Origin: Raillietiella orientalis
Lineage: Eukaryota
Assembly (NCBI GenBank): GCA_036172245.1
Contig: JAYWIR010000005.1
Span: 2,294,001 to 2,358,000 of the forward strand
Direction of reading: 5' to 3'
Length of the DNA stretch: 64,000 nucleotides
In this document: positions 1-64,000 of the stretch, piece by piece
Numbering within the stretch: position 1 is the first letter of the stretch
How the letters are laid out: each line of letters starts with the position of its first letter
Program-made: the position numbers and the translations under genes
The notes under the pieces: model-generated
What the model saw: only the letters and a program-made list of their open reading frames with translations
Told to the model about the DNA's origin: nothing
Database searches by the model: none

Positions 1-3000
1 GCGCCGAGACATCTCCAGGCCATCGATGGGCATGCCCGCCGACTCCATCCGCTGCGGTGACGTCATCCACCCTTGAGGAGCGCGCTGTTGCTCTACGAAA
101 CGCTGGCTCCACGACCTCCAGTCTTTCGCCTTTCCCGCGAGGAGGTGGGTAGAAAAGGAAGAAAACAGTGAGGGCATCACATTGCCACACACCACTCTCC
201 CAGGTCACTCCCTGACCACCCTCTTCCTCTGGAGGAGCCTTTCGCTGCCTGCGAAGCCTTCGGAGCTCGAAGAACTGAGCGTTCCCGCAGCCCCCTCGCT
301 CCCGACAAAAACGCGGTCCACGAGCGGCTCCTCCAGTGGGACACCTCGCAGTCCTCAGAAGGGGACCGATTGACTCCAGAACAGCCCTCGACCCGTCCCG
401 TGCGGAGTGGCGCGACTGCCCAGGCAATCTACGCCATCTCTCCGAACCCACGCATCTCCATCACCGCTCACGTTCCAGGAAGCGAAGGGGAAGGGTTGGG
501 AGGCTCCGTCTCTTGAAGGTAAGGCTTCCAGGCGGTAGCCGCCTCTCACGAGCACTTGCACAGTCGCGATCCTCCTCCGGAAGAGCTCGGGGTCGCCCCA
601 CACAAGGGAAGTCCGGGGAGGAGCAAAAGAGCTGACTGGGACGAGAATCCTCCCCCCTCGTGCGCTGCTATGAAGGGCGGGTCCGCCACTCTGGCACCGC
701 CGAGGGATCTGCTACTCCACCCCGGGAAAACCTCCCGCAGCTCGCGGGTTCGCTCCAGCCGCCACCGAGAGATGTCGCGCGCGACCTTGGCACGAATGAA
801 ATCCCGGAGGCCACGTCCGCGACCGCGCGGACGAACCGCTGGCAGGCTGTCTGGACGCTGACGCACTGCTGCCTCGGGCGCGCGCCTGCGAACTCCCACA
901 GGAAGACCTCCCCCAGCGCAAACTGCGTCTTCCCGGGGAAACCCCCCGGAAGTCCCAGCTGGGAGTGTGCGCGCGAAATTCCGGAGGGGATAGGGAGAAC
1001 GGGTCAGCTGCCGTGTCGGGGCCGACTCGCAACTTCCCCCCGTCCGTTGAGCTGCGTGAGCGGGTAGGCACGCCCTTCGGGATCGGCGGACCGACCTGCG
1101 CTTGCCGACGCCGCTCTTCCGAAGTGCCGCCCTGGGCGCAGAGAAGCCGAAGGTAAGAGAGCTGTCGAAACGGGGTGGCGGCCGAAGGGATGCTGAAGCG
1201 GGATGGAACGGGGAGGAGGGCCCGCAACTTCCTGCAGGAGCTTGGTTGCCGGAATGTTCGCGAACGAGAAGCAAACTCTTCAGGCTGCAGAACAGGACAT
1301 CTCGGGAATGTCCTGGAAGGAATTCGGGGTCGGACTTCCCCCCTTAGGGAGAAGATATGGCTGCGGGGGAAAGGTGGAGGACTGGAAGGGCCGCTGGAGT
1401 CCATTCTTGAGCACGCGGAAGGCCCGAACGCCGAAGGGACGGAGTACCTCGACGACGGTCAGAGGCGATTTGGTAACTCTTGCACCTCTGCTCCCGCCAG
1501 TTTGAACGAGTGGAACTTGACTTACGGATGGTCCCTATGCACGAATTAGGGGCCGTTCTCGAAGGAAACTGGTCGCTCTTGGATGTCTGGAGTTTTCGGG
1601 AGGCCTGAAGCTGCCAAATGGAAGATCTCTGAAATCACTCCGAGAGAAAAACCGCGTTTGCAGCACGCACTGTACCCTGACCTGATGTCCTGCAGACCGA
1701 TCCTGATAATCCGATCACGCCTCCAACAGCCCACCACCGCCTCGAACCGTCCTCGGAATCTTGCTTCCTCGCTTTGACTGTAGACTCTCCGTGTTCTGGA
1801 ACGTTCGGAGGAACAGGAGAGGCTTCGTTCTGGCGACACGTCTTCCTGAGGGATTCCAGGGTCCCCGGCATCCCGGAAGATTGCGAGGAACGCCACCATC
1901 GGGAGGAAATTCTGGAGCAGGTATGCATGCTCTGGCATCGAACTGCGCGTGGAGAGCAAGGAATTTCACTTCGAGGATGTTCCTGCAGCAGCAAACTTTA
2001 CTCCAGAATACCTGCCAAGGTCGAGGCCAGAGACCTTCCTCCTGGTGGGTCTGCCAGGCTTTCTCCGCCTCCAGTGAGACTTCAGCAACAAGCAAGATGG
2101 CAAATGGTATTTTTAAAGTGGGTTAGGAGCGAGCTGAACCCTCGGGCAGCAGTTGGACGGAGGCCGCTTTTGTGAAGAGAAAACGAAGAGGATGGTGCCT
2201 GCCAGCTGATGGAAGACCAAGGGAGTAGCCAATGAGACGCAAGAATCACGGATGAAAAGTCCCTGGCGCGTTGGAAGCTTGAGCAGTTTGAGGAACCAAG
2301 CCATCCAGAACCGAGGGCCAACTTTTCCTGGAGCTGGGAAGCAAGCGTCCGCGCTCGGACATGACATCGTCGAAAGAGCTCTTTCCTCTGAGCGTTCCTC
2401 TTCGACCCATTTGCTTACCTAAAAAGGAAGTGCTAGTCCGATGTTGTCGCCATTGGAGACGAATTCGTAGCTGCGATGCAGAGTTTGGAAACAGCCTCGC
2501 ACCATCTTCTCACCTCTTGCGTTCCGCAGTGTCGGAAATGCAAGAAGCGAGCAAAAAACACAAAAAAGATACCTCATCACCTGAATTCTTCTCAGCTGAG
2601 ACTCTCCGCTCTTGAAGCCGGGATATCAGCTGCCGGACCGACTTGCGTTCCGTGCACCACCGTCGTGGCGCGAGTGCCCGGTCCACGTCACATCTTCCCC
2701 GGAGCGGACTTTTGCGTGAGCGGAACGTAGATCCACCCTTCCATGCGAGCCAAAGAAGCCTAGCGCTACGCTCAGCTTCCGTCCTCGAGCACCGCGAGGT
2801 TCTGATCCCGTTGTCCTCGGGCACTTGCTGTTCGCCGACTTCGCTGCCTCTCCGTTCGCGGACTCCCGCTCACCCGTAAAGCGCGCTCCTGAAACTCCCC
2901 AAAGGACTGAACGCTGGAAGTCGCCTCCGGGAGGAATCCCCGAACCTGCAGGACAATCTGTCCCCTCCTCCTTCTCGGTCTTCGTGGCAGCGGCTCATGC

Positions 3001-5120
3001 ACAGATGCCCGACACTCCCGCCCGTGAAAGCGTCCTTCCCTCCACTGTGGCGAGCCCGAAGGGGGAACACCGTGCGTGTGAATTTCGCGCAGCAGGCAGC
3101 AGGGATCGCAGGGAGCTGGGGCGGACGACTTGGATCCCCGAGAGCTCTTGGGATCCGCGCCGAGTGCGTTTCGCCCCCGGATGCACTCGCGTATTCTCAC
3201 GCTCCCGCGTCTCCCTCTTCACGAAGGACGGGACCCGGCCCGGAGCGCGGTCTGCCCGGCAGAACGTTTGCCTTCTGGCCCCAGCAGGAGCGGCGGGCGC
3301 TTCGTCGGTGCGTTCGCGTCGACTGCTGCCATAGCACGTCGAAGAGCAAGCGATCCGCTTAGCAACCGCTCGCTGCTCCAAGACATCTGCCGCCATGCAG
3401 CATCACCTGCCACGAAGAGCACATCCGCTGCACTCTTCGCGGCGATCCATTTTCGTGTCCACGACACCTCCCTCAGGAACATCCACGCACACCGCATGAC
3501 TGGATGAGCTGCGTCTGGACCCCCCATCGTACCCCACTTCGTCAGTGCTATTTTTACATGACTCCAGGCAGGCTGTAGATCGATCAGGCGGTCCCCTGCA
3601 AGAGGGCGACGACCAGGTCCTCCTGGAAGGAAGGGAGGGCGGCAAGGCTTTCGTGCACCACCGAACTTGTGCGCTGGTGAGCGCGACGGTCTGCGCCAGC
3701 TTCCTTCCCAAGAGGGCAGGGCCTCCCTCCTCCCGCGTCCCTCTTCTTCCGAGCGCGCCGAAAGCAGGGCGGCGACTCCACGAATTTGGCGGAAGAGACA
3801 GCGCGGCAACGGTCCATTAATCCCTCGACGAGTTCGAGTGGCCATCTCGATAACATATGGCGGATGCAAAACCGAGTATCGTTCGAAAATTAACCACACG
3901 CAAGCAATTTTCGCCCCCTTCCAGATCGCGGGACCTCTGCTGCGCCCACAGGTGTTTGATCGGAACGGCCAGCGCTGCTTTTTGAAGTGACGTTTGCCCC
4001 GAGGGTGGAAGGATGAGAGCGAGCGTGTGCGGTGCGTGTTTTCGCTTGCGCCTCTTTCCGCAGCACACGTGCAGGTGAGCACACGAGCGACCCCGAAAAC
4101 TCCACGCGAGTCTTCCTGCCACCCACTGCTCTGGATGGCAAGGGAGTGGCCCTGGCTCGGGTGAACGGAAGCTCCGGCGGGCGCTTGAGCAAAACCACCA
4201 TCCTGTGACGACTCGACTTCCAGAACGGGGTCAGAAGTGGGTGAAGTGAGTTGCAGACAAGCTGCAGGCACCGAGGGAGGAACATTTGTCGGACCCTCGC
4301 GGTTCCTCGGGTGGTGAGGGATCACCGTTTCCATGGACACTGCTTCGCAACTGTGGATTCGAGTCTCTTTAGCAAAATGCTTCGGTGTCCGTGGGGGTAG
4401 CAGAATCATTTCAGAACGGAATTCCTTGCATCAGGAGCTTCTTTTCGTCACCTGCCACGGAATTCCTGAAGCAGTTTCTGAAGCCACACCAGGTTTTCGA
4501 TCGGATTCCTCTGCTTTCGCTGCTTTCCTTCCGTTTTCTTTTCTTTTCTTTTTTTTCTGATTCGCAAAGTGCCGAAGAACCGTGCGACTCCTCAGGAAAG
4601 GTTCACAAAGCTCTTTTTAATACTGCTCCCGCCATTTGGGTATGAGCGTGTAACTCTTCAGGGTAGGGAGTACCCCGGGAGGGGACTACCCTACGACTCC
4701 AGGAAGATTGTGGAGGAAGGAGTCCGTTCCTCTTGCCCTGGGGAAGAGAACTCCGAAGGGAACCCGGAAGTGGTCCGATCCTAGAATTTCTCCTCCAGAG
4801 GGACCACCAGTGTAAAGGATTCACTTCTGTTGTCCCCACTGAAGAGAACCCCGAAGGGACGCTCCCAGATTTCTCTGGAAGGCGTTCCCTGAAGAGAGTA
4901 GCACACTTTGTACACTCCGAAGAAGCCACCCCGCGTAGTGGGCGTCAACCAGCTCCATGGTAACATCTTCATTTCCACAGCCGGAGAGGAAAATCCCGTG
5001 CTCCTTGTTTTTTCGAAGGACCTCAGAAGGTCGACTTCCAGTCCTCTCCAGTCAATGGGACGTCCGGCTTCCACCAGCGCCACACCCGAAGCCTACAGAT
5101 CAACTAGTGTCATCCTGAGG
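1..5120. pseudogene. GC-rich island of heavily decayed coding-like sequence, possibly fragments of the same beta-repeat protein family as 16.2-18.35 kb
   Basis: No long credible ORF. Scattered peptides resemble the repeat pattern: AEQDISGMSWKEF (+ ~1290), GTGEASFWRHVFL (+ ~1810), RITDEKSL (+ ~2245), VMRCAWMFLREVS (- ~3480), VGVNQLHGNIFIS..LVFSKDL (+ ~4940-5020). Confidence 0.25.
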
Positions 5121-5167
5121 GGGAAGGGGGGTGAGAGAGGAACTGGAAACCCACGCCGCACCCATTT

Positions 5168-5230
5168 CTCGAGTGGGATTCGAATCCGCGGAAGCTTGGT
5201 GCCATGCGGAGACCACAGCCACACGGACCG
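5168..5230 (-). other. tRNA-like / tRNA-SINE head remnant
   Basis: Minus strand GTCCGTGTGGCTGTGGTCT...GCGGATTCGAATCCCACTC has a B-box-like GGATTCGAATCC and a weak A-box. No clean cloverleaf. Confidence 0.3.
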
Positions 5231-8200
5231 TGTGATTGAGGATTCTTTAGATCATCCACCTTTACTCTCAGCTTCCCGGCTTTTTTATATCTGCACACGC
5301 TTTTTCAGGTGTCGATGTGGGGGATGCCCGGGTAAAGATGCATCCGATCGATGTATCGATTCCAACACGTGAGAGGATTCGGGTACTCAGCAAACTGATG
5401 CGAAGTTTATGGGACAAGACCTGCGAAGCGAGTGCTCTCAGCTTGAAGATTTCCATCTGAGGAAGATACCGCCTTGGGCATCAGCATGTCAAGATTGCGG
5501 AAGTCGTTGAGGATTGCAGGAGGTCGCCTTCGCTTTCAGCTGTCCGTAGGTCGAGAAGAGCGGCGAAGGAAATCCCCACTTCTCTCCTCGTGGCGTTCTC
5601 ATCGCTTACGGCGAGATGAGATTCAAGCCAAAGACCGCACTCCGTGCTTCTCGACCGCTCATGCGCAAGAACGATCCTCACTCACCCTGATGTTGTAGCA
5701 GCAGGCACGAGATGAGGAAGCATTCACTCGGTTCAGGTCATGACCCGTCTGCATGCCTCCAGAGGTGGACGTACAGAAAGACAGCCAATGAAAGAGTCAC
5801 CACCATCGTTCCTAATTCGTGAAACGCAAACGCAGCTTCGGGAACCGTCAGGATTGGCTGGAAACCTTCCCGGTTGAGGAGTGACCCCGGTATTCCATTT
5901 TGCCAAAGGGCAAACGTGTGCATTCGCAGTCCAGTTTCGCGAGGAAATTTCACGTTAGAAGCGCTCCCATTCGCCGAGCAGCTAGGGCGGATATGTAAGG
6001 TGTATGAACGCTGTGCATCGGTGCCCCCTCCCCTCCCTTTCCTTCCCTTCTGTTCGAAAAGAAACCGCACAGAGTTGCACTCTCAGGAAAGTTGCAGATT
6101 CCACAACGAGCGCGTGTTCTCTCGGAACATGATCGAACCCCGCCAGCGTTCGCAGCGACAAACGCGGCAACTGCGGTCGGTGCCACGGCAGGCAGAAAGT
6201 GCCGGTATTTCAGAGTCTGCGAGAGGTTTTGCGTGACACGAGAGCTGAGCCGGGCTTCGAGGAACAATAAAATCAACAGGTCTTTCGCCGCAAATCAGCG
6301 AAGAGATCTTAGGGAAAGGTCTGATCCGGAGCGAGTCCCGCGAAACTGTAACAAGCCCTCTCTGACCAGTTCGAAATTCAACCGGTCGGCTTCCCAGAGC
6401 TTCTGGAATCATTATAGCAAGCCTGTTGGAAGCAGCGAACAGCTCCAGGAATCACGATATGCAAAATGGACAGTCCTGGTGCATCCACGGTGGAACCGGC
6501 CTCCAGTTCAGCTTTCGGTTTGCATTTCTGAATTCCTTCCTTTAAGTGTCGCGTAGGCGGAGTATGTGAAACGCGTATGTACGTAGCCTGCGCGCGAACA
6601 GCGTGCACTGCTCACTGTGTACGTCGCATCATTATCGGTGCGGAGCATACTGTACCGTTTGATGTGCACCTCTTTGCTGTGCTGTGTGACGAGCGGAACC
6701 GGATTTCTTCTTCCTGAGCCCTTACATTGGTCACAACGAACTCTTGTGCTCATAGGACCCCTATTTCTGTGTTTAAGCAGCTGGGGAAAGACAGTAAAGC
6801 AGCAAATTACGGAACTTCAGGTAAAGCATCCGAAGTCAAACTTCCTGGAAAACTTCCACTTGAGGAAGTCTTTCGATCTATGAGCGAAACTGAAGGTGCT
6901 ATTTGTCGACAGGGGAAACAGTCGCTTTTCCTCCTCGAGAAAGCAGAACGCCTTATCTTTTCCCAACGAATACCATCGCGTGTCTATCGGTATATCGGTC
7001 GGTCGTCCCCCCGAGTCCTATGGTTGGGATACTTGCAATTCCTACTTCCTACGTTTTTCTGGTGCTCGAACTGAATGGTCGAAGTAGTTGAGATTCATGC
7101 AAAATTGCAACCGACTATGGACATTCAAGCAACGTAATGGGCCACCATCCAACTTGTATCGCCGCCGTGGATGCTGCAAAGGGAAGAATGGAAGCTGCAA
7201 CTCTCCTCGAGGTGATGACGTACATGGGGCAGACTTCGAGTGAAGGGACGCAAATAGCGGCTTTTCCTCTATGCATTGCACACGAAAACTGATTCAACGA
7301 GGGAAGGATTGCGTGTAGAAAACCGAACAAAGCACCAAATCGATGCAAGGAACCACAAAAGAGATATTTAGCTATCAACATCCCTTCGGGGAATTGAATT
7401 ACGGGGGTTTAAAACTCATTGCAAAACACACGACAGCATACCACTGGAACAACTGGATGGCTGTTTTGGATTTTCTCCTGATCTGCAGCAATGAACATGG
7501 GACGCATTCGCGTCATTCGCGCGACGTCCGCTTCCAGCGTATGTGCTGTGGATGGTTAGCTTCCTTCACATGATGAGTGCTTCTAGAATACACCGTCGGT
7601 AGCTTGCCGAGTACTCCAAAACAATTTTGAATAACAGCTATCCCTCTTCTTTTTGGTGTGCATAACCTTGCATCTAGAAATGCTCGTATTCCGAACAAAC
7701 CAGTGTACATGTGCGTTTGCTGACGTAGACACATCAAAATTGTTAAAGTATTTTAAATCCTTTTGGATGAGCACAACCGAGCAAATGTATGCGCACCTTG
7801 ATTTGTTCTTATCCTTTTTTGAGAAATTATCCTTTGGTGGAATCTTTGCGAGTAGGCATTGTGAATCTTTAGTTACACTGCACGAAACCATAGCAGAAAA
7901 ACCGTATTTATAATAACGATTAGAAGGCTCATCAGATCGAAGGAATGTGACCGTTCTCACGAATGAATTTGTTCCACCTGATAAAGACCATCCTGGGAAC
8001 TTGGACATCTACGAGCAGGGATCTTCACCAAACTAATGAAAAAATCAGGACGCATCCATTAACGAATCGAACAGATCAAACAACAAAAAATGCAGACAAA
8101 CAGTAATTTGTGCTAGATTTTTGTAACTCCAATTTTCCTGAATTCAAGAACTATGACCTTAGACAGGAAAAAGTGCATGTACACATAACAGAGCAGATGT

Positions 8201-11200
8201 AAACAGACACGCACCAGTAAAATCATGAGGCTAATGATGTGGCGGTACTTTCTCAGTGTGCTAAAATCCCTTGCTTACGTGTTTCGAGTGAAAGTAGTCT
8301 TTCGATCCTGGAAGACACGTTGTGGTTTCATCAGCAATCATCGCTGTGACAATGTTTAGCTTGCTCCCTTTAAGGAAGTCAAGAAATGCATCCCTTTCAT
8401 CATGGTTTTGCTAACATGACAGTACAGGTCCTTTAAAACAGAAACCAGATGGTTTCGGTATAGCAGAATTTTAAGGAAAGCACACGAAAGTCGGAATGCG
8501 GGTCTCAGCCTGTTTCTTGACTGGAAGTTACCGAATTGCATGGATATATCCGCTCCTTAGTTTATGACGCAGTTTCATTAAAAAAAAAGGCGAAGCCGAG
8601 TTCCACACTCTGTGGAAAGAAAGAAAGGACAAACGATTCGAACCTAAAGTATCTTAGCTAAGTAAAAAACAGAGAACAGATAGAAAGCAACATCTTTGAC
8701 ATCCTAGCTGAGTTACTGGTGTTTCCTTGCGTTAGCCTATAATTAAAGAATTCTGCACGAACATCCAGCATGGAATAGAGTTTAAGAATCGAGAAATATG
8801 CTTCCAGACTGAAGAACATGCAATTTTGGTTAAAAAGAAGCCAACGATGCTCAAGTCTACAATCAAGATTGGCAAATAAAAAAACATTAAAAAACCATCA
8901 TGTAAGCGTGAAACATGCACGCTAGAATAAGAGCAAAGCAAAAAAGGGTCCAAAGCAAAAACATGATCTTCTGCTAAGGCCATTAATGAAACCGAGACCT
9001 CGTTCACAAGAAGAGCAATCAATGACGATTGCTCAAAAGTTTCAGGCCTCGTTCTTACATGCGTTAAGAGCACATGTTGATTTGCATATGCTATTTGGCG
9101 CCGGTTTGCATATCATGAACGGAGAATGTGTGAGCAGAACACTAGGACCATGTCCTTAAAGAATAACCATGAACACCTTGAAAACCATCGTAGACGGATC
9201 GCTTTTAGAAGTGTGTAGCGTGTCACATTGCAATTAAAGCACCTGGATGACAAGAAGCCATTCACTGATGAAAACGACCACATTAACTGAACAAACAGTT
9301 TCTGGATATCTTTGGACTCACAAACAGCAAGCATGGTAGAAATGAAGCTCCGAACTCACCGCTGAAAGGATAGAACTTTGGATACTTATTAAGAAAACAT
9401 TGGAATGCAACGACTTTTCTGTATGAGCCTTTATAGGAATTCAAGTGAAAATACTCGAAGTTACATGGCATTACCGGTACACACAGGAACAATCTTGGCA
9501 GCAGCCAAAACTGTGCTAAAGATGATCACCAAATTAAAAGCTTATCACAAAATATATGAAGCTTGCAGAAACCGAAGAAGCGTTCATAGCCGAACTTCCA
9601 GGATGAAATGATTACGGCAGACAGTAGAAGAGATTTCAGTAAATGGATGAAGAATACAATGCTTTTATAATTCCCGATTTTATAAACTAAAACTTCAAAC
9701 ATTCTAACAGTGAAGCTTCTATTGAAGACTCCCATCGACTAGTTGTATGTGTATTCAGGTTTGGAATACGATGCCAATACAAAAACACTTCAAAAAGAAG
9801 CGCATCTCTCCAGTGATCCTCTGCAATCTTTTTCCCTGGGGTCCTATAAAAAAAACACAGAGCGCAGCAAACAAGCAACATGAACGCATGAATTGTTTGT
9901 ATTAGTTGTCGATGCTGTTATTCAATTAAAATAGATGTAAAATAAATTTCCTGCAGTATCAGGTGAAAAGACATACATTCTCTTTTGTTCACCTGTCCTC
10001 TGGGTCGCATGGTTCAGCCAAGAAATAACACTTTTTATTGCCTGATTCCTGAGCTAAAGATTCGAAAACTTGCACCTTTTCGAACTGTCAAAACTGAGTC
10101 TGAACGAAGTGCGTTATACGAGGCACTATCCAAACTCCAAGCATAAAGGCATTTCTTAGAATAAGCAACTGTTTGGGCTCTTTATCATGTAGAAAAAAAA
10201 CACACACTCAGACTTGGACCAGTTTCTTTACAGTACTACACTGTGAATCAGCAGTAACAACTGTTATGATGGTGATGCTGTTGACTAGAAAAAATCCATC
10301 CAATTACTTTATTAGACATCAGCAATAAGTGCAGACACTGTTCAGTAGTGATCTTTAAACAAAGTTATAGTGCATATGACTTGCATGACAACTTTACAGG
10401 ATTACGAACTTGTTCACGCTCATTATGCATGGAAAACCTCCATCTCAAGTTTTCATGAATTTCTAAAGCATATACAAAGACATGAAGGGATTCTGGATGC
10501 TGATGAGTCCAACACATGTACAGCCTGTCATGTAAACATTTAATTTTGAAGTGAAATGCATAGGAAAGAGAAGAGGAAGTTCGTAAAAATCACTGTGTTC
10601 AACAAAAATGCCAAAATCTTGAATAAACTGGAGAGGAAATTCTGTGGAGTTACAAGATAGATGTTCCATTTTCTACTTTTCGACTTTTCTTCGGTCTCTG
10701 GTGAAAATGCACATCTGAAGGACTCAATATGTATGTGTCCTATAGATGTGGTTTGAAAATCCAGTGTGCACAGAAGACAATTTTTCACAGAGCCGATTCA
10801 TATGTTCTCGAAACTGGAAATTAGTCCTACATGAAACTGTCCTACACTCCTAGACTCACACTACCAGCAACAGACCTACTTCACAGACCAGCAGATATTT
10901 TGTCAAAACTCAAAGAGGTTTGATCTGCAGAAAACAGGGTAAGTAGACCAATCACCAGCTCATGGAAAAATGCATTTCTCAAACTGCTGACCTTCAAGTC
11001 CTTAGTTGCACAGATACTGCAAAGAAATTATGAACTCATACATCAAGTTGGGCGATCACTCCTACGCTTTTATATCATGACAAAAGGGCACTTGCAATAG
11101 AAAGAACATGCTGTGTTGCACTGTCCAGCAGCCACACATGCTTATGATAAAAACAAAATGAGAGCATGGGCTACAACACCAAATCAGCGATTGCTTTCAC

Positions 11201-13498
11201 AGCTGATTTTCTACTGGATTTGCAATTTCCTGAAGTGTCCTGGCAAGAATCCAATGAAATTACCATGGACCTTTCAAGACACAGCTTCACAACACACACT
11301 TACTCAAAATGGGTATCATCTAGCTTCATAGCATCACTACACCATTAAAAGCCTTGGACACTGCACCAAAAGTGAAACAAATGTTCTATTCATCGATGTG
11401 ATAGTTTTACATTCAAACAACCTAATAATTAGAGAGTGAATGAAACCTGTTCTAGGCATATTGGGGAAGAGCAATGACCTTTATGATGCTTCCAGCAAAG
11501 CAGCAGAGTACTGAGTCTCATACTGAAGGAGATTTTAAATGCGACTTTGACCCAAATGCACTAAATAATGCAATCGCTAGTGCACCAAAAAAAAAAAAAA
11601 AAAGCAGATCTTCACCACTCATTACTATCAGTATGAATTTTCGAGTAGCATCATTGAACATGATGAATGAACATGAACATGCATGTTCCATGGATGTAAT
11701 CGCAATCTACTACGAATGACAATCAGCATTAACAGAATCATGTTCACACAGGGGTGTCTAAGGAACCTTCACAATGATTGATCCTTACAGTACTGACCAG
11801 GGCATAGACATCATAGCTGAAGACAAATAGCAGTTTCATGATTGAAAGTGCTCTCATAAAATTCAAAAACTATGTTGTTGAAATTTGTTTAACCTGCAGT
11901 GGTATGTTTGCTCATGTAGAATTTTGAAGTGCTCGCTTGCCATCATGATGAGTAATTCTTTAACACTTTAATCCTAACTTGGCAAAATAAGCACAGCATT
12001 AAAATCTTGAGAATGCTTGCTTCCAAATCCAGAACTTATCATACAGGAGTCCTTCTATTGGGAGATTCCACACACGCAATTTTTGAACCAGTTTGAAGTC
12101 ATCTTATCCATCAGGATGAAGAGTCAAGAAGGACAACTAAGGACTTTCAGCTCCAAGAAGCCTACAATTCAGGTTTTTCTGTGTATCACTTCATGCATCA
12201 AGTCACCAGTGTTCACAATCATAAGTGAACTACACAGACAAATTAGGAACCATTTTAAGCATTTCCATTTTAGGGTGCTAACTGAACCTCATTGGAAATA
12301 CAGATAGCAAAAGTTTCCATAAAATGTCTAAATCACATATTCTTTGTACACAATGTACACATGGAGTGTCTTGAAAATTGAAATTATGTATACCTAAAAT
12401 GGTTTTTCCATTTTAAGGTAATGCCTAGAAACAAATTTTTATTAGCTAAACTGAGTTGCATACATGTAAAGAACAGCAGAATACTAAATGTCAGAACAGC
12501 ACCTGCTACCTCCAAAAGACCCAAAATCTTATCAATACAAGAGTGAATAATCACATTTTTCAGGTAAAGTCAAGAAATAAGTTCCACTGAAATTCAAAAA
12601 ACAACACCACAGTTACATCCGCACACAGGAATCACTTCCACCTTCTTGGTACTTCTTGGAGTACCAAGAAGCATGAATATGATACACAAACCAGTACAAC
12701 CTGTATACCCTACATCAAGAAACTAAGCAACCAAACCGATTCCAAAAAGAACGCACTATTCACTGGAAATAACATGGCTTAACTTGAACAGCTCCTTAAA
12801 CATTTGGCTTCTACAATCAAATTTCTGCAAAAGTTGATTCCTCAGAGTGCAGATCAATAGTCTTCCTGCTTTATTACATCAATCGCATTTTTCTTGAACG
12901 CTGAATTCATTACTGGAAACTTGAAAGTACACAACCAAAGACAACATTTCAAAAATTAGCGGTTGTATTTCCCAAGAAAATGCGAAACAAGAAAAATGAT
13001 TCCGTAGGGATTGTTCAAATCAACTAAACACTTGGCTATAAACGGCAAATAGCAACACTATTGTGTTGCTCAACTATTGCTCGTCGTTTGATACAATTTT
13101 TTCAATACATGCCTCTTCCAATCTTCAGTTCTTTTCCACATCATGAAGATTTTGCTTAGCCTGCACAAATCAGAAACCTGCACGCAAACTGTCATTATTT
13201 TCATCATGTACTGATGCATTACCTGTTCTCATTACAGCAAAGGCACGCATCATTCTACACCTATATGCAAGTTATATCATTTTACGAAAATACCAAAGAT
13301 GTGCAAATTAAATATGAACAACGTTGCATGCAATCCTCTAGAAAGTTCAGATATATGAAATACGCTTCCGTCATTTTACATTCGACTATGCATTTAAAAT
13401 GAGCAATTCCATAGATTCATTCAATAATCAGCATACCAAGAATTATGAGTCGTTTGGCATTTCTGTCACAATGGAAAGCGTTAGTTCTATTATTTCAG

Positions 13499-14290
13499 CT
13501 CTGGAAGGGTAATGAAATGAAGCATTAAATTCGTATTTGACTTCAAGAAAACATCTGACTGAAATGGGCGATTATGCATATGCGACACTTCCGCGTCGAC
13601 CAGAACGTGATGGGTAGATTTACCCACAAATATCGAGAGCTCTGGACAAACCAGCAATCCCAGTGCTGGGGTTTGGTCACCAGAGGTAACATCCGAAAAG
13701 CAGTGAAGAAGAATCCCGACACGGACATCGCTCCGTCTGCGGCCGCCAGCAGCTATAGTTGCCGCCAAGTGAACCTGCTGGCGTCTGAAACCGCGGACTG
13801 GACGAACGATCCACCAGCGGACACTCAAGACGATCATCTGATGTTGGATCACGGAGGCATGCTGAGCGGCCCCGTGACGAGACCCTGGCCTTGCAACGCG
13901 CAAAACGAGATGTGACACGCCTGTGGCTCCAGGGAAACCCAACTCCACGCACTCAGCTGCCCGACGCTGCACGGGGACTGAACCAAGCTCAAGGTGGTGA
14001 CAGAATGATCGAGATGGAGGTCGTGGCAAGTGTGCTGGAAAGGAAACGCAGCGTTATTCCATACAACCCAAACGGTCTTCATCACCATCGCCCTCATTGT
14101 TTCGAGCATCGTGATGAGAAGGGAAACTGCGCCGACGGGAACGAGCAATTCTTTTCGCTGTGGAAATGCTGAAAAATTTCGTCAACAAAGACATTGGGAT
14201 CCGAATCTGTGGACGTATTCCCAGTTGGACGTACAGTGGTACTCCTGCGATGCATTCAGGAACATTGTCAAGTGAGTGAATTCCCCACAC
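13499..14290 (+). pseudogene. Decayed exon-like segment of an unidentified host gene
   Basis: GC step-up right after an acceptor-like TATTTCAG. One frame with a few stops runs into ORF 13574-13915 (MRHFRVDQNVMGRFTHKYRELWTN...). Confidence 0.3.
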
Positions 14291-16199
14291 AAATTCACTG
14301 ACTGGATGCCCGAAGACGAACCTTTAAAGTGAAAACCAGTGAGATTGACCAACACTTGTAGGAATGAAAGTTGAAAATAAATTCACTCCACCGCATGACA
14401 GACTGGGGAAAACTGGGAGGTTGTGCATGCACAACGAAGTGCTGCTGCAAGTCGGCAGCAAACCAGATTAAATAAACGGACAGGAGCTTTTCCCTTCCTT
14501 CCCCATCTCCAATCCTAAAACAAGTCAGAACATTTCGCTAATTCTTTCATCTTACGTCGATTAGACTACATGTGTAGAGTAACTCCATCTTTTCAACTTT
14601 CGGCTCAGATTTTCGGGGATTTCTAGCAAGTCTTTTGCATTATGTGTTTTTCGTATTTCAAAGCTTTCATTCCTCTTTGTTTCCTTGTTTTCCTACAGCG
14701 CTTCCATAACCCGCAGTTTATATTTCATTCTAGGACTTCGTTGTGCACTTTCCAGCTGCAAATTGTAACACTTGATAGTGAGCTTCCCACTCTAGAATGC
14801 TCCCTACAAACACACCTTGAAAGCCAAATAATCACACCATGCTCAATTTGCTAACCTTCCCTCACCGATGTGCAACAGGATCATTTTTCCAATGAGACCT
14901 ACGTTTCCCATTAGAATTCAAGTTCTCCCTGGCAGCGGCACAACGGACATTCTCGTAGTTTCTAAACATTTGCAAACACACCTATGCACGTGGGTGTACT
15001 GGTGTACATAGAGTGCACCATTGACTTCAGTACGAATTAGACTTTGAGGATCTCTTTCAGGATAAATGAAGTCATTTTTTACTGAAAGGAATTTTTTCGA
15101 AAACAAAGGGGGTGATTCAGAATACTCAAGAACTGAGACGAAATCGTTTAACTTGCTCAGTTTCCGATATACACTGCTACCTAGATGCTCAAAAGCTAAA
15201 CACATAATTCAACTAAATACAAGTGCACAGATACTGTTTAGACTGAATGTTGATAAAATTTTGAGAGAGTGTGGAAGTTTTTCATAAGGCAACGACCTTA
15301 GAAGTGCTAAGCACGGGTTAGTTTTTTTCACTTTTTCACTTTAGTCTTAGCATCAGATGAATAAAGTCTTTCCCAAGAAATGGAAGGACTAAATCGTCTC
15401 CCTCATGTTGTGGATTCAAAAGACTTTTTCGTATGCTTGATACTAAAAGTGATTGTGTTCCGAGACTATTCAAAGTCAACATAAGCATTAATACGCGCCC
15501 TTTACGCACATCTTCATCCCCGGAAAAATCCCTCCTAATATATTCAAATTCATATGGATTGCTGGAGAGTTTACATCGTAAATGAATTCCTTAAGGATTC
15601 CGCCTTTTCATCTGCTGTAAATTTCGAAGATACAGCGAAGACTTTCTCAGTAGAATCAGCAGGAAATTTTGAAATGTTGGATCATTCTTGAGTATTATTA
15701 AAAACAGAATTAGGGAAAATTAATCTAGATAATGGAAGAAATCATGCATGCGTCTTTAAACAAGAGAAAACAGGTGACCTAGCTCTAAGAATCAAATTTG
15801 CAGGCAACTTCTTTTAAGAAGGTAAGAATAAGTATCTAGAACATGTAAACCGAAGCTGTTTGCCAACCTTTCTTGAAAACATGGAAGCTCTCACTCGAAA
15901 AAGAAATCAAATAGTTCTCGCGATTCAGACATGATGTGAAACACCATACTTTTGAAAAGAGCTGCTAGGTGTTATTTTAGTTACATACTTTGCAAACACA
16001 GACTTCACACGAGCAAGCATTTTGGGGCAAATGAACTGATTTCTATGTTCAAAGACGGCAACCCAAAACATTATAAAACAGCAAAAGCAAGGAGGCAGGA
16101 AAACCGGTGCACCAGGACGGGACCTCGTCCCGTCTCTTCCAAGGGGAGCTTCTCCTGGTGTCGGTAGACGAGGAGCGGCTCGCCTTCCACCTCTTGGCC

Positions 16200-18351
16200 G
16201 AAGTGGACGAGAAGCCGCTGCCGCTGCTGCCCGCGCCGCAGGCAGCAGCGTAGTCCTGGTGGACTTGGGGGACGGGAAGCTGTTTGTCCTCTTCCGCAAG
16301 AGGAGTGCAGCCACCTTCCGGGAGCTCGCCTGCCGGCTCCACCCGGCGTCCTCGGCGACCGAAGACGTCGCCTTCCTGGAAGAGCGCAAAGGCGGAGGCG
16401 AGAGCTGCTTGGAGAGTCTGTTGAAGGTGGCGGAGGAGTGCCACGGGACCCCGAATTCATAAACGCCTGCTGCGCGGACGGCTGCTGATTTCCACAGAGC
16501 CCTAAGAAATACAAGGCGCCTTCTTCGTCCACGGGTACGATGGAGGAGACCATATTCGCCGGTTCGATCCAGCTCGACTTTGAGGACGACTCTCGGGCCC
16601 CGAGGGTCGCAGACCGGGAAGCTGTTCGATCTGGAACACGCTATCGCCAGTCTTAGGCGGGAATTCAGTCTTCCTGCGCATCTTGAGACCGGAGCAGATT
16701 GTCCACTCTGCGCTGATGTTCCGAAAGGTCCTCTAGAGGAAGATCCTGAGGTGGACGCCACCCTCAACGACCTACTGGTAAACGGGGACTAGCTGCTGTG
16801 GTCTTCCCACTCTAAGGGTAGGCGTTCCGTGGGAGTGGGGAACCTGACCGTCTCCAGCACCATCAAAGGGATCTTTCCGGACGATCTCATAGACGTCAGC
16901 TGTGGTGGTGTACGATCACGGGGCTGCTTAGGTATGCAAACGTCGCTGTCCTCGGGGACGTGGAGGTCGCCTCAGGAACCCCTCTCAATTAACTCTACTA
17001 AGAGGACGCCATATGGACGGACGTGCCTTACCAGCAGGTCTCCGGCCCGAGGACCTGGGAAGCCCGAGTGCTCGGCGACTTCGTAGTCTTCGGGACCGTG
17101 AATGAGATGCACCTGCAAGAGTAGTCCGAGTCGGTAATCATGCTCGACGTCTACCAGGAACTGTTCGGAAACTAGGTACTTTCGAGGTGGACTTCCTCAA
17201 CGGTGTGCCTCTGTATGGTTTCCTCGATTCCATGAGGACGATGGCTTTCTCGGAGGCACTAGATTGTTCGCAGCTGCCATCGAGTTAATCGAGACCAGAC
17301 CATAGGCAGCCTTTCCAGAGTAGTGAAGCTACTTCCTCGTCCGATCCTGAAACCAGGAGCTGCTCGCGAGCTTCGCATTCCCTCCCGTGTTTATGCTAGG
17401 AGCGCTGCTCTGTGACCGTCTGAACGGCATGAGATTCAGCGAGGACGTCGTGAGTGCCCAACCTCGTTTCAAGAAACATCGTATTCGCAGCGCTCATCAT
17501 TGTGGCTCCAGGCAACCCACTGTGGTTCATGGGGACCGCGTCTTCAAGGATGACATGCTCTTCAGAGGTTCCGCACGCATGCAAGAAGTCAAAGGGTACG
17601 TTCTCACCTCGCTCGCTCGCACTTACATGGTGAAGTAAGAACCCCAGCTGGTCAACGACGATGTGACGCTTCTGGGCACCGCAGTCTTCGAGAACGATCT
17701 GGTGACTCACAGCATCTGCAAGCATCTGAAGGAGAACTTCGTGATCCAGGACAATGATGTGATCATCACGGGAAGGTTGTCTTTTGAGGATGCCGTAGAG
17801 AACGCGACGACCGCACCCGTGACCATCGTCAACGGAGTGTTGGTGGACTGGGTAGGCCTCTCAGTCCTTTACCACGGCGCCCACTTCTTGCACGAGAGGT
17901 GGTCCGTCCAAGGGTCGATGACGTTCCTGGAATCGGTGCACCTCCATGAGGAGGTCTTAGTGCACGAACGCGTTAACGGCGTCGAGCTGAGCTGCTCTGT
18001 CACACAGCTGGATGGAGAAGTCGAAGTGTCAGGTTCCAAGAGGACGAGGAAATGCTCTGCACGAGACTGCTCGTGACGAGCGACTTCTTGGAGCAGAGGG
18101 TGGGCGGCGTCGACTTTGACAAGCTCGCGTGGAAATATGTTTTCGTTGAGGAACTCGTGGTTGCGCACGGGAGAGTCAGGCTAGAGGACTTCGATGCGGA
18201 CGTTGTCTACGTGAGAGAGATTGGTGACCTTCCCCTTAGGTCCTGCTACCACCTCCTGTTTGGCCCAGCCGGCACCTACAACACGCTGGTGGTACAAGAA
18301 GACGCAGTCTTCGGCGAATCCCTGCTTGTCTCCGGAACCGTCATAAGCTAA
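16200..18351 (+). pseudogene. Pseudogenised large exon of a beta-strand repeat protein, resembling arthropod Polehole/Nasrat/Closca-type vitelline proteins
   Basis: Consecutive broken ORFs (16259, 16580, 17387, 17663, 18052) with recurring VNGV-x(n)-I/V-x-G-xxx-F units: DVIITGRLSFEDAV, IVNGVLVD, SVQGSMTFLESV, RVNGVEL, RVGGVDF. Family assignment is from recalled repeat pattern only. Confidence 0.5.
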
Positions 18352-19456
18352 GAGAGACAAAATGAGTTCTTTCTCAATATTAGCAAATTCAATTCTGAAC
18401 TAACAGATATATGTATCCTGTTCTCCTAGATTACATGAAACTCATGAAAGATTACATGAAAGATTTTTAGGTATGCTTGATAAAAACCTCAAAAAAAAAA
18501 AAAAAAAAAACGCAAGCAAAATCGACGCATAGAATCATTTCCAATTCTATTTTCACGGAAGAAGTATTGCTTTTTAGTCTCTTTAAGAATTGTTTCGTAC
18601 GGCTTAACAGAAAATGTGGAGATGTAAATCCAGAAAGTTGCTTTACTGACTTTCCAAGAAAAAACAGCGCAGTCTGACGCATTGAAAATTAGTAGAAACC
18701 AATTCCCTCATTGCAGAGGATCAATCAGATTTTGCAAACCAGAGTTCAATCCAGCTAAGACATTACTGTTTTCTCCTCTTTGTGAGGTTTGTGAAGTGAT
18801 GAAAAAGTCAGTAATTGAGAACTGCTTTCTCCTTAAAGTTGGTCTTTGACAAGCTAACTGACAGATTTTCTAATATGCGTATGGCGATCCAGAGACATTC
18901 CAATATGTATTTCCAGACCTATATCTGGAATAGAAGGGCAATAATTATGACAAGCATGATCCAACACCGAAACCAAAATCAAACGTGTGGACTAATAAAT
19001 ACCTGCTTTTGAGAGCATGTGATTGCAATCGATATTCCAGTAAAGCAGTTCCTACTGCATATGAACTGAATATTACAGTGAAAAGGACCCTCTGCCAAGG
19101 TTACTTTTCGAAAGTGAATTTCCAGGTTCATTTCTGGAACGTCTATGGGAAATACAGATTATTAAGTGTTGGCAATGCTGACAGGAATGAACAAAGAGGA
19201 AACTGTGAACCATCTTCTGGGCGCATGCTGACAGTTCAAAAGTATGGAGTAAGCGAATTGGTAGTGGAAGGGGAATCCTTTGGAGTATTGAACAGGCAAA
19301 ATATTACATGAATAAACTGTTCCCGTTCATATTGAAGACTGGATATAGTCATGGTTTTGTGTGGAGAAATGGACGTCTAGTATTCAAGCAAAGGTAGGAT
19401 TGCCTGGAGTGATAAGCGTGGAAAGCTAAATGGTATGGACGTTCTTATGGAGGCGC

Positions 19457-19566
19457 GCTTTCTTATGGTTTCGCTTTCGTATGGTTTCGCTTTCGTACGG
19501 TTTCGCTTTCGTACGGTTTCGCTTTCGTACGGTTTCGCTTTCGTACGGTTTCGCTTTCGTACGGTT
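19457..19566. repeat. Minisatellite, 16-bp unit GCTTTCGTACGGTTTC, about 6.9 copies
   Basis: Directly visible. The first two units carry variants (TTATGG, GTATGG). Confidence 0.95.
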
Positions 19567-21435
19567 ACATAGAATATTTTATTCCTAAACTCTTCCAGTA
19601 GAATGTTAATATTGTTCAGTAACTATTGAGAGTGGTGGGATATGGCAGAGTTTCTACTGACCCGCTGTTAACATGTGAGTAGTTTTCCAATGTGTTTGTT
19701 AGTGCGGGTAGGAAGGTTTCATTGATCTAAATTTTAATGAAATTGATTACTGTTTCATCTCATTGAGAGAGCTACAAGCAGAGTGGCAGATTTAATTCAG
19801 GTGATTCCAAGAACACTGGTTTTCCTATTTTGAGCGAATCCCAAAAGATTTTCTCAGAACAGCAATTCACTTTTGTTATTTCCTAAATTTTTTCTTTGTA
19901 TTACACATTTCTTATGTGAGAAATGTAGTTTTCTTGCATAGCAGTGATGGGTGTTTGATAGCATTTGGTTTCACAGGCCTGTAAGTTTGTGTTGTAAGTT
20001 TTGCTTATATTGTGCGCACATGTTTGAATGTGGTAAGGGTGGTTTCTTCAGTATATCAACCAAAAACGCGCAGAGTTAGGTTGGATGTAATGTTGAATCC
20101 ATTTCTGCATGAAATGGTTAGAGCTTGAGGATCCTAATGTTGGTCTTATGCTGCTTACTTTTTGTTTCTGATTGGATAGATAGTTTAAAGGTATGCTGTG
20201 TTATCTATCTGTCAAATAAGCTTATTTTTATATGAAAACAGAAAGTGGAGTGGGTTACAATGAATTGAGATAGTGGCATACCTGATCTGTAAAAGGTAGT
20301 GAACAAGAGAGACTTAGTGTACTAACCATCAGAATTTCGCCAAAACTGTGAGTACACATAAACTGTTTCACTTTGTCCATAGAATGCAGATGTTTGCAGT
20401 GACTTGTAAGGTAGGAATTCTGGCAGCATTTCAAATTACTCTTATCTGAGAACTGATTACAGTTTACATTTAAAGTGTGGTAAAGGAAAATGTAGTTGAT
20501 TGAGGAATGCGTCGGTGAAAATTTACAAAGAGCTTTTTGTTCCTTGCAAAAATAATTCAAAGTAATCTCATCAGAAATTATGACATACCTTGTAACCATA
20601 AAAACTGGTGTGGTGCAGGATTGTGGAACAGTCTGAGACATGGTACGAAATTTTTCTTGCCTTTGGTTTTTAGAGACCAAAACTATGCATCCATTTTTTT
20701 TTTAATTGTAAGCTGTGCTGGGTAGGCTTTCTTTTTTGTGTTGCCAATGATAAGTGCATGTCTGTACAAACAGTGATGCCCACATCTTCTACTTTAGGGT
20801 TGTGCATACCCCTCCTTGAGGTGGGGTTTGGCACAGAGCTTTTGTTTATCCCATCTCAGCATTGCAATGAATCAGAATTTTAATTTGAGATTCGGAATTA
20901 TTCAAAGTATTTTTGAGTATACTGCATGTGAAATGAACGGTAAGGATTTGGTATTAATTTTCTGCATTTGGACTGGGAATACTCAAATTATGCAGTTCTT
21001 TGCTGATAAATTTTTGTGCATATGATTTTTCCGACAGCTTATCTCTCGGTAGTTTCTGACAGGTAGTTTTGGCTTGTTTATGGAATGCACACAGATGAGG
21101 AATTTTCATATACTAGGTCAGCTAAATGCATGATGTGCATCATACGATAAAGTAAATATATAATATGAATAAAGAAATTAATAATATTAATCCGTTGGAG
21201 TTCCCACACATCAAAGTAGTGGGGAAGATTGTGTTCGGTCTTCCTGCTGGGGAAACGACTGTTTAAAGTTACAAACCAAAAATATTTTTTTCGCCGAGAT
21301 CCTTGATGTGGTCCAAACTTGCTTAGTTTCCACTCTTGCACTCAATTGTAAACTGGGAGCGAGGCCACATTATCTGCAAGGTACAAAAAGGATTTCTTTC
21401 ATATGATGGGGTGTTGTAGCTGAACTTATTTCTTT

Positions 21436-21487
21436 GTTGCAAACCCAGGTCGGGGTGCATCTATTTCAAATAAAAATGAATTGTGTT
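21436..21487 (-). mobile_element. Isolated 3' terminus of a Tx1-like element
   Basis: Minus strand TTTGAAATAGATGCACCCCGACCTGGGTTTGCAAC matches the family 3' end. Its last 10 nt (GGTTTGCAAC) are identical to the end of element K at 59482-59491. Confidence 0.55.
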
Positions 21488-22513
21488 GAACATCCACGAC
21501 CTCCATCCGGATGACAGCTGCACCAGAAAGACAAAGGGACCGCGCGGAGTAAACCAGGATTCATATTGAGCGTCTTGCTATTTAATATATCTATTTAACC
21601 AGTACTGCGCGAGTGCAAATCCAAATGTCAACAGGACTGGATAGCATATGCAGGCTATTTCGCCCGAATGGCTCTGAAGATTATCCGAATGACTAGAAGG
21701 ACAGTCACACTTTCTTCAAAATCTCTGCAAGAAAATCATCCTCATAAATCGAAAGTGCCCCACGTTACACGCAAGTTCTGTCTCAAGAGGCGCCCCTGCA
21801 TCGGCAGCCTATTCAAAGGATCAAAACTATCAATACTAGACATGCGGTGACAACTGCATACCCGGCGACTGAGAGGTTTACAGTTTTGTGTGCTATTATA
21901 GATGGTCCTCCACATGGTAGAGTGGGTCCGTTTATCCGTTGACGTGGTAAACCCTGTCCCCAACTCGTTAGCTTGCCAAGACCAAGCGACGGTGGTCTGG
22001 CCTACACAGACCCGTACCGTGGATAAAGCTCCCGCGTGGTGGATGTCCTTGCCATGTATGAGGATCCCCTCGAAGCCCTCCAAGTGTGGGTACAACACTG
22101 GGTTGACAAGCTCTTCGGTTATCCTGGTTCCGCTTTTCCTCTCTTCGAAAAGCCTTCGTAGATAACCACCTCTAGCAATGCTCCCTAGACCGCTTTCCTC
22201 CAGTCCATTCGTTATCGACTCCTGCGTCTCAAAATTGTAGACTGTATAGGGATAAGCGACTGCGAAGACCGCTAGCTCGGCGGACCTAGTCTACCGGCCG
22301 ACAATGAGAACCGGGTTCATCCATTCATCGAAGCGACTGACTGATACCTGATAAAAACAGTAACCGGATTCCGATGCCCTTGCTCACCCTTTCTAGTGTT
22401 GACCCAGTTCTCCAGCCAGTGCATACACCGGAGTACCTTTCGGGGACCTCCCTGACTGGGCGTGCTTAACCCCCTTGGTCCCGTTTCTTGACGACCTCAA
22501 CCGTCTAGGGGTA

Positions 22514-22591
22514 CCTTGCTGTTATTACTGTTAACAGTATGAGGGGTGTTCCGAGTTTCCGTCTTTCTCTCGCTAAGCGAAAGACGGAGAC
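22514..22591. promoter_or_regulatory. Candidate viral origin/intergenic hairpins
   Basis: TGTTATTAC (22520-22528, one mismatch to NANTATTAC) overlaps the perfect palindrome TACTGTTAACAGTA (22526-22539). A second stem-loop at 22555-22591 has a 12/13-bp stem and 11-nt loop. Confidence 0.4.
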
Positions 22592-22695
22592 TAAGTTTCG
22601 TTACTAAGCGGAAGAAAGTAAGCATAGAGTCTTAATAATAAGTAATTGTTGTTCACTTATCAGTAGGTAGTCATGTCTACCGAAAGGCGGAGGCT

Positions 22696-23639
22696 ATGCC
22701 GGGCGTCTCCCGAAAGAGGAAGTGAAAGGGAATAAGGAGACGAAAGAATATGAAAAGGGTTAGGTTATTGCGTTCACGCAAGGTGTATCGTGGAAAACGA
22801 AGGTTCAGTAGAAGGATAGCAAGAAGGCACGTACCAAGACCGCTGTCATGGAAATCAAGTTATTTGCGAAGAGCTGTGGAGAGGACATCAATGGCACAGT
22901 GTGCATAATTCAAGTATACGAATGAAGACGGGTGGTAAAGTCAACACAAGTTTTATGTTCATGTACAAGGAATTAGAGGGAGCTATGAGAACACCGTTTG
23001 AGAGTTGCAACATGATGGAGATGTGCTCGTACTTCCAATATGTGAAGGCAATAGGACTTAGGGTGAAGGTGGAGTCTTTAACGTTAGGAATGTCAGGAAG
23101 TACAATGGGTGAAGACTTTGGATTGAAGATATCGTACCGTAATTTATTAATATTGGAGCCTGCATACGCTCCTGAAGGAGCGTTTAAGTTTACTGGGAAG
23201 CCTTATAATCAAATCCAGGGTCATTTAAGGAGTTATGAATCAGCTGGGCTTTGGACAAGATATTTTGGTGTAAGAGGGTTGAAGTGGTTCAGCCGCTCCT
23301 CAGTTCGAGAAAAAAAGGAATTAGGAGGTGCTGCAGAGCGATATGTGTATTATAGATGGCCTTGGATGGAATGTGCTCAAGGTGGTGGTCTGGATCCTGA
23401 GACCTACGGGATAATATACATATCCCGTAGTATACATATTTGTATATTATCCCTGGTCGTATACATATTTTGAAGCATATGTCTGGGCAGGAAATTCCTG
23501 CCCAGACGACTTCAAGGATGGTAGCCAGTCTGGAGTGTATCCAGATGTGGGAACACTGAAAGCTGGAATGCCTGTGTACAAGGTCACTCAAAAACTGTAT
23601 CTAGCGTTTAAGGGAAATAGAGACAAAGGTTTATATTGA
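22696..23639 (+). pseudogene. cap: CRESS virus capsid protein, disrupted
   Basis: Arg/Lys-rich N-terminus MPGVSRKRK*KGIRRRKNMKRVRLLRSRKVYRGKRRFSRRIARR. Core YFQYVKAIGLRVKV...WTRYF..YGIIY. C-terminus VYKVTQKLYLAFKG is like circovirus-type Caps. Contains stops and frameshifts. Confidence 0.8.
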
Positions 23640-23782
23640 GAAGTTCTTTGATTTTCATCTAGATACACCGGGTTCGTCGATTGGAGCAGGGACCAAGTCT
23701 ACTGAGCAAGGCTTGGTCTATGGGAGAATCGAACCGACATCATTCATTGTCCATGATGTTTTTCGTCTGTTTGTGGGAATGT

Positions 23783-24667
23783 CTAATCGTTGATGACCCA
23801 TCTGTCTTGGGAAAGTTTGCTGAGGTCTGGTTCTTAATTAGACATAACTATAACGTGGGTGGTGTCAGTATTTTATGCTTCCTTGGTACTTGGGTCGAAC
23901 AAAATACCGTTTTTAATGGTTTCGATAAAACCATATTGGACAAGCTCTTTGTTGTCTCTTGTGAAGTCGACAACAATAATAGGTTCACCGTTGTATAAGT
24001 GAGCCACATCTGCCTTCTTGCAAGATTGCATGTATATTGCTTTCATCCTTAAAAATAAATACTTCGCAAAGGTCGTTTTGCCGGCATTGCCTCTAGAGTC
24101 TTTGACCCAGTAGATGTTTCTTTGATAGGGAGGATTTCGCAACATGTCAAGGATATCCATTTTCCATTCGCGTAGTCGAAGTGTTGCCATGGGATTGGGT
24201 GAGGTTTCATTTCGGAACACTATAGCACTCCTTGATGAAGTTGTGTTGTTTATGTTGCTGCTCTAAAATCTGGTATGATGTTCGATGATGTACTTGTCTT
24301 GGACTCTGGATTTGACGAGATCGAGCATCTGAGAAAATGAAATGGTTATGTACTAATGGTTTACCTTTTTTTCGTATGAGTCCTGGCTGTTATCTTCTGA
24401 TATAGCTCCGTATACCCATGGCGAGGCATCTTTGGAACAATATCGGAGGTTGCTTTCTGCTGATCCATTTGCTTTTTCGAGGTGTGCTTTTCCGAATGGT
24501 GGTCTTCTGATTTGTGGCATTATTCTTGCTTCGATGAGTTTGCGGTACCCTTGCAGATGATGCGTACCATAATCACCGATCTCTTTTGCGTCAACTGCGT
24601 AGGAGCACTGCGTTCGACACCAGTTCTTAACGGCGATAATGTCATCTTGCTTGTATTTGTGGATAGT
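23783..24667 (-). pseudogene. rep: CRESS virus Rep (HUH endonuclease + SF3 helicase), nanovirus/alphasatellite-like, disrupted
   Basis: Motif I remnant TIHKY, motif II HHLQGY, motif III YCSK, Walker A GNAGKTT, Walker B IIVVDF, YGFIETIKNG, motif C HVIVMSN, LSQDRW. Confidence 0.93.
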
Positions 24668-24990
24668 CAAGTCAGATTTGACGAAATGTCTCCTCATCAG
24701 CGCCGAGACAGCACCAGAGGGGCTAGCAGTGCAGCGAAGCATTGAAAGAACTCAGTGGACAGGCCATCCTCACCATGTGCTCCTCGTCTCTTGAGTTCCG
24801 CAATGGAAGAAGCTTGCTGCATCGTCATGGGCTCGTCGACACGCGTGCATTCTTCCTTATTGATTGTGGGTGCATCTCCCAGCAGAAACATTTTAGAGAT
24901 AGTTTTTCGTTGGTGCTCTGACAAACAGCGAGCAGTTATGGCGCCTTTCCAAGCGCCGTATGTCGTCTCGGTAGCAAGGGAATCCGACCG
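24668..24990 (-). mobile_element. Tx1-like ORF2 fragment (pre-RT region) abutting the viral Rep
   Basis: DEPMT..LKRRGAHGEDGLSTEFFQCFA..GDI is homologous to DEPFS..LKRRQAPGQDGLPAEFFQCFA..GDV of element K. Confidence 0.88.
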
Positions 24991-25397
24991 AGCGGCTTAA
25001 GTCCGGTGAACTTGTGATAAATAAATTGGAGCCACATAATATTTAGTTCGCGGCACGAGTAGGAAGGCTTCCTTATCGATAAGGTCGCTCAGAATACATC
25101 TTCATATATGACGCTTTTTATCGTGTCATATACCTGAGCAAAGAATGCCTTTGCATTGGACCAGAGCGGTACGGTCTCTCGTGGATCACCAAGAGGGTGG
25201 TGGCCTGCTACAATCCGTGCAGCTCGCTCGGTAAAGTCTACCATACAGAGGCTTTGGGGTGCTGCCTGAAGTCACTAGGGCGATTGGGCTAACAAACGGA
25301 GCTGACGTATCAGCTGTTATCCGCTGCTTCTTCGGTTCGTAAGCGCTTTGAAGCACTGGGTCGTCTGAAGCGGAGTGCTCTTTGCCCTAGTCTTCCA

Positions 25398-25468
25398 GCG
25401 TAGAGGTATCTCCATAGTGCCGCACTTGGCAGGTAGCGGATTGCGTAGAGGTATCTCCATAGTGCCGC
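25398..25468. repeat. Perfect 26-bp direct repeat GCGTAGAGGTATCTCCATAGTGCCGC (25398-25423, 25443-25468)
   Basis: Directly visible. The second copy abuts the 5'-truncated start of element A1. Confidence 0.9.
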
Positions 25469-27508
25469 GTTGTGGGCAAAACCCAATGTCCTGGGTTACA
25501 CCAGGGCATTCAGTGGTTACGCCGCTGAGCGCGTGACGGTTCGTGCCGAGGGAGGGCTAGCCCACAGACTGCAGGTCGGGGAGGAGATCGACCTGTGGTA
25601 TGTGGGGAAACCCGTTTACTGCGGCTTTTGCCAGGTGTCGGGGCACCTGAAGAAAAAGTGCCCCAACATCGTGTGCTCGGGCTGCGGAGGAAAGGGGCAC
25701 ATCAGACGGATGTGCCCCAACAGCAAAAGGACGTCCCGGTAGGCAAAAGGAAAGAAGAGACGCCTAGGGAAGAAGACAAGGGCCAGGAAATGGCCGAATC
25801 CCGCCCGGCCAACCAACCCGATACTCAGCCATCCTCCAGCGCAGAACCTGCTGGAGAGAACGCCGAGAACGTGGAAGGTTGGCAAAAGGTAGGGAACAAA
25901 AAGCCCCAGAATAAGGAGGCAAAAAAGATAAACAAGGCGGCGCCGAAAAAGCAGAAACCGGTCGTCCGCGCTTGTACGGTGAAAATCGAACGCGTCTCGA
26001 TCGCCAGAGCTGTAAAGAAAGTAACGGTAAAGGCGATCGATACCGTCGATCCTGAGCCGGTCGTGCCCGCAGTGACGTCACCATCAGCTTACGACAATGC
26101 CGTTCCGGCATTGCCAGCGAAGGACGTCTGCGCGCCGATCGATGAAGCCGCTTCCATTGCGCCTGCACCGACTGTCAGTGCGGAAAGCGAGGAGGCGGCG
26201 CGTATAACGGACGCGACCTTCGCGCAGGCCGCGGAAGAGCTGGCAGCCATGTTACGGCAGCCTGCCAATGCCGAGAAAAAGGCCTTGAGACGACCGGCAA
26301 CGGTGAAGGGCCCGGAAAATTCCGAGTCCGAAACCGAAGCCGGTTGTTCTACTTCCGCAGCCGTGCCGAAGAGGAAGGCTGGCAAGAAAACCGGTTGCCC
26401 GAGATGTGTCGCCCCTCCGCAGGTGGAGGAGGCCATGTCGTCGGGCACGGAGGAGGAGGCAATGTGCGTCGCGCCACGCGACCCCTCTCCGATCCGTGTC
26501 TCGGAAGCCATCCCGATGGATGTCGCTGTGGAAGACGTGCTCCCGTGTGAGCAGCCGACCGTCGTCACGCCCGCCAACGAGCCGCCTCCCGCAAGGGAGG
26601 AGGCCGCCTCCACCCCACAATAAACACACCAATGCGTGGGCTCGCCTCCTGCCGCCGCTTGCGCATCATCTGTTGCAACGTCAACGGGTTGCGCGACGAC
26701 GGTAAGAGGCGAGACGTAGCCGCCATACTGCGAGACTTCGACCTGGTGCTCCTGCAAGAGACGCACGTTCTCAAAGCAGAAGTCCAGGAAATCGAAAGAA
26801 TCGCGGGAGGGCGGCTACTGTGGAGGAACGGAAACGACCGCTCCTGCGGAGTTACCTTTATGCTTAAGCCAGCCGTCGACAACGCATTGCGCAGCGTGAG
26901 GTTCGACGAGGAAGGTCGAGTTGGGCAGCTTGCGTTCAAGTGGTCCGACACGATCGACCTCATAGTCACGAACCTGTACCCTCCGGTGTGCAACCACAGG
27001 GCCGAGGAACGCACTGCGTTCTTCGAATCCCTGCGGCGAGACTCGTTGGCTGAAGAAAGCGTACGACGGGCGCACCCCATTGCGGGCGAATTCAATCTCC
27101 GCCTGCTGGCAGGTGCGCCGTGCATTCGAGCACGACTGGTCAACGAGTTGTGCGCAGCCATCAATGCGCGCAATTTCTTGGGCGGTGATGCCGGGAGAGA
27201 TCGGAACATCGACCACGTTCCTCGACAACCACCTGTGCACGCGGGTGGGAACTCGAGGAACGCTCCCGGCACAGCTGTCCGACCATCCACGGCTGGTGCT
27301 CGAGATACATCCACGTGGCAAGGGCCCTCCCCTGAAAACGTGGCGCCTGCCAGGGGACTGGTTGCGCCTCGCAGGAGCGGCGGAACATCTACGCGCCTTC
27401 CTGCGAGGAATCCATCTTGAGACGCTCGTGGACTGGGACGAAATGAAGTGCTCAGTCCGCGAGTTTTGCGACCAGTTTCCCCTGGAACGTCTTCCGCCGG
27501 GCTTCGGC
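25466..27508 (+). mobile_element. Tx1-like LINE A1: 5'-truncated ORF1 plus APE endonuclease, cut at GFG
   Basis: Two CCHC knuckles (CGFCQVSGHLKKKC, CSGCGGKGHIRRMC). ORF1 stop at 26623. ORF2 from 26632 with CNVNG, LQETH, NLYPP, SDH. Homology ends at LPPGFG. Confidence 0.92.
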
Positions 27509-30507
27509 GTTATCACCCGGGTAGGCCCGGGGCGTTTATTTGTAAACTCTACATGCGTGGTACGAGGCCCCACCACGGCCGTAAACACAGAACCTGTCGG
27601 GACACCGGGACGCAGCCCGGCGTGGCACTCCCCAAGAGCGAAGGAAGAAGGAAATAAGACAAAAATAAAAATAAAAAAAGAAACAAACAAAAAGAAGTTG
27701 GAAGGCAGGGAAGGGATCACTGGTCGCTGTGGGGAGGGCCCATCCGTCGAACGAAGCCCTCGAAGTCTGTCTGCATATTCCCTAGTTGGGGCCATCCGGC
27801 AGCTCTCCGCAAGAAACGTTGGGCATACGGGATGACATCCTTCGCCTGTGAACCCACTCCTTCGTTGTTGGCGTCGCTCCATGCCGCCACGATGCCACGG
27901 ACGCAGCACAAGGCTGCGATGGCTGCGGCTGGCTGCAGTGCGTCCTTCACGAAGAGGGGCCGAAGAACGTCTCTGGGGGTGCTGCCCGTAGGGAGACCGA
28001 GGGTCGTCCCGAACCGTTCCCAAAGGGGACGAAGGGCAGCACAGTCCACAATAAGGTGGGAGAGCGATTCCCTCTCTCCGCACCTGACACACGCAGGATC
28101 CACAACTCCTCTTGTCCACTGGGAGCGCCGTGCGTTGCAGGGTAAACCCCAATGCAACAACAGCAACGCCGACTCTTTCCACTTAAGGGGCAGGATCCTG
28201 GATTCCTGAAGAAGCGGGGGCCACTTCAGCACATCCATAGGGATGGCCAGCAGCTCGCCCCATCTTCTTAGTCCTCGCGGCTGGACGCTCGGTGTCGTGG
28301 CGTCGGCTAGTTCTCCTGTTGTCCAGCCGCTGATCAACTTTTCGCGTCCCTCGATGCAGCAGGAGACTTGCCACCTTGGCGTCCGACTGCTGTAAAGCGC
28401 CCTCCTCAGGAAGGGCAGCGCCGTAGCCAGGCAGGTTGTCTCTGCCCACGTGCTTCTAGCTGGATTCTCCAGGAGATTCCTGAGTGCAGCGGGCGTAGGG
28501 GCTGCATCGGGGACGATTCCACGTTAAATGGCTTTTCTGATTCACCACTGCCCACGTTCCGATGTTCTCCTCGAGCCAGGCGGAGGAGGTGGCGGGGCAG
28601 CAAACCATCCAGCTGTTCTCCATGGCCAACGATGCCATGCGCCCGAGCTGTAGGCCGCATCTTCTGATCTTCCGGCCGGGGCACAGAAGAAAAGACGCGA
28701 GTCCCTCGCACCGGGACACACGACTGGCGAGCAGGCGAGCCGGAATGCACCACGGGGTGCTCCACATCTTCGCTGCGATGGCGAGGGTACGCATTGGCAG
28801 CTGTTTCTCCAAAGGCTCCAGCGTCAGGAGGCTAAGTCCGCCGTCCCGACGAGGAGCGCAAAGGTCCTTCAAAGGGAATCGGGGCGTCCCCTTGCCCCAA
28901 AGGGCGATGCGGAGGAGGTCCTTCGTCCTCTTTTTCACAACTCCTGGGGCGAAGCAAACAAAAAGCAGGGGGCGGAGGAGAGGAGTCGCGAGCGTGTTCC
29001 AAACCGCGGTCCGTTCAGGCAGGAAAAACCTGCCGCCTCGGAACGGGCCGATCGCCGTCTCTACTTTTTGGAGGCAGCTGGACCACGCTTCCGCAGTGGA
29101 GTAGTCCCCCAACGTCACACCAAGGTACTTGAAGTACCTCACCGTGGGAATCCCCAAACGGACCCAGTCCTGCTGCCCTGCCCACGCCGCACCAACTGGC
29201 ATCACGGACGACTTCGCCCTGTTCACCGTAAGTCCGGTCCCGCGGTTGAGCAGGTCGAAGAAATCTCCTACCGCCTTCGCCGGGGTGGACATAGGTAAAT
29301 GGAGCAGAAGTTCGTCGGCATAAACACTTACGGCGGGCGTGTCGGGCCACGAGCTCGGCAAGGGGGCCAAAGTCACCCTGTACGCTCTCAGTACCAACTC
29401 AAAGTAGATGCTAAAGAGCAGGGGGCTGAGGCTATCTCCCTGCCGTATGCCCAGCCCCACCGGCACGCCGTACACCTGTTGGCTGGAAAAGCAGATGTTA
29501 AGGATGGCGTTGCGCCAGCAGGAGCGCAGGAAGGAGAGAAGGGCGGGTGGGAAGCCCATGCGACCCAAGAGCTACCAGAGGAGTTCCTGGTCTACACAGT
29601 CGAACGCCTTATGGAGATCGACTGCGAGCGCTAGAGCCCCCTTCCCAGCCCGGCTGGCGGCCCTAATGTGGGGTTGCCGACTTTCCTTATCCCTTTCTTT
29701 TCTCTTCTGTGCAGGTGCACCCATGTGCTTGCGAAGAAGAGGTTGGCATCCATACTTCGCTTGGGAACAGCATAAGTCTGGTCCGGGCTAATGACGGATT
29801 CTGCCACCTGCCCAGACGCGAAGCCCATGGCCCTGCTATTAATCCTGCATCCGTATTCACGACCGTGATCGGACGCCAGTTCTGTGAATTTCTGAGGTCT
29901 CCCCCTTTCGGAAGGAGCCTCACGCTGTCTGAGCGAAACAAGGCGGGAACATCGCCTTCGTCTCGGTTCAGCCTTATCAACTTAAGCAACAGGGTTGCAA
30001 GCTCTTCCGCGAAGCTCTGAAAGAACTCCGCGGGCAATCCGTCTTCCCCTGGAGCTTTACGCCTCTTGAACCTTTTGATACCGGCGAGAACGTCGCCGGT
30101 GGTAAAAGGGTCGTCGAGGCTCTCCATCTCCTCCTCCTCTATTGCCGAAGCGCCATCCGGAAGCAAGCGCCGAGAGGCGTGTCGATCCGGGTGCTCCCTG
30201 GCGGAAAGGGAGGAAGAAAAACTCCGCACAAGATGCCGTACCGACGCCGTGGACGAACATTCGCGGCTCTGGTCGTCCAGCAAGCTGGCCAACCCGGATT
30301 GCCAGGCTTGGCGTTCGGTCCCGGCGCGGTACTCGGCCAGACGAGGGACATTAGGTGTTCTCTCGTACCTACGGGCCTGTAAGTAGGCCCGATGGTTGCA
30401 AGTACCCTCGCCGAATCCGATGGGCAGGCGGTCCAGGGGGAACTGCTCGCAGAACTCCCGGACCGAGGCCTTGAGAAGCTCTAGATCCGAGAGACTCTGG
30501 AGCGTCG
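27509..30507 (-). mobile_element. Tx1-like LINE B1: 3' part (linker, RT, C-terminal Cys motif, 3' UTR)
   Basis: WRPITVVN, GIRQGDSLSPLLF, YADE, FKYLGV, CVRCGERESLSHLIVDC. Stop at 27717. AATAAA-hairpin terminus at 27509-27540. Confidence 0.93.
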
Positions 30508-33138
30508 ATCAGACGTGTCTTTGCGTTGCTCGTGAGTTTCATTTCCGTTGGTGCTTGTGCGTGTTGTGGGTGGAGGATTAGGCAGCAATGCCTGATACCA
30601 CCACCGGTGTGGATCCGGGGGCGATGACCTCATTGCCTCCGGAGGAGATGGAGGTGAGGGTTCCCGCATCAGTGGTGCCTCCCGCCAGCACGGATGCGCC
30701 CCCGGCCCTACGCAGGGCTTGGAAAGCCGTAGCTGCGGCACCTACGTTAGCGGCTATGGCGGAAATGCGCGCTTACCTGTAGGAGGGGTATAGCCCATCA
30801 CTTCTATATAAGGTAGGCGGTCTATATTCTCCCGAGAACACGCGCGCCTTCTCGCAGGCGATGCGCGTTCTCGGTGTACAAAAAGAGGAGCTTCTGGCTA
30901 TGTCCGTCAGAAGCGGGGGTCAATTTGTGGAAGTTATCTGCAGGGAGGCAACTCTTGCGCAGAGACTTCTGCGAACCCCCGTAATTATGGGCAGTCGGAG
31001 GCTTCTCCCAATTACTGAAGACCGGTCGGTGATCATTCACCTGACCGGTATCACGTTCCGGATGACGAAGGAGGCCGTCCGGAACGAATTAGAAAAATTC
31101 ACAACTGTCCACGCGCTGTGAGGTAAGCCTACTCCTATTGTTGATTACGACGGGGTGCTTGGCGGCCTGGATGCAGCGCGAATGACGGTTCGCGAAGGAT
31201 GTGAGTGTCCCCACAAACTCACCGTCAACGGTGAATCCGTTGACGTGTGGTACGCTGGGAAACCCAAGTTTTGCGGCTGCTGCAGCAGCTTTGGTCACCT
31301 TAAAATGAGGTGTCAAAGCGTGCAGTGCCAGCAATGCAAACAAGCGAGGCATACCCGTCTGGTATGCCCCCAAAACACAGTCCGCGTCGTGTCCGCAAAA
31401 AACGCGAGAAAGCGCGCGGCTAAAAAGAGAAAGAAGCTGGCAGCTCGTGCTGCTGCTAAGGAGGTCACCTCCTCCACCAAGGCGAAGGCCAGCCCCGAGA
31501 CCTTGGCGAAAAACGCCGAAAAGGTCGAGGGTGAGGGTCAAGAGCCAGGGTCAAGAGCCAGGGTCAAGAGCCAGGGTGGCAGAAGGTCGACCCCAAGAAA
31601 AACTCCCCTAAGAAGGGAAAGAACGTGGCGAAACGGAGCAAAAGCGCTTGGCGCCGCGAAAAAACCAAAAGCTGCTGCGTCGTCGTAGATCGGATTCCCG
31701 GCATCGACAAATGCGGCGCTAAAGAACTCGCTGCTGCCCCTGCTCAACCTTCCGTTGACAAAGTCAACAAGGAGGGCAGCGAGGCGGCGGCGTCTGTCAT
31801 CGAGCCCACGCTCGATGACGTCGCCTTCGAGCGCGCCGCGGAGGAACTGGCTGCCTCGTTGCAGCCGGCCGCCCCCAAGGCTGGCAAGAAGGCCGTCAGG
31901 CGTCCGGCTTCCCCTCAGGAGTCGGCCACTTCCGACCCCGAGGTGAAGGCCGGAAACACAGCATCCATCTCCTCGGCACCCCGCAAAAAGGCAGGACGAA
32001 AGTCCACAATGCCCCGGAAGATCGTCTCCCCCGACGAAGGGGAAGAGATGGCTTCCGGCTGCGAGGGTGCGATGAGCGTGGGAAACTCCCGGGACCCGTC
32101 GCCCGATCGAATCCCCCGCGCGGACACGGAGGAGATGGAGGGGGTGGAGGCCGAACAGGTGCCTTTGGTGCCTGAAGAGGCCTCCGTCCCCATGGACATC
32201 CCGAACACCTGCCCCGCGGTAGGTGGTGCAACGCCACCTTTCCAGCAATAAAGCCGGGAATCGCCTCCCGTCGTCGTCTGCTGATCGCCTGCTGGAACGT
32301 CAACGGGCTAAGCAACGACGGCAAGAGGCGTGACGTGGCCGCCACCCTGGCATCCTTCGACCTGGTGCTGCTGCAGGAGATCCACGTGATCTCCGCAGAT
32401 CAAGCCGTGGAGATCGAACGGATCTCGGGTGCTCGGCTGCTGTGGCGCTGCGGTACCGCGAAATCTAGCGGTGTTGCCTTCCTGCTCTGACCAGCCATCG
32501 AGTCCGCAATAAAGGACGTACGGTTTGATGACGCCGGTCGCGTCGTTCAGCTGACTCTCAGCTGGTACGACTCAATCGACCTGGTCGTCTCCAACCTGTA
32601 CGCTCCTATCGGTAAGGACGCGTTGAGGGCGAAGGCAAGAAGAGAATTCTACCTTGCCCTCGGATGCGATTGGCTGATCGAAGCAAGTGTTCGCAAAGCG
32701 CACCTGATCGCAGGTGACTTCAACCTGCGCCTGCTTTCAGGTGCGCCGGATACACTGAACGACCGCGTCAACGAATTTTGCGCGCAAATGCACACGTGCA
32801 ACTTGCTGGCCGGAGATACGGACATGGAAAGGAGCATCGATCACGTGTACCTTGACCAGAACCTATGCTCCCGCGTGGGCAGGCGCCGCAAGTTACCGTC
32901 CGAGCTGTCGGACCATGGCCGAATCGTGTTCGTAGTGCATCCGCGCGACAAGGGTCCCCCCTCGTCAGCGTGGCGTCTGCCAGGGGACTGGCTCAAGTTC
33001 CCGGACGCGGCGGAACATCTCCGCGCGTTCATACGGAACTTCAGGATGGGGACGCTTCAGGACTGGGACCGCTTCAAGCGGTCGGTCCAGGAGTTCTGCG
33101 ACCGGTTCCCTTTGCATCGCCTACCTGCGGGATTTGGG
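30508..33138 (+). mobile_element. Tx1-like LINE A2: 5' end, ORF1 (30588-32251, disrupted), APE, cut at GFG
   Basis: GACGTG 5' motif at 30512, CCHC knuckles, WNVNG/LQEIH/GDFN/IDHV/SDH. Ends LPAGFG. A 13-bp triplication at 31534-31577 shifts the ORF1 frame. Confidence 0.92.
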
Positions 33139-36100
33139 GTTGCCACCCGGGTACGCCCGGAACGTTTAATTTCAAAAACTCTACAAAACGTGGTACGAGG
33201 CCCCACTAACGGCCACACAACACACGACCTGCCTGGACGCCGGGACGCAGCCCGGCGTGACGCTCCTCGGCAGTGGAAGGGGATAGGGATGAAAACAAAA
33301 AGAAAAATAAAGATATGAAAAGAAAAACAAAAAGAGTTTGGAGGGAGAGGAAGGGATCACAATCCACTGGGAAGAGGGCCCATGCTTCGCAGGATGCCCT
33401 CCAGGTCCATCTTCATGCTTCCCAGATGGGGCCATCTCGCAGCTCTCCGCATGAAGCAGACCGCATACGGGATGACATCCCTCGCGTTGGCATCCACTCC
33501 TTCGTCGCGAATGTCGCTCCAGGCCGCCACGATGCACCGGATGCAGCAGAGGCCTGCGAGGCCGGCGGAGGGCTGCAGGTCGTCCCGCACGAAGAGGGGC
33601 CGAAGAACGTCTCTGGGCGCGCTGCCCATTGGGAGCTCGAGTGTCGTCCCGAACCGTTCCCACAGGGGTCGGAGGGCAGCACAGTCAACAAGTAAGTGGG
33701 GTAGCAATTCCCGCTCCCCACACCTGGCACACTCAGGCCTTACACTTTCCAGCGTACAGTGGAAGCGGCGCGCGTTGCAGGGTAGACCACAGTGCAAGAG
33801 CAGCAGCGCCGACTCTTGCAACTTCAGGGGGAGAAGCCTGGATCCGATTAATATTGGGGGCCACTTCAGGTCATCCGTCGGGATGCCGAGCAGCTCGCCC
33901 CAGCGAAGAAGTGAACGCGGGAGGCCACTCGGGGACGTGGCATCTGCCAGTTCTCCCATGGTCCAACCGCTCACCTTCTTTTCCTTGCCTGCGATTCGGC
34001 AGAAGACTTGCATCCTTGGCTTGCGGCCACTGGTTAAAACCCTTCGTAGGAAGGGCAGGGTCGTGGCTGGAGGGGTAGTCTCCGCCCACGTGCTCCAGGC
34101 AGGACACTCCAGAGTAGTCTGCAGTGTGAAGCAGGCGTTGGGGCGAATCGCAGGCGGTTCCATTCCGGAAAAGTCTGGAGGTTCAGCTTGGCACACGTCG
34201 CAACGGATTACTCCAGCCAGGCGGAGGAGTTGAAGGGGCTGCATACCGTTTAGCCGTTGTCTCTCAACAGGGCTTCCATGCGCCCAAGGAGAAGGCCGCA
34301 TCTTCTGACCTTCCTGCCAGAGCACAGAAGGTACGACGCGAGTCCTTGCGTCCTGGACGCACGGCTGGCGAGGATGCGGTCCGGAACGCCCTAAGGGGTG
34401 CTCCATGACTTTGCTGCGATGGCGAGGGTGCGCTATCGTAGCTGTATGTCCAGGCGCTCCAGCGTCAGGAGGCCGAGACCGCCGTCCAAACGAGGAGCGC
34501 ATAAGTCATCTAGAGGCACACGTGGCCTCCCGCTGCCCCAGAGAACGATGCGGAGTAGGTCCTTGGTCCTCTTTTTAATGTCACGGGGGACGGGGCAAAC
34601 AAAAAGCAGGGGGCGGAGGATGGGAGCCGCGAACGCGTTCCACACCGCGGCGCGTCCCGGCAGAAGGAACTTGCCTTCCAGGAACGGGCCGATTGCCAAC
34701 TCTACCTTTTGAGACAACCTGACCAGGCTTCTGAGAGTCAGAATTCCCCCAACGGGTCACCCAGGTACTTGAGGTACCTCACCGTGGATATCCCCAAACG
34801 GACCCAGTCCTGCTGCCCTGCCCACGCCGCACCAACTGGCATCACGGACGACTTCTCCCTGTTCACCGTAAGTCCGGTTCCCCGATGCAGCAGGTCCAAG
34901 AACTCCTCGACCACCGAAGCCGGGGTGAACATAGGAAGCATCAGCAGAAGGTCGTCCGCGTACGCTAAAACGGCCGGCGTACTTGCACAGTCGTGCGGCA
35001 GGTGCGCCAGAGTTCCCCTTTACGCTCTCAGTACAGACTCTAAGTAGGCACTGAAGAACAAGAGGCTCAGGCTGTCTCCCTGCCGGTTCCCACGCCGCAC
35101 CGGCACGCCTTGCACCGTCTGCTCGCTGAGAGAAACGTTGATGAGCGCGTCGCGCCAGCAGGAGCACAGATAGGCCACTGATGAGGCCGGAAAGCCCAAG
35201 CGTTCCAGAAGCTCCAGAAGGAGATTCTGGTCGACGCAAACGAATGCTTTCCGCAAGTCCATTGCGACCGCAAGGGCTCCCTTCCCCACCCGACCATCCA
35301 ATCCCTTGCCGGCGCACGCACCGGAATTCCGGCTGCGCATTAAGCTCCTTCCATGTTGGTGCTCTAGCCAGGTGAATGCGTGGAACAGGTTCGCCTCCAT
35401 GCTTCGCCCGGGAAGAGCATATGTCTTTTCCGGGCTAATGAAGATGTTGGCAACCCGTCCCAGACGCTCAGCCCAAACCTAAGCTATCAACTTGGCATCC
35501 GCATTCACTATTGTGATGGGACACCAGTTGTTCATGCTCCTCAGATCTCCTCCCTTAGGGAGGAGCCGCAGCTTTGTCAAACGAAACGAGGCGGGAACGT
35601 CACCTTTTTCGCATATCAGCAAGGTGAGTTGCTCTACCAGGGGGGTAAGCTTGGCCGCTAAAGTTTGGTGAAACTCCGCGGGCAGGCCGTCCTCCCCTGG
35701 AGCCGAGCGCCTCTTGAACTTTCCGATGGCCGAGAGAATCTCGTCCATCGTGAAAGGCTCGTCGAGGGTGTTTCTCTCCTCCTCTCCGATCTCTGGAGCG
35801 CCTTCGGGAAGCAGGAGTCGTAATACCTTCCTCTCCGGAGGTGCCCTGGCATACAGGGAGGAGTAGGAACTCCGCAGTAGGCCGCGATTTTTGGCGGTTG
35901 ACGAGTGCTCCTGGCCTTGATCGTCCAGGAAGCTGGCCGATGCGGACTCCCAGGCTTGCCTCTCGGCTCCCGCTTTGTATTCCGCCAGCCTGCGGCTGCC
36001 GGGGGTCCTGGCGTAACGACGGGCCTGAAGGTAAACTCGTTCGTTACGGACTACGGTTTTAGAACACGTAAGTAGGCGGTGAAGAGGGAACGGGTCGCAG

Positions 36101-36796
36101 AACTCCTGGACCTACCGATTGAAGCGGTCCCAATCCTAAATTGTCCGCAGCCTGAAGCTCCGTATGAACGTGCGGAGATCTTCCGCCGCGTCCGGGAGCT
36201 TCAGCCATTCCCCTGGGAGACGCCACGCTGACGACGGGGGGCCCTGTCGCGCGGATGGATCTCGAGGACTAGCGGGCGATGGTCGGACAGCTCTCACGGT
36301 AACTTGCCGCGCCTGCCCACGTGAGGGCACAGGTGCTTGTCAAGAAACACGTGGTCAATGCTGTCTTCCATCCCCGGTGCAGTGGTTAACAAATTACAGG
36401 TGTGCACCGCCATGCACACCTCGTTGACCAGGTCACGCTCGGGATTCTGCGCATCTGGTTTCAGGCGAACGTTGAAATCGCCTGCAACCAGATGGGCATT
36501 CCGCACGCCTGCTTCGGTCCGCCAGTCGCGCCGGAGGGCATGGAAAACCTCTTTCCTCGCCCTCCTGTTCATCAGGTCCGCGCCGCTAGGTGCGTACACG
36601 TTCGTGACGATCAGATCGATCAAGTCGGACCACCTGATAGTCAGCTGGGCGACACGACCGTGATCGTTGAACCGCACGCCCCGAGCCGCGCCCTCGACGG
36701 CTGGCCGAAGCAGGTAGGCGACACCGCAACTTTTCGGTCTCCCATACCTGTACCAAGCCGCCTTGCGGAGATCCGTTCGATCCCTTGCGCTCGTAC
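33139..36796 (-). mobile_element. Tx1-like LINE B2: most of ORF2 and the 3' UTR
   Basis: APE from xGIERI onward (NVYAPS, GDFN, IDHV), RT (DLRKAF, RQGDSLS, YADD), C-terminal CARC..H...C. Stop at 33357. Confidence 0.93.
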
Positions 36797-38153
36797 AGTG
36801 CAGACGTGTTTCCGCGTCTATCCGCGCCGTCGATCGGGCAACTTTGTGCCTGCGTTTTCGCTCGCACTTTTGTGTTCCTGTGCAATCTATCAAGTAGCAT
36901 AGTCCAACATGTCCAGTACACAGGACAGTGTGGAGGAGCAAGCCACTGGATGCAGTTCAGCTGCACTTGAAGTGGCCGCATACTGCGTTATGGTTTCCTC
37001 GCTCCCGGTGAGGAGTTACGCCGCCGTTACCTCCCAAAGACCAGGACCCTGCGATGCGGAGTTCCCGGCATATGTGTCATCAGGATACATGCCTGTACTG
37101 CGTTATAAGGTGAGTGGGCCCCTTAACGAAAAAATCGGTCGTGAGCTCAATGATGATATCGTCCGGATCGGCGTTCGCGAGGAGGAACTCCTTGCCATAA
37201 TGCCTGCTGGCAGGATGGAATATACGAAGATTCGGTGCAAGAACGCAGCACTTGTGCAGCGCCTTCTCCGTACGCCGTTGACCATCAATGGCAAGGAAGT
37301 CCTACCTACCGCGATGGACGACTCTTTTGTCGTTTAATTGTGCGACATCGAACCGGAAATCTCCAACCGCGATGTCGTAAGTGTGCTGGCGAAGTTCGCC
37401 AACGTGCACTCTCTGTGGAAGAGGCCAAATCCTCCAAAGGATTTCCCCTTTGTTTACATTGGACAAGCCTCGGCGCGGATCACCGTCGCGAACAGGCGTG
37501 TTGTGCCTGAGCAGCTGCAGGTGAACGGCACGGTCGTTCACCTGTAGTTCATAGGCCAGAATCTCGCGTGCGAGCAGTGCGGCAAGGATGGGCATTGAAT
37601 TAAAGAGTGCCCCTCTCCAAGGTGCCGCTATTGCAAAGATTCCGGGCACGAAATCAAAAAGTGCCCGGTACTTGCAAGAAAAAGAGCCGCAGCGTAAATT
37701 TGTCAGGTTCAAGAGACCACTGCACGAAAAGCCGCAGCGGCAAATAAAAAGCGTCGTCCGCAAAAACTCGGAAAAAACAACGAGCGATCCACGGACGAAA
37801 AGAAAGCATCCCCGCCCGCAACGCCCCGAAAGGGGAAAGTCATGGCAGGGAAGCCAATTAAAAAAAGGCGCGAGGATTTGACGCGTACCGTGCCCTTCCT
37901 CGCTGCCGAACTCGCAGGCACCTCTCCGAGCCAGGAACCAGGAAATCTCCGTAACACCCTGGAGGGAAAGGTAGGAAAACAGGAAGATCGCAACAGTGCG
38001 AAGACTTCTTGCCCCGTTCCGTTGTCCCTTTCGAGTTCCGGACAGGCCCAATGCAGCGCAGGCCCCTATGCAAAGGGTACGAAAGCAGTAAAAAGCAGCG
38101 TAGCGACCAGCAAAAGCACACTGCATGCAGTCTCCCCATCGCCGACTCGGCAG
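36797..38153 (+). mobile_element. Tx1-like LINE A3 part 1: 5' end and ORF1 start (ATG 36909)
   Basis: GACGTG at 36803. ORF1 homologous to the other copies (LVQRLLRTPL, VHSLW, CEQCGKDGH). Interrupted by element D. Confidence 0.88.
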
Positions 38154-38295
38154 TTTTCCCCAAGTCCCACGAGGGGTGGAGTAAATTTATTTTTCTGAAA
38201 TTTTTCTATAAAAACATTCACACTACAATCTCATCCAGAGCATTACCACTTTTTTTTACCACTATGAAGTCCTTGGGTTCGCACAAGTTCTGCAC

Positions 38296-41200
38296 TCATG
38301 GTGGGTTTCCTGCTGTTTGGTCCCGGGCGTTGTCTTCTATCCTCTTCAGGATGAATCGGTACGTCCAATCTTGGATTTTCCCACAGTTTCTAATGCCGAT
38401 TTCTCTCTTCAGGAGCCCTTGTAGGATCTCCATCGGTGGTGCGGCTCTTCTAACTTTACTCATTTTCCACCACCGCACAAGTATGACGGTGTTTAAGAGG
38501 GCGATGATCGTCCTCACCATGGGATTGTAAGAGGGAACATTACCATCCCCCTGAAACATCCCGGCGAGGATCTCCATTACGGACCTGGTGGTGAGTCCGA
38601 TGATCCATTTCAGGATCAGCCAGTCATGCAGCAATGTGGGACACGTCAAGCCGTGAAGTCTTGTGTCGATATCTCCACATGCTGTGCAGTCTCGATCTTC
38701 CCTTCTTCCGGTGTAGTGCTGCAATCGGGACCCACTCTGGATTCCTCCATGACGAAACATCAGGAGGTCATCCTGAGAGCCCGGCGGAAGGTCACTCCTT
38801 CAGAGCGTCGTGCCAATCGCTAACAGGTTGATCCGGTCACTCCCGTAGCGATCGGCGGCTTCCTGGAGGGCACTAGTATCACTGTGTTCTTCTTGAATTA
38901 GTCTTCGGAGGTTTGTTTTGGTTACCCTGGTCCACGCAAAGTCCTGGTTGAACCACACCTCGCGAGTCATGTGGGTAAACCTTCCTAACATCATCTCTAT
39001 ATACCTAAGTATACGAGTGTGATGTACGTACCCTCCTCGTTTCCACTCCTGGATTCGTTGAAGGGTAACTCTGGACCGCTGGTGGATCCAGCTTCTCGTG
39101 TCCGGCAGGACAGGAAGCATCCAAGGGATCACCAGGATAGACTCGTCCTGCCAGAGTTCCCTACTTCTCGGCACGATCTTGATTTTGTGCTTTCGCATCA
39201 GCCGTTGCTTCCTCGTCCAGGTTGGGTCGTTTTTTTTCCATTCGCCTGCTCGGCCTAGCAGCGCAGTCATCAGGCCTTTCGAGTTGTTCAACAACAACGC
39301 GTAGGCCCTGTGCGCCGCATACGGCTAGTCATCCCAGTGAGTGGCAATGTCCAGGATGTGTCGCGTATCCATGATTTCTATGGAGTGTGCAAACGACTTC
39401 ATCCCGGAACCGCCTTCTTCCCTCGGACGACACAGGGGTTTTAGTCGGACTCTTGGGCGATAGTGGCCTTACAGTGTTTTACTCTGCAGCTTGTCGAACT
39501 CCCTCGTGGTTTCCTTGTTCATACTCGCGAAGACCGCCCCGAAGAGCACTTTTGGAAGGAATACTGCGTTCCATATTTTGGCCTTTCGCTTCATTCCAAG
39601 GTCCGTTCGGGTGTACTTGGCTGCTTCCTTGGCCGTTTTCTTTAGGATCTCGGTCCACAATAGCTTCGACGCGAAAACTTCGCCAATGTAGACACCCAGG
39701 TACTTGGCCTTGTCCACCGTTCGGAATCCTTACCCCGCTAGAGTGGAGAGATCGAGGATTCCAACGGGCAAGAGCTGGATTTTCTGGGCGTTGATCTTTA
39801 GATCGAGGCCTTGATCCATCAGGTCTACCACATCCAGAAACGCTCGTTGATTTCTCTCTCCCTTGATAAAAAAGAGTAGATCATCAGCGTATCTCAGATG
39901 AGTAAGACGCTCGCCATCGATTGCTATGCTTTGCAGTCGTCCGCTCTTCTGGATAAAGGACGACAACGCCTCCATGTAGATGCCGAACAGCATCGGACTT
40001 AGCGAATCGCCCTGCCGGACTCCCCGTTCCATCCGGATTGCTGCCGTCTCCTGGCCGTTGATTTTGATTCGGCAGTACTGGTTCTGGAGTACCACCCTCA
40101 CGAAGTTGCTGAAGTGTTCCGGAAGGGCTAGCTTCTCCAGAACCTTCAGCAGCATCCCATGGTCGATGGAGTCGAAGGCCTTCTCCATGTCAGTGAACAC
40201 CAGCACCAGGTTCTCGCCGACGTATCGACTGAGTCCAACAGTGGCCTGGGCACACTTGACATTGTCCGACATGTGACGTGCAAGGAGCGCACACGTTTGG
40301 ACCGGAGAGATAAGCCACGACATGACCTTGCCTAAGCGGTTGGACCAGATCTTCGCCAACCACTTGGCATCGGAGTTCAGGATCGAGATTGGCCTCCATT
40401 GAGCGACCTGCGTGAGGTCGCCTCCTTTTGGCAACAATCTCATCCGACTCTCGTAGAAGGACTGTGGAAGTCTTCCTTCTTCGCGGATGTAGAGGGTCAA
40501 CAAACGCAGGTAGGCATGCATGTACCGCTGAGAGTGAGTGATGGGTACGATGTCAGGGCCCGCTGCCACGTCCTTGCGTAGTTGACCAAACGCAGTCTTC
40601 ACCTAGTCTTCGGAGAATTCCTCCCCCAGTCTGTTTCGCGGGAGATCGTCGGTCCTCTTCTCGAGGTTGCTCAGAAAGGCCTGTTGACTAGAGCGACAGA
40701 GATGTTGTCGCCTAAGGTGTTTCGTGTAATGCCGTTGAAAGGCATCCACGATGTCCTCAGACGACTGTCGCTTTCGACCGTCGTACTGGATGCAGAAGAT
40801 ATCTGTTGCCAGATTTCTCTTCTCCAGCACGCCGACTTCCCCATTTATGTTCTTGAAGACGTACCGACTCTCGTACTGATCGAAGTACTTTGAGAGTGAG
40901 CGATCTTGGATGTTCAACTCCCGGTACGCCTCCTGCCTCAAGCGCCTATCTCCTAACTGCATGTTTGCAAACAAGTGTATCCTGTGTTTCAGGCTGTCTC
41001 AGTCGGCGACTCTTCGGATTATGGTTGCCTTCAGAATCGTCTCCAGGACAGCCTGATGTCCGGGATGGGTTTCGAACCAGGCGGGCATGCTGATGAGCGC
41101 CGCCCTGGTGCCTGGCCTCCGCCGAGGATTCTCCATTCTTAGGGAAAACCGCACCAGGGGGTGATCGGAAACCGTGGTCATAATGTCTCGAAACCCCTGG

Positions 41201-41802
41201 ATGCGGTTCCCAAGTTCGGTGCTGTGCAGGACGTGATCGATCGGCTTGTGACTTGCAGTTCGCCACACCAGTCCGAACTCGTCGGATAACCGCCGATACG
41301 CCGTCCTTCCTCTGGCGTCTTCGGAGTGAGTGATCTCATCCAATATGTTGATATCGCCAGCAACAATCACGACGTCCTTGGGGGCGACCTTTTCACGGAG
41401 TGCTGCATGCAGCGCCTCCGCACAACGATGTTTTAGCCTGTGCGGCCCGTACACGTTGACCAGGATGAGGTGAACAGTAGCGGACTAGGCCAGTCGCACG
41501 CCGATGATTCGTCCGGGTTGGGGATAGAACACTTCCAGAATAGTGGGGGCCAAGTTATTCTTGATTAGGACCGCCACACCCTGCGTGTTCCGTTCTCCCT
41601 CGCTGACGAACATCTGCCCATTGAATCGCCGTTCCATTTGCTTACTAATCTCGAGACCCATCCTGTGGGTCTCCTGCAGGCACACTATGTCTTGTTGTGC
41701 GATGTTGCGCACAATCCTTTTTCTTTTTCCCTGGTCGACCGTACCGTTTACATTCCAGGAGGCGATGTTCAGCCTCCTGGCGGTCGACAGGGAAGAGGCC
41801 AT
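38296..41802 (-). pseudogene. Element D ORF2: APE endonuclease-RT-Cys motif, several stops and frameshifts
   Basis: ASWNVNG, CLQETH, NVYGP, GDIN, SDH; WRPISILN, DMEKAFD, GVRQGDSLSP, YADD, AKYLGV; CTACGDIDTRLHGLTC. Confidence 0.92.
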
Positions 41803-41815
41803 AAAAGGGGAAGAC

Positions 41816-43602
41816 CTATTTTTTGGCCTTCCTGAGCTTCTTCTGTCTGAGAGAGCGTGCTCTTCCAGACAATGAAGAAGCAGTGGGATTCTCGCTGCCG
41901 GCGTCACTCTCTGTTCCGGTGAGGTCGGTTACTTCCGCCTCCTCCGTCGAGTGTTCGGCCCGCGCGATCAATTTTCGAGATAGCGTCTCTATGTCGACCT
42001 TGGCGCAGAAGTTCGCCTTTACGTCGAGAAGCTGTTCCTCTAGCTTTTCGCGCTCGGTGACCTTCGCAACCTGGTTGACCTTTTCCTGTGCATTGCAGAT
42101 CTTCTGCAAGATTTTCTCTTGCTGGGACAGCTCTGCACCTCTAGGACTTCATTAACCAGTGATGGCAACTCCTCTTTAGATTGCAGGGTTTCCTGCGACA
42201 CCGGAGTGGCTTCAGCTATTTCTTCTTCCGCGCCTTCCTGCGCTTCCTCCATCTTCTCGCCTTCTTGCTCTTCACCTTGTAGGATAAGAGGGGTTTCTTG
42301 CTCCATGACGAGCATCCTCCTCTTTCCTTTCTTCCCTACCTGTATGAAGCCGTCTTCCGATACCGGGACGGCTTCTTCCACCTTCTTCGGCCTTCTTGCC
42401 TTCTGAGGCTGTTCCGCCTCCTTGGTGTTTCTCTCTCTCACGGGAGAGAGACCTCGAATCCTTCTGGAGTTTGCAAACTCCGGACAGCTCCATCTGGCAT
42501 GTCCGTGTTTCTTGCAGAAGGAGCACACCTCCGGCTGCGGGCAGTTTCGGACTTGATGTCCTACTTTGCTGCAGCGGAAACAACGATACGTTGGGCAAGC
42601 GCCCGCCCTGTGGCCGAACTGCTTGCACCCGGTGCAGAATATCGGTTGTTGCCGGTAAGGCACGTTCACTCCCTGGGATTGTTCGTCAAGAACGGCTAAT
42701 CCAGGGATCACAGCTCCCTCTTTCAACTTCATTTTGGCGATCATGTCGCCAGAAAATATTTTTCCAGAGAAGTTCTGGAATTCAAGGTCCAGAACTTCCC
42801 CATACTGTTCCAAAAAGTTCCAAACCGTTAGTTGCGGTGTGAGGATGGAGATGCCGTTCAGAAACACGGTTGTGTATGGCATCTCGCCAACACCACCAAC
42901 CATTCTTCCTTGTATATTGATCACCTTCTGGATCAATCGCTCACTAATCTTTTCACAGTCTGTGAAGACTGTGAACCCGTTGTTTGCTGGTATGATCGCC
43001 TGTATGCGATCAAAATTCATGTCCGTTTTATCGAGGGACAGATACACCTTCATGATATTATTGAACTTGATGAGCCCAGTCTTGAAAATGATGGTCTTCA
43101 CATTCGGCCCTAACTCCACGATCGGCCGATCCACCTTTTGGACTTTACCGCATAGCGGCTTCCCGAATTTTCTTGGTGGGTGGACACTCGCTTGTCCAGC
43201 CGCCACCGACGCATAGGAAAAGGTCTGCGCCGGCGCAGCCGAACAAGATGGCGTGTCGCCCTGAACCGCGTGGACGCCCGCGGGTCCTGCCTGGGACGCC
43301 GCCGCTCCGAGCGCAACCCTCGAGGTCGCCACCGTTGCCGCCGCGGGCGGCACCCTCGGTATTGGCGCCGCAGGCGCGACCTTCCCAGCCGCGGGCACGA
43401 TCCTCGGCGTCGCCGCCGTGGGCACGACCTCCGCCGTCGTCGCCGCGGGCATGACCATTGGCATCGCCGCCGCCGGCGCAGCAAAGCCCGCCGCGGGCGC
43501 GATCCTCGGCATACCTGCCACCGCCTCGCCGTTGCCGGACGTTACATCCATGGCTTCCATGGGGGTCGACGGTCTCTCCACTCCTCCTCTATGTGCCTGC
43601 AT
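41816..43602 (-). pseudogene. Element D ORF1: RRM-like region plus three CCHC zinc knuckles, Ala/Pro-rich repetitive N-terminus
   Basis: FLEQYGEV, CTGCKQFGHRAGAC, CFRCSKVGHQVRNC, CSFCKKHGHARWSC. Apparent frameshift near 42.1 kb. Start codon uncertain. Confidence 0.88.
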
Positions 43603-43772
43603 CCTGGCAGCTGGTCTTGCTGCACAGGACCACTGCAGGTCTTTTGCCGCGATCTCCTCTCCGCTTCTTTTGTAGTTTCGTTCTGAAAACTTTCCCTCTC
43701 CGGGCACACACGAGCACAATTAACTGATTAGGTTGTCGAGCGCACAATACTTTGAGCCGCGAAGCAAGTTCA

Positions 43773-45186
43773 CCGACTCGGCAGGAGCGGAGCGATCTGC
43801 CGACTGTCAAGGAGGTGACTCCGTTGCCGCCTTTCAAAAGTGTAGCGAAAGCAACGCCCCCAGAGAAAGCAGCGAAAATCCCGGAGGTTTCTGCAACTAC
43901 CATCGCGGAAGCCTCTGAAAATCGCAAAGGCGAATGGAAGGTTGTGGAGAGGAGGAAAGAAAAATCTCCAAAAAAGGCTTCGCAACATCCATCCCTGAAC
44001 TCTTCCAAAGGAAAAAGCACTCGCGTGAATACGAAAACACGCGCGGCTTGTGCCTCTTCCCAGGAAAAAGCCAGCGCCTTCAACGCGTGCATGTGCGCTT
44101 CTGTGACCGCTGAAAAGACCATTCCGTTGCAATCGGACGGATGCAAGCGCACGTCGATCATGTGAGCATCAGACTCCGTAAAAATGTCCGAGAGTGCCGC
44201 TGAACCACGGGTTACTCGCGCGGGAGCGAGCGCCCGCAGGGCTGAAGCCCTGAGGCGTGACACACTCGCCGCGGAACGGCTAGTGCTCACCCCTGAACCC
44301 ACAGGTTCTGCACCCGGGGAGGAGCACTGGATTACGTGCAGCACAGTTGAGGCCGGTGGCGACCGCGCCCTCCAGCCCGTCGTGCTGATTCTTGCCCGCT
44401 TGCCGGGTAAGGCGAGCTCCACGGCCTCGCTTTCCGAGCCGTAATGAGGGCAATCGCGTCTTCTCGTCGTGTTGCCGTGACGTCTTGGAACGTCAACAGG
44501 CTCCAACACGAGGAGAAGAGGCGACTAGTGGCTGACGCTCTGCGCGCCTTCGACTTGACGCTCCTGCAGGAGATTCACAGCATCTCCGAAGAGCAGGCTG
44601 CCGAAAACAAACGGAGCGCGGGCGGAACGCTACTTTATAGGTGCGGCGCTGCACGTACGTGCAACCTCGCTTTCCTCGCGCGAGGAACTTTGGAGGGAGG
44701 GGTGCGCAGCGTTCGTTTCGACACGGAAGGCCGAGTGGGACAGCTTGTACTCAAGTGGTCCGACTCGATCGATATTGTCGTAACAAACGTATACGCGCCG
44801 AGCGGTGCTGGACGATGGGGCGAAAGGATTGAGTTCTTCGGTACCGTTTAGAGCCAGTGGCTCACTCCATCTTACCCTACTGTGGCCCATCTCATTGCGG
44901 GGGACTTTATCGTCCACCTGCTTTCCGAAAATAGCTCCCACAGAAAGGAAAAGTTGCTAGCGGAAGAGATGTGCGCGTCCGTGCACGCGTGCAACTTGTT
45001 AGCTAGCGACCCTGTGATGGCAGCAACGCCGGTCCACGTAAACCTTATGAACACTTGCTCTCTCGAGTGGGTCGGAGAGGTCCCTTGCCGTCCGTGCTTT
45101 CAGAACACAACTGGCTCGAGTTCGAGTTGCTCTTGCCAGGCAAAGGGCCTCAAAACTGTTTTTGGAGGATGCCTACAGACTGGATA
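43773..45186 (+). mobile_element. LINE A3 part 2: rest of ORF1 and APE
   Basis: Continues after the TSD. TAATG stop/start at 44442-44446. SWNVN, LQEIH, NVYAPS. Ends at WRMPTDWI. Confidence 0.88.
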
Positions 45187-46365
45187 AGCCAGTATCGATC
45201 GCCGGCACGCGTTTGATGGCCACACTGCTTGCTTTTATTGTTGGGCGTGGCGCGAGCTTTGCCTTGCCCTTCACCATTTTCGCCGGTACGGGCGCGGTTC
45301 TTTTACTAATTTTTACTTTGCGGGTGACCAGCTGCCAGCCTTTCTTGTCGGCAGTCTTTTCCAGGAGCTCCTGTACCGAGTCCCTTATCTGCTGCGCGAC
45401 TTTTGTCGGAGCCGACGGCTGATCCCCTTTTGTGGGGTTGATTGCTATTTTTGCCTTCCCTTCCTTTTTTTGCGGAATTTCCGGCGTTGGAGCGAAGTTT
45501 CTCGGGCACACCACTTTGGTGTGGCCCTTCGCGCCGCACGTTGGGCAGACTGCGTCCGGGCACCGCTTTTTCAAATGCCCGAACGTCTTACAATTGCCAC
45601 AAAATTTAGGTTTCCCCACAAACCAAATGTCGACAAACTCGTCGCCGATTTGGAGCTTGTGGGGAAGCTGGACGCTTTCTCGAAGCGTCACGCGCGCGCC
45701 TACTTGCCCATCAAATGCACCATTCACTTCGTAGGTGTTGGGCTTTCTCCTCATTGCGAAAACGCTTGCGAATTTTTCGAGTTCAGCGCGGATGGCGTTC
45801 TCATCCATCCGCACTGTTGTCCCTGTTAGGTGGTCCACAGTGGAGTGGTCCATCGTGTGTGGGAGTAAATTCCTGCCCTCAAATTGTACGGGCGTGCATA
45901 GCATCTTGTGGGTAAGAGCTGCATCCTTGCAGATGAGCTCCGCCAACTGCCCTCCGCTTCGTCTTGACAGGCAAAGAATTTAATGGTCGGCAATGCCCAT
46001 CTTTTTGATGGCATTGCCGAACTTTTGCGCCCTTAACGGGGAATATAAATTTCCTACCTTGTACAGGAGGGCCGGATTGTAGCCCTCCTGGATGTAGGAT
46101 TGTATTCCGGCGGCGACATGGGACGTTTCCGCCGCTGCCACCGCGCTTCATGCCCTCGCCGTAGTGGCGTGGGAAGGTGCAGAAGTAGTGGTCGGGCGTG
46201 ATCCCATCTCCTTTGGCTTAGGAGACACGGTCTTCTTGCCTCCCTCACCTGAAACTGCGGCGTTCACAGGCATTTCTGCCTGTCAACGGCCGCGAAACAC
46301 ACACCAAATAGCAGAAAAGAAAAACTCCTTATACACGGAGCGCACAACAATTGCGTCCGCCGTTC
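45187..46365 (-). mobile_element. Tx1-like LINE E: 5' end and ORF1 N-half (ATG 46273)
   Basis: GGACGC..GCGCTCC 5' motif. CGNCKTFGHLKKRC and CPTCGAKGHTKVVC knuckles. 3' part missing. Confidence 0.88.
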
Positions 46366-46374
46366 GCCTCCTCC

Positions 46375-48785
46375 TAAGGCGCTACAAGGGCCGCAGGGCA
46401 GCGCAGTACACTAAGAGATGGAGGAGAGATTCCTTCTTCCCGCACACTGCACAGTTCTGTCCCACGTTTCCCAACGTCCAGTGGTGGCAGCGCGCGTTGC
46501 AGGGAAGACCCAAGTGCAAGAACAACAGCGCCGTTTCCGGCCACTTGAGGGGGAGGTTGGATGCGTCTCTAAATAACGGGGACCACTCTAGGTCATCCGC
46601 CGGAATGCCATGCAGCTTGCCCCATCTCCGTACTTTATGCGAGTTAACGCTCGGGGTTACGGCGTCTGCCAGTTCCCTCATTGTCCTCCCGCTTAGATCC
46701 TTCTGGCCCGCTATCAGGCAGGGGACTTGCCATCTCAGCTTCCGGCTATTTTGAAGCTCCCTTCGTAGGAAGGGCAGCGCTGTGGCCAGTGGGGTCGTCT
46801 TCGCCCAAGTGCTCCTGGCGGGACACACGATCACGTTCCGCAGCGTGCAGCGGGTGTAGATGCCGGTGCGCAGGCGGTTGCAGGATTCTCCGCTGATGTC
46901 TTTCAACTTTGTCCACGTTCCAACTGTTTCTTCCAGCCATGCGCTGGAGTTGGCGGGGCTGCAGGCCATCCACCCGTTCTCCTTTGCCAGGGTGGCCATG
47001 CGTCCCAGGAGAAGTCCTCATCTTCTTATTTTCCGGCCGGGGCACAGAAGAAAAGACGCGAGTCCTTCAGTCCCGGACACACGTCTGGCGAGGAGGCGGG
47101 CTAAAAAGAACCAAGGGATGTTACACATTTTCGCTGCGATGGCTGGAGTACGCCACTGCAGCTGTGTTTCCATTCGCTCCATCGTCAGGATGCTAAGACC
47201 TCCGTCCCGACGTGGAGCGCACAAATCCTCCAGAAACACCGGTGGCCTCCCGACGCCCCACAGGGCGATGCGTAGGAGATCCTTTGTTCTTTTTTTTAAT
47301 TCACGGGGTACGAGGGAGAAAAAAGCAGAGGGCGAAGGAGGAGGGCCGCGAAAGCGTTCCACACCGCGGCTTGTTTCGGCAAGTGAAGCTAGCCTTCCAG
47401 GAACGGGCCGATCGCTGACTCCACTTTTTGGAGACGAACTGACCAGGCTTCTGTCTGGCAGAAGTCCCTCAACGGAACGCCGAGGTACTACAAGTACCTC
47501 TCCGTGGGGATCCACAGGCGGAACCAATCAGGTCGTCCTGCCCACTTTGCACCAACCGCAACCAGCGACGACTTCGTTCTGCTCACCCGTAGTCCTGTCC
47601 CACGGCTCAGCAAGTCGAAGAAATCTTCGACTGCCGAAGCCAAGGCGGACATGGGCAGCACTAGCAAAACATCGTCAACATACGGCGACATGGCCGGCAT
47701 ACCTAAACACGAGCTTGGCAGGGCAGCCAATGTCACCCTGTATGCTCTTAGCACCAGTTCGAAATAGGTGCTAAAGAGCAGGGGACTTTGGCTGTCGCCC
47801 TGCCGGATGCCGCGCCTTACCGGCACTCCGAACACGTGCTGTCCTCTGAGAAACAGATTCATGATCGCATTGCTCCAGCAGGAGCGCAAGTAGACCGTTA
47901 AGGTTTCCGGGAAGCCCATGCGATCCAGGAGTTCCAGAAGGACTTCCTGGTCCACGCAATCGAACGCTTTGTGCAGATCGACTGCGATCGCTAGAGCCCC
48001 CTTCCCTTCCCGGTCGTCCCTTACTTGCCTCGCTGGCTCTCCGAAATCATATTTCTCGACATTCCGTTCTTTTCCCAAATTTTTCTCGCGTTGCACATGA
48101 AACCACGTGCTGGCGAAGAACAGGTTCGCTTCCATGCTTCGCATGGGAACAGCGTTGGTCTGTTCCGGGCTGAAGAAGCTGTCAGATACCTGCCCCAGTC
48201 GCGCAGCCCACAGTCCAGCCAGCAGCTTGGCGTCCGTGTTCTTAATACTGATCGGACGCCAGTTGCATAATTTTCTGAGGTCTCCTCACTTAGGAAGGAG
48301 CCTAACCCTGGCTGACCGAAACGAGGCGGGAACATCGCCTTCGTTTCTGAACAGCCTTGTCAATTAGAGCAAGAGGGGGGCCAGCTCTTTCGCGAAGCAC
48401 TGAAAGAACTTCGCCGGTAGACTGTCCTCCCCTGGCGCCTTACGCCTCTTGAGCGTTTAAATAGCGGTGATGATTTCACCGGTCATAAAAGGCTCGTCGA
48501 GGCTTTCTTTCTCCTCCTCCCCTATGGCCGAAGCTCCGTCTGGAAGCAAGCGTCGCGAGACGTCCCACTTCGCAGGTACTGTGGCGTAAAGAAAAGAGTA
48601 AAATCCACGTAGGAGGCGACGTATCGATGCCGGGTCCGAGTATTCCTGGTCCAGGTCTTCGAGCACGCTGGGCGGCTTGGTTTGCCTAGGCTTGAAGCTC
48701 GTCCATGGTTTTGTACTCGGCCGAGCGACGGATGTCAGGGGTTCTCACGAAACGACGGGCATGCAAATGCGCCCTTTCGTTACGG
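46375..48785 (-). mobile_element. Tx1-like LINE F: ORF2 from just after the GFG site to the C-terminal Cys motif
   Basis: RNERAHL.., DLHKAFD, GIRQGDSQSP, YVDD, CAVCGKKESLLHLLVYC. 3' end missing. Confidence 0.9.
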
Positions 48786-51403
48786 AAGGACGTGTTTTTC
48801 CGTTGCTCCGTCAACAAGTACCTGAAAGCGGATTCTTCTTAGGAAGTGCGTGTTTTTTTACATCGTTGGTGTCCGATGGCATCGCTGCCAGAGGACACCA
48901 CGTTGAAGGTAGGCGTGAGGGAGGCTAGCCTCCCCCACGGCCAACAGAATCAGGGGCATCCACCCCGGAATCATCCCCGGCGACGCCGAGGAAGTGGAGC
49001 GCCATGGTTGCCGCGCCTAGCGCGAAAACCTTGGCGGAGCAAGCGGCCTACAGGGCCTCAGGTTAAAAACCATCTCTGGTTTATATGGTAGGACCCCTGT
49101 CTGATGGTCGTACCGCCCTGGCCTTCAGTAAGGCACTGCAGGACTTTCCTGTAAGAGAAGAGGATCTTGACGGCCTCTGCGTACTCAGCGGGGGGCAGCG
49201 CGTGGAGGTCGTCTCCAAAGACATATCCTTAGCACAGCGCCTGATAAACACCCCGCTAAATGTGGATGGCCGGAAAATCCTACCGGTTAGTATGGACCGC
49301 TCCGTTGTGGTCCATCTGACCGAAACCACAAATCGGATGAGGCGCTCGGCTGTCAATTCCGAGTTGATGAAATACGGCGAGGTACACGCGTTGTGGCCAA
49401 AGCCCACCATCTTCGAAGGCTTTAATAGCTATTTCGGAGACCAGGCTGCAGCGCTTGTCACTGTCAATGAGGGTGCTGGGTTGCCCCACAAACTGGAGGT
49501 CGCGAAGGAATCCGTAGACCTCTGGTACGTTGGGAGTCCCCGCTATTGTGACTACTGCAATGCAGTAGGGCACTTGCACAAGCGGTGCTCGAACATTGAG
49601 TGCCATTTGTGCGGGGTTAAGGGACACGTGCGTCGTGTTGCCCTAAACGCCCCACCCCGGTACCACCTGCTGCCAAAAAGGCGCAGACCAAAAAAATGAA
49701 CAAGGTCGAAAGACCTAAGCGAGAAACTGGCCGGCCACAGCCGACATCTTCCCTTGCTCTCACCCAGGCGTCGGAGGATAAAACCGCGGAAGACTCGAGA
49801 GTGGAGCAGCGATGGCAACTGGTAAAGGCCAGGAAGGAGAAACAAGTGGTGAAAGAACCACTAAAGAAAACGGAGAAAAAGAACACGGCCGGCAAAAAGA
49901 ATAAAGCCGCGCCGCTGTCAACAAAAACTCCGCGATTGCTCGGTAGCTCTGGATCGCGTAAGCGTTCCTGAGGCTGCCACCCGAAGCGACGTGCCTCCCC
50001 TCGCCGTTTCCGTCGCGAGCGAGGTTCGCGACGACAAACCCTCTGTTTACACAGAGGGGTAGCCATGCGACGCGTTCGCCGAGGGCGAGGACGCCGCCTT
50101 CGTGAAGGCGGCGGAGGAGCTCGCGGTCACGAAGGCCGAGCGTGAGAACCCCTCACTCAAGGCCGTGCGAAGGCCGGCTCCGCCGAAGAAGGCCCCCGAA
50201 GGTGAGTTCGACCTGGAGGCCGGAAGTGCATCCTCATCCTGTCCCAAAAACCGAGGAGGCGCCTCCCCTCCTCGAGCGAGGAGGAGAAGCCGGAAGCTGA
50301 CGCCAGCGTGTTAAACCCGGAGGTGGAATTCCCACGAACGGAAGCCGCCGAGCAGGCCACCCCCATGGAAGAGGGTGAACAGGGGGGTGAAGTCCTCCCT
50401 GCAGTCGCCAAACCTGAACAGCTCGCCCCCATGGAGGAGAACGAACAGGTAAGCGCGACCCCACCTGTGGGTGAACCGGCCGACGCGCCGTTACCCATGG
50501 AGGAGGGGGACCAGGTGCCCTCAGCACCTGACCCTCCCCCACCACCTAGCGTCTCGCCCCAACAGGTGGCGGACGCCGCATCGCCATCTTCCCAGGAGTA
50601 ACACCTGAGCTCGTCAGTCGCCGTCGGATCCGCGTGGCCAGTTGGAACGTCAACGGGCTGCGCGACGACGGCAACAGACGAGATACGGCCGACACCCTGC
50701 GTGAGTTCGACTTGGCCCTGATGCAGGAGATCCACGTGATCACCGCGGCAGACATCCAGGAGGTCGAGACGATCGCGGGGGGTTGGCTGTATTGGCGATG
50801 CGGCGCCCGCAACACCTGTGGGATAGCGATTTTCCTGCAACGGTCCATCGATGCTGCCGTGAAGGGCATGCTCTTCGATGTCGACGGTCGGGTCGGTCAG
50901 CTGATTCTCAGCTGGTCCGATTCGATCGACCTGATCGTCACGAATGTGTACGCCCCGAGCGGAAAAAGGGGATACAGCGACCGTACCAGGCTGCTGGAAA
51001 CCCTTAAGCGCGAATGGCTGGATGATACGAACGTGCGGAAGGCACACCTGATAGCTGAGGACTTTAATCTCCGTGTGCTGTCAGGTGAGCCCGAAGCACA
51101 GGAACGCACGGCCAACGAGTTGTGCGCTGCCATGCGCACGCGGAACTTGCTGGCGGACGTGGAGAGAATGGACCGCAGCATAGACCATTTCTTCCTGGAT
51201 GCCGACCTGTGCTCGCGGGTCGGCAAACGGGGGAGAGTTGCGTCGATGCTGTCGGACCAATCCCGGTTAATCGCAGAGGTATGCGCGCGCGACAAAGGAC
51301 ATTTGTCTAGGGCCTGGAGGCTGCCTGGGGACTGGACGCGGCTCTCAGGTGCGAAGGAACACCTTCGCCAATTCTTGAGAGGCGTCACCCTGCGGAATCT
51401 CGC
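48786..51403 (+). mobile_element. Tx1-like LINE I: 5' end, ORF1 (48876-50601), APE
   Basis: GACGTG at 48789, CCHC knuckles, APE motifs in ORF 50634-51851. Close relative of K. Confidence 0.92.
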
Positions 51404-53605
51404 TGAAGCTTTCGATTGCGTGAAACAAAACCTTCTTCATGAGCTGTTGGAACTTATGGGTCTCCTGGTATCCCTGTTGGCGTACTTGAGCTCCTGTTGG
51501 CGTCACGCGATAACAACCATTGTTTTCACTGGCTGCCTCGTGTACGGCGTTCCGGTACAGCGAGGAATAAGGCAGGAAGATGACCTAAGCCCGCTGCACT
51601 TCAGCATTTATTTTGAAATGGTGCTGGAGGATTACAGGCTGACGCTAGCCAACCTGCCGAGCTTCTCTCCAGGTATGCCGGCCGTGGCAGTCTATGCCGA
51701 CGACCTGCTTCTTCTGTTGCCCATGTCAACCCCGGCGGCGTCGCTTCAAGATTTCTTTGAGTTGATCCGTCTCGGTGCGGGCGTGAGAGTCAACAGGAGG
51801 AAGTGCATGGTTGTTCCAGTGGGAGCGACGTGGGAGGGGCAGTCGGACTAGATCCGCCTGGTGATCCTCACGGGCAGGTACCTGAGGTACCTTGGCGTGC
51901 CGCTGGGCGACTTCTGCATCTCAGAAGCGTGGTCGGACTGCCTTCGGAAAACAGAGCGTGCACTTTGCCCGTTCTGAGGAGGCGAGTTCGTCTTGCTGGG
52001 ACGGGACAGCATCTGGAACACCTTCGTTGGCCCCCTCCTCCTCCTCCTGTTTTTTCTTTGTCCACCCTCCCAGGAAGTCAAAGTCTCGGCGCAGCGCCTT
52101 CTATGCGAAGCGCAGTGGGGCGCTGCAAGATCCCGCGTAAGACTTAGGGACTTGGTGGCGCCGCGTCAGGATTCAGGCTTGGGTATCCTAGTCTTAAAAA
52201 GCATGGAGCAGCAGTTGCAGTTAGGAATACTGCGGCGCTGTGTCAATCTGTGGTGTACGACGTGGTGCTTACGCGCACGCCTTATAATAAGATGCTGCAC
52301 GGGAAGCAAGGGACTACTTTCGTAGCTGCCCCACTTTCCGCACACAAGAAAAGGGTTTGGCTTCCGGCTGAGGCAGCTGTCCTCACTGCTGAAAGCTCAA
52401 TGTTGGATCTCCTGCCGCCCCATGAACATTAATGCATGGCGGCAGGAATCTTTTTCATCGTGAGCAGCTTCCGAAGGAACGCGCCCGGAAGATCTTCGAC
52501 GCCTGCGACTTCTCCTCAGTCATCCAATGGACGAAGTCATGTAGGACAAGAAGTCGGATCGTCTGGCCGCCACACCACTTGCCGCAGCGCTGTCTGCCCT
52601 CAGGGCAAGCAACGACAGTTGCCTTCCTGCGAAATGGGAGTTCTCCTGCTCAATAGCGGGAGTCAGTAAGCTCCTCGGCGGCTGGACGACATAGAAGCTG
52701 CTGGAAACTGCCACTCCTCGTAATCGGACAAAGGGCCGTCTTCGGTGGAGTGAACATTTAAGTGTAACCCCCGCAGAGATAGTAACTCCCTCCGTTTGTT
52801 TGTACAGCTCCGTGTTTTTCTTAAGAAAGTGGAAATAAGATGTGCTGCTTTTTTTACACTGGGGCTTCCACTGTAATCGGCAGCGAAGCGTTGTTTCCGG
52901 GGGAGCTGCTCTGCCAAACTGTTTGAGGTGCGGAGTCATCGAGTCTTTTCCGCAGCTCTTGCTGGACTGCGGTGACCTCCGTGAACTGTGGCGAAGGCTG
53001 ATTCCAGCCATCCTGCCGCAGGGAGGCACTGCCATTGATATGCTTCGGCGCTTCTTCAGGAGGAATGGATTTTCGGTAGGCGCGATTGGCGCAGCCATGT
53101 TTTGCATTCGCGCCATCGTAAAGGCCCGCTACGCCCTGGAGTTGTCAGCGCAGCGAAGGGAGGCTCACCGGTTTGCAACAGAATCCACGGAAAAGGCTGC
53201 TTTGTGGCCTCATCTTCTCGAGGAGGTCAAGGAGGACATCGACGGCATCCATCGCCGGTTTACAGACTTTTAAGACCGGTGATCACTACGTCCTCTAGTC
53301 CACCCATACCCCTTTCCCGCTCGCTATGCTAAACTGTCGGTGTCATTACTTTTATCACAGTGCAAACCAGAGCAATCCCAAAGACATTTGTCCCGGCGTC
53401 CCTTATTGATTTCTTTTTCTTTTGTTTTTGTTTGTTTGTGTTCCCAGTTCCCCCACACCGTTCTGTTATTCTGGCCTGCGTGCCAGCAATTTTCTCTTGA
53501 TCCTCGTTCAGGTGTCGGTTGGGAGCATGGTTCCCAGCAGGGTTATTTTATTCAATTTTTTTTTCATATAATATGAAATAAACGCCCCGGCGTGGAAGGT
53601 GAGAA
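51404..53605 (+). mobile_element. Tx1-like RT, C-terminus and 3' UTR of a divergent copy (probably A3 part 3)
   Basis: AFDCV, GIRQED.LSP, YADD, YLGV, CLRCG. Stop at 53273. Ends AAATAAACGCCCCGG..GGTGAGAA next to a degenerate TSD matching the A3 5' flank. Confidence 0.85.
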
Positions 53606-54351
53606 ATCTCTTCCGCTTGTTCTGCAGGGATCAAGTGGATCTCCTGCAGTAGCGCAAGATCGAAGAATTCCAGAAGGGCGGCCATGTCTTCTCTCCTGCC
53701 GGCGTCTATCATGCCGTTCACGTTGCAAACGGCGATGCTCGAACGACGGCGGGAGGAGATTTCCGGCATTACTGCTGGAAAAACAAAGATGTGGGGGAGC
53801 CCACCTCTTGCGAGGCGTGCGGGATGTCCATCGGGGTTTTGGCCTTCTCAGGCACCTGAGGCACCTGTTCGGCCTCCACTCCCTCCATCCCCTACGAGTC
53901 TGAGCGTGAGGGTCTCTCAAGCAAATGGTCCCGCGAGTTTCCCACGCGCATGGCACCTTCGCTTCAGGAAGCCATCTCTTCCCCTTCGAAGGAGAGACGA
54001 CCTTTCTCGGCATTGTGGACTTACGTCCCGCCGTTTTGCGGGGTGTCGTGGAAACGGAGGCTGCGCTTCGGGCCTCCTCCTTAGGGTTCGAAGTGGAGGA
54101 CTCCTGAGGGGAGGCCGGACGCATTACGGCCTTCTCGTTTGCCTTAAAAGGTTCTGGCTGCAAAGAGGCAGCCAGCTCCTTCGCCACACGCGCGAAGGCT
54201 ACGTCATCGATGGTGGTGTCGATGACGGACGCCACCGCCGGCTCGCTTCACTCGCTGTTGACTGAGTGAACAGAGGTGAGGTCGACTGTAGCGGCGAGTT
54301 CTTTCTGGCAGCGTTCGGCAACATCGGGAACGCGTTCGACGACGACGCTGC
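53606..54351 (-). mobile_element. Tx1-like segment C: ORF1 C-terminus and APE start (probable upstream half of B2)
   Basis: DDVAFARVAKELAASLQ matches the A2-type ORF1. TAATG at 53771-53767. Ends at LQEIH..AEEI, where B2 begins. Confidence 0.88.
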
Positions 54352-56210
54352 ACAAACGTGTTCTGTGTTGCTCCTCGAGTGCGATTGCTTTCCGTCTTCT
54401 TGCGTGTGGTGTGCCCGAGTGCGTCCACTAGGATGTCCACGGAGCCCCTGCAGCAAAAGAAGGATGTGGAGGCTGCTATTGGAAGTGGAGACTCTACTCC
54501 AGATGTCCGGTCCGCCTCTGATTCTTGTGTCTCGCCACCGGGGAGAAGCTTCGCCTCCGTCGTCAAGGCGGCGGCAGCCAACGGAGCACCGCCCGACAAA
54601 GCGGAGCTACAGGCATATGCAGCCCATAGCTACAAGCCTGCGCTCTGCTATCCGGTGAGTGCTGCGATCTCCGACAGGGTCGGAGAAAATTTATGGGACG
54701 AGCTTTTGCTCGTCGGGGTCCGACAGGACGATCTCCTGGCAGTCATGCCGGTTAACGCGCTCGGACACTGGGAGGTGCACTGCAAAGAGTCATCCCTAGT
54801 CCAGCGCTTTTTCCGCACCCCGCTAAGCATACGCGGGAAGGAGGTCGTCCCGTCGGCCATGGACCAGTCGTTCGTGGTCGGATTGTCCGCCGTTCAGGTG
54901 GACACGCCCGATCGCGTGCACGTCGGTGCACTTAGTGCATTCGATGCTTTCCCAGACGGGAAAGATGCCACGTCGCCCTGGGGGCTAATCGCTTCCTTCG
55001 ACGCAGCCCAACAGTGCGGGCACGCACTCAATGAATGCTGCTGAACCGTCCAAGTGCGCGTCCAGCGGAACACACGGGAAACCGTGCGCGGGCACCCTTG
55101 GAGCTGCCTCTGAACGGCAGTCTGCTCCTACGGTGGCGAAGAGCACGTCTTCCACGTTGAAGGCACGAGCAGCGAAGGCTGAAATAGCATTTCGCGGGAC
55201 GACGGCAATGACCGCCGTTTCGGCCGCATCGGCGAAATAGAGGGTGCAGTGCGTAGCGGGGACGGAGCCGTCTTCCGTCCCGAGCGCGAAACCTGAGCCG
55301 CAATGTCCTGCCAAACAATTGAGGGAGGCGTCGGCCTACCAGAAGGGAACCCCCGACGCGGGCTCGACTCGCGTTTCCAGGACGCCCACAAAGGGGAAGA
55401 AGAAGGTTGACCCTTCAATATTACCCATCCTTAAGGTGGGTGGGAGGCAAAAGAGAAGCACGCCGAAGAAGGTGCGTACCCAGGTACGCACTACGGCTGC
55501 GTGCTCTGTCTCTGTCGCTTCGCGTCAGAAGGCGGCTGCGGAAGCCAAAGCTCCGGAAACTGCGTTGGCGACTGCGACGACCCCCGCGCGGGCAGGGCAA
55601 GCCTCCACCTGCCGAAACAAAAAGAGACATGCAAAAAGCCAGTCTCGAGCCAGGCATTCAGACTCCGAGTTGGAGTCCGAGTGCAAACAAATGGAGCGCG
55701 CATCCCGGGGTAAGCCAGTAGCGCGCCGGGCTAAAGTGCGGAAGCACGAGTCTGTTGCCGGAGGCGATCTCGACTCCTGCACGGAGACCAAGGCGATGAT
55801 CCTCGGCTTCCAGGACTCAGCTGGGCTTGATGTGGTGGCGAACGGGAGCGATTCCGCTTCCCAATACGCTCTCCTACCAGCTGACTTTTCGCTTGACGGG
55901 CGAGGAGCACGCCGTCAGGTCCGCAGCAGTGACGCGTGGACTCGCGTCCGCTCGTCGCGTCAGCGTGGCCTGTTGGAATTTCAACGTGCTACGTGATGCT
56001 GACAAAAGGCGGACGGTATCCAACGCTTTGCGCGCGTTCGATCTGGTGCTGCTGCAGGAGATTAATTGCATCTCCGAACGGCAGGCATCGGATCTGGAAG
56101 AGTGCGCGGGCGGAACGCTACACTGGCGGCAAGTCTCTGCGCACACGTGCGGAGTCGCGTTCCTCGTCCGAGGCAGGGTGGCGGAGGCGGTGCGGAACGT
56201 TTGTTTCGAC
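54352..56210 (+). mobile_element. Tx1-like LINE J: 5' end, internally deleted ORF1 (ATG 54433), APE start
   Basis: AACGTG..GTTGCTCC motif, LVQRFFRTPL, ACWNFN, LLQEI. Cut at VCFD. Confidence 0.87.
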
Positions 56211-56820
56211 GTTTTCACCCGGTGAAGCCAAGGAGTTTAATCGAAAACTAACAGAATTTGCGGTACAAGGCCCCGCTGCGGCCAATAGTTCTATGGAGAT
56301 GTCTGGTGGTCAGTGCACAGACCGACATAACACTCCACGTCAACGGATGGGGTTAGTTAGAAAAGAAAAATAAAAAAAAAAAAAAGTAGAAATACTGGTT
56401 ATTGGGAGGGCCGGGAAGGGATCACAGTCTGTTTTGTGGAGCTTCCATCCTTTGCAGGATGCCGACGAGGTCTTTCTGCAGATTTACCAGGTGGCGCCAT
56501 TGGCATGCTATTCCCAGAAAGCGAGCTGCATACTCCACGGCATTCCTTCTGTTAGCATCCTCTGCTTCGTCGGATCCACTCCAAGGTGCCACAATACCGC
56601 GTACGCAGCAGAGAGCTGCTATAACAGCGGCTGGCTGCAGGGCGTCCCGCACGAAGAGGAGCCGAAAAACGTCTCTGGGAAGACTACCTTCCAGGATCCC
56701 TAAGGTGAAACCGTAACGTTCCCACAGGGGCCGGAGGGCAGCACACTCAACCAGAAGCTGCGGGAGGGTTTCCCGCTGCCCGTACCGCGCACAGTTTGCG
56801 TTCACACTTCTCCGTGTCGT
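56211..56820 (-). mobile_element. Tx1-like LINE G: ORF2 C-terminus and 3' UTR
   Basis: LVECAALRPLWERYG..ALCCVRGIV. Stop at 56422. Terminus ATTAAA..CCGGGTGAAAAC. Confidence 0.88.
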
Positions 56821-59481
56821 TCTAGGGAGCGGACGTGGTTTGGCATCGCTCCACAGACTGGTTAGTGGGAAGCTTTTCGTTGGTTGTCTGGTGTGTGGGA
56901 GCACCAGTGTCCCATGGCAGAAATGCCTAAGGACACCGCGATGGAAGTTGGAGGAGGAGAAGCGACACGCTCTCCTCCACCAATAGAAGTGGGGGCATCC
57001 GCCCCCACGGAATCCGGGGCACTTGCCCCATCGGAATCGGGGGCAACCGCCCCTTCGCGACCTTCTTCGCCATTGGCGAGGAGTTGGAGTGACGTCTTTG
57101 CTGCACCATCCCCGGATGCAGTAGCGGAGCAGACTGCCTACAAGAACAGCGGCTACAAGCCGTCTCTGATCTATAAGGTAGGCAGTGTGTTTGATGAAAT
57201 AATTGCACGCCCCTTCGAAATGGAGCTGCAAAGGTTGAACGTGAGGGAGGAAGACCTTTTGGGCCTATCCATCCTTAGTGGGGCCAGCGAGTTGAGCTGA
57301 CATGCAAAGAGGCATGTCTGGCGCAGCGACTGCTGAACACCCCTATTACGGTGGACGGCCGCAGGATCTTCCCTGTGACGGAGGACCGCTCCGTCGTGGT
57401 CCACCTCACAGGTGTATCACTCCGAATGGACAAAACCAGCGTCCATGAGGAGTTGTCGAAGCATAGTAGTGTGCACGCGTATTGGGCCAAACCTAATGTC
57501 TTCCGAACGTACGGAAGGATATTCATTGGGATGGCCGCCTCCCGCGTCACCCTACCAGAGAATGGTGGGCTTCCCCACAAACTGAATATCGGCGAAGAAA
57601 AAGTCGATGTTTGGTACGTGGGTAAGCCCAAGTATTGTGGCCATTGCGATGCTACAGGGCATCTAAAAAAGCGGTGCCCTAACATCCAATGCCACTTATG
57701 TGGAAATAAGGGCCACATCCGTAAGGTGTGCCCAAGAAGAGAAATCCCGCCCCCATCCGCTGCAAAAAAGGCAAAGGGGAAACGCACGGGAGAGACGCAT
57801 AAACAGAAACAGGCTGTAAACACCCAGATGCCAGTCCCTAAGCCCTCACAGCAAACGTCGGTTGAGAACACTCCCGACGACGCTGGTGACGGCGAAGGCT
57901 GGCAGACGGTACAGCCACGAAGAAAACCCGGGAGTCCCGAACGAAACGCGGTGAAAACAAAAACGCAGCGCGAAAAACCGTGCCGCGAAAAGCTCCGCGC
58001 GTGTTCGGTAAAATTAGAACGTGTGGAGGCACCCGATGCCGCCGCCGGGGGAGCAATCCCCCCCCTCGCGTCCGCCGAAGCCGCGACGGTCGATGGTGAA
58101 CCCTCTGGCGAAACAGAGGGGGAACCGCGCGCCGCGCTCGACGCGATCGAGGAGGCCGCCTTCCAGCAGGCGGTGGAAGAACTCACGGCTGAACTGCATG
58201 GCCGTGAAAAGAACTCGCGAAAAGGCTTGCGAAGGCCGGCCGCGAGGAAGGCTCCGGAGGCAGGTGAGGCCGATCCGGACGTCGAAAGTGCGTCCTCTTC
58301 AGCGGAGGCGCCACCAAAGAAGACGGGACGTAAGTCTCAGAATCCCAGGAGGCGCATGCGGATCAATAAGGAGGCGGATGAATCGGCCCCCGAGGGGGAA
58401 GCCGGCAGCGTGGGAGGCGAGGTTGGGAATCTCTCATTTCCCGACACCGTGCAGCTGGCGACCCCCATGGAGGAGGAAGTACAGGTGGGTGAACCCCTAC
58501 TTCCACTGCAAGGCCCCGACGACGAATCGTCCTCCATGGAGGAGGGAGAAGCGGTGCGCGACGCACCCCCTCCTCCTAGCGTCCCGCCCGACAAGGTGGC
58601 GGGAGCCCCATTGCCAATTTCCCAGGATTAACACCTGGACTCGCCTGTCGCCGTAGGATACGCGTAGCCTGCTGGAACGTCAACGGGCTCCGCGATGACG
58701 GCAACAGGCGAGACATGGCCGACACCCTGCGTGACTTCGACCTGGCACTCCACGTGATCACCGCGGAGAACGCACAGGAGATCGAAAGGATCGCAGAGGG
58801 TCGTCTATTTTGGCAATGAGGCGCTCGCAACACCTGTGGCGTCGCGTATTTTATGAAGCCAGCAGTCGCTTCCTTCGTCAAGGACGTGCGATTCGACAAG
58901 GACAGTCGGGTTGGCCAGCTTATCCTTAGATGGTCCGACTCTATCGACCTTGTCGTGACTAATGTGTACGCTCCGAGCGGAGGACGCGGGTACGGGGAAC
59001 GTTCCCGGTTCCTCGAAACCCTCAAGCGCGACTGGCTGGCGGATACAAACGTACGCAAGGCACATCTGATCGGTGGGGATTTCAACATCCGCCTGCTCTC
59101 AGGTGTGCCTTGCAGGCAAAAAGACGCAACCAACGAGTTGTGCACCGCTATGCGTACGCGCAACTTGCTGGGAGACCTACCGGAAATAGCCCAAAGCGTA
59201 GACCACGTCTTCCTTGATGCCGACCTGTGCCCAGAGGTCGGCAGACCAGGGAAACTTCCGTCGACAGTATGGGACCACCTCCAGTTCATAATCGAAATTA
59301 TGCCACGCGACAAAGGACCACCATCAAGGGCGTGGCGTATGCCAGGGGACTGGACGCGCATCTCCGTCAGTTCCTAAGAGGCAACATCCTCTGCAACCTC
59401 GAAGATTGGGACCGCATGAAGGTCTCGGTCCGTGAGTTCTGCGAGGATTTCCCTTTGCACCTCCTGCCCCGGGGATTTGGA
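56821..59481 (+). mobile_element. Tx1-like LINE H: 5' end, ORF1 (56914-58631), APE, cut at GFG
   Basis: GACGTG at 56832. CGHCDATGHLKKRC and CHLCGNKGHIRKVC. APE motifs. Ends LPRGFG. Confidence 0.92.
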
Positions 59482-62400
59482 GTTGCAAACCGGGTACGCC
59501 CGGAGCGCTTATTAATAAAAAACTCTACAATCGCGGTACCAGGCCCCGCTCACGGCCTTATGCACAAGACCTACCGAGACGCCGGGACGCAGCCCGACGT
59601 GGCACTCCCCGGCAGCGAAAGGGGATGGGGAAAAACAGAAGGAAAAATAAAAACGCAAACAAACAAAAGCGGTTGGAGGGCAGCGAAGGGATCACTGTTC
59701 GCTGAGAGGAAAACCCAACCGTTGAAGGAAGCCCTCAAGGTCCATGCGTATGTTCCCCAGTTGGGGCCATCCAGCAGCTCTCCGCAAGAAGCGTCGGGCA
59801 TGGGAGGTGGGCCCATCCTTCGCAGGATTCCCTTCAGGTCCATCTTCATGCTTCCCAGATGGGGCCATCTCGCAGCTCTCCGCATGAAGCAGACCGCATA
59901 CGGGATGACATTCCTCGCCTGTGGACCCACTTTTTCGTTGTTGGCGTCGCTCCATGCCGCCACGATGCGACGGACGCAGCACAAGGCTGCGAGGGCTGCG
60001 GCGGGCTGCAAGGCGTCCCGCACGAAGAGGGGCCGAAGAACGTCTCTGGGCGCGCTGCCCATTGGGAGCCCGAGGGTCGTCCCGAACCGTTCCCACAGGG
60101 GTCGGAGGGCAGCACAGTCAACAAGTAAGTGGGGAAGCAATTCCCGCTCCCCACACCTGGCACACTCAGGCCTTACACTTCCCAGCGTACAGTGGAAGCG
60201 GCGCGCGTTGCAGGGTAGACCCCAGTGCAACAGTAGCAGCGCCGAATCTTGCCACTTAAGGGGGAGAAGCCTGGATCCGATTAATATTGGGGGCCACTTC
60301 AGGTCATCCGTCGGGATGCCGAGCAGCTCGCCCCATCTACGAAGTCCACGAGGGAGGGCACTCGGGGTTGTGGCATCTGCCAGTTCTCCCATGGTGCAAC
60401 CGCTTATCTTCTTTTCCTTGCCTGCGATTCTGCAGGAGACTTGCCACTTTGGCTTGCGGCCGCTGGTTAAAGCCCTTCGTAGGAAGGGCAGGGTCGAAGC
60501 TAGGGGGGTAGTCTCCGCCCACGTGCTCCTGGCGGGACACTCCAGAGTAGTCCGCAGTGTGCAGCAGGCGTTGGGGCCGAATCGCAGGCGGTACCAGTCC
60601 GGGGAAGTATGAAGGTTCAGCTTCGCCCACGTCGCAACGGATTCCTCAGGCCAGGCGGAGGAGTTGGCGGGGCTGCATACCGTCCAGCCGTTGTCTCTCA
60701 CCAGGGCTTCCATGCGCCCAAGGAGAAGGCCGCATCTTCTGACCTTCCTGCCAGAGCACAGAAGGTACGACGCGAGTCCTTGCGTCCTGGACACACGGCT
60801 GGCGAGGATGCGGGCCGGAACGCACCAAGGGGTGCTCCATGACTTTGCTGCGATGGCGAGGGTGCACCATCGTAGCTGTATGTCCAGGCGATCCAGAGTC
60901 AGGAGGCCGAAACCGCCGTCCCGACGAGGAGGGAGTAAGTCATCTAGAGGCACACGTGGCCTCCCGCTGCCCCAGAGGGCGATGCGGAGAAGGTCCTTGG
61001 TCCTCTTTTTAATGTCACGGGGGACGGGGCAAACAAAAAGCAGGGGGCTGAGGATGGGAGCCGCGAACGCGTTCCACACCGCGGCCCGTTCCGGCAGAAG
61101 GAACTTGCCTTCCAGGAACGGGCCGATTGCCAACTCTACCTTCTGGAGACGACCTGACCAGGTTTCTGCGAGGCAGAAGTCCCCCAACAAGACACCCAGG
61201 TACTTCAGGTACCTCGCCGTGGGGATCCCCAAGCGGATCCAGTCAGGCCGTCCGACCCACGTCGCACCCACCGGTACGACCGACGACTTCGCCTTGTTTA
61301 CCCGAAGTCCAGTCCCACGACTTAGAAGGTCGAAGAAATCGGCGACTGCGGCTGCCGGTGCGGACATGGGTAACATGAGCAAAAGGTCGTCGGCGTATGC
61401 TGCTACGGCGGGCGTGCCGGGGCACGAGCTGGGCAGGGCAGCCATAGTCACCCTGTACGCTCTCATCACCAAATCAAAGTAGGTGCTAAAGAGCAGGGGA
61501 CTAAGGCTATCGCCCTGCCGTATGCCCCGCCGCACCGGCACGCCGTACACCCGTTGGCTGGGAAAGCAGATGTTAAGAATGGCATTGCGCCAGCAGGTGC
61601 GCAGGAAGGAGAGAAGGGAGGGTGGGAAGCCCATGCGACCCAGGAGCTCCAACAGTAGCTCCTGGTCAACGCAGTCGAACGCCTTATGGAGATCGACCGC
61701 GATCGCGAGGGCCCCTTTTTAGCCCGGGTGTCCATTCCCAGCCCAGCTGGCGTCCCCAAAATGGGGTTGCCAATCTTTCCTCCAGTTTCATTTAGGCAGC
61801 GCTGCACATGGAACCATGTGCTAGCGAAGAACAGGTTGGCATCCATAGTTCGCACGGGAACAGCGTATGTCTGCTCCGGGCTAATTATGGATTCTGCCAC
61901 CTGTCCTAGACGCGAAGCCCACAGTCCAGTGACCAGCTTGGCGTCCGTATTCACAATTGTGATCGGACGCCAGTTGTCTAAAGATCTCAGGTCTCCTCCC
62001 TTCGGGAGAAGCCTCACACGGGCTGATCGAAACGAGGCGGGAACGTCGCCTTCGTCTCGGATCAGCCCGGTCAACTGGAGCACAAGAGAGGCCAGCTCTG
62101 TCGCGAAGCATTGAAAAAATTCCGCAGGCAGGCCGTCCTGCCCTGGCGCCTGACGTCTCTTGAGCCTTTTAATACCGGCGAGAATTTCACCGGTAGAAAA
62201 AGGCTCGTCGAGGCTGATGCTCTCCTCCTCCCCTATTGCCTGGCCTCCGTCCGGAAGCAGGAGCCTCGAGGCGTCCCGCTCTGGGAATGCCCAAGCGTAG
62301 AGGGAGGAATAATAGTGTTGCACGAGGTGCCTGATCGCGGGTGGGGAAGATCGCTCTCGGCCCTGGTCGTCCATCAAGCTGGCCTACCCGGATTGCCATT

Positions 62401-64000
62401 GTTGGCGCTCGGCCCCGGCTCGATATTCGGCCAGCTGACGGACATTGGGGGTCCTCTCGTACAGGTGGTATTGTAAATAGGCCCTATGGTTCCGAGCACC
62501 CTTTCCAAATCCGGGGGGCAGGCGGTGCAGGGGGAACTCCTCGCAGAACTCGCGGACCGAGGCCTTGAAGAGGTCCCAGTCTTTGAGACTGCGGAGGGTG
62601 ACGCCTCTCAGGAATTCGCGAAGGTGTTCTTTCGCACCTGAGAGCCGCATCCAGTCTTCAGGCAATCGCCACGCCCTAACCGGTGGTCCTTTATCGCGCG
62701 GGCATATCTCGGCGATTAACCTGGAATGGTCCGACAGCGTCGACGCAACTTTTCCTGGTTTGCGGACCCGCGAGCACAGGTCGACATCCAGAAAGAAGTG
62801 GTCGATGCTGCGGTCCTTTCCCTCCGCGTGCTCCAACAAGTTGCGCGTGCGCATGGCAGCGCAAAACACGTTGGCCGTTCGTTCTTGTGCTTCGGGCTCA
62901 CCTGACAGCAGACGGAGATTAAAGTCCCCAGCTATCAGGTGTGCCTTCCGCACGTTCGTATCGGCCAGCCAGTCGCGCTTCAGGGTTTCCAGCAGCCTGG
63001 TACGGTCGCTGTATCCCCCTTTTCCGCAAGGGGCGTACACGTTCGTGACGATCAGTTCGATCGAGTCGTACCAGCTGAGAATCAGCTGACCGACCCGACC
63101 GTCGTCATCGAAGCGTACGCCCTTCACGGCAGCGTCGATGGCCGGCTTCACGAAAAACGCGACTCCACAGGTGTTGCGGGCGCCGCATCGCCAATACAGT
63201 CGACCCCCCCGCGATCGTCTCGATCTCCTGGACGTCTGCCGAGGTTATCACGTGGATCTCCTGCAGCAGGGCCAGGTCGAACTCACGCAGGGTGTCGGCC
63301 GTATCGTCTGTTCCTGTCGTCGCGCAGCCCGTTGACGTTCCAACTGGCCACGCGTATTCGACGGCGACAGGCGAGCACAGGTTTTATTCCTGGGAAATCA
63401 ACTCTGCGGCGGGACGCTAGTTAGGGCAGGAGGGACAGGTGCCTCGAGCACCTGGTCCCCCTGCTCCATCGGTGACGAAGCGTCGGGCGGGTCACCCTCC
63501 GGTGGGTACGCGCCTACCTGTTGGCCCTCCTATATACGGGTGGGCTGTACAGGGTCCGCGCCGGCAGGGAGGACTTCGCCCCCCTGCTCACCCTCCTCCA
63601 TGGGGGTGGCCTGCTCGACGACTTCCGCGCGTGGGATTTCCCCCTCCGGGATTCCCACGCTGCCGTCAGCTTCCTACTTCTCCTCCTCGCTCGTGGAGAG
63701 GAGGCGCCTCCTCGGCTTTTGGGACTTGCGTCCCGACTTCCGGGGGGGTACCTCCGACGAGGAAAATGCACTTCCGGCCCCCAGGCCGCACTCACCTGCG
63801 GGCCTTCTTCGGCGGAGCCGGCCTTCGCACGGCCCTGCGTGAGGGGTTCTCACGCTCGGCCAGCGTGGCCGCGAGCTCCTCCTCCGCCTGCGCGAACGCC
63901 GCGTCCTCGCTTTCGGCGCGCGCTTCGCGCGGCTCACCCTCTGTGCAAACAGAGGGTTCGTCGTCGCGAACCTCGGGCGCGGCGGAAACGGCGAGGGGAG
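59482..64000 (-). mobile_element. Tx1-like LINE K: ORF1 C-terminus, complete ORF2 (63384-59692, few lesions), 3' UTR; runs off the window
   Basis: APE, intact GFGKG linker, RT with YADD inside the longest open frame in the track (693 aa), C-terminal Cys motif, family 3' terminus at 59482. Confidence 0.94.

What the first reader, a model, noticed from the sequence alone, without database searches (positions are those of the whole stretch)
21436..24990. Whole CRESS virus genome enclosed in a Tx1-like retrotransposon shell
Seen, reading the minus strand: Tx1 ORF2 fragment (24990-24668), joined directly to viral Rep, Cap (antisense) and intergenic DNA, then about 50 nt resembling the family 3' terminus ending GGTTTGCAAC (21436). 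Both retro pieces have the same orientation and correct order. Inference: reverse transcription primed on the element 3' end, switched to a viral template, copied it and switched back; or the virus replaced the element's interior. Either is a direct footprint of LINE-associated endogenisation of an ssDNA virus at the edge of a transposon nest.
Basis: partly seen in the sequence, partly recalled or inferred. Interest (0 to 1): 0.84.

Follow-up and report, generated by a model that had tools for sequence, protein, structure and literature searches.

The report
Virus fossil between two LINE pieces
A decayed copy of a small circular DNA virus sits in a transposon-rich stretch of a eukaryote genome, fused at its replication gene to a piece of a LINE retrotransposon and perhaps ending in that element's tail, which hints, without proving it, that the retrotransposon machinery put the virus there.

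Summary
The viral part is real. The minus strand carries a full-length CRESS Rep (24697-23783) in one frame, with four in-frame stops. A 217-codon antisense ORF with an arginine-rich start is a putative Cap. An intergenic hairpin has iteron-like repeats. About 1.1 kb of GC-richer DNA (21476-22553), holding a 182-codon ORF, is unexplained.

The LINE ORF2 piece is real but shorter than stated: 24709-24918, 70 aa, E 6e-15. It has the same orientation as Rep and ends 11 nt before the Rep ATG. No other LINE protein homology lies in 20000-25600.

The claimed 3' end is equivocal. Two nhmmer profiles of the family's true termini do not report it. A covariance model of those termini ranks 21436-21475 as the best non-family hit in the window. 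That hit aligns end to end and scores 15.1 bits (E 0.57 window-wide, 0.024 in 2.75 kb). This is close to a genuine diverged terminus left out of training (16.1 bits).

No target-site duplication was found, no canonical ori nonamer, and no genome or reads to look for empty sites or other copies.

My odds: about 50% that both LINE pieces are real, about 40% ordinary DNA-level integration beside a LINE fragment. Whole-genome CRESS fossils and LINE-embedded circovirus fossils are already in print.

The parts
24709..24918 (-). Internal fragment of a non-LTR (LINE) ORF2, from the region just upstream of the RT domain (...KRRGAHGEDGLSTEFFQCFAALLAPLVL). It is truncated at both ends.
   Evidence: HMM of 5 window copies: 43.5 bits, i-E 5.8e-15. 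tblastn: 4 paralogues at 44-48% aa identity. blastn: 76% over 88 nt to 62079-62164. Nucleotide identity to copies C/A/B/E is only 50-55% over 210 nt, against 68-77% among those four.
24698..24708 (-). 11-nt junction (TCTCGGCGCTG) between the last LINE codon and the Rep ATG. It may hold a few bases of microhomology with the LINE continuation; this is not significant.
   Evidence: Sequence and alignment to four LINE copies. The Rep Met aligns with the Met of three relatives.
23783..24697 (-). Rep gene of a CRESS-DNA virus, full length in one frame. It carries HUH motif II (HHLQG), motif III (YCSKD), Walker A (GNAGKT), Walker B (IIVVDF) and motif C (VIVMSN). Motif I is degenerate. Four in-frame stops: TAG 24355-24353, TAG 24265-24263, TAA 23875-23873, TAA 23836-23834. 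No frameshift.
   Evidence: Pfam PF02407 E 2.2e-10. PDB Rep nuclease domains, best E 7e-8. L001 Rep aa 8-286 of 292 aligned in one frame, 29.7% identity, E 7.3e-45. All 81 IMG/VR loci held match its N-terminal part.
24329..24364 (-). 36-nt stretch with intron-like ends (GTAAAC...TTCTCAG) that contains the first in-frame TAG. Its length is a multiple of three, so it could be either an unspliced short intron or plain coding sequence with a stop.
   Evidence: Sequence. The relative L001 has no insert here. The Rep of relative L002 is split over two frames.
23474..23782 (.). 3'-3' intergenic region between the Rep and Cap ends. It holds a perfect 13-bp palindrome (23481-23507) and a 24-nt imperfect inverted repeat (23677-23732).
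   Evidence: gene ends.
22750..23473 (+). Putative capsid gene, antisense to Rep. The ATG is at 22750, and 15 of the first 30 residues are Arg/Lys in the frame running to 22908. The body is in another frame (22820-23473), so there is one frame change within 22820-22908, either a frameshift or a possible intron.
   Evidence: ORFs. The 217-codon length is reached by 1 of 1000 dinucleotide shuffles. Against: no homologue in 1.84 billion representatives, none in IMG/VR or in 81 related loci; no codon periodicity (p 0.99); AlphaFold pLDDT 32.
22554..22716 (.). Intergenic control-like region next to the Cap start. It holds a 17-bp hairpin with a 5-nt loop (22554-22592) and two pairs of 12-nt direct repeats (22573/22604 and 22675/22705) that share CGAAAG-type cores. 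It may be a remnant of the origin, but has no canonical nonanucleotide.
   Evidence: No NAKWRTTAC match. Only hits with 2 mismatches and no stem.
21476..22553 (-). Unexplained segment. It is GC-richer (0.49-0.56 over 21800-22600) than Rep/Cap (0.38-0.45) or the host flank (0.32-0.40). It holds a 182-codon ORF (21742-22290, minus strand) with no ATG before codon 125. It could be a third viral gene of a roughly 3.2-kb genome, or DNA of another origin.
   Evidence: Composition. The ORF length is reached by 8 of 1000 shuffles. No homologue or family. No LINE homology. Five of 81 related contigs are circular genomes of 3.4-4.0 kb with extra ORFs.
21436..21475 (-). Candidate LINE 3' terminus: an A/T-rich leader (TTTGAAATAGA), a small GC hairpin and the tail GGTTTGCAAC, ending at 21436.
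   Evidence: CM of 5 true termini: 15.1 bits, model positions 1-42 of 42, E 0.57 for the window and best non-training hit; E 0.024 in 20000-22750. CM of A/B/C only: 14.0 bits, against 16.1 for the true terminus F. Folds like the family termini, -7.3 kcal/mol. Against: not reported by nhmmer; pairwise p 0.01-0.33; the 45 nt upstream of the 10-mer give p 0.08-0.13.

Best explanation
This is an endogenous, decaying copy of a circular Rep-encoding ssDNA (CRESS) virus. It was laid down together with pieces of one LINE retrotransposon.

Read on the minus strand, the order is:
- a 210-nt internal ORF2 fragment of the LINE (24918-24709);
- about 3.2 kb of foreign DNA, made of Rep, the 3' intergenic region, the antisense putative Cap, an origin-like hairpin region and 1.1 kb of unknown DNA;
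- about 40 nt that look like the LINE's own 3'-terminal hairpin module (21475-21436).

The most economical way to get this order and orientation is as follows.
1. A LINE insertion event began on the element's 3' end at a nicked target.
2. It left that template after about 40 nt.
3. It took up genome-length viral nucleic acid whose end lay at the start of Rep.
4. It finished on LINE RNA again for about 210 nt.

The viral stretch may have been copied by the LINE reverse transcriptase, from a read-through unspliced transcript or from viral ssDNA. Alternatively, viral replicative-form DNA may have been ligated into an abortive insertion. The sequence cannot tell these apart.

Shown: the Rep gene, the LINE ORF2 fragment, their direct fusion and their shared orientation.
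Inferred: the 3' LINE piece (about 55% likely to be real), the Cap assignment, the viral nature of 21476-22553, and every mechanistic step.
For: - The LINE fragment and Rep are fused within 11 nt and share a strand.
- The viral break lies 0-11 nt from the Rep ATG, and the Met aligns with the Met of relatives. A random break of a 2-3-kb circle would rarely fall there.
- With a covariance model of five bona fide termini, 21436-21475 is the best non-family hit on both strands of the 64-kb window. It aligns end to end and stops exactly at the model's last base.
- Within 20000-22750 its E-value is 0.024, and the next hit scores 8.2 bits.
- A model trained on A, B and C alone gives the true terminus F 16.1 bits, this site 14.0 bits and background 11.1 bits or less. 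It misses the true terminus D.
- The site folds into a leader-hairpin-tail shape like the family termini.
- Its divergence from copy C is about 62% identity by my count on the alignment. That is in keeping with the ORF2 fragment's 50-55%, as expected if both pieces come from one diverged element.
- GC content changes somewhere in 21171-21500. CpG observed/expected is 0.82 just inside 21436 and 0.63 just outside.
- LINE-embedded circovirus fossils exist in carnivores (PMC11089739, passages read).
- Double template jumps by a LINE RT are described (PMC2104539, abstract in a search listing only).
Against: - Profile HMMs of the same termini do not report the site at E<=100 (3 termini) or E<=1000 (5 termini).
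- Window-wide covariance-model E-values are 0.57 and 0.62, and the tool calls them rough.
- 3 decoy hits reach 15.1 bits or more in 190 kb of unrelated viral contigs, though all are AT-rich.
- Pairwise tests depend on the scoring scheme: p 0.08, 0.33 and 0.01. In that call the terminus of copy D was mis-set.
- The exact 10-mer is specific to copy C and is not the family consensus. It also occurs by chance inside the ORF2-homologous part of copy D, about 430 nt before D's true end.
- I chose the model length and members after I had seen the site.
- No target-site duplication: the longest shared word is 7 nt, and 52% of controls do as well.
- The insert is not a processed transcript.
- 1.1 kb is unexplained.
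- No canonical ori nonamer marks where the circle was opened.
- There is only one locus and no genome to search.
Confidence: 0.5

Rival explanations
1. Ordinary DNA-level endogenisation. Linearised viral replicative-form DNA was joined by host end-joining into a double-strand break in a transposon-rich region. The break lay beside a stray LINE fragment, or the repair also captured a stray LINE cDNA/DNA fragment as filler. On this reading the 40-nt likeness to a LINE tail at 21436 is chance, and 21476-22553 is either viral or more filler.
For: - The insert keeps genome features that only DNA or a genome-length template has: both genes in ambisense, both intergenic regions and an intron-like stretch.
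- nhmmer finds no terminus, and window-wide covariance-model E is about 0.6.
- No target-site duplication.
- The locus is a patchwork of compositionally different blocks.
- In relatives the ori nonamer lies a median 64 nt upstream of the Rep ATG (59 of 80 loci). Breaks near the Rep start are therefore expected from nicked or replicating molecules.
- Whole-genome CRESS fossils are common: 17 of 36 Cap-like krikovirus elements are paired with Rep (PMC10193959, passages read).
Against: - A hit of 15 bits or more to the terminus model on the right strand within 1-3 kb is expected by chance about 0.01-0.02 times. This is my estimate from the rates.
- The hit ends exactly at the model's end.
- The LINE fragment shares the orientation of the candidate tail, which is a 50% coincidence under this model.
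- The fusion falls at the very edge of a 210-nt fragment.
Confidence: 0.38
2. The virus replaced the interior of a LINE copy that was already there. Viral DNA integrated into a 5'-truncated LINE just after codon ...PLVL, and about 2.6 kb of LINE (RT to 3' UTR) was deleted, leaving only its last roughly 40 nt.
For: It rests on the same two LINE pieces, in the correct order and orientation. The replaced length is similar to the inserted length: from the equivalent point to the 3' end of copy C is about 2.6 kb, and the insert is about 3.2 kb.
Against: - It needs a deletion that stops 40 nt short of the element's end.
- No trace of the RT or the C-terminal ORF2 remains anywhere in 20000-25600 (best i-E 0.24).
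Confidence: 0.08
3. Assembly artefact or contamination: reads of an exogenous virus were wrongly joined to repeat-rich host contigs.
For: No reads or second assembly could be consulted. Repeat-rich regions are prone to misjoins.
Against: - Rep has four in-frame stops, whereas 81 of 81 exogenous relatives have none in their longest match.
- Cap has a frame change.
- The insert lies 21 kb and 39 kb from the window ends and has different sequence on each side.
Confidence: 0.04

Closest known systems
Endogenous circoviral elements embedded in non-LTR retrotransposons of carnivores (Genome Biol 2024, PMC11089739, passages read; it cites Dennis et al. 2019, which I did not read)
   Same: A CRESS-virus sequence physically fused with LINE sequence in a host genome, with the association attributed to LINE activity.
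   Different: The carnivore elements are amplified to many copies. Here there is a single locus. It holds a genome-length ambisense insert (Rep, both intergenic regions, antisense Cap) rather than a gene fragment. The LINE has a hairpin-type, non-poly(A) 3' end, and the far-end LINE piece is not secure.
Whole-genome CRESS fossils, e.g. krikovirus (Draupnirviridae) Rep+Cap elements in saurians and insects (PNAS 2023, PMC10193959, passages read)
   Same: Rep and Cap lie side by side as an integrated complete genome, with stop codons accumulating.
   Different: The passages I read mention no retrotransposon flanks. The Rep here is only 30-41% identical to its nearest IMG/VR relatives, and its family was not determined.
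Chimeric retrocopies made by LINE RT template switching: U6/L1 chimeras (PMC4476161) and the tripartite pseudogene of Magnaporthe (PMC2104539), both seen only as title and abstract in the listing
   Same: Pieces of different templates are fused head to tail in one orientation with a LINE 3' part at the end. Two jumps in one event are described.
   Different: The known second templates are cellular RNAs. Here the middle piece would be a 3.2-kb viral genome-length template. The 5' piece is LINE again, and no target-site duplication is seen.
Geminivirus-related DNA / endogenous geminiviral sequences of Nicotiana and yams (Virus Evol 2015, PMC5014472, passages read)
   Same: ssDNA-virus Rep plus origin-bearing intergenic DNA fixed in a host genome.
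   Different: Those occur as tandem repeats with a recognisable nonanucleotide stem-loop. Here there is a single copy and no canonical nonamer.

Membership tests
Cressdnaviricota Rep (HUH endonuclease + superfamily 3 helicase) | HUH endonuclease domain with motifs I, II and III | tested here: met
   Pfam Viral_Rep 41.1 bits (cut-off 26), E 2.2e-10. PDB Rep nuclease domains, 8 sequences at E<=0.1. HHLQG and YCSKD align with relatives. Motif I is degenerate (DLTIHKY against FT[LV]NN).
Cressdnaviricota Rep (HUH endonuclease + superfamily 3 helicase) | S3 helicase with Walker A, Walker B and motif C | tested here: met
   GNAGKT, IIVVDF and VIVMSN align with GGKGKT, VVIFDF and IVVFAN of L001. Pfam RNA_helicase is only weak (E 0.021, below cut-off). 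The motif names are recalled.
Complete CRESS virus genome | Origin stem-loop carrying a conserved nonanucleotide (NANTATTAC-like) | tested here: not met
   No match in 21300-22760. A 17-bp hairpin with a 5-nt loop and iteron-like repeats is present. Relatives have the nonamer in 59 of 80 loci.
Complete CRESS virus genome | Capsid gene (jelly-roll protein with a basic N-terminus) | tested here: inconclusive
   A significant ORF (1 of 1000 shuffles) with an Arg-rich N-terminus in the adjacent frame. No homologue, no codon periodicity, and a fold with pLDDT 32.
Non-LTR (LINE) retrotransposon with APE endonuclease | ORF1 with CCHC knuckle; ORF2 with APE endonuclease and RT | tested here: met
   These hold for the family copies in the window: zf-CCHC E 1e-5, Exo_endo_phos E 3.7e-5 and 1.4e-7, RVT_1 E 1.2e-14. 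The fragment at 24709-24918 matches their pre-RT region.
Tx1 clade of LINEs | Phylogenetic placement of RT/EN within the L1/Tx1 group; site-specific insertion | not testable with these tools
   No transposon reference library was available. The PDB search cannot separate clades: R2Bm scores 53 bits and human L1 ORF2p 50 bits. Three of five 3' ends share one target site inside an EN gene. That could reflect site preference, but it was not resolved.
LINE-made chimeric retrocopy (template switching during target-primed reverse transcription) | The LINE's own 3' terminus at the 3' end of the insert | tested here: inconclusive
   CM 15.1 bits: E 0.57 for the window, 0.024 for the region. Comparable to the left-out true terminus F. 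nhmmer is negative.
LINE-made chimeric retrocopy (template switching during target-primed reverse transcription) | Target-site duplication flanking the whole insert | tested here: not met
   The longest shared word between the 40 nt after 21436 and 24890-25330 is 7 nt. 52% of 2000 control 40-mers do as well.
LINE-made chimeric retrocopy (template switching during target-primed reverse transcription) | Captured piece derived from a processed RNA (intron loss, poly(A)) | tested here: not met
   The intron-like 36 nt are retained, and the antisense Cap and both intergenic regions are present. The template, if copied, was genome-length.

The most novel reading that the evidence does not exclude
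A LINE reverse transcriptase, having started on its own 3' hairpin at a nicked target, jumped onto a genome-length template of a nuclear ssDNA virus. That template was either the viral ssDNA itself or a full-circle unspliced transcript beginning at the Rep start. The enzyme copied all about 3.2 kb and then jumped back onto LINE RNA. That would make this locus a fossil of retrotransposon-driven endogenisation of a complete DNA-virus genome, rather than of a viral mRNA.
Probability: 0.3. Interest if true: 0.8.

Novelty: new variant of a known kind. Interest (0 to 1): 0.5.

Why it matters
How non-retroviral DNA viruses enter germlines is mostly inferred, not observed. CRESS fossils are usually put down to illegitimate recombination. 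LINE involvement has been proposed mainly for mRNA-like fragments. A complete ambisense virus genome bracketed by two co-oriented pieces of one LINE would show that LINE machinery can carry in whole DNA-virus genomes. If the middle piece was copied from ssDNA, it would also show that a LINE reverse transcriptase uses foreign DNA templates in vivo. If the far-end piece is chance, the locus is still a fairly young, nearly complete fossil of an unclassified CRESS virus, which points to a host for a lineage known only from metagenomes.

Tried and rejected
- **Genome and reads.** No whole genome is held for this window. No sequencing run was listed and no RNA holder was listed. Empty alleles, other chimeras and small RNAs could therefore not be examined. 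Earlier scan notes held nothing.
- **Word-indexed protein searches.** These found nothing for either Rep half against longer proteins or for the 182-aa ORF. The tool itself calls such blanks weak evidence.
- **Exhaustive HMMER search with the Cap body.** 0 hits.
- **Protein Atlas.** No usable hit for the 182-aa ORF or for Cap.
- **AlphaFold on Cap without an alignment.** pLDDT 31.9, unusable, so no fold search was made.
- **RNA searches.** Rfam gave 0 matches at gathering score on the whole window and 0 at E<=1 on 21000-25200. No tRNA was found.
- **Close-relative scans of IMG/VR.** Nothing for Rep's C-terminal half, the 182-aa ORF or Cap.
- **Remnants of the LINE RT or C-terminus near the virus.** None.
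- **Ciliate-type genetic code as the cause of the in-frame TAA/TAG in Rep.** Rejected. Table 6 does not mend Cap, and 81 of 81 relatives have no in-frame stop in their longest match.
- **Break at the ori nick.** Not supported. No nonamer was found, and the hairpin at 22554-22592 is intact and internal.
- **Copy D as a second bearer of GGTTTGCAAC at its 3' end.** Rejected. That 10-mer lies inside D's ORF2-homologous region, and D's true end is near 53606.
- **Clade assignment of the LINE through the PDB.** Uninformative.
- **DNA folding.** 21436-21760 is no more structured than shuffles (z 0.21). 22290-22750 is modestly so (z -2.65).
Full report
**Setting.** The window is eukaryotic. AT-rich DNA (GC 0.36-0.40, CpG observed/expected 0.38-0.76) gives way at about 25 kb to a nest of GC-rich (about 0.6) LINE copies. 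These copies have a CCHC-knuckle ORF1, an APE endonuclease and an RT. No genome, no sequencing runs and no earlier notes were available. Everything below therefore rests on the window itself and on public viral contigs.

**Rep.** On the minus strand a Rep gene runs from the ATG at 24697 to the stop at 23785-23783.
- Pfam Viral_Rep matches its N-terminal part (E 2.2e-10), as do solved Rep nuclease domains (best E 7e-8).
- The Rep of IMG/VR contig L001 aligns over residues 8-286 of 292 in a single frame (29.7% identity, E 7e-45).
- HUH motifs II and III, Walker A, Walker B and motif C are all in place. Motif I is degenerate.
- The initiator Met aligns with that of three relatives.
- The frame holds four stops (TAG, TAG, TAA, TAA) and no frameshift.
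- The first TAG lies in a 36-nt stretch with GT...AG ends (24364-24329), which may be an unspliced short intron.
- A recoded host is unlikely. Table 6 leaves Cap broken, and 81 of 81 relatives show no in-frame stop in their longest match.

**Cap and intergenic regions.** Antisense to Rep lies a 217-codon ORF (22820-23473). An ORF that long is reached by 1 of 1000 shuffles.
- It is preceded, in another frame, by an ATG at 22750 and a stretch in which 15 of 30 residues are Arg/Lys. This is the usual look of a CRESS capsid.
- It has no homologue anywhere I could search, no codon periodicity and no usable predicted fold. 'Cap' is therefore an inference.
- Between the gene ends lie palindromes.
- Next to the Cap start lie a 17-bp hairpin and two pairs of iteron-like repeats, but no canonical nonanucleotide.

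**The extra 1.1 kb.** From 22553 down to 21476 the DNA differs in composition (GC up to 0.56). It carries a 182-codon ORF on the Rep strand, a length reached by 8 of 1000 shuffles. That ORF has no early ATG.
- It has no relatives and no LINE homology.
- Relatives of this Rep are mostly about 2.1 kb: the median is 2141 nt and 71 of 81 are under 2.6 kb.
- Five relatives are circular genomes of 3.4-4.0 kb with extra ORFs.
- I cannot say whether this block is a third viral gene or foreign filler.

**The LINE piece at the Rep end.** A profile of five LINE copies from the window matches 24709-24918 (70 aa, E 5.8e-15) and nothing else in 20000-25600. A profile of the RT and C-terminal part matches nothing there.
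- The fragment ends at ...LAPLVL, about 25 residues before the RT domain, and 11 nt before the Rep ATG.
- It is divergent: 50-55% nucleotide identity to copies C, A, B and E, which share 68-77% among themselves. Its source lineage is therefore not otherwise present in the window.

**What the family's 3' end really is.** Four minus-strand copies end at 59482 (C), 27509 (A), 33139 (B) and 56212 (F). One plus-strand copy (D) ends near 53606.
- These ends are defined by where homology to the 3' UTR stops and an inverted endonuclease or ORF1 sequence begins.
- The shared module is an A/T-rich leader with AATAAACGC, a CCGGG/CCCGG hairpin and a short tail.
- Only copy C ends in GGTTTGCAAC. A, B and F end in GGGTGATAAC, GGGTGGCAAC and GGGTGAAAAC.
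- The same 10-mer in D lies inside its ORF2-homologous region, not at its end.

**Testing 21436-21487.**
- nhmmer profiles of three or five termini find all true ends but not this site, even at E<=100 (3 termini) and E<=1000 (5 termini).
- Conditional on the 10-mer, the 45 nt upstream are no closer to A, B and C than random (p 0.08-0.13).
- The best local alignment in 21300-22750 falls at this site under all three scoring schemes, with p 0.08, 0.33 and 0.01 (where D's end was mis-set).
- A covariance model of the five termini, run without filters over both strands of the window, places 21436-21475 sixth, directly after its five training sequences. It aligns to all 42 model positions at 15.1 bits, E 0.57. 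The next hits score 12.3 and 10.8 bits.
- Restricted to 20000-22750, E is 0.024 and the runner-up scores 8.2 bits.
- In 190 kb of unrelated viral contigs, three hits reach 15.1 bits, all with GC <=0.21.
- A model trained on A, B and C only scores the genuine terminus F at 16.1 bits and this site at 14.0 bits. It fails to detect the genuine terminus D, and background tops out at 11.1 bits.
- The site also folds into the leader-hairpin-tail shape.

My reading is that the site behaves like a real but diverged terminus. The chance expectation for such a hit in the relevant 1-3 kb on the relevant strand is about 0.01-0.02. However, the E-values are rough, the models were built after the site was known, and two profile searches are negative.

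**Boundaries.** No target-site duplication stands out. GC content changes somewhere in 21171-21500, which is compatible with 21436 but does not prove it. The DNA just beyond the LINE fragment (24919-25300) is GC- and CpG-rich, unlike the AT-rich flank beyond 21436. The two flanks therefore do not look like one interrupted host sequence. Later or earlier LINE insertions at about 25.3 kb may have reshaped that side.

**Mechanism.** Three things are shown:
- a LINE ORF2 fragment is fused head to tail with a full-length viral Rep;
- the viral break falls at the Rep start;
- the insert is genome-like and not mRNA-like.

If the far-end terminus is real, the order is what target-primed reverse transcription predicts: LINE 3' module, then foreign DNA, then an internal LINE piece, all in one orientation. 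The event would start on the LINE's own 3' hairpin, change template twice and truncate at the 5' end. A close variant is an abortive insertion that was repaired by ligating in viral replicative DNA. Simple replacement of a LINE interior needs an unlikely deletion end-point. If the terminus is chance, this is ordinary end-joining of viral DNA beside a LINE scrap. In relatives the origin lies a median 64 nt upstream of the Rep ATG, so breaks near the Rep start are also expected from nicked or replicating molecules. I put the LINE-associated reading at about 0.5, plain DNA-level integration at about 0.4, and the rest on replacement or artefact.

**Comparison with what is known.**
- Whole-genome CRESS fossils are known (PMC10193959, passages read).
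- Circovirus fossils embedded in non-LTR elements and amplified with them are known in carnivores (PMC11089739, passages read).
- LINE template jumping that makes two- and three-part chimeras is known (PMC4476161 and PMC2104539, abstracts in the listing only).
- New here, if it holds, would be a genome-length DNA-virus insert between two pieces of one hairpin-tailed LINE.
- I made no exhaustive search for a prior description of exactly this.
- The label 'Tx1-like' could not be tested.

Noticed in passing
window 25400-27507/27508-30505; 31673-33137/33138-36794; 57279-59480/59481-64000; also 55942-56210/56211-56817 and, mirrored, 49995-53606/53606-54352: The 3' terminus of every LINE copy of this family abuts an inverted 5' part (ORF1 and the start of the endonuclease) of a LINE. 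In A, B and C the inverted part ends at the same endonuclease codon (...GGATTTGG). The inverted part is closest to the endonuclease gene of the very copy it abuts (B+/B 73.5%, C+/C 72.4%, against 60-65% across units). No downstream remainder of a 'target' LINE is seen. This could mean recurrent self-targeted insertion, or jumping of the RT from DNA onto a LINE RNA 3' end. It is unexplained.
   Followed up: partly
window 51396-53261 (+) and 23783-24697 (-): LINE copy D has 7 in-frame stops over about 620 codons with no frameshift in one tblastn match. The viral Rep has 4 stops and no frameshift. Stops without indels may point to a substitution-biased decay process in this genome.
   Followed up: no
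window 17396-18351: Strong three-base periodicity (chi-square p about 1e-9 to 1e-10) in overlapping ORFs on both strands. GC is about 0.57 and there is no Pfam match. It is probably a real coding region of an unidentified host gene or transposon.
   Followed up: no
window 19456-19566: A tandem array of a 16-nt unit (CGCTTTCGTACGGTTT), 6.9 copies at 97% match, in the AT-rich flank.
   Followed up: no
window 38530-43719 (-): A second, distant LINE family (25-34% aa identity to the main one) with its own CCHC ORF1 at 42040-43719.
   Followed up: no
window 21268-21277 (-): A one-mismatch copy of the 10-mer (GGTTTGTAAC) lies 168 nt beyond 21436 on the same strand. Matches with up to one mismatch number 9 in the window against 5.3 expected.
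   Followed up: no
L033/L036 (one 6716-nt IMG/VR contig) and L063 (7346-nt contig): These contigs hold two or three tandem CRESS genome units that differ by 5-29% (self-alignments at 71-95% identity) rather than identical concatemers. They could be mixed-genome concatemers or assembly chimeras.
   Followed up: no
window 8000-21400 versus 21436-30505: CpG is depleted in the AT-rich DNA (observed/expected 0.38-0.76) but close to expectation in much of the viral insert and the LINE copies (0.55-1.31, with the 3' intergenic region and the LINE fragment lowest). This suggests a CpG-methylating host and relatively young insertions.
   Followed up: no

Follow-up and report, generated by a model that had tools for sequence, protein, structure and literature searches.

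The window analyzed here is a stretch of 64,000 nucleotides from Raillietiella orientalis (contig JAYWIR010000005.1, positions 2,294,001 to 2,358,000 of the forward strand). From position 25467 to the edge at 64000 it was found to consist throughout of a mosaic of APE-type LINE elements, in 16 pieces on alternating strands (Table 1), as mapped by sensitive blastn and by tblastn with ORF1, APE and RT pieces from copies H and K as queries. An earlier sequence-only reading had described this block as 38 kb of a single Tx1-like family; the tiling upheld the LINE mosaic but not the single family, since piece D belongs to a second one, with about 25% amino acid identity to the main family (tblastn) and its own ORF1 with zinc knuckles, APE and RT. 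The copies of the main family form sublineages and were 65–85% identical to each other in self-comparison. The antisense self-nesting of LINEs, the core of that reading, was confirmed in 25467-64000.

Table 1. Pieces and sites of the LINE mosaic (positions within the window; x, hot site in ORF2; aa, amino acid).
Feature	Positions	Strand	Content and borders	Method
A1	25467..27508	+	Outermost copy, 5'-truncated at ORF1 aa ~67; ends at x in ORF2; left flank is non-family DNA	tblastn, junction alignment
B1	27509..30511	-	Exact 3' end adjoins A1 at x; reaches APE aa ~212, there cut by the A2 5' end	tblastn, alignment
A2	30512..33138	+	Full 5' end (GACGTG at 30512) to x	Junction alignment
Hot-site sequence in A2	33129-33138	+	GGGATTTGG+1	
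B2	33139..36802	-	3' part of host copy B2/I; 3' end adjoins A2 at x	
Target-duplication copy in B2	36780-36802			
A3	36803..38185	+	Left part of copy AE: full 5' end and ORF1; divergent lower-GC lineage	
D	38186..44390	-	Different LINE family, complete-looking, nested in A3 ORF1; borders approximate	
A3, continued	44391..45193	+	ORF1 end to APE aa ~205; break-to-break junction with L	
L	45194..46361	-	5' end and ORF1 aa 1-253; 5' end 22 nt from C' on the same strand, the one same-sense junction	
C'	46384..48788	-	Middle of a copy, RT aa ~537 down to 8 nt beyond x; F 5' end adjoins	
F	48789..51401	+	Full 5' end, ORF1, APE to aa ~222; 84% identical to K; break-to-break junction with E	
E	51402..53605	+	Right part of copy AE: RT aa ~9 to 3' end, which adjoins I; divergent lower-GC lineage	
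I	53606..54354	-	5' part of host B2/I: APE start back to ORF1 aa ~238	
Second target-duplication copy, in I	53606-53624			
J	54355..56210	+	5' end (AACGTG) to APE aa ~46, where the G' 3' end adjoins	
G'	56211..56831	-	3' UTR and last ~130 codons of ORF2; cut by the H 5' end	
H	56832..59481	+	Full 5' end, 450-aa ORF1, APE running to x	
Hot-site sequence in H	59472-59481	+	GGGATTTGG+1	
K	59482..64000	-	Innermost, least decayed; 3' end at x of H; passes through RT and APE into ORF1, then beyond the window edge	
Empty hot site in K	62499..62513	-	CGGATTTGGA^AAGGG; equivalent nick position after 62504	

The domain content identifies the main family as an APE-type non-LTR retrotransposon, with APE and RT in ORF2 and a nucleic-acid-binding motif in ORF1. 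Pfam detected RVT_1 in K (E 1.2e-14) and Exo_endo_phos in F (E 1.7e-6) and K (3.7e-5, just under the cut-off). Two CX2CX4HX4C knuckles are visible in the ORF1 of H, where the Pfam zf-CCHC match was weak (E 0.008, below the cut-off). Sequence matches in the PDB were to R2 and LINE-1 ORF2 proteins and to exonuclease III, and those in the protein atlas to RVT_1 and zf-RVT clusters only; taken together, these describe a generic LINE, for which the Tx1 clade proposed earlier is a putative placement. Terminal direct repeats, i.e., LTRs, were absent from the self-comparison of the window. The 3' ends are constant across copies, and A1 and G' are truncated or cut.

The element ends could be defined by aligning the copies. 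The 5' motif, GACGTG(T)TTT..GCTCC, lies on the plus strand at 30512 (A2), 36803 (A3), 48789 (F), 56832 (H) and about 54355 (J, as AACGTG), and on the minus strand at 46361 (L), where it reads GACGCA. The 3' ends consist of AATAAA, a 5-bp GC hairpin and ..AAC, without an A-run, and are located on the minus strand at 27509 (B1), 33139 (B2), 56211 (G') and 59482 (K), and on the plus strand at 53605 (E); covariation analysis of the five hairpin pairs gave no compensatory change. That element ends adjoin internal breaks of opposite-strand copies at almost all junctions, as had been claimed, was borne out in the window for all five family 3' ends and for five of the six full-length 5' ends, the sixth being L, which adjoins C' on the same strand. 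Full-length 5' borders make up 6 of the 8 that are visible.

The orientation count was revised. Because a single insertion has A3 at one end and E at the other, the insertion events seen directly number ten, nine of them antisense (one-sided binomial 11/1024); the 10 of 11 reported previously is reached only by adding an inferred insertion of C' into A3/E. The same-sense case had also been misplaced: it is not E in F, E being the 3' part of the A3 copy, but L in C'. A further same-sense join, of an L-like 5' end to APE, was present in a contig of the sequencing run X1, from elsewhere than the window. The near-strict antisense rule proposed earlier would draw on about ten events at a single locus, four of them at one hot site, and the orientation of these four is fixed because the hot site is itself strand-specific. 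Moreover, the joins at 45193/45194 and 51401/51402 are break-to-break and therefore need deletions; together with the same-sense L/C' junction they need extra events, which count against the self-nesting model.

Junction alignment placed three 3' junctions (27508/9, 33138/9 and 59481/2) at an identical host nucleotide, hot site x, after GGATTTGG+1, about 0.84 kb into ORF2 and ~65 codons beyond the SDH motif of the endonuclease domain. K retains an intact version of it, and the F 5' end adjoins C' 8 nt past the site, a fourth insertion there. All five 3' ends adjoin the sense strand of the host in the endonuclease-coding part of ORF2, at about +120, +240, +840, +840 and +840 nt from the WNVNG motif, so that two of the five (G' in J and E in I) lie off the hot site. 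By contrast, the 5' junctions are scattered (ORF1 aa ~238, APE aa ~10, ~212 and ~254, RT aa ~506); if the unseen 3' junctions were at the hot site, the model would have to allow for extensive duplication or deletion of the target. No clear motif was common to the three distinct nick sites, and the hot-site motif with up to three mismatches was no commoner elsewhere than in shuffled sequence.

The 330-nt stretch following the junction travels with the minus-strand copy and represents the 3' UTR of the insert, because it is also present in G', where it adjoins another position of the host. In the tree the three hosts, A1, A2 and H, do not form a single clade: H groups with F and K at 100/100, and forcing the hosts together costs 101 lnL units (p-AU 0.00145). 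Therefore, the junction was formed repeatedly and was not copied as a composite, which sustains the earlier reading of the pieces as true nested insertions and speaks against a duplicated unit. Homology-driven integration was also considered and rejected: local scores of the reverse complement of the 3' UTR against the sense sequence after the hot site were 16–22, with a shuffle mean of ~19. Insertions at the same nucleotide in a fixed orientation, as in a sequence-specific LINE, were thus observed. The confinement of nearly all copies to the target with a constant target alteration was not: the target changes differ (~19-nt duplication with A3/E vs 8 nt lost with F in C'), two of the 3' junctions are at other positions, and A1, the founder, sits in DNA from outside the family.

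One level of nesting is closed within the window. B2 and I are halves of a single minus-strand copy, breaking at the same host position and flanking a plus-strand insertion of 16.8 kb (A3...E), with a target-site duplication of ~19 nt on both sides (14/19 identical, a match that only 5 in 200000 random registers attained). Long branches and lower GC are common to A3 and E. B2 had been read before as part of one copy with piece C; that it is one copy split by an insertion held, and its second half is piece I. B2 is also a mosaic, 89–96% identical to K from 33366 to 34710 and 61–69% in the remainder, and because of this the trees of these copies can mislead. For D in A3, a search for the target duplication gave no shared 8-mer at the presumed borders.

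The chain A1>B1>A2>B2/I>J>G'>H>K, eight levels deep as first proposed, fits every junction seen, and both halves were found in the window at one of the eight levels, B2/I. For the other seven main-chain levels the closing halves fall outside it and would be expected beyond its right edge, as would the 5' remainder of B2/I; those of A1, B1, A2, J, G' and H are absent. K is on the shortest terminal branch of all and has the lowest number of private changes, and it contains the longest stop-to-stop ORF of the window (59571-61718, 715 aa), in line with the prediction for the innermost copy, and at least two frameshifts. K is thus the least decayed copy, as expected of the youngest, but decay across the copies does not follow the predicted age order, whether by stops, frameshifts or private substitutions. 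Stops plus frame changes per aligned amino acid were 3/585 for A1, 8/1089 for B1, 4/616 for A2, 19/1322 for B2, 5/333 for A3, 15/892 for C', 6/569 for F and 7/629 for E, an approximate tally, since genuine ORF ends are among the stops, and by private substitutions B2 is no younger than A2. At the 5' junctions the two partners of a pair come from different lineages, as would be expected for separate insertions.

Relatives were also searched for elsewhere. Among the sequencing runs, one DNA run (X1) shared 9% of the words and no RNA run was listed as sharing any. On positions 44001-64000, 162 X1 contigs fit, of which 119 were only 90–95% alike and the majority had lengths of a few hundred bases; they are paralogues or come from a relative, and cannot confirm the junctions of this locus. 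The protein search with the RT of K gave four matches to unnamed or distant proteins, one of 65% identity on a 2.9-kb contig, and that with the read-through peptide of the A2 junction gave none, so that no additional copies of the junction came to light by this route. In the metagenome scan, the alignment of the ORF2 C-terminus yielded 171 pattern matches and no relatives, and that of the RT two loci with 28-aa matches only, to which tblastn added nothing. The DNA pattern of the 3' hairpin had no matches in viral_contigs or genome_contigs.

Four other explanations were weighed. A real nest with a hot site but no general antisense rule, the off-site orientation being random and same-sense copies lost or hidden, seems rather unlikely to us. 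Direct repeats would recombine or convert into one chimeric copy under this explanation, and inverted pairs would persist. It draws on the modest orientation count that remains once the four hot-site events are set aside (6 antisense vs 1 sense, 8/128), on the deletions at the two break-to-break junctions, on the same-sense junctions (L/C' and the X1 contig) and on the 1.35-kb K-like tract of B2, which indicates that recombination or conversion is active. However, the 3' junctions of G' in J and of E in I also lie on the host sense strand, less than 0.25 kb from the ORF2 start; the off-hot-site 3' junctions are regional and strand-specific and therefore not random, and copies only 65–85% identical are a poor recombination substrate. 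An origin of the inverted pairs in single events, by twin priming or RT template switching, which would leave a composite chain without closing halves, is improbable. The end geometry does fit the pairs B1+A2, G'+H and C'+F, plus pieces beginning at an exact 5' end and minus pieces at an exact 3' end, with variable inner breaks, and the partners at 3' junctions tend to be close (A2 with B2 at 79/82, H with F and K at 100/100). Against it, the pairs at 5' junctions are not from one RNA, B2 and A3 being far apart (A3 end branch 0.54) and B1 closer to K than to A2 in their 117-nt overlap; the H–F distance differs from the K–F distance (27% vs 16% divergence); the 3' end has neither complementarity nor homology to the sequence past the hot site, with scores within those of shuffles; and the closure of B2/I with a duplication is that of an ordinary insertion. 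A twin-priming 5'-inverted insertion was accordingly rejected, the lineages of B2/A3 and B1/A2 being different and a duplication bounding A3...E.

The collinearity of 26642-30464 with 32261-36112 across the junction (71%) and the identical position of three junctions would suit a composite unit, a plus-strand 5' half with a minus copy, formed once and then amplified as DNA into a segmental duplication or higher-order repeat. This is very improbable: the hosts are not monophyletic, copies with an intact site nest among the three of them, the 5' limits of the inserts differ (APE aa ~212; via APE to aa ~10; past the window), and the plus-strand halves are mutually 64–68% identical, as low as any in the family. 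Least credible of all is an assembly artefact joining same-family repeats wrongly, in spite of the sole DNA run, X1, containing 9% of the words and its contigs being short and 90–95% alike. Divergence of 15–35% separates the pieces flanking each junction, which are no fold-back copies; one junction is found three times, each in another version of the sequence; and a diverged target duplication flanks the 16.8-kb insertion.

On balance we favor a Russian-doll cluster in which one APE-type LINE family has probably inserted again and again into its own copies by target-primed reverse transcription. The junction sequences, the nucleotide reused by non-monophyletic hosts and the closed doll with its duplication are directly seen. 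The specificity of the family endonuclease may be the cause: it would nick a resident copy on its coding (sense) strand, in the initial ~0.85 kb of ORF2 and most commonly just after GGATTTGG+1, and the freed 3'-OH would prime cDNA synthesis on the structured 3' end of an incoming RNA ending in ..hairpin..AAC without poly(A). A sense-strand nick primed on the RNA 3' end would therefore set the new copy antisense to its host. The second-strand break would be variable, giving the ~19-nt duplication of A3/E in B2/I or the 8-nt loss of F in C'. Repetition of these steps could produce the order A1>B1>A2>B2/I>{A3/E>[D, C'>(L,F)], J>G'>H>K}, with later deletions and gene conversion obscuring the cluster's central part.

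Beyond this, we tentatively raise the possibility of a self-homing LINE whose endonuclease recognizes a site on the coding strand of the element's ORF2, immediately after the endonuclease domain, with antisense entry into sister copies as its main integration route, each jump killing the host copy and confining the family to one harmless cluster of kb-scale inverted repeats. If this were true, double-stranded RNA formed by folding of the inverted repeats could supply silencing, or the repeats could label a domain as heterochromatic or centromere-like. The safe harbour, the destruction of rival copies and the antisense-RNA source of the earlier reading are hypotheses of the same kind.

The likenesses to known systems are partial. 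The Zepp and ZeppL LINEs of green algae (Chlorella, Coccomyxa, Chlamydomonas centromeres) are GC-rich elements (61% in Coccomyxa) nested in their own copies, in clusters that reach tens of kb (PMC3446292, PMC8226300), and this nesting is described as giving tandem arrays, mostly of 5'-truncated 3' ends (PMC8226300). Nested self-insertion forming a cluster is found here too, and the differences are that 6/8 visible 5' borders are full-length, that orientation alternates and that one nucleotide is hit repeatedly. Zepp has a poly(A) tail. The 3' ends at this locus are without an A-run, and the arrays of truncated ends described for Zepp were not what was found here. Inverted and direct segments of one family side by side also recall the 5' inversions of L1 twin priming, but the paired segments come from different lineages and a separate duplication closes one doll. 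DIRS-1 of Dictyostelium inserts preferentially into its own copies and forms complex clusters, as here; it is, however, a tyrosine-recombinase retroelement without APE or a target-primed mechanism, and we know of no fixed site or orientation for it. Sequence-specific LINEs include R1 and R2 in 28S rDNA, Tx1L in the Tx1D transposon, and Keno, Mutsu and Utopia in small-RNA genes. Independent insertions of the R1, R2 and Tx1L type share the same nucleotide of a repeated target and a fixed orientation and are often full-length. Same-nucleotide, fixed-orientation independent insertions are present here as well, but their target is the coding strand of the family's own ORF2, so that a family member is split every time; other sites close by are used as well, and the founder is in non-family DNA.

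In the full-text literature covered, mostly from outside the subscription journals, no description of antisense fixed-site self-insertion by a LINE was found. Clusters of self-nesting LINEs, as with Zepp, and LINEs specific for one site, such as R1, R2 and Tx1L, are already known separately. A family with a preference for one fixed nucleotide on the strand that encodes its endonuclease would, if true, unite both ideas, and would offer a natural case of a transposon limiting host harm by consuming its own copies, as well as a model for the growth of inverted-repeat, small-RNA-prone or centromere-like TE islands. The cluster is best placed among self-nesting, site-specific LINEs, as a variant in which insertion, probably target-primed, is into the coding strand of resident copies.

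The cluster of lettered LINE pieces (A1 to K) was tiled using four ORF segments from copies H and K as tblastn queries, together with sensitive blastn against six reference slices. From window position 25467 to the end, all stretches matched LINE ORF1, AP-endonuclease (APE) or reverse-transcriptase (RT) parts, and Exo_endo_phos and RVT_1 domains were confirmed with Pfam. PDB sequence matches of the cluster proteins were R2 and LINE-1 ORF2 proteins and exonuclease III, and a protein atlas placed the family RT only among generic RVT_1 plus zf-RVT clusters. Two CX2CX4HX4C knuckles were seen by eye in ORF1 of H, where the Pfam match was weak. Pairwise identity among copies was 64-85%, and CpG observed/expected was about 1 in every LINE piece (0.84-1.14), so these pieces carry no sign of methylation-driven CpG loss. 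The sequence-only reading had described 38 kb of family copies alone; LINE pieces were indeed found throughout, but D belongs to another LINE family. Its ORF1 region, of 559 aa, has zinc knuckles of the CCHC type (Pfam zf-CCHC at E 8e-4, short of the cut-off), and an APE and an RT (RVT_1 E 1.4e-29) are present as well. D also contains an 80-nt repeat (43329-43408 and 43431-43510).

Alignment of six candidate 5' regions gave a common start, GACGTG(T)TTT..GCTCC. The family 3' end, about 330 nt downstream of the ORF2 stop, consists of AATAAA, a 5-bp GC hairpin and then ..AAC, without an A-run; covariation was looked for in this hairpin and none was seen.

Element ends, 5' junctions and element D in the window
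Feature	Window position	Strand	Remark
D	38186-44390	minus	6.2-kb element of a different LINE family, ~25% aa identity
B1 3' end	27509
B2 3' end	33139
E 3' end	53605
G' 3' end	56211
K 3' end	59482
A2 5' end	30512	plus
A3 5' end	36803	plus
F 5' end	48789	plus
J 5' end	~54355	plus	variant AACGTG
H 5' end	56832	plus
L 5' end	46361	minus	variant GACGCA
5' junction in host B1			APE aa ~212
5' junction in host B2			APE aa ~10
5' junction in host C'			8 nt past hot site
5' junction in host I			ORF1 aa ~238
5' junction in host G'			RT aa ~506

Each of the five family 3' ends meets a copy of opposite orientation, on that copy's sense strand and within the endonuclease-coding 0.85 kb of host ORF2, at offsets from the WNVNG motif of about +840 nt (three junctions), +240 nt and +120 nt. 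The three +840 junctions, of B1, B2 and K in hosts A1, A2 and H, share the identical nucleotide (the hot site), after GGATTTGG plus one base, and the unbroken site is present in K (62499-62513). No clear common motif of the three distinct nick sites was found. The host sense strand runs up to the site, where the insert's exact 3' end takes over in reverse complement, a geometry that target-primed reverse transcription with a first nick on the host coding strand would yield.

Whether the repeated junction reflects one event or several was judged from the APE-region tree, in which H grouped with F and K (100/100) and A2 with B2 (79/82). Constraining hosts A1, A2 and H together cost 101 log-likelihood units (p-AU 0.00145), which leads us to reject a duplicated composite unit; since these hosts are not one group, copies with an intact site nest among them. 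On this tree, the hot-site junction arose at least three times. Twin priming was unsupported, as the pieces meeting at 5' junctions belong to different lineages. The 330-nt stretch adjoins another host position in G' than in B1, B2 and K, and is therefore the 3' UTR of the minus-strand copy. No homology or complementarity of the 3' end to the hot site, able to replace endonuclease choice, was found. Partners across a 3' junction tend to be mutual nearest relatives in the tree (A2 with B2; H with K/F); either conversion acting on adjacent inverted copies or closely timed insertions may be the source of this.

Five of the six exact 5' ends also adjoin opposite-strand copies, at scattered host positions, and the sixth, L, adjoins C' on the same strand; two further joins are break-to-break (45193/4 and 51401/2). 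One in six 5' junctions lying as near the hot site as that of F (8 nt) would be expected by chance in only about 2% of cases (an estimate), which points to use of the same target by F. Ten family-in-family events were seen directly, nine of them antisense (11/1024, one-sided, our own arithmetic), or 6/7 (8/128) once the four hot-site events are counted as one because the site itself fixes their orientation. The 10/11 previously claimed is reached once C' in A3/E, a placement which we infer, is added. Against the antisense reading, one contig of a DNA sequencing run, X1, whose contigs are mostly 90-95% alike to the window (paralogues or a relative), has a different copy with a same-sense 5' junction.

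One nested insertion could be closed within the window. Homology of B2 stops at 36779 (..CGAACGG, minus-strand reading) and that of I starts at 53606; the two points coincide on the host, close to the start of APE. Moreover, 36780-36798, beside the A3 5' end, and 53606-53624, beside the E 3' end, match at 14/19 nt, a level attained by 5 of 200000 random registers. From this shared break and flank match, B2 and I are evidently two halves of one minus-strand copy, which upholds the single split copy proposed earlier as B2/C. The plus-strand insertion in it runs from the A3 5' end to the E 3' end, with a target-site duplication of about 19 nt. A3 and E are long-branch pieces in their trees, with a GC of 0.54-0.57 vs about 0.60, which fits one divergent copy. 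Within it lie D, L, C' and F, which fit the nest if two deletions and one insertion in the same sense are assumed. The full parse is A1 > B1 > A2 > B2/I > { A3/E > [D, C' > (L, F)], J > G' > H > K }; the halves that would close A1, B1, A2, J, G' and H, like the B2/I 5' remainder, are beyond the window, and the searches for relatives gave none with flanks.

Decay is out of step with this nesting order, which counts against the reading. Stops and frame changes were tallied together over the aligned residues, roughly, as some of the stops are genuine ORF ends; the rate was lower in the outer copies A1 (3/585), B1 (8/1089) and A2 (4/616) and higher in B2 (19/1322), A3 (5/333) and C' (15/892). Private substitutions were near-neutral across codon positions, and by them B2 is no younger than A2. 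B2 is mosaic: a tract of 1.35 kb (33366-34710) is 89-96% identical to K (59819-61168) and is bordered by 61-69% identity upstream and a 76% 3' UTR. It has the appearance of ectopic conversion or of a mosaic element, and conversion at work weakens the trees and clocks of the copies. Shorter high-identity patches link B1 with K and with B2. Additionally, an internal duplication of about 98 nt at the ORF2 end of K (59714-59792 and 59812-59890) abolishes the usual stop, giving a longer ORF; one X1 contig is without it (joint 59797>59896).

GC content forms a sharp mosaic along the window: it is about 60% at 1-4 kb, drops to 38-48% at 6-24 kb (38-40% for 8-16 kb and for 18-22 kb) and is back at about 60% from 26 kb onward, in the LINE cluster. 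In the AT-richer DNA directly left of the cluster lies a minus-strand remnant of a CRESS-DNA-virus Rep gene (23873-24751), with an ORF matching Pfam Viral_Rep (24353-24751, E 2.2e-10) and, downstream, a minus-strand ORF (23873-24262) with a P-loop-like GNAGKTT seen by eye. Beside it, 570 nt left of A1, sits a lone 190-nt minus-strand fragment of the family RT N-terminus (24709-24897; 47% aa to K, 76% nt). A 26-nt exact direct repeat (25398-25423 and 25443-25468, 19-nt spacing) reaches the truncated A1 5' border, and a tandem 47-nt pair of 94% identity lies in the AT-rich flank (19456-19566).

The nested cluster is real as a structure, and a self-homing rule, shown only at one locus, is plausible. 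No antisense LINE insertion at a fixed site of its own ORF2 was found in the literature searched. R1, R2 and Tx1L target fixed sites in other repeats, whereas the window family has its fixed site in its own ORF2. Zepp/ZeppL clusters are self-nested but have been characterised as arrays composed of 5'-truncated 3' ends (PMC8226300, PMC3446292). The window family resembles Zepp/ZeppL in nesting within its own copies and differs in its fixed ORF2 site and antisense insert; self-nesting and fixed-site LINEs were already known separately, and what seems new here, against the literature searched, is a fixed target inside the element's own ORF2, with an antisense insert.

Follow-up and report, generated by a model that had tools for sequence, protein, structure and literature searches.

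A probable antisense insertion hot spot inside the ORF2 of a self-nesting, L1-like LINE family

Why should three diverged copies of one LINE family end at the very same three codons of their own ORF2, each of them against another copy of the family lying in the opposite orientation? This question is raised by the window analysed here (one stretch of DNA of 64,000 nucleotides), in which the part from 25.4 to 64 kb consists of piled-up LINE copies, GC-rich and lacking poly(A), that have endonuclease (APE) and reverse transcriptase (RT) domains, and our evidence on the question is that of the three junctions within this one window. Approximately 16 fragments of the family, along with one element of a second LINE family (G), are found inside 39 kb (Table 1), and from their arrangement we infer 10-11 nesting events.

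We interpret the part from 25.4 to 64 kb, with modest confidence in the explanation as a whole, as a nested cluster of L1-like LINE retrotransposons that possess an ORF1, an ORF2 with APE and RT, and a structured 3' UTR ending in ...AAC, with no poly(A). The APE domain is recognized at 50550-51851 (PF03372, E=1.7e-6, 28.4 bits, cut-off 24.5), while in G the same profile scores under the cut-off (E=1.9e-4, 21.7 bits), and the RT domain is found downstream of APE (PF00078, E=1.2e-14 in insert C' and 1.4e-29 in G). For ORF1, the zf-CCHC matches (E=8e-4 in G, 8e-3 in host C) are both under the Pfam gathering score, and CxxC...H patterns are visible in the translations. The closest named relatives are plant LINE ORF2s with RVT_1 and zf-RVT, at 24-32% identity (a pairwise similarity rather than a placement in a clade-wide tree), the Atlas neighbours have the same architecture as the plant-type RVT_1 and zf-RVT ORF2, and the relatives seen in metagenomes are all distant. 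Truncation of the 5' side is variable, at approximately 750, 1401, 2451 and 3800 of our reference, which is the reverse complement of 59482-64000 (4519 nt).

Table 1. Elements of the nested cluster and their boundaries (window positions; a slash marks a junction).
Element	Positions	Strand	Content and boundaries
L	24709..24954	-	small RT N-terminal fragment left of host A; tblastn 40-47% identity to C'/A' RT N-terminus; blastn
Host A	25449..27508	+	5'-truncated ORF1 and APE; stops exactly after the Gly-Phe-Gly codons (LPPGFG)
Insert A'	27509..30511	-	complete 3' end (...GGGTGATAAC) at 27509; RT; uncut GFGEG at ~30410; 5'-truncated ~95 nt upstream of the GFG site
Host B	30512..33138	+	full-length 5' terminus (GACGTG...), ORF1, APE; stops after LPAGFG
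Insert B'	33139..36801	-	complete 3' end at 33139; RT; decayed uncut site at ~36073; 5'-truncated within APE
D, left part	36802..38152	+	divergent subfamily; full 5' terminus and ORF1; split by G
G	38153..43772	-	full-length, second LINE family (~25% aa identity); 11-bp duplication CCGACTCGGCA at 38142-38152 and 43773-43783
E	43773..45189	+	D continued (ORF1 end and APE); broken ~150 nt ahead of the GFG position
E2	45190..46380	-	full 5' terminus and ORF1; broken within ORF1
F	46384..48785	-	RT-bearing; 5' side starts ~7 nt past the GFG site; 3' side cut at reference 3906
I	48786..51401	+	full 5' terminus, ORF1, APE; ends at reference 1416, 80 nt before the GFG site
K	51402..53608	+	RT to 3' end, much more divergent lineage; in-frame join to I; 3' end ...GAGAAATC
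J	53609..54364	-	ORF1 C-terminus and first ~85 aa of APE; hosts the 3' end of K (site AAGCGGAAGA/)
H	54365..56210	+	ORF1 and beginning of APE; cut within APE after ...TTTCGAC (Phe-Asp); approximate left boundary; no 5' terminus detected
H'	56211..56830	-	5'-truncated; complete 3' end (...GGGTGAAAAC) at 56211
Host C	56831..59481	+	full 5' terminus, ORF1 (450-aa open frame), APE; stops after LPRGFG
Insert C'	59482..64000	-	complete 3' end (...GGTTTGCAAC) at 59482; 715-aa open RT/C-terminal frame; APE; uncut GFGKG at ~62504; runs off the window

The three junctions of the preliminary description are present as given, GGCTTCGGC/GTTATCACC at 27508/27509 (with a possible 1-nt ambiguity in the boundary of host A), GGATTTGGG/GTTGCCACC at 33138/33139 and GGATTTGGA/GTTGCAAACC at 59481/59482, and they do share one position of ORF2, LPxGFG, reached in frame by all three hosts, while the uncut minus-strand copies A' and C' run on through it. 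On the reference this position is 1496/1497, in the APE-RT linker, approximately 70 codons past the SDH motif of APE. Each plus-strand host meets a minus-strand copy at that copy's complete 3' end (...AAC), so that to the right of each junction stands the reverse complement of the conserved 3' UTR and the ORF2 C-terminus. The site is not exclusive, being used by three of the five 3' junctions of the family in the window (the other two are at 56210/56211 and at 53608/53609); the chance of three in five falling at one nucleotide of an element of about 6 kb, in one orientation, is ~3e-7, by simple arithmetic under uniform placement. The junction at 53608/53609, at an unrelated site, is an addition to the preliminary description. 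The 5' end of element I, as had been pointed out, also lies close to the site, with F (minus strand) beginning ~7 nt (+/-2) past it and meeting I, at the latter's full-length 5' terminus, at 48785/48786, an arrangement that fits the far side of one more insertion at this site. Nowhere in the window is there a downstream half (KG...RT...3' end, plus strand) for any of the hosts A, B and C, a point on which the preliminary description was silent, and because of this no GFG insertion is seen with both flanks or with a target-site duplication.

As to the 3' ends themselves, both of the other junctions listed earlier, TTTCGAC/GTT (56210) and CTCGGCA/GTT (38152), are found, the latter belonging to G. 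A search by nhmmer with a 3'-UTR profile recovers exactly four ...AAC ends, three at GFG and one at a different host position (56210/56211), and as the identical 3' terminus abuts a different sequence there, ...AAC must be the true end of the element. The lack of poly(A) also holds, every end being ...AAC or ...ATC placed directly against host sequence. The hexamer A(A/T)TAA(A/G) is positioned 25-33 nt before the terminus in 6/6 of the 3' ends, which hints at a defined 3' end or cleavage site of the RNA, the hexamer being a candidate signal in this organism. Thirteen of the 15 green-algal L1-clade families given in table 3 of PMC3747384 are without (A)n, 8 of them ending in other repeats and 5 having no 3' repeat, and by that table a missing poly(A) is nothing unusual among green-algal LINEs of the L1 clade. 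The end of G resembles the four ...AAC ends, and G possesses both host flanks and an 11-bp target-site duplication, found for G only, demonstrating that bona fide antisense nested insertion via target-primed reverse transcription happens in this cluster.

On balance we favor repeated target-primed antisense insertion, on at least three occasions, at a hot spot that lies within the ORF2 of the family itself. An incoming copy would enter an older member of its family through target-primed reverse transcription. In the APE-RT linker of the host, the sense strand would be nicked right behind the Gly-Phe-Gly codons (GGN TTY GGN/RAG), and the 3' OH of the nicked strand would prime cDNA synthesis from the 3' terminus of the incoming RNA, so that the insert would come to lie antisense to its host. 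The hot spot would reflect a preference, not an absolute specificity, of the family's own endonuclease/ORF2 protein for a TTYGRN/RA-type site, and the missing host halves would be accounted for by deep nesting, one later deletion at 45189/45190 and the end of the window. A TTYGRN-like preference of APE had been suggested before, and it finds some support here. The cut in H (TTCGAC/GA) is at a look-alike of the uncut sites in A' (TTCGGC/GA) and C' (TTTGGA/AA), which favors a nick-site preference, and in the 4519-nt reference TTYGRNRA is present at four sense positions (889, 1492, 2241, 2528) and at no antisense position, those used being 889 and 1492. However, the motif is post hoc, having been read off the very junctions that it explains, which weakens our explanation, and it fails at the K/J junction (AAGCGGAAGA/). 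If the 8-mer alone were the determinant, non-LINE DNA should also be hit, as the window holds 49 + 50 matches. The nesting model also depends on a large, hypothetical deletion at 45189/45190. Breakpoints of other kinds cluster near the GFG site, at reference 1350, 1401, 1416, and 1504, hinting at a more general fragile or recombinogenic zone. In-frame stops number 7 in 695 codons of B' versus 2 in 710 of A', despite the younger place of B' in the nest order, an observation that counts against the nesting model.

Were the three events independent, as was originally proposed, or was one ancestral junction spread to other copies, whether through segmental duplication, gene conversion, homing-like repair or the 3' transduction of a composite unit, so that the junctions are paralogues? 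We consider such copying very improbable, even though the architecture is common to all three loci, none of which keeps the downstream half of the host, and even though B' and C' are 92-97% identical over reference 2800-4000, with differences equal at the three codon positions, a near-identical and neutral-looking segment indicating that gene conversion or recombination does act in the family, a point that weighs on our own explanation too. That tract ends ~300-400 nt short of the junction, where identity is 0.71-0.77, and divergence close to the junction is 23-40% in every pair, on both sides. The host phylogeny, a comparison that the preliminary description had called for, also speaks for independence. 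In a tree of seven APE-region rows, host C is joined by the uncut C' and by I (100/100), host B is joined by the uncut B' (85/86), and the hosts are not a clade apart from the uncut copies, as forcing the three together costs 109 lnL (p-AU 1.3e-7; the grouping tested was that of the preliminary description, and pairwise distances had been seen before the tree test). Differences between hosts amount to 0.44-0.63 at codon position 3 versus 0.18-0.31 at positions 1 and 2, with chi-square p of 6e-6 to 9e-11 for the third-position excess in three comparisons (two host-host, one host versus uncut C'), from which it follows that the hosts were active lineages as they diverged, and were cut only later. 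A strong excess persists in the last 41-97 host codons before the junction, which neither dead copies that diverged after a duplication nor a non-coding antisense tail could show. Most insert-insert divergence follows the same pattern, with A' and C' differing by 0.32 at position 3 versus 0.16-0.20 at the others. Across the same junction the hosts are more diverged (identity 0.63-0.66) than the inserts (0.71-0.80), and the 5' truncation point differs in every insert. Judged from these sequences, hosts and inserts evidently come from different, separately evolving lineages, and a single copied junction is largely refuted by the host tree and the third-position excess.

A further reading dispenses with targeting by the endonuclease altogether. 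The APE-RT linker could instead be a general hot spot of breakage, pausing or template switching, where, for example, sense-strand synthesis of a full-length copy stops and the polymerase jumps to the 3' end of another RNA, or it could be a zone prone to recombination between inverted copies, either route resulting in alternating plus and minus chains with no host remainders. The order of the chain here is indeed plus, minus, plus, minus, host remainders are indeed absent, full-length 5' termini abut truncated opposite-strand copies four times (A'/B, B'/D, F/I, and H'/C), and the four breakpoints listed above are all within 150 nt of the site. A fifth such contact, J/H, would be conjectural, as the terminus of H is the one not detected. 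Yet G, in the same chain, is an ordinary nested insertion with a target-site duplication, the three junctions are nucleotide-exact and always involve a complete 3' terminus, as target-primed reverse transcription predicts, one deletion and the window edge suffice for the missing halves, and folds of the single-stranded DNA around the site are no stabler than those of shuffled sequences (z of +1.59, -0.88, and -0.50 for GFG, -1.46 for FD). We therefore rate breakage or switching, by whichever route, as quite unlikely. A different suggestion, made in the preliminary description, was that transcripts of the GFG-site copies run into the antisense host flank and anneal to the nicked sense strand of another copy, alone or atop a weak endonuclease preference, fixing both site and orientation in a self-propagating manner. 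Precedent exists, as downstream target sequence added to the template RNA raises R2Ol retrotransposition from 12% to 96-98% (PMC6530143, citing Anzai 2005 for R1Bm). The GFG inserts form one 3'-end sublineage, with 71-80% mutual identity as against 46-54% to K and 63-64% to H', a pattern that inheritance of the site within a lineage would produce. Hosts B and C share an APE subfamily with their own inserts near the site (71/84 and 69/84 identical), and 10 of the 11 nestings are antisense (p=0.012), a bias that the strand asymmetry of the motif does not account for in full. However, host A is no nearer to A' than to other copies (54/83 versus 56/84 to C'), the last 76-96 nt of each host track its own lineage and not the other junction hosts, the conserved hexamer suggests a defined cleavage site, and G is also antisense, with no nucleotide homology to its host D. 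The two insertions elsewhere, H' and K, end cleanly, neither carrying antisense GFG sequence past its terminus (0/2), and the window provides no positive evidence for such a guide. More broadly, site and orientation may be set by nucleic-acid homology beyond protein-DNA recognition, either through a read-through antisense flank or through an R-loop of incoming or nascent host RNA on a homologous copy, with the displaced sense strand nicked as the primer. We regard this as unlikely, in the read-through form as in the broader one; if true, it would represent RNA-guided, self-propagating target choice in an APE-type LINE, and the R-loop route would account at once for the self-targeting, the antisense bias and a heritable hot spot.

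Overall, repeated antisense insertion at an ORF2 hot spot, the reading we prefer, would resemble the behavior of R1, R2, the Tx1 group and SART/TRAS in its precise, repeated 3' junction at one target sequence and in one orientation. Such sequence-specific LINEs target multicopy genes or repeats of the host, with near-absolute specificity, whereas the target here is the family's own coding sequence, at three of five junctions (in the window, plus one 5' junction 7 nt away). Among APE-type members, the endonuclease domain is described as carrying the target specificity in R1Bm (PMC1919474). In R2Ol and R1Bm, downstream target sequence on the template RNA is described to anneal to the nicked target (PMC6530143). 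Unlike in these, no transduction footprint is present in the family here (0/2 copies at other sites). In R1 and R2, the site is first chosen by a specific endonuclease, and read-through annealing assists at it.

Self-nesting LINEs are already known. Cnl1 of Cryptococcus is described as a non-LTR element inserting preferentially within itself, in nested arrays (PMC9942834), which are tandem and near telomere repeats, while the family here nests antisense, and no telomere repeats were found in the window. The Zepp and ZeppL elements of green algae (Chlorella, Coccomyxa, Chlamydomonas) are LINEs targeting their own pre-existing copies, and as described they share with our family the GC-rich clusters of nested, often 5'-truncated elements (PMC8226300; PMC3446292). 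They belong to the L1 clade, and the ORF2 here likewise combines APE and RT and has its nearest named relatives in plant-type L1. Unlike the family here, Zepp and L1-1_CR carry a terminal poly(A) (PMC3747384, table 3). Compared by description only, Zepp forms tandem arrays of 3' ends, whereas here the orientation alternates, with 10/11 nestings antisense, and the single-nucleotide hot spot inside ORF2 sets the present family apart. In several green algae, putative centromeres and chromosome ends are marked by LINE clusters like those of Zepp, and part of the literature on Zepp-type elements leaves unexplained how they locate copies of themselves. Repeated antisense landing at the same three codons of older copies would help to explain their pile-up into nested clusters, and a hot spot defined to the nucleotide within an element's own ORF2, hit again and again in a single orientation, would make the self-finding testable, as endonuclease reading versus RNA homology. 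On the evidence of three junctions, all in one window, insertions of the family would then disable its older members systematically. While the original descriptions of Zepp (Higashiyama 1997; Noutoshi 1998) may record a site preference, a precise antisense site inside ORF2 looks new with respect to both Zepp and Cnl1.

Three diverged LINE copies on the plus strand (hosts A, B and C) are cut at the same Gly-Phe-Gly codons of ORF2 (the GFG site), each adjoining there a complete 3' terminus of a minus-strand copy (inserts A', B' and C'; Table), as the preliminary description of this DNA had claimed. The site corresponds to position 1496/1497 of the reference, for which copy C' serves (59482-64000 in reverse complement, 4519 nt), and is located in the APE-RT linker. 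The uncut copies continue past the site, C' as GFGKG and A' as GFGEG, B' being decayed there. Other details of that description also hold: LINE fragment F starts approximately 7 nt past the site and adjoins the 5' terminus of fragment I; and CTCGGCA/GTT is present at 38152, as the 3' junction of element G. An intron starting from the GT after the GFG codons is ruled out, the downstream sequence being the reverse complement of the family 3' UTR and ORF2. Twin priming, with a host and its neighbor derived from one RNA, was also rejected, as the A'/B, B/B' and C/C' overlaps are only 65-85% alike, a divergence despite which several copies retain long open frames.

Table. Junctions and element ends in the LINE cluster (a slash marks the cut).
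Feature	Position	Strand	Sequence
Host A, insert A'	last host base 27508	host +, insert -	GGC TTC GGC / GTTATCACC
Host B, insert B'	last host base 33138	host +, insert -	GGA TTT GGG / GTTGCCACC
Host C, insert C'	last host base 59481	host +, insert -	GGA TTT GGA / GTTGCAAACC
3' UTRs under the predicted stem	27509-27640, 33139-33275, 59482-59615, 56211-56345		
Hexamer-bearing 3' ends	27509, 33139, 59482, 56211, 38153	-	A(A/T)TAA(A/G)
Hexamer-bearing 3' end	53608	+	A(A/T)TAA(A/G)
Element G	38153-43772	-	3' end ...GGGGAAAAC
Target-site duplication of G	38142-38152 and 43773-43783		CCGACTCGGCA
Host D beyond G	43773-45189		

GC-rich (55-63%) retroelement fragments are piled up in the window from approximately 25.4 kb to its end. 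Mapping with blastn, tblastn and nhmmer, with the reference as the ruler, resolved approximately 16 fragments that belong to one diverse family and, from a second family, one full-length element, G. Pfam recognizes APE followed by RT in the long frames and, weakly, CCHC knuckles in ORF1, while Rfam returned no match. The nearest named proteins in the protein database are plant L1-type ORF2s (RVT_1 plus zf-RVT, 24-32% identity); the sole close protein relative, P0012 (65% identity), carries no name, the others being distant plant-type L1 proteins. The atlas neighbors have the same architecture as the cluster ORF2, and the C-terminal protein of ORF2 matched seven metagenomic loci, all of them distant (28-37% identity). 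A small share of words matched public DNA run X1, and no RNA run is listed as a carrier. At 80% likeness to C', run X1 yielded 260 mostly short contigs, 80-99% alike, with 187 of them below 90%, and therefore a diverse population of the main family is present in that sample; a strand-changing joint between the GFG position and a 3' end was not found among the joints listed for these short, diverged contigs. The part of the window to the left of approximately 25.4 kb includes blocks with 38-40% GC, alternating with blocks of 54-62%; over 1-25400, LINE homology is limited to a 250-nt fragment at 24709-24954, 11 long ORFs gave no Pfam match, and a 16-nt unit is repeated in tandem at 19456-19566 (6.9 copies).

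The full-length 5' termini have the motif (G)GACGTG... in common, and at the 3' ends a conserved and possibly structured 3' UTR runs to a terminal ...CCGGGTRNNAAC, without poly(A), which is also commonly absent in green-algal L1-clade LINEs, according to table 3 of PMC3747384. From the 3' UTR alignment, a long-range stem is predicted in which the UTR start pairs with the CCGGG..CCCGG terminal region, with compensatory changes in 10 of the 30 pairs among five sequences. An A(A/T)TAA(A/G) hexamer is located 25-33 nt before the terminus at all six LINE 3' ends, without genomic poly(A), and may mark an RNA cleavage site. Minus-strand copy H' has the same 3' terminus as the GFG inserts, but it adjoins its host, H, at 56210/56211, after the Phe-Asp codons in APE, and this use of the same terminus at another host place establishes ...AAC as the true element end.

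The alternative to independent insertions, named beforehand in the preliminary description, is that one ancestral junction was later copied, and it is rejected by both the tree and the codon-position pattern, which leaves it very unlikely. In the ML tree (900-nt APE region, seven copies), host C falls with the uncut C' and I (100/100), the partner of host B is the uncut B' (85/86), and forcing the three hosts together, in a test run after the pairwise distances were known, costs 109 log-likelihood units (p-AU 1.3e-7). Dead duplicates should differ equally at codon positions 1, 2 and 3, and a non-coding antisense tail spread by 3' transduction should likewise show no codon-position bias, but the hosts differ from each other by 0.44-0.63 at position 3 versus 0.18-0.31 at positions 1 and 2, an excess that persists in the last 41-97 codons ahead of the cut (heterogeneity p = 6e-6 to 9e-11 for two pairs of hosts and for one host paired with uncut C'). 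For inserts A' and C', the differences are 0.32 at the third position and 0.16-0.20 at the others. Across the junction, the hosts are the more diverged (identity 0.63-0.66, versus 0.71-0.80 for the inserts). B' and C' share a tract of 92-97% identity (reference 2800-4000; 33400-34900 in B' and 59800-61200 in C') whose differences are equal at the three codon positions and thus neutral-looking; it stops 300-400 nt short of the junction, where identity is 0.71-0.77, and the remaining ORF2 is only 57-74% identical, with a third-position excess, a pattern that points to recombinant lineages or to gene conversion across the 26 kb that separate the two copies. Overall, the tree, the codon-position pattern and the divergence data argue for at least three insertions at the same nucleotide and in the same orientation, and, judged from these sequence comparisons, the insertions at A, B and C are independent.

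Element G, which shares approximately 25% amino acid identity with the main family, is an ordinary antisense nested target-primed insertion, full-length (5.6 kb), with an intact ORF1 (559 aa) and a frameshifted ORF2, flanked by an 11-bp target-site duplication, and with host D resuming beyond it. The rest of the cluster would derive from two deep nests, with the left half of each present: one is composed, from outer to inner, of A, A', B, B', D and G, and the other of F/J, H, H', C and C', running past the window end. The full-length plus-strand 5' termini each adjoin a truncated minus-strand copy, the minus-strand 3' termini each adjoin a cut plus-strand copy, and nesting is antisense in 10 of the 11 events inferred over 25449-64000 (binomial p=0.012, with fragments I and K counted as one element). 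The weak point of the two-nest reading is that hosts A, B and C lack their downstream halves within the 64-kb window; that of C may lie past 64000, and for A and B a deletion is assumed at 45189/45190, where two internal positions meet. At 51401/51402, 80 nt before the GFG site, I is joined in frame to the RT of K, in a 433-aa frame open throughout, I being 88% identical to C' in APE and the K RT being far more divergent (43% amino acid identity to C'). The two-nest reading leaves unaccounted for this joint, the identity of fragments J, E2 and K, and the in-frame stops, more of which are found in B' than in A'.

At the GFG junctions, the primer would be the host sense strand, ending in ...GGNTTYGGN-3', and the first base copied would be the final base of the incoming RNA; by inspection, an RNA end ...AAC and a primer end ...TTTGGA have no microhomology. 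Three of the five family 3' junctions are at GFG, one is at TTCGAC/GA in APE and one (between K and J) is in unrelated sequence, making GFG a hot spot and a non-exclusive target. The preference of the APE for a TTYGRN-like site, suggested in the preliminary description, is partly supported. The cut site of H (TTCGAC/GA) is closely like the uncut GFG site of A' (TTCGGC/GA), and TTYGRNRA occurs on the 4.5-kb reference four times in sense and never in antisense, two of the four being the two used sites; this likeness and rarity favor a nick-site preference of the endonuclease. Against it, the K/J junction does not resemble the motif, which was defined post hoc, and with 49 + 50 matches in the whole window, TTYGRNRA alone cannot account for LINE-only targets. 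On balance, we lean toward a protein-level nick preference at the GFG hot spot, as judged from the three junctions of a single window. The antisense bias is not consistently explained by a strand asymmetry of TTYGRN, which differs from copy to copy. A conserved block directly upstream of the site (reference 1452-1481) has a mean pairwise identity of 0.80 and is not unique, no stable DNA hairpin was found at the site, and a hot spot of non-insertional breaks or template switching appears unlikely. Four other breakpoints, of differing kinds (45189, 30511, 51401 and 48785, equivalent to reference 1350, 1401, 1416 and 1504), all fall no more than 150 nt from the GFG site, making the APE-RT linker a place where breakpoints generally cluster in this window.

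The other proposal, of an RNA or homology guide setting the insertion site, is mechanistically respectable by the precedent of R2Ol, in which extra 3' target sequence raises retrotransposition (PMC6530143), and it would agree with the GFG inserts belonging to a single 3'-end sublineage and with the failure of the candidate nick motif to account for the antisense bias. However, neither of the two copies inserted elsewhere carries the antisense GFG flank, the host ends track their own lineages, and the hexamers, in six of six 3' ends, suggest a defined RNA end, leaving the read-through guide without positive support and, in our opinion, unlikely.

Nesting of LINEs in their own copies has been recorded previously, and in R1Bm, a site-specific APE LINE, specificity comes from the endonuclease (PMC1919474). 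No comparable ORF2-internal site was found in the literature searched, largely abstracts and excerpts, the original Zepp descriptions, which may hold relevant detail, being aside. The cluster is best filed as self-targeting LINE behavior in a new variant, differing from the self-nesting LINEs on record in its single-nucleotide hot spot within its own ORF2 and in its antisense nesting with poly(A) absent.
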